This document shows positions 1-64,000 of a stretch of 64,000 nt of DNA, in pieces (positions within the stretch are counted from its first letter, which is position 1; every line of letters starts with the position of its first letter). Source of the stretch: Microbotryum violaceum (taxonomy: Eukaryota); the NCBI GenBank assembly GCA_001244265.2, contig CDLV01000006.1:248001-312000 (forward strand), in the 5' to 3' direction. Position numbers and translations under genes: made by a program. The notes under the pieces were generated by a model, which saw only the letters and a list, made by a program, of their open reading frames with translations, was not told where the DNA came from and searched no databases.

Positions 1-3000
1 TTGTTCCCACCAACTCCTCAAGCCTTGTCCTCCCTTCTTAGTCTACTCGATCCCCTGTCCAAAGACCTCGGAACAAAACCCATCTCCACCGCCTCCCCAT
101 CGAACGACCCCGCTAGCGAACCCGTCCCGCTCGCCTGGACGACTTGCTACGTCCTCCTCCTATGGCTGTCCGTATCGACACGGCTTCCCTTCCCTCTTCC
201 TACACGTACGAGTGACTCCATCAAGGCGATAGGGCTGCGCTACCTCCAAGTGGGCAAGGGCAAGGAGAAGGAAGGCGGTCGACTTGTGCTTCGGGCTTGG
301 TATACGAGGTCAGTGCCCAGTCCGATCTAGTCCAGACGGGATCGGAGACTCACGCCCGATCAAAAACAACAGAAAGGATGCACCGATAGAAGAACTCGTC
401 ACGCTGACGACTGAAACACTCGAGAAACCAAGTACCGAACTGCTCTTGGTCGGTCCCCCTTAGCAATAACTCGGACTGATCCTCTTCTGAAGCGTCGACT
501 CATCACTTGTTAGCTGGACTTTACAGGCCTCCTCGATCCTCTCTTCTCTCCTCGAGATCCTCAAACAACCGTCCATGAAGCAAAATTCAGTCCTACTCTC
601 GCCGAACAACCGATCACGCCTTTACGCCCTCGTCCAACTATGTCGAGCGTTCGGTAATAAGAGGGACGAATTGAGAAAGGAGCGCGTCAAGTTGATGGGT
701 CGGCTCGTGGTGCTTGAATTGAGCTCCTCCGCGCAGAACGGTGAGGAGAGCGAGGGACAGGACGACACTGAAGAAATTATCGGGGACTTGATGCAGACAC
801 TGGAGAACAAGGTCAGTGTCGGGATCGGATCTAAGCCTTGCCTGCGAGGAAGGGTCTGCGGCTGATGTGCTGCCTCGAGCGCCGCGCAGCAATCAAATCT
901 GCGCTACTCCGCCGCCAAATACCTCGCACGCATATGCGGTCTCTTATCCAGCCGAATCTCTTCCGAAATACTCGACTCCATTCTAGACCAATTCGAGCAG
1001 TGCTTGCGCCACGACCAAGATCCCGATCAAGTTGAAGCTCGCTTGCAGGGATCGCTCTTGACGTTTGCGGAGATGGGGAGACGAGGCGTTTTTGGGATGT
1101 TAGCGGAAGCCACGTCGGAAGTGGCGCTGGAGGTTCGATTGATGATACAGCGGATCCTGAGGGGTGTTATACGGGTATGTTTTGTATTCTCGAGACGGGG
1201 AGATACGTTGCAGAGCACTGATCGCACCGATGTGGTCATTTCGCTCTAGTGCCTCACCTTCGACCACCTATCCTCGAAACGATCCTTCGGCACCCAAGTA
1301 AGAGACTCAGCGTCCTACGTCGTCTGGTCACTTGCAAGGTCCTTGGATCCCCGATTGATCGATATTGAATTGGGTCAGCAACTGGGTAAAGTGCTGGTTT
1401 GCGTGGCCTTGTTCGATAAAGAGGTGGGGGTTAGGAGGGCGAGTAGTGCGGCGTTCCAAGAAGGTGTTGGGAGATGGGTTAGTTCTTCGCTCCACCTTGC
1501 GGATTCTTAATCTGTTCAGAGCTGATTTTTTCCCATGACAACCAAGCAGAGTATCTTTGTCGATGGCATCGACATCTTGAGAAAGATCGACTTCTTCACC
1601 ATCTCGGTCCGAAGGCGCGCATTTACCGAGGCGGCACCTCTAGTTGCAGAGTGAGTGCGCTCACGTTTTGGACGAGTTTCCCAGTGAAATTACATAGGCT
1701 GATGAGAAATACGCCTCTTCTACTGCAGAAACCCCGCCTATCGCTCCGCGTTGATTGATCATCTGATGGCGCACTCGTTCCCTCACTACGAATTTGGTTT
1801 GCAATCCCTTGCTTCTCAAGCTCTCAAGGCGATCATCTCGATCGACGCAAGGGAGTTGGCCCCTCCGCTCCTTACGGCACAAGTCAGTCTTCTCGACGTA
1901 TCCGATAGGTCACCGTACCTTTGGCGTTGCTTAAAGCTTATCCGACGGACACGAACAGATCGAAAGGCTAGGCAAGACCAAAGACCCAGCCAAGTTGCAT
2001 GGCATACTCATGAGTCTGAATGGACTCGGGTTGGCCGCAAGAGCCTCAATCGAGGACCCCTTGGTTGATGCCTTGGATCAGGTCAGTACTTAAAGCACCG
2101 CCTGAAAACTAGCTCTGCGAGCTGAAACCCCCTCGATCCCGAACCCGAAAGATCTACGCCTCCCTCATCTCCTTACCCCCGACCCTCCGAGCTTTCCGAA
2201 CCCCCCAGGTCCTCATAGCACTCTACAAAGCCCTTGCCTCATCCCTTAACCCACGAACCCAATCAATCAGACCGCCTTCTCCAAGAGAATGGCAAGATCT
2301 CCTAGCCCTGGCGAGCGATTCTCCATCAGACGAAGTTCACCTCGCCTCCGCTCGGTTTTACACAGCTTTCACCAGATCATCAAACGATGGAGACGAGGAG
2401 GATGCTCATCTGGAGAATATTGTCAAGGCTCTGGGTGATCGCAAGCAGACGAAACAAGTTTGGGCTGCCAAGGTCTTGGGGAGCTGGACTTTTGCTACAA
2501 AGCGGACAAGCGACATTCCCAATGGGGTCGTGAAGAGGTTGATTGGGTTTGTCGGTTCGGAGGTGAATACTCGTCCTCTGTTAAGAGAATCATGCCACTG
2601 TGTACGATCGATTGACGATACCGCTTCACGTCGACTGTAGGGTAAAGCGAAGGCGGGAAGCATCGAGGCGAAACGCAATGGGGTCGAAGCATTAGCCAGG
2701 ATCGTATGCTCGGACGTGTCCCTGGGTGAGTCGAACGCGTAGTTACCCTTACCAACGACAGGAATGCGCGAGACTGATCCGAACAACGAACTCGCTCCTC
2801 AGACTCCACCTTAATCAGCGAAGCCTACCTCTCCATCCTTGCTGCCTTCCAAGACTACACCGTCGATCATCGCGGCGACGTAGGCTCCTGGGTCCGTCTC
2901 AGTGCGATCCAGGCGACTTCAATATGCCTCAACACCGCCGCTGCAAGAGACGGTTCTCCCACGATGGATCAACAGACCTTCGATCGGTTCGTGGCGAGTC

Positions 3001-4274
3001 TTTTGAAACAGGCTGTGGAAAGGTTGGATAATGTTCGACTGGCCGCGGGTACGGTGTTGTTGAAAGTTGCTGAGGGCGTGAATAGCGGGAGGTTGAAGGA
3101 TAAGGAGGTGTTCGAAGCCATTGCGTGAGTCATTTGACTGCCGGAAGTTGCATACCGCATGTGTTTCATGTTCATATGTATGGTTCCGGCTCGTTTCCAG
3201 CTCGGATCGACGAGAATGGCGTGATCTAGCTTGGTCGTCCGAAAAGCTTTTGCCTCTTCTGAGCGTACCCGAGTATCGAGCGCTGCTACTCGAAGGCAGC
3301 GTAATGGCTTTCGTAAGTCTTACCCAGCTGATCGTCGCAATGACACGCACAACATCAATGACGAAGGACATGCATTATTACAACTCATAGACTCGGCACT
3401 CCTCCAGTACCCCCCTTATCGATTTCGCCGCCACACTCCCAAGCCTCCGTGACGACCCTCCGACCCCCGAATACACCTTCGAAGCCCTCATCGAAGGTCT
3501 TGTTGATTTAGGTCGTCAACACATCACCAGTAATCGACTCTTCGTCCCCGTTGTCGATGCTTTGGCTTCGATAGTGGAGACGGGCTTTGTCGATGAAGAA
3601 AGCGAGCCGGTTGCTTCGCTGTAAGTTTTTAGAGCTCGCTTTCATTCGAGAGTGGAAGCTGACGGGGTTTCAATTAATAACGCAGACTCAAGTTTGCACT
3701 GGACCTGGCGAGTCGGTCCCTACCCAAGATCAAAACCGCCGCGAGACTGACAGCGATGACCAAGTTGTTAGTACAAAGATCGATACATGGGAAGAGAGAG
3801 AGCATTCGACTTGACCTCGTGTGACCAAATCGCAGCGTTGTCGCCCTCCTATCCTTTGAGACGTTCCGGGCTCAAGCAGTGGACCAGGTCGGCGTGTTGC
3901 TTAGCCATCCCTCGGCGCCTTGGGTCAGTCGGTACCCCTGTTCTGATTATTGTATAAGTAACAGAAGTATGAACTCCTCCGAAACGGAAAACATTTTGGT
4001 TTCTCCCACGCAGGTGCGTCAACTCGCCGCCGACGAAATCCTCGACCAAATTAGCTCGGAGACATTGCTCTTACCAACCGACGAGCACTCCGAACTACTA
4101 CAAGAAGTCTTACTGCAAACCTCATGGTGAGTGATGCGACTTCCTCAGTCGGAAGGGCTCTCGTGCCGGTCTGAACTGAGGGGTTTGCATCGGGTCGCTC
4201 ACAGGTCGCAAGGGGAGATCAAGGAGGAACACGTGGGAGTGGTGATAAGGCTCTTGACAGATCGGGGCGCATGA
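1..4274 (+). CDS. TBCD: Tubulin-specific chaperone D (cofactor D), multi-exon, 5' end outside window
   Basis: Spliced reading gives family motifs ALFDKEVGVRRASSAAFQEGVGRW (~1405-1478), QDYTVDHRGDVGSWVR (~2850-2897) and KQAVERLDNVR. Many GT-AG introns; the last exon reads ...LLTDRGA-TGA, ending at 4274. Confidence 0.9.
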
Positions 4275-4789
4275 AACGCAGAAGTCTTGGATCCCATAGT
4301 AGCTCTCTTCAGTATATGTCGTTCATGAAACTGGCCTCCATGGTATTTTCTGCCCTGAGCGAAAAGAGGCCCGCTGAAAGAAGAGCGACTACCGACTCGC
4401 GCGGCGCGGGGGAGGAAGAGACTCATAACAAGGATTGAACATGATCGACATGGCCAGGTATAATGGGACTTTAAGGCTACATAGAATAACTTCAGCAATT
4501 CCAAGAAACACCGAGAGACACATGCATAAGGACAACACAGAAGAGCCGAGGTATAATCGGAGATATGCATAAGCATCAGCGTCACCGAGTTTGACGATCA
4601 GGCGTTGAAGCCCTTGATGGTTTGGTTTCCTGGGCCGTTGCTGAAGGAGGATAATGAAAAGATGATCAACGTCCGCCATGGACTTCGCTGCCATGCACGA
4701 ACGTACCAAATAGCGGCATCGAACGCCGAGCCGTTCTTCATCAAAGGCTGAGCGACGGTGTTGAGCGTCGTATAGGGGTTCCTCCACAT

Positions 4790-6345
4790 GGGACCGAAAG
4801 CGGGGATTCCGGGATCGCAGCTTGCAGCTCGCACCGACCGTTCCACCGAAATTGGCCGCGTTGAACGTATTGCCCTGCACGGTAGCATGGGTGTAACCGG
4901 CGACGGTGACGCCGTAGCCAAAGTAACCCTTGGGACCCGAAGCGTTGAATTGATTATATTGGAGAAGACGCCGTCGAAGGTGCGTCGGGTATCCGGGAGG
5001 TATCGTACGTCTGCCAAGACAAGGGACCAATCGCAATTCCAATCTTCATCATCGAATTCCTAGCGTCCAGGACATTGTTCGTCACTTGGTTCCCCGTGAA
5101 CTTACCGTAATGGGGAGGGAAATCGACTGCGTTGATCCCGCCAAGCAACTGACGATCGTCGGTGACGATGCGGTTGTTGGTGACGAGCGATGCGGGGGCT
5201 TGGAAGATGACGATACCACCGTCCGTAGCATCGGTTATGGTATTACCTTGTAGGATCGACCCAGGGCAAGCGAGCGAGATGCCATCGGCCCATTGACCGG
5301 AGGGGTAGGTACCTGCGCTGTCGCGCTTGAGGTTGTGGTGCTTGTTGTTGGGATGGTGGTTGCGGCGACAGCATTGGGAAGCCCCCGAGGGGGCGTGGGG
5401 GCCGGCAGGGCCGATTTGGCTGTTCAAGACCTTGGCTCCAAAGCAAGCATTGTTGGTTCCCTCTGTTGTGTTTGTTTTACTTGATAATGTCAGAAAACTG
5501 TTCAGATCAGTAGAGAGACTTGGACTCGCCAATCAAATGAAGGACAGACCATCCGCGAGGTTCGAAAGCGCGGATGTTGGAAATGACGTGGCCAGACTCT
5601 TGGTTCCACCCATCTCAATCAGAGCCTGACCACCGTTCATCCATCCAAGAGTGGGACGGGACCCTTCTATCTGGATGTTAGAGAGGATGCAGCCGGCCGA
5701 TCCGACCTTGGTACCGTACACTGCGGTCGACTGCGTGTTGCCCTTCACGACGATCGTGGCGCGCCGGGTCGAATCGATTGGTGCGCCGCGGGTGGAAAGA
5801 CCTTGGCCTTTGTCGGTGAAGTAGATGGGGCAGTTCAATGGGATCACGGCACTGGGGCAAAGATACACGGTAGTGTTGGGTCCTCCATCTGTGAAGATTC
5901 AGCAGTAGACGTCAGCTCCTGAAGCCCCGTTCAAGTCCTCGGACAAGGCAGGGCAGCAAACGTGCATTTGAGCAACGAGTTGATGACGGTATCGTTGGTC
6001 GAACTATCAAGGCAGTTCTTGGCACCGTACGATTCAACCATCTTGTCGACCGTGGATTGCGTAGGGGAGGCGCAGGGGTTATCGAGCGCGCATGAGGCGT
6101 CGGGAATGACTTGTCCGACGTTGACGACCACGCCGTTAATGTTCAGAGTTTTCGCCTAAAAGTGGGTTGGGCTTTGAGCAGCGGATATACCACTACGCTA
6201 AGATAAGGGCGCTGCCTACTCACACTCTGAAACATTTGAGTCGCAGTGATGTACAGGTTCGAGGTGAGTGCGGCGCTCGTGGCAGGGAGGTACGTCGCGA
6301 CGTCCGTGACGGGCGGCAGTGTTGGAATCAACGATGATCCCGAAA
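4790..6345 (-). pseudogene. Right-handed beta-helix (pectin-lyase-fold) protein, frameshifted
   Basis: Segments YGGPNTTVYLCP, IEGSRPTLG, FEPRGWSVLH, GQWADGISLAC..NTITDATDGGIVIF and GYFGYGVTVAG join only with frameshifts near 5603, 4997 and 4956. No start codon or signal peptide is found before the Copia relic. Confidence 0.7.
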
Positions 6346-6599
6346 TGATCAACAAAAGAAGACCAGGAGTCGAACCTGGGTCGCTTCCATTCATTGGAAA
6401 AGCTTTGACCAAATAAGCTATCCGGCCCCTGATATCAGTGCAAGGTCTACTAACACCTTCAAAACTTCCCCTTAGACCTTTGCACTGCTGCCAGGCTATT
6501 GCGACTATAAGTCCCAATTTGGACTCTGTGTCAAGCTTCTGCGGCAGCTCCGGTAACTCTGTGCGGCGTCACTGAAAAGACTTACATGAAAGGTTCTAT

Positions 6600-7856
6600 A
6601 ATAGATCCTCACACTTACCTTCACGGCCACATCACCGAACCACTATGGATCAAGCTGCCGGACGGTTCCACCCATCGACTGCGCAAATCCCTGTATGGTC
6701 TCAAGCAGTCGGGTCGTGAGTGGAACAAGGTCTTGCATGCTGCGCTCGTCGATCGCGGTTTCAAGCGAATGGAGGAGGATTTTGGGGTCTACCGAAGGGT
6801 TCGCAACATCGGGGGCGTCGATCGCACTACTCTCTTGGCCATCTACGTCGACGACGGTCTTCTCGCCGGTGACGACGATCTCGAAGGGTTCCTCAGCGAG
6901 TTCGACCAACAGTTCAAGCTCAAGCGAGGCGAGGTCGAGTTATTCCTGGGGATGAAGATTGCCACCGACGACGCATTGGGGATCATGACCATTGACCAGT
7001 GCCACCAGATCGAGACCATCCTGAACAATCACGGGTTTGCGAACACTTCCGCGGTGGCAACCCCAACCTCCGACAGCGATCAGCACTCAGATGGAGGGAC
7101 TGCTCATCTCATGCTCAACTATCGCCAGGTCGTTGGCGAGCTACTCTGGGTCTCAGGATGCACAAGGCCCGATATCTCTTATGCGGTCACCCAACTGTCA
7201 AGACACTGCGCCGATCAGAAACCGGAACCCTTTAGGCAAATGCGGCGAGTGCTTCGCTATCTGCGCGGGACAATTAATCGTCGACTCGAGTACAATCGAC
7301 ACTTGGCAATCGATGTGACCTTGTACTGCGACTCGGATCATGCAGCGGAGAAGTCGGGGCGTCGATCAATTTCGGGTCACACAGTCATCATGGCCGGGTC
7401 AGCGATCACATGGGCGTCCAAGCGCCAAGTATCGGTTGCCACCTCGTCCGTCCAAGCCGAGTATCAAGCTCTCTCGGCTGCTGCCGGGGAGACGCTGTGG
7501 ATTCGCTCTCTGCTTTTCTCACTCGGGTTCCCTCCATCTTCACCCACCATCATTCATGGGGATTCAACGGGAGCAATTGTTTTGGCCGATCACCCGACCT
7601 CACACGCGACCACCAAGCACATTGCAACACACTACCACTTTACTCGAGAACTGTCTCGAACGGCATCATCGAGCTCCGATGGATCGGGACCAAGGAGATG
7701 GTCGCGGACGGATTCACCAAGGGGCTCTCGCGCGTGCCACACGAGTCGTTCGTTCGGATGCTTGGAATGGTGGACGCTCCTCGCCAGGGGGCGTGTTGGA
7801 AGGGACTGCGCGAGCAGTAATGGCTAGAAGCGTCTTTGGGGTTTTTGGGTAGTTTA
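6600..7856 (+). mobile_element. Truncated Ty1/Copia retrotransposon: RT-RNaseH, PPT and start of 3' LTR
   Basis: Motifs SLYGLKQSGREW, IYVDD, YCDSDH and TKHIATHYHF, then a frameshift (~7650) to MVADGFTKGL. Purine tract AGGGGGCG followed by TGTTGG at 7794; this LTR is cut off at 7856 by the next element. Confidence 0.9.
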
Positions 7857-8063
7857 TCTAGAATCTTGGCGTCTGATTCGAGGCGGTTCAATAGGTTAGA
7901 ACGCTCAGTTCACTATTGCAATGATGACGTGAGTACTACTGACCTGATTCGAGGCGGTTCAATACGTTAGAACGCTCGAATCAGAAGGAAGCTAAGAGAA
8001 AGCCCGCGCGCGCTCGCGCTCATGTAGCCTGCAGAGTGTACTCCTCAAGTGTCTAACTCAACA
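7857..8063 (-). repeat. 3' LTR of Copia element (207 bp)
   Basis: Near-identical to 12177-12393; contains an internal duplication of CTGATTCGAGGCGGTTCAATA(C/G)GTTAGAACGCTC. Confidence 0.93.
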
Positions 8064-8082
8064 CCCCCTCTCACTCTAAGGC

Positions 8083-11000
8083 CTACATGATTCCCATCCC
8101 TATGGCCGCCCTATGCTTCTCTAGTGCCGGTCTCGTCAACGCCTTCGTAAACATGTCGGCGAGCATCTCGGCGGTTGGAAGATAGTTAACGACAATATCA
8201 CCTTCTCGTACCCGTTCTCGAACGAAATGCTCCGTCAGGCGTAGGTGCTTAGTTCGATCGTGGAACACCGGGTTCTTTGTGAGAGCTATCGCGCCTTGAT
8301 TGTCGCCTTTCAGCTCGATGGGCCCACAGATCGTGATCCCCAATTCCGCGAGCAAATTTCGCAAGAGCTGACACTCTCGAGACGCATGAGTAAGGCCGAT
8401 GTATTCCGCTTCCGTTGATGACGTCGCCACTCGGCTCTGGATCCGAGAACTCCAAGAAATTGGCCCGTCAGCCAGCTTGAAGACATGCCCCATCGTAGAT
8501 CGGGACGTGTTGATGCAGGAACCCCAGTCCGAATCCGAGTACCCAACGTATCCAACCAACGCATCACGTTTCGCCTTGTAGACATTTCCGAGGTCGAGAG
8601 TTTCCTTGATGTAGCGTAGAATCTTCACAACTGCCGCCCAATGGTCGCTGCCCGCCTTGTTCGTGAATTTTGCCAAATACGACACCGGGTATGCCAGATC
8701 GGGCCGAGTTGCAACGACGGCGTACATCAACGATCCAATCGCCGATCTGTACTGTGTCTGTAACGAGGGATCCGGAGTGTCGCAGGGTTTGAGCTGAAGA
8801 CCCGGTTGCATTGGTAATACACTTTTGTTAGCATCCGCCATGCCGAACCTTGCAAGTACATCGAGCAAATACTGTCGTTGCGACGACGCAATCCCGTCCG
8901 CTTGACGAATGAGCTGGACGCCAAAGATGTACACTGCATTGCCGAGACGTTTGACTCCGTACAATCGATCCAATTCGTCGAGCACGCGATCAGTTCCGGA
9001 TAAGTCGGGACCAACAAACAGCAAGTCGTCGACGTAAACCGCCATGTAATGATCGTCTTTGCCAAGTGTCCGACGATAGACACACTCTTCGCTCCGAAGA
9101 CGATTGTAACCAAGCTTGACGAGGGTCTTATGGATCGTCTCGTTCCATACCCGGCCGGCCTGCTTGAGACCGTAGATCGAGCGGTGCAACTTGAGACAGA
9201 CATTGCCGGGCAGTCGGATTCCCTCCGGTACGCGCATGTACAATTCCTCTTCAAGTTCGCCATGCAAATAGGCCTTGTCAATGTCCGCTTGGATGATATG
9301 GTAACCCCGGGCCGCCGCCAACACGATGGAAGTACGAATCGAGACAAACTTCGCTGTCAGTGCGAACGTCTCTTTGAAGTCAATTCCCGGCCGTTGCGTG
9401 AAGCCTCGTGCAACAAGTCGAGCTTTGTACGAAGTCGGCCGACCATCCTTGTCCCGTTTCGTTCGGAAAACGAATTTGGACCCGAGAACCTTGGCGCCGG
9501 CGGGAAGCTCGTCTCGTTTCATAATCGTAAAGACCGAGTAATCATCACGCAATGACTCAAACTCATCGATTGCACCTTGCGCCCATTCGTGAGACTTGTG
9601 ATGGGCCATGGCTGCCTTCCAAGTCGTGGGATCACTAGTCGGCAAAACAAACGGACCGTCCTCCTCGTCGGAATCGGCGACGGCTGCGAAGGCCTCCGGT
9701 TCGAAACGCTCAGGCGCTCTACAATCCCACTTTCCGACTGGTGCTGCCCAAGCAGGTCCGGGAGCTTCAAAACGCAGCTCCTTTGGTACATCTTCCACAA
9801 CTGGTCCGTGTTGCTCGGCGGGGTCAATGTCGTCAACCGGATTTTCCTCCAGGGCGTGTACCTCGACCTCCGGGGCCGCGGTGATCGGCTGTTGCGCAGC
9901 TTCATGGCGATTTGTCGCGACTGGTCGAGGTACGACTACTTCGATCGCCTCAATCGTCGGTGTCCTCGGTGCTGGCGCGCCTTCACGGGCCGGGAACTTG
10001 TCCTCGAAGAACGTTACGCTTCGCGATAACGTTAACCGCCCCCTCACCGGGTCCCGTAGGCGGTAGGCTTTGGATTCTAGGTCGTATCCGAGGAGAATCA
10101 TCGGAAGGCCCTGTGGCTGGAGCTTCTTACGTTGTTCGGTATTCGCCGTGTGCCAAGCTCGACATCCGAAGACCCGTAAGTGATGAACGTGAGCAGGTTT
10201 CCCGGTCCATTCCCGAAATGGCACCTTGCCACCAAGGGCAGAGTGTGGGGAACGATTCTTCACATACACGTATGTAGCCACGGCTTCGGCCCAAAACACC
10301 GTGGGCAGACCGGATTCATAGAGCATCGTTCGAGCTGCTTCCGAAATCGAGCGGTTGGCCCTTTCGGCGACACCGTTTTGCTCGGGCGTGCTGGGGATCG
10401 TGAGTTGTCGCGACAAACCCGTGTCATCCAACCATCGCTTAAACTCCGTCGAAAGGAACTCGCCACCGCGGTCCGAACGGACAACTTTCAAAGTGTGCCC
10501 TGATGACAGCTCGACCCGTAGTTTCCACGTTTTGAACCTTTCAAAGGAGTCTGACTTCTGCGGCATCGTCAACACCCACATGTACCGCGTACAATCGTCG
10601 ACGATAACTAGCGCGTAGCGATGATTTGCAAGTGACAGCTCGCCGTCGAAGGACAAAAGATCGATGTGGACGAGATCGAGGGGTTTTCCGGATCGCGATT
10701 CGGAGTTTGGGAACGACTTGTGCGTAGCTTTGCCGGCCAGACACGATTCGCATTTTAAGTCACTGCGAGACTTCATGTTCAAACCTATCACAGCGTCAGA
10801 CTTGGACAGCTGGTGAAGGGAATGGCAGTGCAGATGAGCGAAACGTCCGTGCCAGATGTGGAGAGGCACTGCTGTCAGAGCTGTGGCTGACGCACAATCA
10901 AGGGGTGCACTTCGAGCTTGAACCAACTTGAGGTCCAGACGGTACAACCCCGAATTGAGCTTCTGTCCCGTAAGTAGGATGTCGTCATTTCCCGCCAGCT

Positions 11001-12110
11001 TGAATCGCCCGTTTTGAATGGTGATTTTGCGACTATCACGATCGGCTCGATGCCCGGCGAAGAGATTGGCGGGGGCACTAGGGACGAAGATGCTGTTGAC
11101 CAGTTTGTACCTCTTGCCGTTCTGGTCTTCGACGCAGGCCGTGCCTACTCCCATAATGGTCTTTCCCTCACCATTGATACCCTTCAACGAGGACGGAGCT
11201 GTCGCCTTCAGGTCGGCGAACGCGGCAGGATCATTGATGACGTGATGAGTCGCTGCCGTGTCGTAGAGGATCATTTCTCGAGAGTGTCCCTTTGGTAATT
11301 GCGTGAGGAACGCGCCAACGGAATCGGTCCCCAGCAAGTCTTCAACCGAAGGGAGCGCCAAATTCGCCATCGGTTCCTCGCCTTTGGTCGTCTTGCGTCG
11401 TGGAAACTTCTTCTTCTTCGGCTTCGGTTGGGCACCAGTCGTGGCCAACAACGCCGTCGCAGCGTTCCCAATATCTTGTCTCAAGTTTGCTGGAGCTCGA
11501 CCTGCTGCGATCACTGTGTCGACAGCTGGCATCGCATCGACGTCTTTGGAATCGAACTCATCCAGATACGACGGTCGTCGAGCCCTCACAATCGCAATGA
11601 GGTGGCATGCAACCACTTGATCGAACGTCAACTTGTGAGCCCGTAGGTCAGTTGTGAGGCGAGTGATGGATCCGGCCCAAGGAAGATAATCGTCTTCCTG
11701 TGCTGGTGGCGGTCCGACCGAGAACAACTTTCCGATTTGCGTGATAATGCCGCGAAGGGAAGACCGACCGAGGTGCTTTCGAAGGTATTCCACCGTCTGC
11801 TCCGGTGTCATGTCGTAGCAGCTGACCAGGAGATGCGCCACACTTTCTGAACAGGTTTGATGCATTGCCCTGTGTACCGCATCATGAGCTCGATCGAGTT
11901 CATCGTCGTCCTTGCATTTAGCAGATGGGTACTGCTTGGGAAAGGAGAGCTACCACTGACGCCTGTCGACGGTGAAGCGAACGTGATCGAGCCATACGTC
12001 GAGGTTGTTATTTTTTTTTAAATCGCGAATGCGGGGAAACGAGAAGCTTGCGAGTGGGTTGAAGGGTCTGCGTCGACGGACTTGTCGATGGTTGACTGTT
12101 CGCCAGTCAT
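8083..12110 (-). CDS. Copia Gag-Pol polyprotein; 1260-aa open frame 8083-11865, 5' gag disrupted
   Basis: Protease YDTAATHH; integrase WHGRFAH..CESC, VRSDRGGEF, EQNGVAER; RT YKARLVARG, YVDD; RNaseH YSDSDW, ADMFTKAL. The probable ATG at 12110 is separated from the long frame by a frameshift at an A-run (~12015) and an in-frame TAG at 11950-11952. Confidence 0.9.
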
Positions 12111-12176
12111 GGTGGAGCGTTCGGGTGAACCGTTGTGACGTGGCAGCAGCTGTGCAAAGTCGTTGGGCTCATAACC

Positions 12177-12393
12177 TCTAGAATCTTGGCATCTGATTCG
12201 AGGCGGTTCAATACGTTAGAACGCTCAGTTCACTATTGCAATGATACCGTGAGTACTACTGACCTGATTCGAGGCGGTTCAATACGTTAGAACGCTCGAA
12301 TCAGAAGGAAGCTAAGAGATTGAATTCGATTGAACTCCGCGCGCGCTCGCGCTCATGTAGCCTGCAGAGTGTACTCAAGTGTCTGACTCAACA
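12177..12393 (-). repeat. 5' LTR of Copia element (217 bp)
   Basis: Reads TGTTGAG...TTCTAGA on the minus strand and directly abuts the PBS. Confidence 0.93.
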
Positions 12394-12609
12394 AATACAT
12401 CCATCAAGAAAGTTACATGATTAACATCTGCAGTGGATCAACCAGGAACACGACCCTTGAAGCTACCGCTGCGGTGAGATTAATCTTGACGGTGGCCGCG
12501 GGGATCGACTTGGACCCGGTGACGGTGTAGGCTTGCGGGGGGCTTCGCAGAGGATTCCGGGTGCGTGGAACAGCAGCGCGAGTAGGAGGGCCGCGTTGAC
12601 TCGCGTGGG

Positions 12610-14140
12610 AGGACCCCAGAAAGCCCAGCCTGAGGCGCGTAGGTAAATCCGCCAGAACTTCCGATTTTGGACCTCATTTGTCCACCAATTTTTAGATTTT
12701 TCGGCCAAAAAGGTCCCCAAAATGTCCAGTCCATCTACGCGCGTCTAAAGATAGCTCTAGAATTGCTTCAAATGCTCTAAAACATCTTCAAAAATCGCGA
12801 AAACGCCGTCCGGACGTTTTTCGCCCGGACCGAATCGCCGGAGCCCACGCGCGTGTCAGCCATTTCTTCGCCGAGGGCTCCTCACCTGCACTTACTGCCT
12901 ACCTCTCTGACTATGATTTAACGTGGCCATGGTATACATGTAACGTACAACGAGAGGTAAGATCGATTGCAGTCACTCTGCGAAGCAGTAAGCTAGCTAC
13001 CGTGAGGTGTACGAACCAAGTCCAATCGACAGTTGTTCTTCTCCTATGTTGCTGGCACAACTGGCAGGTATCATTCGTTTCAATACAAAGCAGACAAGAG
13101 AGCCGATTTTCAAAGGCGTAGCTGACGTGACGTTTCCGTCGATCGACCCAAACGGTGGGATCTTGGCGAATGCCGTGTATTGCCTTGCTCGCAATTGCAT
13201 CCGTATCTGGGCAAGAATGGACATTATTGATGAGCAGTTCTTGGGCCATATGTGCAGAGCATAATTGCAGCTCACTTCTTTACGTCTGTCTTCGATGTAC
13301 CCTATGTTTTCCGTCTCGTTTGCGGTCGAAAAGCGACTGAAGGTCCCTTGTCCTGTCCAACGAATGGACCTCGCAACTCCTGACACGGCTTCGAGACGGG
13401 CTGCACCCATTGAATACACTAAGCCTCGGATGACACTGGAGTGCATTTCACCGTGCTTGGACAATTTTGCTTTTGATGTGGGATCGGAAACTTGGGAAGT
13501 CGAGGTGGTGGCGCCGTGCCTTCCCTTGAGTAGGACAGCTCTGAGATGGAAACATTGATGTGCCCGACGGTGCTGGATCAAGCGCAAGCTGACGAGATTC
13601 GTGACGCAGAAGGGATGGGAGCCGAATAATCTGAGCCTGTGAAAGAACGCTGGTTCCATTTAGTGTTGCTACACGAAACCAATTACTTAGATGAACCTAC
13701 ACTACCCGGCAAGCTTTCATTTGCTGTCACAATGACGTCGAGCAGGAAGCGTTCCTCTGCTTGAGCATCGGCCTCGTCATAGGCCTGCTGAACGGCAAGC
13801 CTAGAATCGGAAGAGATGAGTTATCAGCTCAAAGGAGGCTGGTACAGGTCTCATTACACTCAACTTACGGTGCAGTATCATTGTTAAGGCCAAGAGCAGC
13901 TAAGGAGCGAACAGCGTTTTCAACTGACTTCCGCTCTTTCGGGTCTAGCACGACGAGACCTTTCTCCAAGCCACGTTGTCCCTAGGAAAAGCACGAACAA
14001 TAATCCCAATCAACCACGGCATCGAACAGACGAACAATTTGGCTGCTTACCAACGAAATCGAGCAGCGTGTGCAAGAACGCACTACACCCGAGGATCATT
14101 GAGGGGCTATATTGCCTCAGGCCGGGCTTTCGGGGGTCCT
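12610..14140. mobile_element. Non-autonomous TIR DNA transposon, copy A (1531 bp)
   Basis: 27-bp TIR AGGACCCCAGAAAGCCCAGCCTGAGGC vs AGGACCCCCGAAAGCCCGGCCTGAGGC; 8-bp TSD CGCGTGGG at 12602-12609 and 14141-14148; internal coding relic 12997-13659 (-). Confidence 0.9.
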
Positions 14141-14293
14141 CGCGTGGGGTCACGATGAGGCGCGTCCCTCCGAGCGCCTTGAGCTTCGGTCCCCGGACAC
14201 GAATTGATTGTAAGGGCCCTCGTCAGCGAACTACTTTGCGCTCGCAGGACTGGAAGTGACGACCACACCAAGACTCGCTTGCTATCACGCCCG

Positions 14294-15922
14294 ATGTCGT
14301 CCGCCCGAGGGGCCAGTCCGAAAGGGTACCACAGCGCTGCACTCTGGACTTCACCTCGGCGCGACGGCTCCATCTCGAGCTCGTCCAAGGCTTCGAACAG
14401 CGACACAAGTTCGGCCAAAGCACCCTGTCCGCGCAAGGTGTACATGTCGCGGTCACTCACCTCCTTCATACGCTATTCTCTGCTCACTTTCGCCCTTCTC
14501 ATGGTGCTGCTTATCTTGTCCGACTCGCCCAGTCGTTTTCGCTTGCGCTTGGGCCGGCCGGCTTTCGTGCCATCAAAGCGTTTCCATCGACTAGGGGCCG
14601 GTCATTGGTCTCCACTGGCTCAACCATTTACGCACTCCGACACCCAAGAAGAGTACGGCGCCAGGGCGTTCGATCCGGCCTTTCCCAACAGGGTCGAAGA
14701 GATCGGCTTGTCGGTCGCGGGATGGAGATGGATACCGAAGCTGCGCTCGCGCAAAGGGATGCGAGAATGGAACGCGTATCTGTTCGTTAAGCGATTGCTC
14801 AACTCGGAACATGGCCTCATTATCGTCGGTGATGAAACCAGCCAGCAGATGATGACCGCCCTCGGTGGTTTGGTCGACCCGGAGGATGCGCAAACGCATC
14901 ACTCGAAAGTCGACTGGGGTGGCCTGCTGCGAGTCGCACGAGGCGGCTACTACATCGACCCCAAATCAAAGGGGGCTCCTTTCAGATACACTTCGATCCC
15001 CAACGAGACGGCCGAGATTACGATCTGGCGGTCGACTTGGCTCAAGCGGTTGCGGAGGGATTTGCCGCACGTGCCCGATTCACGATTTGAGGGACCGGTG
15101 GTGCGGTTTGTCAGGCACGATACATTGGTCAACATGACCCGAATCACCGAGCTCGCCAAAGCGATGCGCTTGAGTCCTGTGTTCCTTAAGGAGGGAACGA
15201 GCAAACGATTGCGTCAAACCAACTGGCGATCATTGTTGCACCCAATGTCAACGGATCCGACATGGCGGGGTCAGCAAAATTCCGTGCTGCTCTTCAACAG
15301 TGGATCTCACTGGAAGAGCGAAGAGTTCGGACTCAACGCCCAAGATCTGATTGATATCAGCCAAGCAATGGTGAGTCACGAATCGGGTTAGAGTCCAGTA
15401 TCATTCAAGGCGCCATGTTGGGCTGAGCCTCGTCCGCGCAGATCCGCGACCTCCTGTCCGAGCTGGTCGAGTTGCCCCGCTTCGATATCATCGGTCGGTC
15501 AACACCACTGGCGGCGCCAGGGTGCGCCTACCACGTTTCTCCGCTCGATTCATCCCCGCCGAGAGCGAGCGATTCGGACTTTTCGAACCGGGTGTGGCAA
15601 CCGCTCGACTTGCAAAACTCGTGGTGGGCGGCCGAGATGGACACGGTTGCGCGCAAGGGGAGGACGCGGGATAATTCAGGCTCGTTGGTCTACATGAACG
15701 TCACAGAGATGGCTGGACAGAGACCTGACGCTCGAGTGGTCGGGGCGTCCGATCTACCGGATTGTCTGCATGTGAGTCGAATCGCGCCGACGAAACTTTC
15801 ATATTGCCAATCTCCGCTGATCACGATGGCTCTCGTAGTGGACGCTACCCGGGGTACCTTCCGTTTGGCTGAGAATGTTGTGGCATATCATAAGCGGTGT
15901 CGATAATAGAACAGGCTCATGA
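14294..15922 (+). CDS. Type II membrane TBL/PC-esterase (SGNH-like) polysaccharide O-acetyltransferase-like protein, 3 exons
   Basis: N-terminal TM (YSLLTFALLMVLLIL), IIVGDETSQQM, LFNSGSHW and RPDARV..DCLH|WTLPG across intron 15772-15838, matching the TBL DCxHWCLPG motif. Second intron 15371-15440. Confidence 0.8.
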
Positions 15923-16539
15923 AATCAATCAACCGCACACTGCATCGCAGCCTTGAGCTTGAGCGACTCTAACGGCGCAGGCCTCGCCAGGTGCCCGAGG
16001 CGCACATTGTTACTTTCCTGAAAGAGGTATCCGCAACGCTTCTTGGTTCCAAATTGCAACAAGTGCCCCCCCCCCCCTTGGGTGACTTTGCGAGAGCCGG
16101 GAGCGAACACTCGTCGGACTAAAGGGTCGGAGGGCACTGGAGCTCGTCCCAGTGGCTGCTCCCGAGCGCTTATAAATACCGTACTAGCACGGCGATAGGT
16201 ATCCTAGAGAAGAAAAAGTCTTTCAGACAGTCTTCTCCTTTTCTGGGTCTCGCTTCATTTTTCAGATGTCACGGCTTGCAGAGGTACTTAGTACTATAAG
16301 ATGCTCGTCAGCTAAGCTGAGCTTGGTGGGATACCCTGAAAAGGCCTGGACTCAGCCAATGGCGATCGCTTCGGGTTATTGTCAGGATCACGCCTAAAGC
16401 TGGCCTGGCTGACCGGCTTGATCTGTTGAGTGGAAGCCGAAGAGGTTTCGGACTTGGGAGTAGCGACCGCTTGGGCTACTGGTGGAGCGTCGACGTGGCT
16501 ACGGTTGCGACGGACGGGCCAGGGGGAGAAGTCGTGAGG

Positions 16540-16586
16540 CGGCACGGACGCGGCACGGACGCGGCACGGACGCGGCACGGACGCGG
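16540..16586. repeat. 11-bp tandem repeat GGCACGGACGC x4
   Basis: Seen directly in the sequence. Confidence 0.9.
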
Positions 16587-17013
16587 TCTGACGAGACGGA
16601 CGCGGTGCGGCTGGACGATCTGTTCTCTACCGAGGATTAGCTGTCTGGCTAATGTTGGGAAGCGGTAGGTATGATTGCAACTAACCTGTTCGACTCCATC
16701 GTAAGAGCGCACTGCGAACCGAAATAGCTGGGATGGAGTCGGATTTGCAGCATAAGAACCAGGCATCCCGTAACAAACGGGATGGGTTGAAAATCTACCC
16801 ACGAGAGACCATAGATAAGAAAGTAAAGGAAAGAAATAGACCAACAAGGCTGTTTTTGTATTTATTTATTTTGAAGGGTGGGTGGGAGGAGACGAGGATA
16901 GAACGACTATGCTTGTAAAGCGCGATTCTATTAGTACTCGGAATACTGCAAAGACTCTGAGGACTATGGCATACCTATGCTTGTAAAGCGTGTCGCTTGG
17001 AGACAAGAAGACA

Positions 17014-17410
17014 GCAAAGGAAAACAGACCTCGGACGCTGGTACGTCGAGGTTGGGTCTGTGTAGCAAGGTAGCCAAGTCAGTCAACGCGTCCAACAAGG
17101 ACAGTCGAAAGCAGGAGTACCCTAAGGTAGAGCCTGAAAGGGGGTGATGTACCTCGGCTCTTTGAGCGAGACGCAGGCGAACAGGAGAGAGGCGCAGCAC
17201 TGGCAGGTGCAGGCAAAGGGAAAACAGACCTCGGACGCTGGCACGTCGAGGGTGGATCTGTGTAGCAGGGTAGCCAAGTCAGTCAACGTGTCCAACAAGG
17301 ACAGTCGAGAGTAGGAGTACCCTAAGGTAGAGCCTGAAGGTGGGTGATGTACCTCGGCTCTTTGAGCGAGACGCAGTCGAACCCGAAAGAGGCGCAGCAC
17401 TGGCAGGTGC
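17014..17410. repeat. Tandem duplication, 200-bp period, 2 copies
   Basis: AAAACAGACCTCGGACGCTGG at 17021 and 17221; the units remain alignable to ...CACTGGCAGGTGC. Confidence 0.9.
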
Positions 17411-17754
17411 GGGCGGACGGCTGCATACAAAGTATGGAGCGTCAGTCAACCATCCAACAAGGAGTGTTGAAAAAGAGAGGCGTACACAGTGGCAGCTGTT
17501 CGTCGTCAACTGGTAAGGCAGAAGACTGGAAGGCGGAAGCTGTACGGTGTCGCTGGGGGGTCCTGTGAGAAGCTCGGAACCTGTCAGCCAATTGGCGGCA
17601 GGAAGAGTTCAAGGAAGGCCACTGACCTTGGCAGGAGGTGGCAGAGGTACACAGCGATACTGGTACGGCAACGGCAAGCAGTGGGAACTGAAAGGTGCGG
17701 CAGGAGCTGGCTTGGTAAACTCTTGCGCAAGTGCGGCTTACAGACCAAGGCTCG

Positions 17755-17855
17755 AGGCAGGCGTGCGGCGCACGGCTTATTGCAAGAGGGGCAGGCGTGC
17801 GGCGCACGGCTTATTGCAAGAGGGGCAGGCGTGCGAGCACGGCTTACTGCAAGGA
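17755..17855. repeat. ~34-bp tandem repeat x3
   Basis: GGCAGGCGTGCGGCGCACGGCTTATTGCAAGAGG units, the third degenerate. Confidence 0.85.
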
Positions 17856-18882
17856 GGGTAGAGGTCGCGCGCGCTTGACTCCTCGGCGTCAAACTCTTGC
17901 AGCAAAAGCAGAAAAGACCATCTCTACCGAAGATTAGCTGTCTGGCTAATGTTGGGAAGCGGTAGAGAAGAGGAAGAAAGGCACAGGGGCGCGCGAGTCG
18001 GGTGAGGTTCTAGCAAGGGGCCGCGCTAAGACAAACTGGTCTAGCACAATGCGAAGCTTCAAGACCGAACTCCAAGTGGACCATCGAGGCTCTGAGGGGT
18101 GTCGTGTTGGACGACGTACACGAAGGGAAACTTATCTACCATGGTCGAGTGTTGGTGAGCTAGGCAATACGATCCAGGTTGCGACCGACGGGCGTCATGA
18201 ATGGGCGATACTCTGGATGGCCGATGAGACATGAGGACAGTGGCGGCAAGCTGGCGGTAGCTAGGCGGAGGCAACGGCTCAGCGAGACAGGAGAGGTAGA
18301 TCGACTAAGTCCCGATGTGGAGGCGGCGGCGCGCGAGCGTGAGTTGAACAGGCTGGCGCGGGCGCGAGACAAGGGGGCGGCTTGGCAGCGAGGACGAAAG
18401 GGGGGGCGGCTTAGCTGCGAAGACGAAAGGCGCCCGAGGTTGGAGTGTTCGAAGGCTTGTAGTAGAATGAAATTCAACATGATCGACCTGATCAGCGGGC
18501 GCCGTCGCGCACTCTCGCCCGAGGCCCGAGGCCCGAGGCATCCAGCAGGCTCGACGAGGCTCGAGCGCGCTCGCACGCTGTTATTGGCGTCGGTCGCACA
18601 GGTCAACTCTTCGCTTCATTCGATTTCCAGCCACGACAACTCGCTGCCGTCTGTGGCTACTTCGCCCAGCTGTTCCGGACTACCTATCTTGCCCGATCGC
18701 AGATCTACTGGTGCGACTCTTCAGATCCCAGGCAACTTGTTCGCTCTGCTACAACCCACCCGTGCGCAACCAGCTGCGCGTGGCCAGTCGCCGCCGGATT
18801 CCGTGGACCGCCCGGCCCAACACCGCTCGGACGGCCACGCCGAGCGTAACTTGTCACTTGACGAGGACCACCTTCCGCGGCA

Positions 18883-20076
18883 ATGAGTCGATTGGCTAGC
18901 CCTTCGAATCACAGTGGGCACATGTCGCCGTCTTCGAACGAGAGGGAAAAGGCTTACGATCTCGAAGACGGCGGCGACGACATGATGGTGCCCATCCGGA
19001 CGGGCTTGCCTGGCCGACAACGGTTGTGGCTAGTCGGTCCGCTCTCGGCCAGGATCAACCCGCTTCGAGTCGCCTTCGTGATCGGATCCCTTCTACTCGC
19101 CTGCATTGTTCTCCGACCCGCCCGCGTCCTGTCGGGACATCGGTGGTCGAGGGGACCGACGGCCCAGTGCGTGATCGTCATGCAGGGGGGATTCGAGAAC
19201 TCGGGATTGGGCGACTACATTGGTAGCTTTGCGCGCGTGCTGCTCGCGGCCAAACGACTCGGGTGTGTCTACGTCCCGCAACACGTCTGGTCCGAACATG
19301 GCTACATTGCCTCCAATATCATGCATCGTCAACCGCTCAACATCAAGATTGACTCGATCAAGACGTGCGATCTCTCGGACGTGCTCGACATCGATTACCT
19401 CCACGACCTCGAAGGCGTTGGGTGCGACGTCCCGCGCAAGCCGATGCACAAGTCATGCAACGTCATCTCGTACAACCCGCGAGGCCGGATCTTGACGGGC
19501 AACAAAATTCACTGTATCCAGGACGAGTGGAAAAAGGACTGGGAGGCCGTTCGCGGGCTGAACCACACGGTGACCCACACCCGGTGCGGACCCGAGAACT
19601 CGGCGGCGATCCATCATCGATACGGCGACGTCAGTCTCGAAGGGGATACGCGAGCACTGAACCGACGGGAACTGCAAGATTTGTATGACGTCGCAACCAA
19701 GGTCGCTGGGATCGAGCCGCATTGTGTTACGATCGTTGCCGAAGGGTACGAGAAGGATCAGATTGACTGGATCGATGGCCCGCACATCGTGGCCAGCACG
19801 ACCGACGCCTTCGAAGCAATCGACATCATGACGAGCGCCAAAGTCCTTGGCGTTTCTGCCAGCAGCTTTATGCCTATCATCCTTCCGGTGGCCAAAGCCG
19901 AGACCCTGATCATGCTCGAGCACCGACGATGCGATTTCGGGCTGGTCGCAAAGGATAACACTCGACAGTTGATCATCCGGGAGCGGCGAAATCGCCTGAA
20001 GGAGCATTTAGTTGGTGAAGACGAGCTGTACAAGGAGATGCCATTCAGGCAGGGGTGTTCGCATTACGTAGATTAG
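18883..20076 (+). CDS. Intronless type II membrane protein, fucosyltransferase-like (GT-B; GT11/GT23/NodZ-type motifs)
   Basis: 397-aa ORF with TM (VAFVIGSLLLACIVL), SGLGDYIGSF (cf. GLGNQ), AIHHRYGD (cf. HxRRGD GDP-Fuc motif) and MTSAKVLGVSASSF. Confidence 0.65.
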   Translation: MSRLASPSNHSGHMSPSSNEREKAYDLEDGGDDMMVPIRTGLPGRQRLWLVGPLSARINPLRVAFVIGSLLLACIVLRPARVLSGHRWSRGPTAQCVIVMQGGFENSGLGDYIGSFARVLLAAKRLGCVYVPQHVWSEHGYIASNIMHRQPLNIKIDSIKTCDLSDVLDIDYLHDLEGVGCDVPRKPMHKSCNVISYNPRGRILTGNKIHCIQDEWKKDWEAVRGLNHTVTHTRCGPENSAAIHHRYGDVSLEGDTRALNRRELQDLYDVATKVAGIEPHCVTIVAEGYEKDQIDWIDGPHIVASTTDAFEAIDIMTSAKVLGVSASSFMPIILPVAKAETLIMLEHRRCDFGLVAKDNTRQLIIRERRNRLKEHLVGEDELYKEMPFRQGCSHYVD

Positions 20077-20908
20077 CTCGCTGTCGGCGTCGATGAACGA
20101 AGTTTGGGCCCATTCACGCCTTAGAGACACTTGGCTGCCGTTCATGTTTGTACCACCTATTCTGTTATGCTATGCCATTATATACATGCGACACTCCTTT
20201 TCAGCTGACAGTCGGATATCAATAGTTGAATGTTTGAGCCGTATTCTGCTGCCACACCATTGCCGGCCTACGCTCGCCGAATCAACTTCAAGCCCTCAAA
20301 AATTGAGAGCAACAAGACACAGTGGCAAACAAGTAGCGTAGGTACAAGAAGAGTTGAGACGGGAAACTACCTCGTCGAGGGTTGGCGATAGCATAGACCT
20401 GCATGGACTGTAGGACTCATCGCCGATCGGAGCAGAACGTAATTGATCTCATATGCCTCAGACATCTGTGCCATGCGCCGTTTCTTGCACGTGATATGAG
20501 AGCAACGAAGATTCGAAGCAATGGCACTCACCACTGGCATCATGTCGCCTACTTGACTAGCATGAACTTCCAAAGTTTTGAAGCTTTGCGCAATATTGGA
20601 GACTCAACTCAAATAGTGAATGATTTATAACATGTGTGCCTGCAGTGCAGTGGTCTATGCTTTCCCGTATGTCGAGCCGCCACCCACGTGGCAAGTCGTG
20701 ACAAATAAAGACTGGGATCCGGTGCACGAGCCTCGGCCAACTCTGGACAACTCCGGATTACCCGGGACTGCAGCCGACTGCCTTGGAGTCTCCTGGAGTA
20801 GCCTGAAGTGCCTCTCGATCACGATGCAAACAGGCCTCCGGTGCTTACCCGCGCTTTCGGACTGCGCCCACAACGTGCTTCCTCACGAGCGACCGTGTGC
20901 CCGCCCAT

Positions 20909-22149
20909 ATGACGACAAGAGGGAATTATCTCCCACTTCAGATATCTGACCGCGATGTATCGAACCGAACCCAAGGCTTCACACGGCCGTACGCGAAGCA
21001 AGTAATCGTCGCAACAGCCCTCGTGTTGCTGCTGCTGTTCGGCCTGTCGAGGACGTCCTCACGTGGCATAGGCAGCACGCGACATCCCGTTAGCGATGAA
21101 AACAGCTACAACAGTACAACCAATGATATCGCATACGTACAGTCGGGGCACATGCATGACTGGCAAGCGATCGCGCTGCTGTACACGCGCTACTCACACC
21201 CTCACGCGACGATCCATCTGCTCCGGCATCCGTTTGACGGCCCGGCGGTGGACGACATCAAGGTCGATTGGCCCTCACTCTTCCGAGCCGCCGACGTGAC
21301 GGTAGTTTGGGTCGAGGAGAATACTGATTCGAACCGACAACTCGCGCACACGTACAAGCACTCGTCGCTGAACCCGGTCGCATACGAGTTGTTCTGCTTC
21401 CAGCGATGGGCAACGCTCTACCAATACCTGACCACGCAGAAGATAGACAGGTGCGATTGAAGATACATAGAAAGCGTGAATGCTCTTTCCTGTCTTGTCT
21501 TTGGGCTGACCTTTTGCGTGCCACATTCCCTAGTGTGCTCGTCTTGGACGCCGACATCTTCCCCATGACCAACATCCTCACGCGCTTCCCGTACAAGGAT
21601 TGGCTTCCAGAAGAGCGCGGCGTATACATGCAGTTCTGGTCTCGCGAAAGGATGGGCGCGTTCGTCTTCTACATTAACAGCTTCTACGATCGACCGGCAC
21701 GGTCCGTCTGCGCCGATCTCGATGCCATCGGGGGCATTTACGAAACGCCCATGTGGGACGACCAATGGGTCAAGAAGCAGCTCGTCGATTGCGGCGACCA
21801 GAGACCCAAACAAGTCAGCGATATGTTCCTGTTTGTCGAGTTTCAACGCGTCTACTCCATCACCCCCGTCATCAAGTACAAGCCAGAGAACCGTAGACTT
21901 CACGCCGCGGTCGGGCAACCGCACACCATGGGCGATGATGTGTGCGTCTCGCTCGAAAAGTTCAGGTCCCATGCGAACTGGATGACGGACGAGATGCAGG
22001 ACCGACGAATGCGTATCGAGGCGACCGAGGACGTGCTGTGGACCCTCCACATGCAGGGAGATTGCAAGGAGTGGACATGCGCAGTGTTCTGCCCGAAGCT
22101 AGAGCCAGCCCACCGTAAGCTAATGAATTGCTGCCGAAATGTCGCCTGA
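20909..22149 (+). CDS. Type II membrane putative GT-A glycosyltransferase, 2 exons
   Basis: TM VIVATALVLLLLFGL; YKHSSLNPVAYELFCFQRW; intron 21451-21533 joins to SVLVLDADIF (DxD). Confidence 0.65.
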
Positions 22150-22739
22150 TATTCGTTACATAGCCGGGTGTGATTGTAGAGTGTGATTGTGATGTACGAT
22201 TTTGAACGTTGACTTGGAGTGGGGGGGCCACAGCTTAGGAACCAAGCTCGAGAAGATTAAGAGGACAATACAAGTGCACAATAAAAGTACACGCAAAGCC
22301 AGCGTTCCTTCGACTCAAGAGCACCGGAAGGAGAAGTCTACACCCTGTGCTTCCCCCGTTGAAGACCCGAACTCGAAGATATCCGAACCAAGGAATGACG
22401 AGAGATCGACATCGAGCGCTGCCTGAGTCGACTTCTCGGCTGATCTTCGCGACGAAGCGCTAGCTTGAGTCGACGGTGCTTCCGAAGGGGCCAATTCCGA
22501 GGACGAGGTGGAGTAGGATTGCACGGGATGGAAAGGTGACGAGTATTGGTTTGTTCGGTGAAGGTTGAACGGTGTGCTGGTGCTGCGTGCGCGTTTGATG
22601 TTACCGATCGGCTCTTGGACGTGCGCGGCTGCGGCAGTGGCGACTTTGGCGAGTAGGAACCGTAAGAGTGCCGCGCCCTTCTTCGAAATGAGCTGCAATG
22701 TAGCAACACACGATGTAAGCCGGCGCTCGAGCTAGTATG

Positions 22740-25570
22740 TTTAGGTAGAACAAAGGCGGCGACGTACCGAGACCGCTTGATGTCTCTCCATTTGCGCAGC
22801 CGCTCGGTGAACAAGGCCGGGGAACAGATCGATTTCGGGATCGTTGGGGAAAGCGAGACACGTCATGGCCAGCACAACAGCAGCCTGCGGGATGGACAAA
22901 AACGATACACATTCAGGAAATGGGCCCAAATAGACGATAGACCCGAAGAATGGGGAGAGCATGGACTCACCGCGACGGCCTTTGAGGTCAACCCCCGCAC
23001 CAAGGTTGCTGGCTACAAGAGGGCGAGGCGAAGATGGCGAGGAGACGTTTGGCGTACAGAATGCACTGCATCTTGGATCTCTTGTAATCATCGCTGGACG
23101 CGGCGAGAACTTTGAGGTGGACTTGATCGGGCGCGTGAGCAACTGATAATAACGGCGAGTCGCCCCGTACTTGGCCAGCTTCCTTGATGAGGATGTCTAG
23201 ACTTACCGCGTTGCATTTTGGCTATTACGCTCGTCATTGGGGTCTCTTAGAAAGAGCGAGCTCGAGCGACCAAGGCGACATTAGCTGCCTCCTCGATCTC
23301 GTCGTCATTCGCATCGAGTGGAAGCATGACATCGATCATGTTGAGGTCAAAAACCGTCCACGTCCGAGCAACGGCGGACGAGGAGAGCACGCAGAGAGTG
23401 AACAGGCTGTGGAAGAGTCGTCGGCGCTCCTCCGCCTGAAAAGCAGAACGCGGAACGCGGCATTGACCGGTCAATTCTATCGGCGAAGGCTGGTAAGCGA
23501 TGTATCTAGTCAGCTGACCTCGAACAGCGTGCAGCGACCTGGGGTGCGGTCCGGGTCACGATGTAGTCCAATAGAAATTGCGGCGCGGTCTCGCCTTGAG
23601 GCGTGAAAGCGGCGTCGGACGACTTGTCCGAGGAAGTCCTCTTGTTGAGCCTTAGCTCGCTGCATCGACATCGAGATGTTTGTTATTGGTCGTATTTGTG
23701 CTCCCGCGCGAGTCTGCCGCAACTCCCGGCGGGATGGGAGCACCACTCGATCGCCGGGCCTGAAGCCACAATTCGCCGTAGATAGCGACCGCGGGGGGTG
23801 CGGGTGGGGGCCGGTGTCTCGGCACTCCTGTGGGACCGTCGGTCGGCACAGACGTGATGCGGAGGTCGTGCTCGTGCTCATAGTCATGTTCGCAGTCGCG
23901 TACGTGTCGGGCTGGTGTTGGTCTTGCTGTTGCACGGGACCAGCCGTCGCTTCAACAGTGGGGTTCAAGCCGGTGTTTGTCGCTCCAGCCCCAGTCGTAC
24001 TCGCGGGCGCCCCTGCAGCAGAAGGACCCCAGAAAGCCAAGCCGGCGGCGCATTTTTTTTTTTTTTTTTTTTTTTGACATTTTGAGGACCCAAAATCCCG
24101 AAAATTGTCGAGACGCATTGCAAAAATTTGACATTTTGGGACGAAGCACACGCTTTGTCCCCGAGTCGCCTTTGCAGATTTTGACATTTTCCCCTTGGGT
24201 CGACGCAATTTTGGCCTGCCCTGAGCAGCCTACGGCATGACTTTGGGCCCGTTCGCCTTCACTTCGAGACGCGCGTCGCAATGCTCGCGGCGCTTGTACA
24301 GGTCACTAGTCATTTTTTGTGATCTTTTTATTAGTGCAGTGGCTGCTAGGGATTAGATACCAATAGTTCCCACTGTGATTGAAGCGGCGCCGGTTCCGTT
24401 CTGACATTGAAGCATAGCACGACAACATGATCCCATGCTTATTTCTCGACGAAGACCAGGACTTCTATTTGAACAGACGATGACTTCGATCGACAATCGC
24501 CGCTTACCAACATGGCGATCGCCGAGCTCGCCTTCGGTGTATCATGTCGCTCCCGCCGATGCGTCTCTTCGCACCGAGTTGTCCAAAGACAAGCCCACCC
24601 AGTAATCGACCTACGTATACCTACCCTACCCAACTCTCCAGACCAGAGACGTGTTTCTCGCCACCGATGCTCTGATCAGGATATCGACCTTTGGCCGTCG
24701 CGTTGACAAGCAGTACGGAGCGCTAGCACAACGCTCTCGTCATTTTGGATCGCTAGACGGAGTTGTAACCACTGCCACACCATTGGAGATCGGATCTCTG
24801 ATTTGCTTTGACCTCGTGTGGCATGCAGCTGCGATCAAATTGCTTATGGAGAAGAACCGCTGTCCATAGGAGCTTCGCTTCATCAAAAAAGCATGCTATT
24901 TCACTCACATTGATGGTACTATGCCGTTCCGCATGATTGTTCCGCATGATTGATGGTCGACAGGTCATCGAGGCATTAGGCCCGCCAAAGATCACATATT
25001 GTCCCACAAGGATATTACCTCATGTTACCCCGACGAGCGCATAATCAGCACGTGCGCACGTGCCGAGCAAAGATTGCCGCCCTTCGGAGCGTGCCCGGGC
25101 CGCGAGATGATGCCGCCGGTAGAATCTCTACAAGCCGCACAATTGCCACCGCGGATACAAAGAGCTCAAGTTCGGGAAAACGTAAGTCTGACAACGATGT
25201 AGCGAGCCCATCAGTAAAGCAAGGAAGGCCCTCTTGATGCCTGGAGCCACGCGCGACACCTGCCGAAGCGACCGCGCGCCGCAAGCCACGTTCGATTGGC
25301 CGCCGCGCGCCCGCAAACGCTCGGAACGCGTTTTCGAGGACTTTGGAGCGATTTGTGGAGCATGTAGAACACATTTTGATAATATTTCCGAGGCGCATGT
25401 GACATTGTGGGGCCAAAATAAGGTAAAAAACTTTGACAAAAAGGCCAAAAAACGGCGCTTTTCCACATGCGTCTCTGGCCTGGCTTTCTGGGGTCCTGCA
25501 GCAGAGTCATTGACTCTTGAGCGCGATCGGCGGCCAGCTCCGAGTCGAGATTGAAGTCAGTCGGATCCAT
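22740..25570 (-). pseudogene. Degenerate ORF interrupted by TIR element B
   Basis: MDPTDFNLDSELAADRAQ (ATG ~25570) runs into the element; protein-like fragments continue beyond it (AAGAPASTTG; VHLKVLAASSDDYKRSKMQCILYAKRLL) with stops and frameshifts. Confidence 0.35.
24023..25497. mobile_element. Non-autonomous TIR DNA transposon, copy B (1475 bp)
   Basis: 21-bp TIR AGGACCCCAGAAAGCCA(A/G)GCC; 8-bp TSD GCAGCAGA at 24015-24022 and 25498-25505; subterminal TTTGACATTTT x3; coding relic FGSLDGVVTTATPLEIGSLICF homologous to copy A. Confidence 0.92.
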
Positions 25571-26625
25571 AGTGCAGCAGTGTCGCGACTCGTTATTGCA
25601 AGCGAGGTTCAGTCGGACCAGCTGCAGTGAAATAGAGCAGGACACCAAGAGATGCACCGGCGACAGCGACGAGCCAGAGTGGTCACCGCCGACTCTGTGG
25701 TGCGCACAGACTTTGCGACGCCGACGACGGCAATTGTTCCTGCAATTGTTCCTGAGCAGGTTGCACGCCGCACGCTGAGCGCGAAAATCGGCGATCGTGT
25801 TGGAAAGGGCGCTTATTGGCGCACGGCGCACGGCGGCAGGCAGTCGGACTCGGCACGCCCAGGCACACCATGCGAATGATGAGCGCGGTGAAACCCGACA
25901 AGTTGAAATGGTAGCTGCGAGGCAGATGGTGCATCGCAGGATTTGACGACTGAAGTGGGCTGGTGCATTCCTTGCTTCGTGGCCTGCCACGCTACATCTA
26001 CATCTACATAATACCTACTTTAAAGGATTGTTCACCCGTGCGACTTGAAGGAGGCTGGCACTCACTCCGGAGTTCGGCGAGCTCGCCGAGTCCCGACTCT
26101 CGACACCATGGTGCTGATCTCAGTGATCTGCACTGATCGACATCTGCGATCGACAATTTATAGCTCATAGCTCATCAGCTGGCAGGTCGTCGGCTGAGGC
26201 GCAGAACCACTGGGAGATCTACATCTACATTGATGAATAGCATCTTGGCTTTCCTTTTTTGAGAGAAAGAAAGATCGTCCTAAGATTAAAGCGTCCACCC
26301 CGCTCCACATCATGATGTACATATATTGTTGGGTGCATTGGCGTCGATCCGGGCGACAGGAGCAAGTCCGGAATCTTCACGCCTGCTCGACAAAACTAAT
26401 TTACTATTGAGACACGTCAAACATTTAAATAACAACGGCTCAAGGACTCAAGGAACTGAATAGGTAGTTGGAGACTCGTCCGCTAGATATAACTATAATG
26501 TTCCTTCATCTGGGGCCTCCGACGTCACTCGCAGTCCGCAACAGAACGACATGCCGTTGCAGAAGACCGTCGCCGGTAGGTCATGACCAGGCATGCTTGA
26601 TCTTCATTCCGGTGCGTCCGTGAGA

Positions 26626-28993
26626 CTAGTAGTCTAAGCTTCTAAGCCCTCTGGCATCTCCTCCGAGTCGATGCAAGCGAAGAGGAGGCAGAGCCAACTT
26701 ACCCTCCGCCTCGTCCCGCGACAAATCCCCTAAAGCCAACCCTCGTCCATCAGGCAATAGAGAAATTACCGGAGGACCAGTAGAACCATGTTCAAAAGTA
26801 GAGTCCGACTGGACCTCGGCGGGGTTGTGCGATCGACTTCGCGAGCGTCGAACGCTTACTAGGTTTAGGAAGAGTGCTGTGCATCCGATCGAGTAGATGA
26901 TGCTGTAGACCCAGGGGACGAAAAAGTAGGACAACTCGACTCTGTGGATTCCTTGTAGTGGCTGATGATCAGTTTGAGTCTACGAGGTAGAGCTCTGTGC
27001 ATTCGCACCCTGAGGCCGGTAGCGAACGTACTCGGCCCACTTTGGAGAATCATTCGGAAGAATACAGATGTAGTTCCAGATTTCTCGGTGGTAAAACTGA
27101 GGGTGAGCGTGACGTTGACTGAGACACACTAAGAGCAGTCGACGTTCATCCAACGCAAAGGAGGAGGGGCCCGACAATGTCGATACGGTACAGAGGCACG
27201 TGGTGAGTTTGGCTCGCTCGTTCCGGGAGCAAGAGTGTCCGACGCTAACTCCGACTCACGACAATGAGATCCTTCTCTGCTCTTCGCAAATCGCTCATGT
27301 CCACATTCCCTCCGAGATCGATGCTCAACCCCGGAGATAAAGGCACTTCTAGAGGCTTGGATGCTGATCCATCGCCGTGCTTCGTCGAGAAATCGTCAAA
27401 CGAGCTCGGAGTACTAAATGCCGTTAGGGACGTCGAGAAGCGCTGTGCTAGCGATGGTCGTGTAGAACCAGTGAGCTCCTTGACGTCTTGTGACTCCATT
27501 CTGACACCCGTCGTACGAGTCGGGAAAGCGACCAGATGCTTCGGCATGCCCGCGGAATCAGATGCCCCCAAGGAAACAAAACCGACGTCGGGTCGGATCG
27601 ATCTTCGCCGAATCGAGGCATTGATTTTCCGCCGGAGGGTAAGCAGCAGTCCGATCGAGCCGATGTTGAGCTGGAAAGGGTGAAAAATGTGCCCGTGTGA
27701 GTGCCAGTTCGCGCTGAAATCGCAGAACCGCATCGACTCACGAGACCGATTGTAAAGGGCACGATGATGACCATGAGAACCACCGCATTCTGATATCTGA
27801 TGACTAGACATAGCTCGGTCAGCTTTCCCAGCCTCACGGGGTGGGACGGCAGACTGACAAACTCACGGCAAAATATGCGCAGCCGAGGTTGTCAGGTCCG
27901 CGTACAAGCTCTGCACATTAAGCAGCTCCCCAAAGTCCACGCCCTGGGACGGATTGTAGGATGCCTGATTACGACTGAGCGCAGATCGGAGCAAAACAAC
28001 ATGCTTCCACGTCCGTCGCCAGGCGGAAGCGCACAAAGTGTCCACGATCTGAGGGGCCGCAGGCGGGGAGCCGATCAATTGTGTCGCTTCTAGGTGGGGG
28101 GGGGGGGGGGGGGGGGGGGGGAGGGGTCCGATCTCAAGGAGCCTGGTGAGAAGAAGACTTACTAGTAGACCGACAGTCAAGGCAAAGGCGGTACCATAGA
28201 AGACCCCGTTCGCCACTTTCGCCGGCACATACCCTTGTCGGTCAGTCCGAGTGGCTCCAGACCGCGAGCGCGCCGACACGACGAGGAACGCTTGTGTCGA
28301 AGCCCACGTCACAAAGAACGCGTGCATCGATATCGGAATCCAAATAAAAGCGCGCCAAGTGTTGAAGTTTCCGAGTTGCTTGTGCTCGCCCAAGACGCGG
28401 TACTCCATATCTTCGGGATTAGGGAGTAAGTCCAAACTGATCTCAGCGCCGAGCAAGATCCGATTTCAGTGGTCTGGGAGAGCGCCTTACAAGAATATGC
28501 GAGCATTGCCACTGAGGTCAGGAGTCCCCAGAACGGTAGATGGAAGACTATTGGATAGGAGCATCGGGTGAGCTTCATCGGAATTCACAGAAGCTGGAAT
28601 AGGCCTCAAGCTTACTTTGTTGTGACAAACCCATCAACTTTGCGAGCGATCCAAAACCCTCCCGACTTGATTTTGCGCACGCGGTAATGGTAGTAAAGCA
28701 TAGCGGTATACACCAAGGTCACCAAAACACCACTGTCAAGATATGGAACGGTCCAGCATTAGGGTTGCTTCATCAGTCCGTGCTTCATGCGAGCTACGTC
28801 TGCGACGGGAGCGGCCACCCTGCTAAATCGAGGAGAAAGTCGGAGTAGATGAGCCCACGACCAGCCTTGGCCAAACTCACTATCCCGATATCGAGCAAAG
28901 CACGATGATGTGTTTCTTGAAAGCAGGTAAATTCGGAGGATAGTAGTAGAGTGCCTTGTTGAGCTGCTCGACGCCTGAGAAAATGATGGGCAT
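26626..28993 (-). CDS. Multi-exon, multi-pass membrane protein of unknown function
   Basis: ATG at 28993 (MPIIFSGVEQLNKALYYYPP); hydrophobic exons (WRAFIWIPISMHAFFVTWASTQAFL; YFFVPWVYSIIYSIGCTALFLNL) separated by GT-AG introns. Confidence 0.6.
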
Positions 28994-31091
28994 CGGAGGA
29001 CTTTTGGTCAGCTTCAACAGCAGAGCTTGACTGCCCAAGTTGGGCGCATCACGTCGCGCCGATCTCGCCCAGGGATCCCAGGATTCAGGGCGCGAGGCTC
29101 GGCTGACGGCGCGAACAAGGTTTGATGCTTCCGACTGCCACAGAGGCTGACGCTCAGATTCTGCAGGGGGAGGGGACCGAACTCACACTTATCCCATGGG
29201 TTTGCGGTCGAGGAACCCGTCGCCATGTTTATCACAACATAGCAACGTATCCTCTCCGCCTTGCCAGCACTGAGCAGCGGCCGTGAGCTCTGGCCGGGGT
29301 CGTGAGCTGCTGCTGCTGGAGGCTTGCGTTTGAAGATGAGTGTCGCGCGCGGGCTGCTGGAAGGCTGACAGATCGGAGGATCCGAGCAGGTCTGAGCGGG
29401 CGCCTAGATGTCTCGGACTCCGGGAGTTGAGACTGGGTGCAATCAAGCCAAGTGTAGAGCTGGCACGTAACACAGCGAGCTGGACAAGTCAACATTCGGT
29501 TGAGAGAATGCGAAGAGAAGGGAAGTGGCTCAGGGTGGGTGTAATGGCGATCGTTGGAGATCAAGCGAAATCCGCTGAGGTAGGTTCGACGATCAGTCCC
29601 TCGCACGGTCACAGTGCTCGTGGGGCCGTGATCGTGGAATTCGATCAAAACTCCGGACACCGGTCGAGGTCGCCCGCCGTCCGGCCGGCGTCAACTCTCC
29701 GAGTTCCGGTCAGTCAACTTTCGAGGCACATCAGCACCTGCCACACCAATAAAGCATGAGGCACCCAGGTTCGACACAAACTTTGCAGCCACGGAGTCTC
29801 GGTAGCGCCGGCTGGGCACCTGATGCCGCAGAATTAGGCCCGCACTCTCTGGAATCTGTGATTATTTCACTTTGCGAGCTAGGGTTGGAAAAACGTGGTA
29901 CGGCGCTCAGGAGCTCAGGAGGCGCGCTCGGCGTGCTGCTCGGTATCCGGCCTGCCCAGAGCGCGATGAAACACTGGGTGTTGCCTACCGAACAGAGCCT
30001 ACGTATTTCAGCAGCTGCAGTCCTATAACGAAATTCCTGGGCTCTTCTTCTGCTGGTACTTGAACCGATCAATGCAGTCGTCTAATTATAATTATAAGTC
30101 GGCCTGTACAAGCTCCGAAACATTTCGGTCCAGCTGGAGCTTAGAAGAGGCAGGTGCGGCAGATTTCGTCCGAGTCTGACTCTAGCCACAGTAGTAGCCA
30201 GACCGCGGCGGCCCCTGCTAGAGCACCTGCTACAATGCGCCGCAGAGGATCGGTCAACTTTCGCTGACTCGGATTCTCAACCAGATCTCGATTTCCTAGC
30301 TTGACGTTGAACCTTAGCAGGATAGGTAGTGGAGCAGGAGGTTCTGACGGCACTGCACACGATTCTCGACGGAATGGAGGAGGTGAGATGAGATGAGATG
30401 AGATGAGGTTTAATGCAAGGGAAGGTCAAAGTCTAAGCTACGAAGACTAGCTGAGAATGGGTTTCACAACGGGCGCGGCGCACGGCGGAGGCGCTCTGGG
30501 CTTCCTGACCCAGTAGGTACCATAGGTAGGCAGATACCGGGAGATGATCTCCTACTACTACTACCGAAAAGTACGGACCTGGTGTCGATTCGCGAACGGC
30601 AGCCATTCACCTACCTCGAGACGAAGGCTGAGGAAGGGCCAAGTCGGAAAAATCAACATCGCTCAATACAACCGAATTAGTAATCACGCTAGGAGTCTTG
30701 CCTTCGTGGACTAATAGGAAAATATCCAGCCAGATGAAAAGCAGAAAGGGGCTCTTGGGCGATTGGAAATTCGACGGCGCATCGCCAGTCACCATGACGC
30801 GCGAGCTAGACCGTGCGCGGTGAACCGAGTCTCGACGGGGTCGAGCGCGCCAGCCCCAAGCTCGTGTGCTGCCTTCATCCTAAGCACCGATACCGCTTTT
30901 GCCGGCTGGTGTTAGTGCTTCAGCTTGGTTTTTTCAGCTTAGTGTAGATCCCAAGTTGTCATTTCGCTCGCTGCGTTGCTGAACGGCGGCCCAAACGAGC
31001 TCGACGATCGCGTGTCGACTCGGTCGTCTCGCACGCGCCGTCCCCTCACACCGTCGTCCCTCACACTCAAAGCGCTGCACTTCACCTCGGG

Positions 31092-34000
31092 ATGGATGCG
31101 CAATCACCGCCACCGCAGCCTCGAGCGTCGACATCGTCCGAGAAGCAGCAGACGCTCATCGCTGGCAGCATCTCGGGGCCGAACCGATCGAACAGCGCGA
31201 CCGCAGCCATCGTCGTGTCGGATCAAGTTGTCTACGACCTCTCGCTCGCCTGCGACGCCGAACATGCCTCGGAGGAATCATGGCAAGATGCGACCGCTTC
31301 CTCGCTCGAATGGATCCTCTCTCTCGACCGTAGCAGTAGCAACAAACTCTCCGGTGGGGCCAACGACAAGGGCAAGATGAGGGAGAGCGCGGTCGTGCAT
31401 TGGTACTGCGGTCACGACGGCGCCGAGGTGTGCTGGTCTCCGAGCGTGTTCCTCGTACGCCTATTGTCAATGAAGAAGCAAGGGGACGTTGCGAGGTGGA
31501 GAGACATGTTTGAAAGGTGAGAGTTCTGGCTTCCACTCCACGGCGACAGTGTGCTCGCGCAAACGAAGCCAGATCCCGCCAGGTGCTCTCGGAGATGATC
31601 CCCCCACACACGCTCCCAGAGAGCAGACACTGACTCCCTCGATGAACTCGTACCTGCTCATAGTCTCATGCACGAATGCCCTCGGTGTGTTACAGCGTTC
31701 CAGCATGCAAAGTCCGAGTTCATCAACAGGTTCGTTCGGCTTTCTTTCCGGCAGAGATTTCGGGATCCCTTGCGAACAACTCGAATCAATCCGCGGCTGC
31801 GTTCGCACACCCTTGCTGACTCGGCAACATGTCAACAATCAGGTATCTCTCCCTTCGCAAGAGTGAGGCAGCTGTCAGGGGATTCTCGGACGGCATAGAG
31901 AGGCTCGAGCGTGATCGAGTACGTCAAGCATTTTGCGACGCTGGGTTCGGGGTGGACTCGACCTCGGCGACGGCGCATCTCGAAGATGTCGCGCCGGCAG
32001 CTATCCAGAACTGTCTGGTCAATCATCTGTTGTTCCAGGACACCAACATTGTCAACCTTATTGCTTCGGGTCTACCGGTGTCCAAGCCGATTCAACTCCC
32101 ATTTGAAGTCACACCGGGCCTGCTCGGCCTCCGCTTTCATCGGGAGCGTGCGCTGCGTGATTGGACACAGCTTCAGCTCGATAGCTGCGAGCTTGTCACT
32201 CCTCGACACTATACGCATCGAGGACTTGGTCTCATTTTTGGGGCGCACCTCAAGCTACTCGCCAGTCGCGATCGCGGCGACTTCAACGCCGAGACCGTCA
32301 TCCACCTACCCTACGTCGAAAGTCGAGTCGAATTCTGGCAGGCGCTGACGGCGGTACTCGCCTTGCTCGACTCTGAAACGATGCATTCGCAGCTCACTCG
32401 AGCGGCAAGCCTCTCCAATCCAGGTGCTCCTTTAACAGCATCAGCTGTGGGGGATATTATCCAGGTCGTGGCCGGTCATCTCGGAGACGTCGAGGATCAC
32501 TTCCCCGACGTCCTGTCGTGCTTCCGGATCATCGTGGATCGACTGCAGGAGAACGTCTGGAAGAGTGCAGCTGATCGCTTCGAAGAGGTGACACTGCACG
32601 CAATACTCGACAACACATCTTTCGAGCGAATATTCGGTGGCACCCACGAGGATGAGCCGGCGACCAACGACGAGCCGATATTGAACTGGATCCCACCGTT
32701 TCTGAGGTCGGTGGCTCAGTCATCGACTCGCTTCATCAACTCGTTGGCCATCATCATTGCGGCATTTTTGGGTAACCTGCAGGCTTTACGCTTCGAGACT
32801 GCGGCACGTACACGAGCCATCACTATCGCTGCGACGATCCTGTCTGATGTCTTCCTCGACACCGATGGCCTCATCGATGCCCAGTCCAAGTGGCCGCACG
32901 CGCGGGAAGCGGCCAAAATCCTGGACCTGCACGCCCCGACCATCGCCGATTTCGCGTTCGATCCGCGCTTTGGAGCCGAGCATTGGCGAAAGGCGACGAG
33001 CACAGCGAGGGAGCTGACGATGCGGATCATGCAGCGCGATGCTCGACGAGTTCGCGATGCGATTCATACTTTGGGTTCCTACTCGATGGAGCTCAAGCGC
33101 GCCGAAGATCAAGCGAAGCGGTCGAAAAAAGATGTCCTGGTCACCTTCGAGTCTGAAACATCGACTGCGCATGGCCCACCGCCACCCATCGTTGCATATT
33201 GTGCACCGCTCTGGAAGAGGTCGTACGAAATCGTCCGATCGACGGACGCGCGCAATCTTGCCGCTATCGTTCAGGGCACTTCGGCATGCTATCACCTCGA
33301 GCATCTCACCGCTCGAACTTGGATATACAAAGATCAGATTCGAGCACAGATGAAGGCTGTCAACGCGGCGCTCGACCAAATCCGCTTGCCGTTGATCTCG
33401 CTGGTCGAGTCCTTCACCGACGAGGCTCCTGCAGCTTTGCTCGACTTTCTCGCCCGACCAGGTATCACGGAGAACTTCGTCGTCTGGGCGCTATCGCCGA
33501 TCGAGCAAATGCACAACGTGGCGCAGGGCGTCGTCAAACAAGCGTATGACGTGTTGACCCGTCGGGATTGCCTTGGCGCCCTATTGTTGCATCACCCGGG
33601 CGCAGCCCTTCGCGGTCTTCTCCGATCATTGCGCTCATTCACCACCACTGCAAACTTTCTACCAGAAGCCTGCGGTCAAGCCAAACGCCTGGTACGCTGT
33701 CTTTCGGACGTGATCGATGTCCTCTGCGCCACCGCAAATGGTCTGCTGCGTAACGCTTCCTTTCTGCGTCGCGGCGTTGAGGAGGAAGAGCACCTTGGCT
33801 CGCGTCTGTTCGAGCTCTGGCGACGTATGTGTGGCGCGCTGGCGTTGGTCTTCAAGGAGACGCCTTCTTGGTCGACGTTCTTTGAAAACAGCGTCATGAC
33901 GGAGTGGATGCGAGATGCGATCTTGTTTGGAGTTGATTTGCTTGAACAGCAGCACGCATTCGAGATCGCGATCCGCGATACCTTGCGAAGCGGCACCAAC

Positions 34001-37000
34001 CCAGCCTCGACCAAGCAAGCGTCGACACAGGCCAGGCACGTCATAGCCGCCCTCAGTGAGCCACTTGAGGAGCTCACCTCCTGGCTTCGATTGAACGACG
34101 AGGACCTGTTGTCTGCGACTTTTGAGCTCGTTCGTTCGCTGCTTGGACGATTCGCCGAGTCCGACATGGCGCTGAGGAGCTCGACGGTGGCTCGCCTTCG
34201 CAAGATCGCGGATAGCAATCGTCGCAACCGCGCTGTGCGATCCAACATCCTTCGTGACGATCAGCTGCGCGAGCTCGTCGATGCTCTGGCCGTCAACGAC
34301 GGTGGCGAGGTGGTGGTCTACGAAGTCCCCCGTGACAAGAGCAAAGCACTTGCAGCTACCGCCGCTGTTTGCATGACTTCGAAGCTACCGGCGAGCGTGC
34401 TGGACCAATTGCGAATCCATTCGGCGCGCAGCAATTCATCCGGGACGAACGGTGTCTCCTCGACTACTGCGTCGAGGGGACCGACCTCGTTCACCACCGG
34501 CAAAGGTGTCAAAGCTTCAGCACCGAGTTCCACAATGTCCGCTCGACCTCGCGGTGTACCTTGGACGAGTTATACGTCAAAACCAGCCAAAGCTTGGAAC
34601 TCTTCGGATGATTCGTCCTCCGAAGAAGATCACGACGGCGAGAACGCGGACAGGAAACTATCGGGCCTGGCGATGCTTGCACGAGCGCAAAAGTCGTCGC
34701 CCAAGTTCAAAAAGATCACGGAACGTCGTACCGTCAAGATGATCGACAACCCGACTAGCGGCGTCGTGAGCACGCGCATCAGGGGCCCTATGGCCACGCA
34801 GGATGCGGCGCAAGATGCAGCGCAGCGACGCGCGGCCAACATGGCTCGACTTCGAGGAGTGCAAGACTACTCGTCGCTACATCGGCGCATCCTCCAGTGG
34901 GACGTCGACAAAGAAGGACCGATCGCACCGCACTTGTCCAGTCGTCTCACCCCGCTGCGCTCCTCATTCAGCAGCGCCGACGATTATGTCAACAGCTTTG
35001 AGCCGTTGCTCTTGACCGAGTGTTGGGAGCAAGTCAAGGTGGCCCGGACTGAAACGGCGAAGGATAATCACCCTGTCAGGGCGACAATCGCTGGACGTCA
35101 AGCCGTCGACGACTTTATCGATGTCTTTGTCACGATCGACCATGCCGATGTGCCACCAGGCACGTTCTTCTTCGATACCGATCTCGTGCTCCTTCGGCAA
35201 GGGCACCATCAAACGCTTGCCAAAGTTCAGGCTTTTGCGCGAAAGCGCGAGTTCTTCGAGGCGACGCTACGCACACAACTTGGGAACGACACGACCGACG
35301 CGGGACCAGGTCTGGTAGCGAGATCGCAATGGCAGATCCTCAAGTTGTATACGTACGTCCCTGTTCAGTCCTTAAAAGATAGCCTTCGATGCCTGGCTCA
35401 AACCGACTGAGTATTTGACGTGTCGTACACAGTTTGAGTACGATCCACCGCGAGTACGCAGCACTTCAGTCAATCCGCTACTTGGACTTATTCCGCGAAA
35501 TTATCAGTCCACGAGCACCACCTCCCCTCCCTTGTGACTCAAGAAATCTGAGCCGGATAATCTCGGCCTACCAGGTCAATGAGCCACAGGCGAAGGCGAT
35601 ACAAGGCGCCTTGCAGACGTCCGGGTTCAGTCTCATACAAGGTCCTCCTGGAACGGGTAAAACCAAGACGATCATTGGTCTCATCGGAGCGTTTATAGAT
35701 TCGAGACCTCGAGTTGCAGCACCGATCGTGGTTGGACAACCGACCAGCGAGGCCCACCGCGAACCCCTCGCCAAGATCTTGCTGTGTGCTCCTAGTAACG
35801 CCGCAGTTGACGAAGTCGCTAAGCGACTCAAGGACGGCATTCGCGACTCGAGTGGGCGTCTCATCGTACCAAAAGTCGTGCGTATCGGCAGCGACTCCGC
35901 GGTCGACATCTCTGTGAAAGACATCTTTCTTGACGAACTCGTCGAACGCGCGCTGAGTGGAGGCGTCAACGCGGCCGACGCAGCGAACGACTCGCAAAGG
36001 AGGATGCAGTCGATGCGCGCCGAGGTCGACCTGCTTCGCGCGACCCGTGATAAGAAGCTGGCGGCTTTGCAAGCCGTGAACGACAATGACGTCTTGCGTG
36101 AGGAGCTGCGGTATCAACTCAAGACGACCAAATCGCAGATCAACGAGATCTCGCAACGCCTTGATGCCGAAAAGGACAAGGCGCAACAATCTCGCCGCGC
36201 GCTGGATGCGCAGCAGCGTAAGATGCGGACGCAGGTCCTGTCCGATGCGGACGTCATATGTGCAACACTTTCGGGCTCGGGTCATGACTATATGGCCCAG
36301 TTACCATTCGACTTTGAGACTGTCATCATCGACGAGGCTGCGCAATCGATCGAACTGAGTTCGCTAATTCCGCTAAAGTACGGATGTCGTCGGTGCATCC
36401 TTGTTGGGGGTCAGTTGCGGCACGAGCATTTCACATGCAATCTGAACTGAAGCGGACATCTTGACCCCTCAGATCCGTTGCAGTTGCCGCCGACCGTTAT
36501 CTCCAACGCTGCCAAGCATGCGGGCTATGATCGATCGCTGTTCGTTCGCCTGATGGAGCAAGGACGAGGGCCACACTTGCTGAGGTGAGCTTTGAGGATG
36601 GCGTGCTCTCTGGGGCCGCTGAGACGAGCTCAATTCCCGGACTCGTATGCGATGCAGCATCCAATATCGAATGCATCCGCACATATCGGCGTTCCCCTCG
36701 GCCGCATTTTACCACTCTCGACTCCTGGATGGCGAGGAAATGGAGAAGAAGACGCTACAGCCATGGCATTCCAATTCTTTGTTCCCACCGTACATGTTCT
36801 TCCATGTCCGCAACGCCACCGAGGTTGCCGGTCGTCACCATTCGTGGACGAACCCCCAAGAGGCCCAGACGGCCCTTGCGATCTATGAACGTATCATACG
36901 GGAATACCCGCACGTTGACCTGAACTATCGTATCGGTATTGTCACCCCTTACAAGGGTCAAGTATGGGAACTAAAGACAACTTTTCGCCGTCGGTTCGGC

Positions 37001-38046
37001 GACGACATCCTGTCCAAGATTTCCTTCAACACAGTTGACGTGAGTAAGCCGGCGTCTGACCCGGTGTCGGTGTGCTGTCGGTGTGCTGTCGCTAATGTTT
37101 CGCGACTTCTCTTTGCACGCTTGCACGCCTGCAGGGCTTTCAAGGGCAGGAAAAGGACATTATCATTCTTTCTTGCGTCCGTGGAGGGAATGTAGATAGT
37201 GGTGTAGGATTCTTGGCCAATACACGGTACGTTTTTAACGCGTGCGGCAGGTAGGGCAACCTGCTAATTCATGAGCCACACATGCCGCAGGCGCATGAAC
37301 GTCGCTCTGACGCGTGCCCGCTCATCACTCTTCATTCTCGGCGACTCGAACAAACTGCGGTCTAATGAGTATTGGGGCAACCTCGTTGCGGATGCTGAAG
37401 CTCGAGGCTTGATGACACAGGTCAGTACACGATTCTCTCGTACGGGTCTTGAGCGAGGATGCTGACGTTTGACGGCGTTTGTGATATATAGGTCGACCCG
37501 GCTTTCTTTCGCTCCCTGCAACCGTCGAAACCTCCGACGATCCATGCGACCGTCAAGCCTCACACCTCCGTGGCTCGTGCCATCGTTGCAGAAGGGGCAC
37601 CCAACGCCTTGGTTCGGCCATCGAAGCAAGGTAGTGGTGCGACGGGTTCCTCGTCGAAGATCCATGGCATCAAGCGCCGCGGTTCGCTACCATCGCCTAG
37701 TAACTCTCCGAAGAAAGTTAAAGCTAGTCTGGAAGAGAACAGTGCAAGGGGTACCGATGCCAAGTCGGATGAAACGAAATCTCGTCCTGTTGCGGAGGTC
37801 GTTGGCTCGCAGGTAACCACGTCGCATCCAGCGTCAGCAACGTCGGCACTACCAACGCCGACGCCATCGATCATTGCCCGACCCAAACCCAAACCCTCAA
37901 TGTTCATCACTAAAAAGGTGAGGTCTGTTATGCTCTTTCCGGATAGCATTGCTCATTCAGTCTGATGTAGGGGCTGACAATACGTCACTTGACTCGACGT
38001 TCCTCCTTACCTGCAGAAACCATCCGCTCCGGGCAAGCGGCCGTGA
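31092..38046 (+). CDS. SEN1: Senataxin/Sen1 SF1 RNA-DNA helicase, multi-exon
   Basis: N-terminal VHWYC / Sen1_N region; LIQGPPGTGKT, LLCAPSNAAVDE, VIIDEAAQ, QYRMHP, GIVTPYKGQ, TVDGFQGQEKD, RRMNVALTRAR. Confidence 0.95.
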
Positions 38047-38846
38047 GCGCTCAACGGTGCGAATATTGCCCTGAATTGTAGGAAGCTCATTGGTCTTGTC
38101 ATGTACTCAGTCTACATGGAAAGAATACACGTAGGTCTGTGTGGTTGCAATCATCAGCTCCGCAACCATAGCCCTGGTCCGAGGCGTTACCGAGTTTGAG
38201 ATCGTGCGCGCGGTGAGATGGCGACTCGGACACCTTGGGATGGTCCGAAGCGACCGCCGAAGCAGTCGACAGCGCTATTTCACGGATTCGAGAACCTGCC
38301 GTTGAGGGTGCAAATAGGCCAATTTTTCAACTTACCCAACATCGAACTTAGATGCCTTTCTTCCAAGGCACAGATCACTGTGACTAGATAAGGGCCAGGT
38401 ACCCAATGCTCTAGTTGGCGCGAGGGTTGATCTCCGATCAGGCTGCCGGAAGAACTGAGGACCTGTTCGGTTCGCATTTATCAATACTACCACGATGAGC
38501 AGGTACTGTTCCACTGCAACTTGAGATTAAATGTAAAGAGCATCCAGGAGGAAGAGTATTGCCTAGCTACACAGGTTGGAGTTCGCGTGCGTTAAACCTG
38601 ATGTCATGATCTTTAACGCCGAAATCGCGAGCGGCTGACGCGCCCTGGTAAGTCCGATGGCTCGCTTCGCTCAGAAGGATGGCTTGTTTTAGCATTGGCC
38701 TGCGTGAAACTCTCCTCGCTCTTCCCCATCGGTTCTTTGGTATCGAGTCTCTATGTGCCGTGGATGCTCGCCCTACACCGCTAATCGACTCTCAAGAGTT
38801 TTTCTTTCTCTTCTCTGTTCTATCAACACAATTCAAGAATTTGTAC

Positions 38847-39091
38847 AGGACCCGGGAAAGCTCAGCCCAATCATGTGCGTCTCGGAGATTTGTACTTTAC
38901 GGGCCCCATTATGCCTTGTGATATGCTACATGACGTGATTTTTCACGGTAGAGTAACTTTTTCAACACAACCCGATAGTCTGGTCTTACACCGGAATACG
39001 TACACCCCTTATATAGGGATATTCGGTGTACAAATCGGCCTAAAAACGGGGTTTTTCGAGACGCACCTTCGGCTGAGCTTTCCCGGGTCCT
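38847..39091. mobile_element. MITE of the same TIR family, copy C (245 bp)
   Basis: Perfect 21-bp TIR AGGACCCGGGAAAGCTCAGCC, extended by TGCGTCTCG; 8-bp TSD ATTTGTAC at 38839-38846 and 39092-39099. Confidence 0.93.
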
Positions 39092-40067
39092 ATTTGTACA
39101 GATTTGTACCGTCTGTCCTTGCCGTCTACGACAGAGACAACGACCAGCCTCGGCTTTCGCTTTAGCCGCGCTCGAGTGGTTCGCAGCCGAGGCGCCGAGA
39201 CTGCACGCCGTCACGTGGGTTCATACGTTTGCATCGCTGTACATCAATGAAATCACGTGTGCATTGAGTGTTGATCAAGGGTTTGCGCCAGTATGGACTG
39301 GAACCAACGAAGGCCTCGAAGGCCGCCGCTTGCTCGCCCGGAGCCTCACGTGTCCTGGAATCGATTCACCAGTGGGCCCTTGCACGTTCCTGGCAAGTCT
39401 CCAGCTGTTCAATGTCGTGCAGAGACATGCTAATGAGACAAGAATGAACGACATGCGCATGCGTGCACCCATATGCACACGTATGCAGGCGCGACAGAGG
39501 CTGTACTCGAGAGTCCGCTGCCAGCGACGGCGACTCGATCTACGATCCGCACAAGAGTGGGGGTGGGGCTACAAGAGCCCGAAAAGTCAGTGAAGCGTTG
39601 GCGTGCTTGCTGAATGAAGCAGCGGGGTATGGTGGGTAGTGTTGCCGATGTTGGGTATTGATCAATAATCTCTTGGTCGATGACTCGACAATCACGCCAC
39701 GCCGTGACTCGTCTCGCCACGGTACCAGTGTTCTGACTTTCGGGACACTGGGAATGAGAATGAGAATCTGAATTCCAGCTAGTCTACAAAGAGACGACCC
39801 TTATCGGGCGCTGGACTATATTAACTGGGCTATCGCCTCTGACCTGACCTACGACTTCCAACCGCTCCCCTTACCTTGTTACGTCCCCAAAACGGCCATT
39901 ACTGGTCCTGAAAGCGATTTTGGCGCGAGCGAAAACTGGGGCGCGCCTATAAGACGTCTCGCCCAGGCAAGCCCAGGCGGTTACAGGCGGGCTGAGCAGT
40001 GCAGAGCAGAGCTGAAGCGCTGAAGCTTGTTGAGGCCCGCTGAGCCAGGCTGAGCCGAGGCCTAGGC

Positions 40068-41815
40068 CGGACCTGGGAAAGCTCAGCCCAATTTGCGTCC
40101 CCGAAAATGTACAAATCGGACCCTCCGAACCCCAAACTGCGACTCAAAAGTGGTACAAATCGGAAAAATTGGCACCCCAGATCTTGGATGTACGTCCTGG
40201 ATATGGTACAAATCGATGTACCCCGAACTCGCACCTCCCTGGTCGTGCCCTGCTTGGCCGATGGCCGACCACGTATCAGCGGCGGCGGTCTGGGATCAGT
40301 ACTGATCAGTAGGCGCGCGCCGCGGGCCAACTGGCGGTCCATTAGTTTGAATGAGTTTCTGAACGAAATTGGACGCGCGAGCCGATTGTAATGCAAAAAA
40401 ATGCGCTTCACGCTCACAGAGCTCACAGACGCTCACCAGATCAAGGGCGCTGGAAGTGAAACAAATGCCAATAGACGCCCCTGACAGCCTCTGACCCTCA
40501 CCTTGTGCCACGTCGTGACGTCGTGAGCATCCTACCCCGCGTGCCCTTGCTGAGGGTTAAGAGGACAGCATGTCATCTACAGCAGCCCCTCCAGATGCAC
40601 GAATTCAACTGCTCTTAGACGACGTGCTCGAGATTCCAGATGAGCAATTCGCCGCTATGTCTCCTGTTGCCGAGCTCATTGTCGACGAGCTTCTCTCGTT
40701 CGAATTTACCCGGCCTGACCTGACCGCAACGCTCACCGTATCCGAATCCGAGCCAACATTCCATCAGCATCAGATTCGCCCCAAGAGCACCACCCGCGCA
40801 TTATTCAATAAAATTCACGATCTTCGAGAATTGTACGCCTCCGGCTATCGATCCATCGAGGTTCAATCTCCTTGCATGTCGATAGTGGAACACATGCCAA
40901 TTGGTTCCGAAGCATTCTGGCAACATCTGGACTCTGTCGAGCAGCTGAAGTCAACCATCTCGGATAACGTTGATTGGCTGAGCAATGTTGAGGTCAATGA
41001 CAAACGCGACGCCGCGTACTTCAAGCTGGCAAGCACCTTGCTTGTTGCATTTCAAACACCCTCACTGCAACTGAGAAAACTTGCTCATCACGTCGGCCTC
41101 TGTATGCACCACAGTGCGCTATATTTACACAAAGCCGTCACCAGCAATGCCTCACTGCAGTGTTGAGAGCACCGAATCCCTCGGACTCGTCTCCAACATC
41201 GTGATTCAGGAGCTCTTTCCTACGCAAGCCAGTTCCGGAGTCTGCACCAATCGCAGCAGCCGCGCCCAAGCTCGAATCTTCTTCTTGAATGGTCACCGGG
41301 TCGTCAGCTGCCTTGACACCTACAACTCGAGCGTGCAGACCGTTGAGCCCCCAGCTGGTTTTGGCTTCGACGGCCACACTCGGCGAGTCCTAGACCCACA
41401 GGCGCAAGCGCGATATTACCAGCTGCAAAGCTTCAAAGGGGTCCTTGCAGCGTCGTTGGCCCCGATTCGGAAGGGACTTGCACATGCTGGCGAGGAGAGG
41501 GGTATTAATGCAGACGGAGGGAGCCGAGCCGATAAGCGGTCGGGACCTTCGCAGGGTCCAAGCGGCCGGCTGTCAAAGCGGACGCGACGTTAGTACCGGG
41601 TCGCGTCGTCGGAACGATTTTTCGTATTTCTGGCTGTTGGAGAGCGATTTTTGGGCAATTTCACGACGTTGAATTTTTCATGTTTTCGGAACTCTTCCCA
41701 TGTACGACCGAAAATACGTACAAATCAACCCCTCAGACACCTCATCCCGATGTACAAATCGGCCAAAAATCGCCGTTTTTCGAGACGCACATTGGGCTGA
41801 GCTTTCCCGGGTCCT
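40068..41815 (+). mobile_element. Non-autonomous TIR DNA transposon, copy D (1748 bp), probable internal-deletion derivative
   Basis: TIR (C/A)GGACC(T/C)GGGAAAGCTCAGCCCAAT; 8-bp TSD GCCTAGGC at 40060-40067 and 41816-41823; GTACAAATC subterminal repeats at 40109, 40153, 40206, 41718, 41752; ORFs 40570-41166 and 41081-41593. Confidence 0.92.
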
Positions 41816-42089
41816 GCCTAGGCGCCACGCCCCTCTGCAGCCCTGTCCGCCCGAGCTCTGTGGCCGACCCTCGACAAGCTCTCTCAACAAAGCCGCCGTT
41901 TGGCCTCCCGCTGCAGCACTTATCTACCTCGCCTATCCTACTTTGTACTCGTTTCGAGCTTGAACATCCCCCTCCCACACACCTTGATCTGCACCTAGGA
42001 CCCCTGTCCTCGCACTACACATACATTCACCACTCATCCGCCCCTACGTACCCCCCCCCCCCGACCCGCACTCCCCCCGCCTTGTGGCC

Positions 42090-43180
42090 ATGTCGCACTC
42101 CACAACACCACCTACATCGCTCGCAACGGCTGCCACGACCGAGTCCAGTTCACACACGAGCCCGACCAGCCCCAGCACGAGCACGGCCACGCTGAGCGCA
42201 TCGACGACGACCACGACGGCGGCCGCTCAGCAGGACGACGATGACGCCGCTGTAGGCATCGCACCGGCCACAACAGGGCCGGTCGTCGATATGGAGGTGT
42301 TCAGGCAGTTGTTGGAGATCGTGAGTATCGGTGTATCTGGTGTGGCCCCAGTGCTGTGACGGATTCGAGAGGGCTGGTAGATGGGGAGAGCACCCAGGAG
42401 GCAGGCAAAAAATGACGTAACGCGCGGCGTACAACTAGGGCGACAACTAGGGCGACAACTAGGGCGACAACTAGGGCGATGAGCGACGGTAGTTACAACC
42501 TATCTCGATGCTGTCAAGTCGAATGCTGGCTACAAGTGAAGCCATCGTGTACGGCGTGCTATCACCGACGCGGGTGCCGCGCATCCATCACCGGCGCAAG
42601 AGGCCTCCTCTTGTACACCGCGGTTGCTCAGCCGAATGAAGTGCTGACATGGTTGCTTCCATCACTCGGGCCTTTGTTTGGTTCTACATCGGTCAAACTC
42701 ACTATCGCACGTTCTACTCTGGGCAAATCGTAGGACGACGACGAGGAACATGACTTTAGCAAAACGCTCGCGATAGACTACATTGGACAGGCCGAGACTA
42801 CCTTTACCGAAATTGAGGAAGCACTGTACGTTCAAACTGCCCGTTTCTAGTTGATTTACCTGTTGCTGGGTCGACGCTCTACTCCCGACACTTCGGTGCT
42901 GATTTTGTCGTGCTTCGCCCCACGCAGGGACGCCAAGGACCTCGACGCATTGTCGCGCAAAGGGCATTTCCTCAAAGGCTCGTCCGCCGCATTGGGACTG
43001 CACCATGTCCAACACTCGTGCGAGTTGATGCAGCACTACGGCAAGTGCAAGGACGGCTCGGGCGAAGGCGCGGACCTGACCGAAGAGGTCGCCCTGCGGA
43101 AGTGCCGCGCCCTGTTGAAGCGGCTGCGCATCGAACAGGACGAGGCCAAGGCATGGCTGGAGAACTTTTACAAGGTATAG
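42090..43180 (+). CDS. YPD1: Histidine phosphotransfer (HPt) protein, 3 exons
   Basis: VVDMEVFRQLLEI|DDDEEHDFSK...LSRKGHFLKGSSAALG; introns 42321-42732 and 42827-42927. Confidence 0.93.
42431..42478. repeat. 12-bp tandem repeat ACAACTAGGGCG x4 in YPD1 intron 1
   Basis: Four perfect copies. Confidence 0.95.
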
Positions 43181-44027
43181 AATGGGAGACGACGATCGAG
43201 CCGGGATTGAGTGGGCCACGACGAGGCCATGAACGAGTATCAATACTCGCCTCCCAAAACTCGGATCCCCTAGCGAATGCCTCTTTTTCATTTGCACCCC
43301 TGATCGACAGAGATCGAACACTGTCCTCTTTCTTCAACGGCCCTTCGTCTCTCCTCCGTGTGTTTCCAACTAGCATTCACTTTTTTTTCCTCCGTTTGTA
43401 CATGCCCTCGTCTCGCCTTGCTTCGCTTCTCCTACGTCTTGCGTCCCACGTCCCTCCTCTCTTCTTTGACCAACTGCTCGTCTTTTTCCGTGAATTAGGT
43501 ATGCCTATATTCCCAATCATTTGGCTCATAGACAAAGACCCGTGTGAGACTAGCGCGGCACGCTGGTCAGCTTGGCGATCTCTCGAGGCACCGGTGCGGA
43601 CATCAGGTGTCTTGGCCTATATCTCGAGTGCGAGGATCCCATAGATTTAGGAGCCTCAAGGTGCACTGCTGTGGAGGTTCCGAGCGAGGCCGTGTGCGAA
43701 CCGTTCCTCGGAAAACGTATCACGTGACTTCGGACTCCGTCTCGGGAGCCCCGGCTCGACACGATACGACGGGCTCCTCGTGCCTACTACCTCCTGCTAC
43801 ATGCGATTATTTCCTGCATCCTGCCTCGACCTCTGGGGTAACCTACAGTACCACCATCTGCCCACGTCACTTTGTTGCGCAACTCTTGTGCGCACCTGCC
43901 GACCGAGGCATAGTGGCCGGGGCAGCCTCCGGTGACAAAGGTACGCCACATCCTGGTCTTTCGCTTGTTCCTCTTGAGCCTCAACAATATTAATATGTTT
44001 TCTGTCTCTTTATCGGCTCATTCGGCT

Positions 44028-46083
44028 ATGGATCCCACTAGAGAACCCTCGATGAAACCGATGGAGATAGGGGAGCCTCCGACCCATCACAATGTCGTCG
44101 CTTCCCACCGACATCGAGCAACTCGCATCTTCGTCCCTGGCGGATTAGTCATCGTGCTCGTATTGATCTTTGTCATCTCCAAATCGGATCAATCGCTCCA
44201 TGAAACCGCCGCAACATGGCGGGACCACCTCGTCAAAGGCTGGAACTCCGAAGCTCAAAGTTCGACCGTCGTCTGGGCCGGATCCGACATCGGTCTTTCG
44301 CAGAATATGCTCACAAAGCCAAACGATAATTTGCGAGCGACGTTTATCCATTCGGTCGTGAGGAGTAATGCGGCTACGTATCGGAACGGTGGGCTCGACT
44401 ATGATCTCTACGTCTCTCTCGCGATGCATGTCGAGGGTGAGTGCTTGCCTAAGCAAAACCTGTCCCGTTCTCGATCCATCGAATCCTTCTTCCCACGGAA
44501 AGCATTTGCCCGAAATACTTACTCGTGTAACGTTAAGTCTTTGATACTAGCTATACCATATCATCACGACCAATGGCAAATCGTATCGACGGACCTGTCG
44601 TACCTCACCACCGCAATTGTCTGCACTCACGAATTCGCAGGCCAACTTTTCACCGTCGAGGGTTGGCAACGCTTCCTCACCTGGTCCTTCGTGGTCAACT
44701 GCCCGATCCCGCCACAGCTAGCAGAAGCGATGGCGCATAATACGGGATTGGTGCTGCAGACGAAGACCACCTGGACATACAAGGAAGATAGAGGCAGATT
44801 TAGTCATGCCCTTTCGCTCAAGGCGCATCATCCGGAACGGGAGAGCGAGGTGCTTTTGCTGTACTGCTCACGAATGTTATCGCCTCCGACCAAGGGGAAG
44901 TTCGACTAAATTTTTCTCTTTCTTTGTCCAGTTCGGCATCTGCCTCTCGCCCATCTGGGGCCACCTCAACGCTCGCGCAACCTTAGAGTGGCGGGAAAAC
45001 GTACGCCGTCTAGGCGTCGATACCGTGCACTGGCATGCGCGCGATGCGAGTGTGGCCGAATGGGTGCGATGCTACAACGCGGTCACAGGCGCCAAGGATA
45101 CGTTCATGTATGCGCCACCGACGAGTCTAGAGACCTACGGCCATCGAGAGAATCTTGCAGATAATGGGTTGTATGGCGATCAGGTGCGTCAAATCATTCT
45201 CGATCCGGGTTTCGCGGGATATTCGTCGATTGCTGATGCACTTAAACCAAATTATAGATCATCTACTACACCTCGTGCAGGTTCCGGTCACACCAACTCT
45301 ATCCAACACGTTGGCTCGGCTACCTCGATCGAGACGAATATTTCTTGCCCCGAACCTTACCTTCAACAGTCTCCTCGGCAACCGCCGAACGTATCCCCCC
45401 CGACCCGACAATACTCCGCACCTTCTTACCGGACTACTTTTCCAACGTCTCGGCCGAACTTGGATCGGTGTGCTTCGCGAGGTCCTACCACGCCGGTAAA
45501 GTCGATTTCGATTTCTCGGACGTGGTGCCTCCCCAGGTGGCGTCGACCCCCTTCCCGCAGCTCGGTTACCTCAAGACGTGGTGGCCGCCTGCACTGAGTC
45601 ATAAATGCATGCATCGCGTGAACGGGAATGAGATGGCGAGCGTTCAGTGAGTGAGTCACTTCACCTCGATACCGTCCAGAATAAGCTGACTGAATGACTT
45701 TCCCGTCGTACCAGTTACGGTGAAGCTTGGTACCCCGGCTTCTCCCAAATCATCTACGACAACGTCACCTCCCGTGAACTCCCTTTCTATCTCTGGCACC
45801 GGCCCTCCGATGATGCAGGACCAGGTGTGGAACCTCCTTACCTTCCGAATGAGTTGAAGCAGTATATCGCTGATTTGTGGATACAGCGCGAGCGGACCTG
45901 GGATCGAATGCGGTGGAAGTGCGATAGTTTGCCTTGTCGCTTTTTAGCACTTGCAGAAGACCCCACTCGCAGAGGTGGAATGTGGAGGGTGTAGAACACA
46001 CTATGGTTGCGTGCGGGTCGAAAAGTGGGATCGTCATCCGACATGTTTCGTACGCTATCAACGAGGAGGATTTGGCTCTGTAG
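44028..46083 (+). CDS. GT92/DUF23-like glycosyltransferase, type II membrane, multi-exon (3' end approximate)
   Basis: TM GLVIVLVLIFVI; FGICLSPIWG..EWRENVRRLGVD; DQ|IIYYTSCRFR..RWLGYLDRDEYF (DxD); HKCMH...SVH. Confidence 0.7.
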
Positions 46084-46173
46084 GAATTGGGGAGGCAGCT
46101 TTTCACCAGTGCACACCAGAAAGCCCTATATGCATAGTTGCATCGCACGCCTGTATCATGTTTAATGTTACAT

Positions 46174-48811
46174 CTACCCAAGAGACCTGTTAGCAGTAAG
46201 CCGCAATGAAGGAGAGCTCAAGTCAGTACAGCCGCCTTCTACTCCGACGCGAAAGGAAAACCCCGGACTAACCAGCTCGTCGCAAGTGTAGCTAATGTGC
46301 TTAAACTGTAGAAAATAAGTAAGCCACAAAATAAGCTTCGATTCCTTCTGCTCCGGGGGAGCGACTTCCGACATCAAACCTCAAACACCCACGAATCAAG
46401 ATTGGCGCAGTCCTGTTCCCCCGGCCCGGTGAGCGCGAACTCGACAGGGAAATTTTTGTCCGAATCATGCGCAACCAACGAGATCGTCTGGTTGTCGAGG
46501 CCCTTCATGAACACGGCTGTGGATGGAATCAAGACGGAATGGTTGTGAGTCCCTCTTTCCGCAAGAAATGATCAGTGGGACGTACGAAGTTTCCCAAAAC
46601 CACTGGCGAACGACAAGATCTGGAAGTCGGTTTCTGATGGGAAGCGGGGCACGTCATCAGTACGCCGCCAGATCCCCTACGATGCGCTGGGTTTTACTTA
46701 CTTCCAATAATCCAGTTCTCGGTCAACGCATCCGTCGTACCGTCAAGCAATCTCCTTCTCTCGTGTTCCGGCACGTCATACATGCTGCCCTGTCCCTTCG
46801 CGGCTGATTCCGTCTTTTGATGAATCTCGGGATGCGAGCGACTCAACCCCGTAATGACGACGCGGTCCGAGAAATGACGCAACGCATCTTCCTCCAATGT
46901 GTGCGAATCGGTAACGAGGTAGTAGATGACTTTTTGGTCTTTTCGAGCGTAGCGTTTGGCAATCGTAGCGGCGCACTTGAAGAAGTTGCTGTGGCGCTGG
47001 ACAGTGTTTAGGCTATCTCGTTGGGGATCGGTCTGATGGATCAAGATTGAGGTGGGGGGTTCATCAACGAAAAGAAGAGGCGAAGCACGGACGGTCTGAA
47101 GAACTGAACTCACCATCGCATCATCGCCCGTCCGGATCTGGATCGCGATCGAATACACGGTCGGCAAGCTGAAAAAGGAGCTGTACTCGGCGATGAAGCG
47201 CAACGGGTTGGGTTTGGGCCGGAAGAGGAAATCGGACATGCAGGCGTATGCAGTTGTAGAATCGAATCCTCGCTCTCGCATCGCCTGCGCGACGTTGGGG
47301 TAGTTGAACGACCGAAGTGTGACTCCGCGGTTCGTCATGAGCTATGTACGAGACACAGATGAGCAAAGCCGAGGGTCAGAAGCGTTAGACCTGATGTTGT
47401 AGATGTTTCACCGACCTGAAGCCAACTGGGCTCGTTCCTCTTCTCCTCAAAAACATCTTGGGAAAAGAACCGGTCTAAATCCGCTCGTGGAGGGGTGATG
47501 GAGCTGATGAATTGCTTTTCCCCCTTCAAGGCGAGTTTAGGGTGGATCGAGCGATGCGAATTGGGCATCTCGGGTTGGGCCCAGTCGATGATGACCGAGT
47601 CGAAGAAGAGCTCGAAGGGGAGGTCTTCCCACGTGATGAGCAGCGCACGATCCGTGAGCACAGCATACAGAAGCGACGAAAAAATGCCGAGCAGCCTGCA
47701 GCGTGCCAACGTCACGGATCAGCATGTTCTGACCCATCTTTCGCCCTCTTCAACAATCTACCCGTCTTCGCCTCACCTGTCCGAACTGCCTCCGCACTGA
47801 ACACCTTTTCGACACATCACCTCGAGGACTTTGGGTGACCGCTTGCCATTTATTATGTCGTGGTGCAACTTTGCATAGTCCTCCATCCAAGGCGCATTCT
47901 CGCAGTGCGATGGCTGCCGCCCGGTCTCCCATTCCTCCTGAAGCGCCGCCCACCTGGATCACGAACCAAACTTTTAAAGAATCAGAACGGTCACACGCCT
48001 GCGACACTGTGAATAGGAACGGACTTTACTCTAGAGCCTCGTCTATACGGGCCCGGTCCTGCCCCGACTTGCACGGTCGCGGGCCCTGCCCGAATCGGCG
48101 ACGGAGCTGGACTCTGGGCTACTCCGATCGGGGTTCCCACCTGCGAGACGGGCCTCGTGATGAGTAGCCATTCCCGTATAGATGCTTCAGCCTGTCCGAG
48201 TTGGGAGGTTTGTTTATTTTGGTCAGTCGACTTGGTGTTACTTGCGGCGAGATGGATGGTTTCTCCCGCTCGCGCGTTCGTTCGCGAGCTCGGTCAGGTC
48301 AATCAACAATCGGAGGCCGGGGAATCTGCCTGACCTTTGTGAGCGCATCAATCATCCTCGTCAACGAATCGTGGGGTCGCTTCTTTTGCCAATCATAATT
48401 CCTGAGCACGGGGTCTTCTGCGGACCAATCGAGGCCGCTGGCTTGGTCGTAGCCTGCGCCATCACTGAGCCCGGAGGCGAGATAGCCACGGTGCCGTGCT
48501 GTGCTGAGGGCGACGAGGAGCATCAGGAAGAGCACGACGAGCACGATGGCGAGCGCGACGTGAGGTCTGAGCCTGCCAAGAGTCGCAGGGTGCGGCAACC
48601 ATCTATCCGGTATGATGCTCCTGCGCGAGTCCCACAAGGGCCGCTTAGACCCCGAGCTCGAAGGCGAGGGAGAGGGGTGCTCGAACCGGTCGTCGTAGGG
48701 GTCGTGGCCCAAGTCCCTTTCAAGTTTGTCGAGCCCTAGCGTTTCGGTCGATCCGCTGCGGTAGCCCGAGCTCAGCAGCGGCACGTTGATGGTGTGTTGT
48801 TGCTTCTGCAT
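46174..48811 (-). CDS. Fucosyltransferase-fold (GT37/GT23-like) type II membrane protein, multi-exon
   Basis: TM ALAIVLVVLFLMLLVAL; YAKLHHDIINGKR..CGGSSDR|LLGIFSSLLYAVLTDRALL; SIAIQIRTGD; YYLVTDS; last exon W|SLG* ends at 46174. Confidence 0.75.
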
Positions 48812-49199
48812 CCTTTCCTAGCGCCTTGAGAAGGGGACGACGAAGGGGAGGGGAGGGGAGGGGGCTCCGAGCAGAGGCAAGTACGGAGGAAGCGGAGGGA
48901 GCAGAAGGACGAGGCACTCGAGAGAGGCCTATGCTGGCGCGTTCCGTGCGCAGACGGCAAGAATGAGATTGAGAATTTGAATTCCAGCTAGTCTACGAAG
49001 AGACGACCCGTAAGACGACAGCAGACGACTCGCGCGAGCGAGGCCGAAAACGATTCGCGCGATCGGAGCCCGAATTGACCAAACCCACGGTTGCAGTGCA
49101 GTGTACGGTTTGCTATGTTATTCAAGGCGTTACCACTCGCAGCAGCTGTTGAAAACAGGACAAACGTGAGACACCTGGTGGGACCTACCTTCCTAGTTG

Positions 49200-50294
49200 C
49201 TCAACAGAACCGCAGGGCGTGGTCTCGACTTGTGTCCAGTGGATTAGTAGCAGGATTGTAATTTATCGCAATGCAGACTGTTCGGCAGTCGCCGAGCATT
49301 AGCGTGGAAGCTGGAAGAGCGTGGACGACCCGAAAGGGTGGCCCAGTGGACTCAGGAGTGCCAAGACTTAAAGCTCTCCGCTCTTTTCACTCCTTTCAAC
49401 AACACTGCCATACTTTGGAAGAGCGACTCCGTGGTCATTACTTTTGATCCCGAGTCGCCTCCAAACACTCTTCGTGCCTCTTTCTCTTTCCCGGACCGAG
49501 TCACCGACGCCAACTTTTGTGTGGGTGATTCAAAAGTCCGGGTTGTATCAATATACGCGCCTTCCTCCGACAAGCCAGACAAAAAACGCTACCTCTCACA
49601 CCTCAGCACCGCCCTCCGACAAGTTGTACGTGACGAACCTTCGCCGCCTGCGCTCCTAGTCGGGGGGGACTGGAATTGTGTTGAGTCCCAGCCCCTCGAT
49701 TCGGAGAACCAAAACGGAACGAATTATGGGGGTCAGGAGATGCGCGACCTTGCCACGGCCAACAATCTTTTCGACGCCTATCGGCTCCATCATCCCAAAG
49801 GACGAGCCACGACGAATCGCTCAGCGCCCGGCACGTGCCGCCGCCTTGACCGCATCTATGTCTCGCCTGATTGGGTCGACCTCTTCCATGATCACAAAAT
49901 TCGGGCTCCTGTCCTCAAATCGACGCACTCAATGGTTGTGGCACGGTTCCAAGTGCCGGGCGCAATCGACATCGGTCCGGGCAAATTCAAGCTGGGTTTG
50001 CACGTGATCGACGGCGACGCGACCTGCGAGTACCTCACCTCCATTGTCCGCACCCTTTACAACAAAGCCCTCCTCCAGACGCCCAACGATCAGCAGCTTG
50101 GACGTCCACCAAACACCGCCTGCTGCCCGAGCTGCAGGCTCTGGCCCGGACTTTCGCTCGGTTCCATCGTGGCGGGTCGGAGCAAGAGAGGGCTGACCAC
50201 TCGCGCTACGGCGCGGCCGTGCGGCCGCACAGCCCTGCACAGCCCTGCACAGCCCCGCCTCAATTTGCCTCTTCAATTACTCTCTAGGAATTGA
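49200..50294 (+). mobile_element. Non-LTR (LINE) retrotransposon relic: APE endonuclease only
   Basis: VVSIYAP, LVGGDWNCV, RRLDRIYVS, STHSMV and GPGKFKL; no RT domain follows. Confidence 0.8.
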
Positions 50295-50937
50295 TGCAGG
50301 ACTGATTGGCGCTGGACCCAAGTCGACTGTCCGAAGGGGTTTCACTAGATATTCATTTTCTATGATCAGTGCACACCGTTCAGAATACGCGTTTGTCTGC
50401 CCGAGGACCGATCCAGGATTTCAGGGACCACGACCGATCCCTCCTTCGGGCCTAATAGACACGGTGTGTACTCCCTCCGTCGAATATGAGAAAAGGTCTA
50501 CACAGGATCTGTCGTGCACATATCAGTTGATGGTATACGGAACTACACGAATTGAATGGACTGAGTACGACAAGCTGTATGTCATTTATGACATAATTCG
50601 AACTTACGACGGAGTCTTCGGAAGTGTTATTCGTGATGATGGTGAGTCTTACACGAACTAGTGGCCCCTTATTACTTATGACCATTTGAGGTGCACTGCG
50701 CCGGGGTGGGATGTGGGATGGGGTGGGGAGGGCATTGGTGCACCCGACCTGTACCAACCTATAACCGGGCCAAAAAACAAAAAAGCTGCCTTAACTCGCC
50801 CGCGCGGGGGAGCTCAATTGGCTGGGTTAACGGACGGGCCGATCTGGCCAAGCGCGCGGATAACTCACAAGGGAGGGGCGTCGAGCTTAGCTCGTCCCGT
50901 TCTCGAGCCTGGACGTCGACCGTACATATCACCCACG

Positions 50938-51676
50938 ATGGCCTCCTTACTGCGCAACGTCTTCTCCCTCACATCACGAACGCGCTTCACTTCCGCAAGA
51001 TCTTCTCCCTCCAGCAGCACCATACCAACAGTCTGGCGATCCCCTTCCACAAGCTCGATCTCCTCCTCCACCCCGTCCGCTGCGTCCTCCTCGCTCCTCT
51101 CCCGACCGTTCTCCTCAACTCCCCTCTCCCGAGGTCTGGTCCGTAAACCGACCAAGATTAAACTCAAGACGCATAAAGGTGCGGCCAAGAGGTGGTTCGC
51201 GATCGCGAATGGCAATTTCAAGAGGGTCGGTTTCTTGCTCTCTGCAGCGATCGGGTTGGGTCATCTTGTTCTCATGACACTGATCTCTTTTTATGTCCAT
51301 TTTGTGGAACAGAGTCAAGCGGGGAAGGTTCATTTGAATGCAAGTAGTCGAAGGGGGTTGTGTGAAGCATGAGCTCGGAGTGGGGCACCCTCCTCTTCTG
51401 AGCTGCTGCGAGGTCACTGGCCTTACATTCTCGGCAGTCCGCGTGCTCACGCCATGTCCGATCGTTCTCCATCTTGTAGGGCGTGCTCTCACCGACCCGG
51501 CTGAATCGGTTAGGCAAGCCGGCGTTCGGTACGTTCAATGCCCTCCTGGTCATTTTCGGTCCCTTCGATTCGACGAGAAAGTGAAGCAGACCCTGACATT
51601 ACCTACCTTTCGACCTCACCTCACAGCCCGACCGATCGAGAAGAAAAAGCTGAGAAGACTGATGCCGTATGCTTGA
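50938..51676 (+). CDS. Mitochondrial ribosomal protein bL35 family, 4 exons
   Basis: Ser/Arg-rich presequence; KLKTHKGAAKRW..NFKR|SQAGKVHLN|GVLSPTRLNRLGKPAF|ARPIEKKKLRRLMPYA; introns 51226-51312, 51340-51479 (GC-AG) and 51529-51626. Confidence 0.9.
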
Positions 51677-53723
51677 AGGACGGCGGAGTTGGTGGGAATA
51701 TGCCGCTAGAGAAGTAGGGCAAAGGCAGGATGACATCGAAGATGCAATATGAGCTATTCTGATTTGTCGAGCTCGAGAAATCCGGTGGAATCATGCATCT
51801 GGTCGGCTCGGTGCAAATCAGTTAAGGGGGGTCCGATCGGATTCCATGTAGATGCTCGGGTACTCGATCGCCACCGGCGGTTTAGTCGTGTGCAAGACGC
51901 CGCCGGAAGCGAGGATCAAAGCGAGGGTCAGGCGTCAGGCGGTAGGAGTGAGGCTAGTGAGGGAGACGGACGACGGAGGAAAGACAGTTTCTTCAGCTGG
52001 GACTGGGAAAGTAGTGAAGAGGATGACGTTGCCTCTGTGTGCTTGAAATCCTCTCAGTGACACCGTCACTGGTCCGAGCAGGAAGATCAAGTAGGCGTAC
52101 TTACACTCGGGAGATGAATCAGCGGCTCAGCGGCCGAGCTGCCGAGGGCCACATGATGTAATTACTACTAATTCGAGTCCTTTCGAGTACAGCATGCTTG
52201 TGCAACGGCATACATGACTGTGCGGCTGGGTTTTGAGGGGCTTCCCAGTTTGGATTGCCCGGGTTGACACTGTAATGCACTGTCATGCACGCTCGGCGAG
52301 TGGTTCACAGCCAAGGCGCCGAGACCGCCACACGAGGTGCATTCGGGTGCATCGTTGTGCACCGATATACCCGCGGGTACATTGGTATTCATTTGTATTG
52401 ATCAAGTTTATATGCAAGTGTGGACTGGACCCGACTTCATCGCAGACTATTCGGAGGCTGTTTGGTCGCCCGGAGTACGCAGTGCCCTTCGATCACTTTG
52501 CTGCTTCATTGCACGGTTCGGCCATGTCTCCCACTGGTATTCTCATTTCGTCGCTAAATCATCCTACCACATACTGACCCGTTGATCACTCTCGTGGATT
52601 GGGGTCCTCGCCCCGCTCCGACTCCGCCTCCACTCGACGTGCACCGGATGATGGGGTTTCGCATGAAAGCAGATCGCGGAGGGCCGATTCGATCCGAGCG
52701 TGCACGAGGGTGTGTAGCTGTGCAATATCTTGCAGAGGCATTTGACTGAGAGATGTGGGCATGTACCGATGTGCAGATGTATGCATACGTATACACATAG
52801 TATATGCAAGCGCGACAGAGCCTGGCCGTAATCGGCTGCCAGCGACGGCGACTAGGTTCCGCGCTCTGGCCCGGTTCGCACGGAGTGGGGGTGGGGGCCG
52901 CACGAGTGAAGCGTCGGCGTGCTTGCTCGAAGCAAGGGGGGTGATCATGGGTTCAGACGTTCATATTAGATCAGATGTGGCAGCTTGGTGAATGTTTTGG
53001 TCTCTTAGGTCAATGTCTCGAGTACCACGCCCAGTCCAGCCACGGGCGGTATGACTTTGGGAGACAGACTCTCTCCATTGACGGAAGGGCCTGCGCTGCT
53101 CGTCCCGAAGGCTCGATCGGCAAGGCGAAGAAGACCTGGACCTCAGCAGCTGCAAGGCTCCTGGCCCGTGCTTGCACCAGGTAAGGCCCAGCCTGTCATT
53201 GGACTAGACCAACCAGCTTCATTTTGTTTGCATACTTTGGTTGCCCGTCTAAGACTTTGTTTGAGAAAGTGAACATTCTTACTAGTTACTGCAAAGAAAG
53301 TCCCGACTCTTCTGAAAAAGCCCCACGGTGCCAGCCGCGTGCAGTTCGAAAAACGGTCAAAGTCATTGCATTCGTCCGCATCGACCATACGCCAAACCCT
53401 CCAAAGGGATAAGTTGGAAAGAAAACAAAGGGCCTCAGAAATAGAGAGTTTACGCCAGAAAATAGAGGCAGGTATGCTGGAACTGGTAGACAGAAGAAGC
53501 TTCTTCCTCTTATTTCACTTATACCAGTACTAGCCCTGGAGATGAACCTATAGAGAGAGAATGAAACAAGCCACGCCATTGTTGTGGCGGACCCATTTGG
53601 AGGCGCGTGCTGCCGAGCCCATCCACGGCGCATCGCATTGCATACGAAGCGCAATCCCGCCACCTGAACGCGTGCCATCACACCCAAGTGACCGCAAGGA
53701 CTCAATAGAGACGGTGCAGGAAC

Positions 53724-56700
53724 ATGGCCGTCGACACAGAGCGGCCAGAGCCACCGCAGGCGTCGTCGTCGCGGTCATCGTCGCAGCCGTCGTCGCGATC
53801 GTCATCGTCTACGGTCGTCGTGCACAACCCCACCTCCACCTCCGCCTCTACCTCTAGCCTTGATTCCAGCTCCATTCCTGCTCCAAGCTCCAGTGCGGAC
53901 CCCGTACAATCGAGGCCCTCGCCAGCTGCGATCTCGACGACCGAGACGACGGCACGGACGGCGACGCGGACAACGGACCACTCGGCTAGGGGCCCCCGAT
54001 CTCCAGTGTCGCCCCCGCTCGGCCTCGCCAGTCCACCCGTGTCGGCTCCCCATTCGCGTCAATCCTCGTCCGGCGCATCGTCTGTCATTTACCACTCATC
54101 CAACCCATCCGGAGCGTCAACTCCCTCCGTCGCAGCTACCATCACGGATCATTCGGTGGCCTCGAGTTCGAAGCAAATCAGTACAAGCACAAGCACAAGC
54201 ACAAGCACGATTCACCCCTCGCCCCTCTCCGCTTCAGCCTGTGCACTGACCTTCGCACCCGTCGGTTTGCAACCTGACCCGTCCTCCACGAACTTCCCGA
54301 CGTCATCGACCGCCACCCCTCGTCTTGCTTCGACGAGTCAATCGACCGGTAGAGCTGCACTTGGGTCCATTAAGACTCGCGAGACGCTCATGGCCACAGA
54401 GGACGATCTCGAGTCATTGACCGTCACTACACCCGGGGCTCGTGCTCGCCACCCTTTCGACCGACGGCGCGACGATGACGACGAGACCGAGGAAGGAGAA
54501 GAAGGCGACAACGATCAAGGACGTTCCTCCGAACGAGGCAACGAGGGCTGCTACTTTCCCTCCACCTCTAGAGCGAGGTCTTCCACTTCAGGCAGAATTG
54601 CACACGTGCCGCCCAGCCCGTCATTCTCAGGATCAGGTTCCTACGCGTCTGTCGTTTCTGGAAGTGCTCGAGCGAGGGCTGGACCACCCCTGACTCCGAC
54701 CCCGGGCGGCGGCTCCAAGACGAGAGCAACCTCGGCAGTGGGTCTCCCTCCCATCTTGACTTCAGCGTCCCGTCGTACGACGGCTCGATCCGTCTCACGA
54801 GCCCGACTTCGCGCTGGTGATCGAGATGATGACCATGATGATGATGATGATGACGACGATGACGATCGACCAGGCCTGTTGCCGACCTCTTCGACACGAG
54901 CCGAGAGGCCCTTGAGTCCGGCCCCGATGTCCAGGGAGGCCATTTTGGTCGGTGATCGTGAAGACGACGAAGTCAGCGTGCGGGATCGAGGAGAGGAGTT
55001 GGTTCGCAAACGGATGAAGGAGCGAGCTCGTGTCAAAAAGGTTCGTGATCTCGCCGGGACTCCTGAACCGGGCTACGCTATCTGGACTTGAACAAAGCTG
55101 ACATCTCTGGGGGTACCCCTTGTTGGCTACCACAGGAGGCCGAGAAAGCGGCCACTCGCAAACGAGAGATCGAAAGGGCCGCGGCAATGAGGAGGACGAC
55201 ATCTTCGAGCTACTACGACCAAAGCGATCTTGAAGCTGGGCAGACGATCGGGATGGGCCTACCTTCTACCGCGACGGCTCACGCTGGTCCGAGTGGTGAT
55301 GATTCGGCTCGAAATCGTTCGGTCTCGCGACCGCCAGCTCGCGAGTTCACAGCAAGCTATGCTTCCACCTCAGCAGCCCAGGGCGGACGGACTGTGACTG
55401 GGGGCCATGGGGTAGGTCGAAGCTCCTCCAGGGCCCCTGCAAGCGGAGAAGAGGAGTGGGCCAAAGGGGCCGGTCGCGGCAACATTGCGCCCTCGGAAGA
55501 AGGCGAGACATGGTCGCCCATGTTTCCCGGGCGACAACTGTCATTACTTCGAGGGATGTCCTACACGTCTTCCGCGCGTGGAGGACCTGTCGGTGAGGAA
55601 CCATCAAGCGAGCACACGGAAGAAGAAGTGGTAGAGGCCAGCACTGAAGACGGTGACGTGGACGGCGAGCATGCACTGTGCGATGCCTTTGAGGCCGATG
55701 AGCAAACCGACGATGACGACGACATCAACGATGCCGAGGTCGAGTACACGCTGAAAGATCGACAGGATGTGAGTTTCGATGATGTGGCCTACCATTTCGT
55801 TCTGGCTCTGATTGGCGATCTTCTTCTATTCACCGCAGGCCATCAACGTCGAGCATCCGTTCGGCCTGCCCATCTGGAAACCGGCTCTGTACAAGAAAGA
55901 TCGCTCCATCACTCGCAACGCAGAAAAGGCTCTGCACGATGTACCCTCTTCGACCGTGGTCCGCCATCTGGCTCCGGGCAATTTAGTCTGGACACTCTTC
56001 TTTGGAACGGCTCTGTTCATCGTCTGCACATTGGTTGCGGGCATGCTGTGGTGCGTCCCTTGGGGGGGTGGCAAGTACGGTCGCGTCGTCTGGGAGCTTG
56101 GTGGCTATCTCTTTTGGCCGTTCGGCAAGTACGTCGAAGGATGGACCGATCAGTTCGACGACGAAACTAGCAATGGCAGTGAAGGCAGCGCTTCAGCCTC
56201 TGCTCACGATCATGACGACACCGGTGATGTGCTTGACGACGAGGAGGAAATGGATCGTGCATCTTTACGACGGGATCTCGAAAGCGCAGGAAGCACTTAC
56301 GGTCGAAGCCGAAGTCAGACTAGGTCGGCATCGTCACGTCCTGGTGGATCTTCTCAGCGTCGCGCGTCATCTTTCGGCAGTTCCCACTGCGGTGACGCGT
56401 CCGAGACGCATTTGACCGTTCGCGGTGTGCCCAGCAGTGCCTCTCTTCGAGTGCCTGGCGATTCTACTGAGAACTATCGCCTACTGGCCCCTGGTGGTCA
56501 GCAATCTGGCTACGGCGCTACAGCTGCGACCCCGGCCGGCTCCCCGCGCGGTCGAGGTGTGCAACGTACCTCGAGCGAAGACACGGTTGCCGCACCTTCT
56601 TGGCGACCTCACGACTTCAGCAAAGATTCGTCCGAGTCCGCTCACCGCGCCCTGCGCATTCGTGCATTGGGCCGCACCATGTGGTGGGTCGCGTTCTACC

Positions 56701-59296
56701 TCATCATCGCGCCTCTCCTTCTGCTCGTCTGCGTACTGTGCTGGGGATTGGTATTCACGATCCCGATGGCCAAGTTGTTGTGGGTTCTACTGCGCCATCT
56801 GAACAACGAGCCTTTGGCGCTCCATTTCCGCTCTCCGCCCAAGTACAACGCTTTCGCCGCAGCCGCACCGACTGAGATCGAGTCGCGTTTCAGCAACAAC
56901 GCGGCGGCCACGGGCTTGGATCCTCACTCTGATCAGTCTCAGCCAGGTCCACCGACGTTAGCCAACAACTCTGGCGTGCAATACCCCTTGATTGCCGGAC
57001 AGCGAGCGCCCCCCGTCTCACGCAAGTCGGTCGCCGCGGCAAAACGCCACGGTCGACTCTTCGGACCCCACTCTACCGTCCTGCTCTGCACATACCACGC
57101 AATGGGCCTCCAATACTACAAGTACACAATTGATGGAGTCAATATCCTCTTCGTCAACCTCATGTCACTCGTCTTCTTTGTCATCCTGGACTACTTCTAC
57201 GTCAGCCCGCGCGTGGCAGAACATCACCTCGGCGGCGTTTTGGCCTTTATCGCCTCACCGGCTTGTATGTTCGTACTGGCATTGTTGAGTGTCATCCCGT
57301 TATCGTACTTTATCGGCATGGCTGTCGCGTCGATCTCGGCGCAAAGTTCGATTGGGATGGGTGCTGTCATCAACGCTTCGTTCGGATCCATCATCGAGAT
57401 CATCCTTTACTCGATCGCGTTGACGCGCGCCAAGGGCGAGCTTGTCGAGGGCTCGATCGTCGGCAGTATTCTCGCGGGTGTCTTGTTGATGCCCGGTGCA
57501 TCGATGATCGGTGGGGCGATGCGTCGCAAAGAGCAGAAGTTCAACGCCCGCAGTGCCGGTGTGACGAGCACAATGCTCATTATGGCCATCATCGGAATCC
57601 TCACCCCGACGCTGTTCTACGAGATCTACGGCAGCTTCCAGCTGACGTGTAGCGATTGCGATCCTGATCATCGCTCCGGTACATCCGAGTCGTGTCGAAC
57701 TTGCTATTACGAGCATATCAATCCTGCCGATGACCCATTTTACAAGTCGACGGTTAAGATCCTGTCCTACTATTGCGCCGTTCTCCTCGTCCTCGTAAGT
57801 TACGCGTGCGTAGAATCTATATTGGCTGCCACAGCCCACTGAATTCTAATCACTTGCTTGGCACACAGTCATACCTCATCGGCCTTTGGTTCTCTCTGCG
57901 AACCCATGCCTCGCAGATCTGGCAAAATGCTCAAATCAAACACGAACCTCACTTGCCCCGGCCGGCGTCCGCAGCGCCTGGACCCCACGCCCCCAATGGT
58001 GATCGCGCCTCCCTTCACAAGCGCATCGTCCCGTCTCAACTTTTGCCGCGACATCGCTCGAGTACGATAGGGCGTGCGAGTGGTTCGTATACCCCTTTGC
58101 AAGACTCGACACCCTTGGTCACCAGCACCAACCCCGAGGGTGGAGTTCCTCCCATGGAGCTACCAGAAGGCATGTCTACCGACGAATTTCATCACGCATT
58201 CGAGTCCGTCACCGCAACAGGTGTTGCTATCGCTGCGTCATCGCGTGCAGCGCATCTACCCCTGGCTTCAGCATCGGCCGGTCCAGGTGACGCGCAAACG
58301 CAACGTTCGGCTTCGCATGTACGAGATGCGTCGGCCGCGAACACGAACAAAGGCGCAGCGGACCATGATGCGGGAGCCGGTGAAGGAGGTCACGATGCGC
58401 CCAATTGGAGTCGTCTTAAGTCCGCAAGTGTCTTGTTGGGGTGCACTATCCTTTACGCCATGATCGCAGGTGAGCACATCTCCCATTGGACGGGTGACGC
58501 GCAGGTCGTGTGAGTTTACTGATTTCTGTTGCATCCTTGCGTCGGGTAGAAATCCTTGTCGGCGTGGTTGACGTCGTGCTTGAGGGATCAGGGATCCCTG
58601 AGAAGTTCTTGGGTGTAACTCTGTTTGCACTTGTGCCCAACACGACCGAGTTCATGAACGCCATCTCGTTCGCCATCAACGGCAACATCGCGCTCTCGTA
58701 CGTTCCAAAACCCCGACTCTTGCCGAGAAGGCCGATAATGCATACTGAGCGTCTCGTCTGTCTTTGACCGCACAGGATGGAGATCGGTTCTGCCTATGCC
58801 TTACAAGTATGCCTCATCCAAGCGCCGGCCATGCTCGCCTTTTCGGCCTTCTACAGCATCGGCAAAGAGACGCTCCTGCACCGATCTTTCACGCTCGTGT
58901 TCCCCCGATGGGACGTGATCGCCATCATGTTCTCGGTGTTTCTCTTGACCTACACCTACATCGAGGCCAGAGCCAAGTAAGTGGATGTCCTTCAAGCCAT
59001 TGTTGAAAGCCGCTCTGCTGATAGATCGAATGCTCCGCACAACAGCTATTACCGCGGTTCCATCTTGTGCCTGTCGTACCTGGTCTTGATCGGCGGATTT
59101 GCCTTCGCCCCCGCAGGTCGAGACAGTAAGTTGCAGCCGGGCGGAATAAGACTGGACAGTCGTGCTGATCAGCCTTTGGCCTACTTGCGCAGCCTCAGAT
59201 AATCCTGGACTGTGGATGACCTCGGCTAACTTTGTTCAAGAGCTCTCTTTGCACGATCACGCCCTCGCCATCTTCCGCGTCCTCTTCACCCGTTGA
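53724..59296 (+). CDS. VNX1: VNX1-type (CAX family) vacuolar cation/H+ exchanger, multi-exon
   Basis: YTLKDRQD|AINVEHPFGLPIWKPALYKK, YYKYTIDGVNI, GAVINASFGSIIE, ALVPNTTEFMNAISFA, MEIGSAYALQVCL. Confidence 0.92.
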
Positions 59297-59607
59297 GCCG
59301 ACACTGTTCCGCAATCTCGTCGTCCGGGTTCCCGTTTCTCCCCTCCCGCCCAGCAACATGTCAATATGTACTTTTCCTAATCTTTGGTAGCATCTTCGTA
59401 AGGCCAGTGTTTAATTCACTATCATTCGAGTCCACAACTGAGCGTTCCTCGAAAACGACGCGTACGCAACGTGGCCTCCGTTTTCAGTTGGAGGCAATTG
59501 GACAACATTTGAGGTGAGACTAATTTCTCCTGAGACGCTAAGCTTATATTACAATAGGTCCAAATGTCACCGGTAACAGTTGTCAAACTTCGATCGAGAC
59601 ACAGGAG

Positions 59608-62000
59608 TTACAACACGCCTCTCCTCCATTCCTCCGCGGCCTTGCTCCCACTCCCACTCGTGGAGCCCAACGTGCCCAAGCCCAGCAAGAACCGATTCGG
59701 TTCATCCAACATCAACCCCGCCCCACTTTTCCCCGGTGTCATTCGAAAGAAGGTTCTCTTGGGCCGCCTGGTTTCGTGCGCGCAGTTGTCGGCCTCTTCA
59801 TCCAGCATCCCATTCTCCTCGTCCCCTCCTTTGTGCGCCGCCCGTTTCCTCCGACTGGCCGACACCTCCCCCCGTGCCGTCGATCCGAGCGAGGTGATAT
59901 AACTCTTGGACAACTTGCGATACCTCTCCTGTAAACTATCCCCCTCCTCGTCCGACGAGACATAGCCCTCATCCTGATGACGTTGGGTCTCTCGGATGCG
60001 GTTCGAGATGCGCACATCGAGGTCCGAGTCGGAGTCTCCTGGGTCCGAGTCAAAGTCGAAGGGAACGGCGTGCATCTGAGCCGAGGGTGCAAAGGGCATG
60101 TTGCGCAAGTTCTCCAAGATCGCATTTCTGAACAACAGGGGACGAACGGATCAGTTTGTGGTTTGCTGAGACGGCGAGGAGAGTGGGCTGGCTCACTTGG
60201 TGGTTTCGAGGTACTCGGGTGTGTTCGAATTCTCCATATTGCTTGCCGGTACATTCATCTTGAACTCGGGCCCAAAGTATTCGAAGTAGTCATTGTAGGG
60301 CAAGCTTTCACTCAGAACCTGACCGCAAGCGACACCGGTTTCGTACGCCCAGGTCCGAGCGACGTTGCGTATTGTGTATCCTCCTCCACCGAGGATCATG
60401 AGGGGTACGTTGAACGTGCGCATGAATTCGACGCAGTCGGCATGACCTGTACACGTGAAGAGCAGCATGAGGGTCAATTGCCTCGCCCACCTAAGCCTGT
60501 ACGTGCTCGACACATACCTTGCATTGACAGATTGAAGGGTCCAAGCTTGTCTTCGGCCAGGGAGTCGGCACCGCACTGGAGCACAACTGCCCCGGGTCGA
60601 TACCAATCCATAATCGCTTGCATCACCTGAAATGCAATAGATCATGACGTAAATCGTCAGCTTTGCACGGTGCGACGTGATTGCTCACGCTCCGACACGC
60701 CTAATTTGGAGGGGCTTGTCAGTCATGCGCGCTGGAAAATGAGACACACCGGTCTGAACACAGCCTTATAGCTCTGATCATCGATGCCGTCTTTGAGCGG
60801 GAAGTTGACCGAATAGCCTTTGCCGGGACCTTTGCCTCGATCATTCAGTGCTCCAGTACCGGGAAAGAAGTCGCCGAACTTGTGAAAAGATGCCGTCATG
60901 ACCCGATCGGTGGTGAAAAACGCTTCTTCTACACCGTCGCCGTGGTGTACATCGATGTCAATGTAAAGTACTCGAGCATGGTATCTACCCAGGGAGGGCA
61001 CGTCAGCCTTTTGCGCAGGCAAGGAAAGGCTAGATCGTGGCCGTCGTACCTCAGCAGTTCGAGGATAGCCAGGACGATGTCGTTGATGTAGCAGAACCCT
61101 GAGGCTTCGCGCTTCTTCGCGTGGTGCAACCCTCCGGCCCAATTGAGAGCAATATCGGCTTTGGCGTCGGTCAGGCGTCGGGCCGCGCCTGTGGGGTGGA
61201 CCCAGAGAAACAGCGCATCAGCCGAGTTCGCTGGCGCGCCGTGAGCAAAGTTGACGCAGTGCGCCGCACTTAGAGATCCTCCAGCTGATATGGAACAAAA
61301 CTCGAACAGGCCTTCGAATGCGGGGCAGTCTTCTCCGATCAGGACTGGAAGAGATGGACGAATGTTGGATCAGCATGGTTTGCGAAGACCGGAGGAGCGA
61401 AAGAGCCCGTCTGGGGTGGACTAGTTGCCTCACAGCGGGTTCCCCTGCACGTCATCTCTTCAACGAGGTCGGGAGTGACCCTGGAGAGCATATCGATGAA
61501 CTCGTCGGTGTGGAATCGTGTCATCTCGTGTGCCGTTGCGCGGGTAGGTCGCTGTGACCGACCGTACTGTGAGGTGAGCGACTGGCACCGGCGAGCACTG
61601 CGGCTTACTTACGATCATGTCCATGTGCTTGTCGAGTCCATAGTTGACGACGAGGTTGTGGGCCATCGTTACTCGGTGTGGTTTCATAGGGTGCACTGTT
61701 GTGCGGTGACGGTACGAGTCGAAACCAGTCGAAACGAGTCGAAACGAGTCGAGCATTGGATCTCAAAGTCAGTCAGCGCTAGCAATGGACCGACCCTCAC
61801 AGAGCGTGGACTGACCCATACTATAGGCGTATGCTCCCACATCCTCTGCAGTGACATGTCAATCCACTGGGTCAGCTCGAGCGCATGAGCACGAGGAACA
61901 AGCCGAGCGCGGGCGATTGACCGTCATGGAAGTAGGCCACCCTGCGCTTGGACACGGGCGCCGAGGTCATGTTGCCGTTGCTGTTGCGCTCGGTCAGCAT
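59608..62000 (-). CDS. Class I histone deacetylase, Rpd3/Clr6-like, multi-exon
   Basis: [74 protein letters not shown]. Confidence 0.93.
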
Positions 62001-63202
62001 GTTCGCAAAGCGAGGCAATCGCCTTGTGTAGCCGGTGCACCGTGCTGAGCGCGCTGGTCGGTCGTACGGGCGGGTGTTGGGCGGGTGTTCGGCGTGAGCA
62101 GGTCAGAGCAGCGCGGTCGAAACCGGTCACTTACAAGGCCAGGGCAGCCCACCACCGCACGCGCCTGCCGCTAGCTGCCGCTCGGACCTCCTCGACATCC
62201 CGGCCAGGGGTTGGTGCTCACATGATTGGAATCACACTTTTGGTGGTTTCAGGAGTGTGGGGGCTGCATGGATCTAGTGGCTATGACTTTAGATAAGTCC
62301 AACCCCCCTTTTCAAGAAACATTGGTTTTGCGTAGATAACTGAATATGTGAAATCTAATGGCGTTACATCGCTTTGAGACATTGCGTGCGTGTGCCCGCC
62401 TGCCCGCCGCCGCGCCAGCGAGTGCCCCTTTTTCCAAGCGTTTCCTCATTCTGTGAATATCCACCAGACGAACGGTGTCATCCCTGGTACATTAAGTATG
62501 TGAGACCAGAGGATTCAAATCAGTCCCTTTTTTGCATCGGCTCATTGTGTTCGTTTCCGTGGATCATCGGCGGCCAGTGACTCGATCTAGTGATAACCTG
62601 CCGTCGCATACTACAGGCTCCCTCCCAACAGCCACGGGGCCACTGGGCCACTGGGCCACTGGGCCTCAACTTGCAGTCCGCGCTTTGGTGTAGACTGAAA
62701 ATCCATACCTACTCCCGGGAACACCTTCCACCTTCATCGGCAAACGCTGACTCGGTCACTTGCAAGGCGCAATCGATGATTGATCAAAGAGCCGCCGCCA
62801 GGCGCCCGCATCATCCCCGCGAGTACGAGTCTCGCGTACGCCCCGGTCCAGAAGCCCTATCGAAGCGGGCGGGCGTCCGGGCGTCGTTAAAAGCGCGGGC
62901 GGCGTGGGCAGGAGCGACGCGGCGGCGGGCGCGCCCGCGTGCCAGCGTGGCTTGAAATTGCCCTGGCTGGGCAAGGGGGCGATTGCGCGAAGAAGAATAT
63001 CAGAGGAAGGCCTTCCGCGAGCCCAATTCGTAGCGGCGACAACTGTTGAAACGCTGCTTGCTGCCTTTGCGCCTCCTCCTGCCACTTCGTCCGTTCCACC
63101 CAGCGGCTCCCTGGCGATCGGATTGAATTCGGCCGCTGCAAGCTCGACGGGCCCTTGTCGTTGCTGCTCCCCTGCCCCCCTCCTATACCCCTTCCCCTTC
63201 GA

Positions 63203-64000
63203 ATGGAACATCGGCATTCGATCGCCATGCTACCTCGAACCACCAAATTGTCCTCGCCGCGCATGCTCGAAGAGGAGCAGTTCTATTCGTCGTCCGAGCT
63301 AGGGTTCGGGGCGGACTCCGACGGCGACGAGCGCGACGACGAGCGGCCACCGACGTCCAAACTGAGCGTCTACGACTCGACCCACGACCACGAAACCACT
63401 CCCAGCCTGGGCGATTCACTTCGGAGGTCACATCGGAGCACCGGCAACGGCATGAGCATGGGCACGAGCACCAGCTACAAGATATCTCAACAACTCCGGA
63501 GCCCGCCGCGGCTACTCTACGTCGTGGTCGTCTTGACCGTCCTGTTGATCTACTGCATCTGGCGCAACCCAAAACTAACCCACCAGCTGCCGCGCAACTC
63601 GCTCTTCGGCCACGAGCAGCATCCCGTGTTGGCACCGCTCGACGACTCGGATCTTGAAGTAGCCCACTATGAGCCACCACCACCTGTACCGGCGGCTGAA
63701 TCGATCCAGGCGGGCAAGAACAGGGAGGCCGCCGAGGAGGCTGTCCAAACCATGATGAACAGCTACGTCTGGCAACTCAAGCCGGTGCATGAGAGTTTGT
63801 CGAATATGCTGAAGACGTTGAGCAAGGTAAGTCGTTTTTGTGTGGAGGTTATCCCTGTGCGAATACGCGTGCCCTGACCCAGTCGGTGTCGCGCGCGGAC
63901 CCTCGTCTGCACAGGAGGATCTGCGGGTACGGCAATGGTTGATCGAGACGCGACCCGTTTCGATGGCTGGGACTCCGGTGGGATTGGCGAGCTCGAGCTC
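63203..64000 (+). CDS. Type II membrane protein, 3'-partial, function unknown
   Basis: Acidic/Ser-rich N-terminus, TM LLYVVVVLTVLLIYCIW, intron 63826-63913; runs off the window. Confidence 0.6.

Follow-up and report, generated by a model that had tools for sequence, protein, structure and literature searches.

Four repeats with common inverted ends, each bordered by a short direct duplication, lie in a 64,000-nucleotide stretch of the Microbotryum violaceum contig CDLV01000006.1 (positions 248,001 to 312,000; hereafter the window). We asked to which transposon superfamily these repeats belong and which protein family their coding remnants represent. The original prediction, made from the sequence alone, had described them as a cut-and-paste family whose superfamily was unassigned.

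All four elements (A, B, C, and D; Table 1) carried AGGACCCnnGAAAGCnnnGCC inverted ends, as determined from sequence reads and with a script. When the window was searched with GGACCNNRGAAAGC, allowing up to one mismatch, the eight matches were exactly the eight element ends; 0.87 matches were expected from 100 shuffles, none of which reached eight. Further, the 21-nt end consensus with up to three mismatches detected the same eight ends only (0.56 expected). Thus, the elements and their common ends lie where they had been predicted, with no other occurrence in the window. A small correction to the predicted AGGACCC concerns D, in which the 5' terminus is CGGACCT (two mismatches). The two end subfamilies of the prediction were also seen, CCAGAAAGCC in A and B and GGGAAAGCTC in C and D. 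The inverted repeats were 27 bp long with 92.6% identity in A, 31 bp with 87% in B, 38 bp with 86.8% in C, and 39 bp with 89.7% in D. A different perfect 8-bp target-site duplication (TSD) flanked each element, again as predicted (4 of 4), the chance of such a match being approximately 1.5e-5 per element. When oriented by gene direction, the 3' ends of all four elements were alignable over approximately 75 bp with 41 invariant columns, compared with only about 21 bp in common among the 5' ends. Direct subterminal repeats were specific to the lineages (GTACAAATCG in C and D, TGACATTTTG in B). When each element was excised together with one duplication, no single long ORF was restored across any junction; no element clearly interrupts an exon.

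Table 1. Coordinates of the four elements and their features in the window.
Feature	Positions	Strand	Remark
A, left TSD copy CGCGTGGG	12602..12609	.	reads and script
Element A, 1531 bp, internal-deletion derivative	12610..14140	-	gene direction minus, 3' end at 12610
A, TIR, element 3' end	12610..12636	+	27 bp, pairing with 14114-14140 at 25/27 positions
A, remnant of C-terminal ~250 codons of transposase gene, intron-like gaps	12976..13978	-	tblastn with family proteins
A, TIR, element 5' end	14114..14140	-	script
A, right TSD copy CGCGTGGG	14141..14148	.	reads and script
B, left TSD copy GCAGCAGA	24015..24022	.	reads and script
Element B, 1475 bp, internal-deletion derivative, degenerate (stops, frameshifts)	24023..25497	+	reads and protein matches
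B, inverted ends, 31 bp	24023-24053 and 25467-25497		script
B, three direct subterminal copies of TGACATTTTG	24075..24191 (24075, 24129, 24182)	+	fourth copy at 25400
B, remnant of N-terminal ~125 codons	24231..24701	+	protein matches
B, remnant of C-terminal ~175 codons	24705..25344	+	protein matches
B, right TSD copy GCAGCAGA	25498..25505	.	reads and script
C, left TSD copy ATTTGTAC	38839..38846	.	reads and script
Element C, 245 bp, non-coding MITE of C/D lineage	38847..39091	+	right end = 3' end
C, right TSD copy ATTTGTAC	39092..39099	.	AG and then a third ATTTGTAC (39102-39109) follow
D, left TSD copy GCCTAGGC	40060..40067	.	reads and script
Element D, 1748 bp, internal-deletion derivative	40068..41815	+	~39-bp inverted ends 40068-40107, 41777-41815
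D, three direct subterminal copies of GTACAAATCG	40109..40215 (40109, 40153, 40206)	+	two more at 41718, 41752
D, ORF part 1	40570..41136	+	codons 1-163 = N-terminal domain of large protein
D, ORF part 2, C-terminal tail of transposase family	41210..41593	+	protein matches
D, right TSD copy GCCTAGGC	41816..41823	.	reads and script

Pfam searches with the ORFs of the elements themselves detected no meaningful family, either at E<=0.01 for three ORFs (D 40570-41166, D 41075-41593, and A 12997-13659 minus) or, with the limit relaxed to E<=1, for 26 ORFs read from stop to stop in A, B, and D. The coding remnants were detected only by tblastn using fetched family proteins, which revealed that A, B, and D each keep coding sequence for the N terminus, the C terminus, or both, of a single protein family. 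Its gene models in Microbotryum are 862-1765 aa long. With P0014 as the query, 651 proteins were found at E<=1e-3, of which 60 also passed E<=1e-30; lengths of 1500-2000 aa predominated, as they do among full-length relatives outside Microbotryum. The remnant in A matched P0017 (MVLG_06469) aa 604-843 with 64-95% identity (E 5e-93), P0161 aa 1047-1268 with 58-91% identity, and P0018 aa 1324-1486 with 44-64% identity. The N-terminal remnant in B matched P0162 aa 23-148 and aa 1-124 of P0163 and P0018 (approximately 43% identity, E 1e-20 to 3e-21), and its C-terminal remnant matched P0162 (aa 1475-1625, 42%; aa 1626-1649, 96%; E 2e-38). Codons 1-163 of D were 81.6% identical to P0014 aa 1-163 (E 1e-76). 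In the tail of D, P0161 aa 1254-1375 mapped onto 41114-41566 (27%, E 8e-8) and P0020 aa 1722-1785 onto 41114-41305 (31%, E 1e-4); the deletion junction was placed between about 41052 and 41114. Removal of 41137-41209 (GT..AG), as in gene model P0002, leaves an intact 316-aa ORF in D, a query of the ESM Atlas with which returned no usable match. The D type is multi-copy in three Microbotryum species.

No family-protein match was detected by tblastn within C. This 245-bp sequence, below the 600-bp limit for a miniature element, is non-coding, has 38-bp inverted ends and an 8-bp duplication, and its right end has 68 bp in common with the 3' end of D at 89.7% identity. Thus, C is a miniature element (MITE) of the D lineage. 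A, B, C, and D are all non-autonomous, and none encodes the transposase core. Elsewhere in the window, the 38 large ORFs scanned included no transposase gene, only Copia and host genes.

These remnants could alternatively have been captured by, or be coincidentally nested in, elements whose inverted ends are served by another transposase. The interiors of A, B, and D were mutually unrelated at the DNA level (blastn), as such an origin would allow; an autonomous copy with these ends was unseen in the window. However, each of three independent elements retains precisely one or both terminal parts (N and/or C) of the coding region of one gene family, and three protein lineages pair one to one with them (P0161/P0017 with A, P0162-4/P0018 with B, and P0014/15 with D). 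Further, the remnants adjoin the element ends and run in a single orientation when set against the subterminal sequences, which differ between the 5' and 3' sides. Such a pattern is that of internal deletion rather than capture. We therefore consider service by another transposase very unlikely. The coding remnants inside the three deleted copies suggest that the ends belong to the transposase of this family.

The family proteins are predicted to contain an N-terminal Ulp1/C48 protease, a zinc finger, and a transposase core. When 62 members were scanned with Pfam (26 at E<=0.001 and 36 at E<=0.1), Peptidase_C48 was found in 23 gene models, in which one predicted polypeptide carries both Ulp1 and the transposase core, and a 74-member family profile matched yeast Ulp1 (1euv; E 9.4e-17). 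A CxxC...H....C (C2HC-type) finger was also present. The motifs DDTK, DG..(E), D.KH..K..RN, and E..EH.FG..R occur in the Microbotryum proteins, and putative catalytic residues were assigned according to motif and strand position. DDTK, DG, and E..FG..R are conserved in P0017, P0018, and P0162-4; the first motif is altered to EDTK in P0161. It is absent from P0014/15, to which D is closest among the gene models, and this counts against the P assignment made below; that copy, at least, is degenerate or mis-modelled.

The original prediction had proposed profiling the ORF of the longest copy for a DDE fold; here, two predicted structures of the core of the protein family matched Drosophila P transposase. 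When the AlphaFold model of P0096 (pLDDT 84.9) was submitted to Foldseek, the top matches were to Drosophila P transposase (6pe2_A, E 2.7e-12; 6p5a_A, E 5.2e-12), and the next was RAG1 (E 4.7e-4). VIA-align superimposed this model on P transposase 6p5a_A with a Z of 27.3 and an rmsd of 3.7 (392/442 residues aligned), compared with a Z of 12.4 for Transib, 11.2 for RAG1, and 9.4 for Hermes. The model of P0017, the protein matching A (pLDDT 72.8), gave a Z of 25.9 for P transposase (397/442 aligned) and 11.3 for the next best structure. Thus, both predicted cores scored well above the next superfamily (Z at most 12.4). In the models, the resemblance of the core to P transposase extends from the helix-turn-helix through the split RNase H domain and includes the insertion domain, which aligns structurally with that of P transposase; the sequence identity of the cores is only approximately 14%. 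The superfamily left unassigned by the prediction can accordingly be named, because the remnants in A, B, and D belong to a family with a P transposase-type core fold. We conclude that the four repeats are very probably non-autonomous P-superfamily members of an anther-smut (Microbotryum, Basidiomycota) lineage, A, B, and D being internal deletions and C the miniature of the D lineage.

Searches by sequence only fall short of P, which counts against this assignment: 2 of the 62 members exceeded a Pfam P-family cut-off. The helix-turn-helix family Tnp_P_element (PF12017) was detected in 4 of 62, two of which reached the 23-bit cut-off (25.9 and 23.8 bits), and TNP-like_RNaseH_N (PF21787) weakly in 1 of 62. 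P families were the only transposase-related Pfam matches among the 62 members, and all ten of the ten best named clusters in the ESM Atlas carried P/THAP9 families. No transposase chain of the PDB was found by sequence, phmmer with P0014 giving one chance-level match and the family profile Ulp1-type chains only. Two further points count against P, namely the AGG...CCT termini, where animal P elements have CA... termini, and the lack of a THAP domain in the 62 members at the same Pfam thresholds; in place of an N-terminal THAP (C2CH), a C2HC-type finger was present. THAP domains are restricted to animals according to the text of a review (PMC7776569), and THAP may therefore define animal P only. 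The earlier argument that AGG termini speak against P is outweighed by the P-like core fold and by the perfect 8-bp duplications of all four elements, which lie within the 7-8 bp of the superfamily and equal the standard P-element duplication described in that review (PMC7776569).

Duplications of 8 bp are by default read as those of hAT elements, and non-autonomous hAT transposons also have short inverted ends with subterminal repeats. However, the termini here are AGGAC, not YARNG, no hAT Pfam domain was detected in the 62 members of the remnant protein family, and Hermes reached a Z of 9.4 with the first model, where P reached 27.3, and of 9.3-9.4 with the second, where P reached 25.9. Further, one survey did not find hAT in non-Pucciniales Pucciniomycotina, Microbotryum included (PMC12210899). 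The 8-bp duplication alone fits hAT, the combination of BED finger, dimerisation domain, and YARNG termini being missing, and we regard a hAT origin as extremely improbable.

The family proteins are large and cysteine-rich and carry Ulp1, in which respect they are similar to those of the Kyakuja-Dileera-Zisupton (KDZ) group of large basidiomycete DNA transposons. Zisupton has a SUMO/Ulp1-type protease domain. In the sections of two reports that bear on this group, 8-bp duplications are described for Zisupton and Cryptococcus KDZ1-3, together with large elements and large cysteine-rich proteins (PMC12730594, PMC12810828). In contrast, KDZ transposase or CxC Pfam models matched 0 of the 62 members here (26 at E<=0.001 and 36 at E<=0.1, with no KDZ positive control), and the fold fits P transposase at a Z of 26-27 over approximately 395 residues, in a PDB that holds no KDZ structure for comparison. 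With the 8-bp duplication fitting and the Zisupton/KDZ domains missing, membership in the KDZ group is highly improbable.

Mutator/MULE was rejected, as the duplications were 8 bp in 4 of 4 elements (MULE, 9-11 bp) and the MULE Pfam family was found in 0 of 62 members. To our knowledge, there is no MULE structure in the PDB. Plant MULE/CACTA elements that carry an Ulp1 protease exist and likewise combine Ulp1/C48 with a DNA transposon; their superfamily and duplication length differ. Merlin, considered for its size of approximately 1.5 kb and its 8-9-bp duplication, was rejected because no IS1595-type Pfam match was found in the element ORFs.

On the P assignment, three related autonomous elements would have lost internal sequence to give A, B, and D, and C would descend from the D lineage as a miniature form. 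The protein would comprise, in order, a conserved N-terminal domain, the Ulp1/C48 cysteine protease, the C2HC-type zinc finger, a P/THAP9-type helix-turn-helix, the DDE core, and a C-terminal tail; a helical insertion domain would interrupt the RNase H-like core, an arrangement shared with Drosophila P transposase. Supplied in trans, the transposase may bind the ~21-39-bp TIRs and the subterminal direct repeats of the respective lineage (GTACAAATCG for C/D and TGACATTTTG for B), pair the ends, and then cut out the element. Joining of the ends to a target with an 8-bp stagger, followed by repair, would generate the 8-bp duplications. Full-length copies probably carry the same ends.

Drosophila P and animal P-like/THAP9 elements similarly have 8-bp duplications, inverted ends with internal repeated binding sites, and many internally deleted copies, as the review describes (PMC7776569). 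Unlike animal P, the family here has no THAP, has an N-terminal Ulp1/C48 and extra N- and C-terminal regions in a protein about twice as long, and has AGGACCC... termini with ends of 21-39 bp. Like KP and other deleted P elements, D fuses an N-terminal part to the C-terminal tail in its intact 316-aa ORF. KP keeps the DNA-binding THAP (cited in PMC7776569), whereas D keeps aa 1-163, upstream of Ulp1 and the zinc finger.

The lineage had been thought possibly uncatalogued. However, a fungal P branch, 'P-Fungi', is already a RepeatMasker/Dfam class, listed in published tables for Pleurotus (10 copies, 46,557 bp; PMC12387193) and for Phakopsora, a rust of the same subphylum (PMC6136362, table 4); our elements are likened to it by class name, not by reference sequence. 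The four repeats are thus best read as truncated members of a fungal P branch within a known superfamily, rather than as a new kind of transposon. What may be new is confined to two aspects, a transposase that lacks THAP and is fused to Ulp1, and the 316-aa fusion ORF that D has kept intact. Our literature search found no paper on these ends or on an Ulp1-fused P transposase in fungi. Microbotryum repeat surveys lump such elements as 'TIR' in their main texts (PMC4469406, PMC10502011), and the usual TIR superfamilies are reported in none of this subphylum outside the rusts (PMC12210899); the supplementary TE tables of PMC10502011 and PMC12210899 may hold a classification. The large gene of the family (MVLG_00147) is annotated as a hypothetical protein with an Ulp1 domain in a species-specific expanded family (PMC4469406, supplement files 2 and 5). 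It is unlikely that all of the following hold together: that a basidiomycete-wide THAP-less P branch with an N-terminal Ulp1/SUMO-type fusion is undescribed in print, that it was recently active in Microbotryum, and that the D-type 316-aa N+C fusion is kept in several species as a KP-like transposition regulator. The P assignment provides these fungi with a named, probably recently active cut-and-paste transposon, takes several 'host' Ulp1 genes out of gene counts, and documents P-type transposases beyond animals with another DNA-binding module and a fused protease (predicted), which should be of moderate interest to transposon specialists.

An empty site in a related strain, which the original prediction had suggested seeking, was seen for C. 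A contig of run X14 (record 13) joins window position 38838 straight to 39102, and this strain is approximately 1.7% diverged from the window, indicating that the family moved recently. The contig comparison covered 19.5 kb that include B, C, and D. At B and D, X14 contigs end at the repeats, stopping near B at 24010 and 25516 and near D at 39781 and 42054, which speaks neither for nor against an empty site there. The claim of high genome-wide abundance found loose support, in that the summed contig depth over the elements was approximately 6-23x the single-copy level (run X1), a measure that should not be equated with copy number. In runs X1 and X7, contigs extend into C. Seven X14 contigs exit a C/D-type right end into unlike flanks and, together with the 8-bp TSDs and the empty site for C, bear out the description of a diversified, multi-copy cut-and-paste family with two end subfamilies.

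The original prediction described four DNA transposons, A to D, that share a terminal consensus and are each flanked by a different perfect 8-bp duplication; sequence reading and a script confirmed both points at the positions in the table. The inverted ends of the family are AGGACCCnnGAAAGC, with 8-bp duplications. The earlier description of these ends held with a sole correction, namely that D starts with CGGACCT. When the window was searched with GGACCNNRGAAAGC (at most one mismatch), the eight matches were exactly the eight element ends (0.87 expected; eight reached in 0 of 100 shuffles), and the 21-nt end consensus (at most three mismatches) detected the same eight ends and no others. The inverted repeats were 87–93% identical (script). 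There was no internal sequence common to A, B and D by blastn, and C and D had 68 bp in common at the right end (blastn). In gene orientation, A, B and D could be aligned at their 3' ends, together with C at its right end, over ~75 bp (41 invariant columns), and the 5' ends had only a ~21-bp core in common. Direct subterminal repeats differed by lineage: GTACAAATCG in C/D (five copies in D and two in C; 11 matches in the window, 2.8 expected) and TGACATTTTG in B (four copies).

Positions of the four elements and of other features in the window
Feature	Position	Strand	Description
RVT_2 fragment (second)	6511–7824	+	Beside the Copia-type element
Copia-type LTR retrotransposon	8086–11949	−	Open 1288-aa pol ORF: gag-pre-integrase, rve, SH3, RVT_2
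Element A	12610–14140		Inverted repeat 27 bp
Match to P0164 and P0010	18086–18274	−	First 65 residues of P0164 (64–78% identity), first 19 of P0010 (74%)
Element B	24023–25497		Inverted repeat 31 bp
T run	24053–24076		~24 T, immediately internal to B's 5' inverted repeat
SEN1-type helicase gene	31829–38015	+	SEN1_N, SEN1 barrel, AAA_11, AAA_12
Element C	38847–39091		Inverted repeat 38 bp
Low-complexity or minisatellite stretch	39753–39884		Interrupts contigs between C and D
Element D	40068–41815		Inverted repeat 39 bp
Spliced joint	41316–41397	−	CT..AC, depth 1612 in X19

None of the 38 large ORFs scanned in the window was a transposase gene, and the ORFs of the elements had no meaningful match in Pfam. 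The ORF of D had 13 near-length homologues, all labelled Microbotryum at their source (six M. saponariae, six M. silenes-dioicae and one M. intermedium), and the window thus belongs to an anther-smut fungus of this genus. It is eukaryotic, with an intron-containing SEN1 helicase ORF and a Copia element. When the D ORF was used as a query for longer proteins, we obtained two gene models, P0014 (1183 aa) and P0015 (MVLG_00147, 1173 aa), in which residues 1–163 have ~82% identity to D; P0015 contains Pfam Peptidase_C48. With P0014 as the query, 651 proteins of a representative library were retrieved at E ≤ 1e-3, mostly of 1500–2000 aa, and most of them aligned to P0014 residues ~500–1180.

We mapped coding remnants in the window by tblastn, with every fetched protein as query. 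In element A, the C-terminal ~250 codons of the family are present on the minus strand (aa 604–843 of P0017, MVLG_06469, at 64–95% identity, E 5e-93). In B, the first ~125 codons (aa 23–148 of the relative P0162, 43%) are joined to the last ~175 (aa 1475–1649, E 2e-38), with stops and frameshifts. In D, the first 163 codons are joined to a C-terminal tail (aa 1254–1375 of P0161, E 8e-8; aa 1722–1785 of P0020, E 1e-4). A, B and D each retain terminal coding parts and are, by their sequence, products of internal deletion. They derive from three related lineages of the protein, P0161/P0017, P0162–P0164/P0018 and P0014/P0015, which are 30–45% identical to one another. The fusion ORF of D is intact (316 aa) and 89.9% identical to the M. 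saponariae gene model P0002. It invites the proposal of a putative role like that of KP, an internally deleted P element.

We scanned 62 members of the protein family with Pfam (26 at E ≤ 0.001 and 36 at E ≤ 0.1). Transposase-related matches were to P families only: the Tnp_P_element HTH in four members (25.9 and 23.8 bits against a cut-off of 23 bits, two others weaker) and TNP-like_RNaseH_N in one (E 0.035, positions 4–131 of the 137-position profile). A sequence search of the PDB did not recognise the transposase core. An AlphaFold model of the relative P0096 (49-sequence alignment, pLDDT 84.9, pTM 0.77) was compared with known structures. In Foldseek, the Drosophila P element transposase ranked first (6pe2_A, E 2.7e-12; 6p5a_A, E 5.2e-12; RAG1, 4.7e-4). 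In VIA-align, the model matched P transposase with Z 27.3 (rmsd 3.7, 392 of 442 residues, chain residues 137–565), compared with Z 12.4 for Transib, 11.2 for RAG1 and 9.4 for Hermes. For P0017, which is the Microbotryum protein with a direct match to element A, the model (pLDDT 72.8) scored Z 25.9 against P transposase, with 397 of 442 residues aligned; the next superfamily reached 11.3. Among the named ESM Atlas neighbours of P0096, the 10 best without exception bear P/THAP9 families; its nearest unnamed clusters are basidiomycete. The conserved motifs of the family (..DDTK.., ..DG...E.., ..D.KH..K..RN.. and E..EH.FG..R), which we take to resemble those of P/THAP9, occupy the positions expected for the catalytic D, D and E in enzymes of this type, and their residues are candidates for these.

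The duplication length of 8 bp is that of P elements, whose traits include internal binding sites in addition to inverted ends, and copies with internal deletions, as described in PMC7776569. The main rival is that the elements belong to the Kyakuja-Dileera-Zisupton (KDZ) group, for which 8-bp duplications are also reported (PMC12730594, PMC12810828); however, the 62 members had no match to KDZ, nor to hAT, MULE or CxC families, and the predicted fold is P-like. We concluded that A, B and D are deletion derivatives, and C a MITE, of a fungal P-superfamily lineage, where we infer the link between ends and transposase. The original prediction had left the superfamily unassigned and proposed a possibly uncatalogued lineage; the coding remnants and P-like fold improve on that interpretation rather than uphold it.

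Unlike animal P elements, the 62 members scanned lack THAP, a domain described as restricted to animals (PMC7776569), and the family has a C2HC-type finger. Peptidase_C48 was found in 23 of the 62 members, a 74-member family profile matched yeast Ulp1 in the PDB (1euv, E 9.4e-17), and the pattern HW...D...Q.D..SCG is conserved; the assignment of the Ulp1 domain is solid. The closest gene models to D are P0014 and P0015. Both are without the first candidate catalytic DD motif (LHVGPQS replaces LHVDDTK), and P0014 has P where the Ulp1 catalytic-site His is expected; probably these copies are in decay, or their models are faulty.

A class 'P-Fungi' is listed in RepeatMasker-based tables for Pleurotus (PMC12387193) and Phakopsora (PMC6136362). 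Thus, a fungal P branch is already catalogued. In their main texts, papers on Microbotryum repeats pool TIR elements (PMC4469406, PMC10502011), and one study reports no CACTA, hAT, MuDR, PIF or Tc1 outside rusts in the subphylum (PMC12210899). Supplement files 2 and 5 of PMC4469406 enter MVLG_00147 as a hypothetical protein that carries Peptidase_C48 and belongs to a five-member, species-specific family. In the literature searched, neither these ends nor a P transposase fused to Ulp1 is described; the THAP-less, Ulp1-fused architecture and the intact fusion ORF of D may be new aspects.

Window positions 23001–42500 were compared with contigs of four sequencing runs (X1, X7, X14 and X19). X14 differs from the window by ~1.7% (142 changed letters in 8353 aligned bases), and one of its contigs, of 9060 letters, joins 38838 directly to 39102; absent from it are C, the ATTTGTAC on either side of C and the AG that follows. 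In X1 and X7, contigs enter C from both flanks or one, and seven X14 contigs exit a C/D-type right end (39091) into unlike sequence. At least C has moved recently. Summed contig depth in X1, which is not copy number, was 57–59 in unique bins, 329–1321 in B, 551 in C and 344–1108 in D. The order at 38839–39109 is ATTTGTAC-[C]-ATTTGTAC-AG-ATTTGTAC, and the empty X14 allele has a single ATTTGTAC. The extra 'ATTTGTAC AG' resembles a duplication with the element's first two bases attached, and could be a footprint left by an old excision, after which an element re-inserted. The target of C is also similar to the subterminal motif of the family itself (GTACAAAT in reverse).

The Copia-type element lies 660 bp from A. 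The N-termini of P0164 and P0010 that match between A and B are absent from their closest relatives; this stretch may be another repeat, or flanking sequence fused to a transposon gene by the gene models. At the T run in B, reads appear cut in the compared runs. In X1, X7 and X14, three of the four runs, joints in the stretch between C and D were variable and 6–8 contig ends were loose. C and D adjoin the SEN1-type gene, just downstream of it; at least nine GT..AG introns of this gene are skipped by contigs of X19, which is a spliced, hence RNA-derived, run. Summed contig depth in X19, a poor measure of expression, was 2973–12389 in B (24301–25600), 824–990 in D (40551–41850) and ~170 in SEN1. 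The minus-strand joint within D suggests that D-type copies give rise to an antisense transcript that is spliced.
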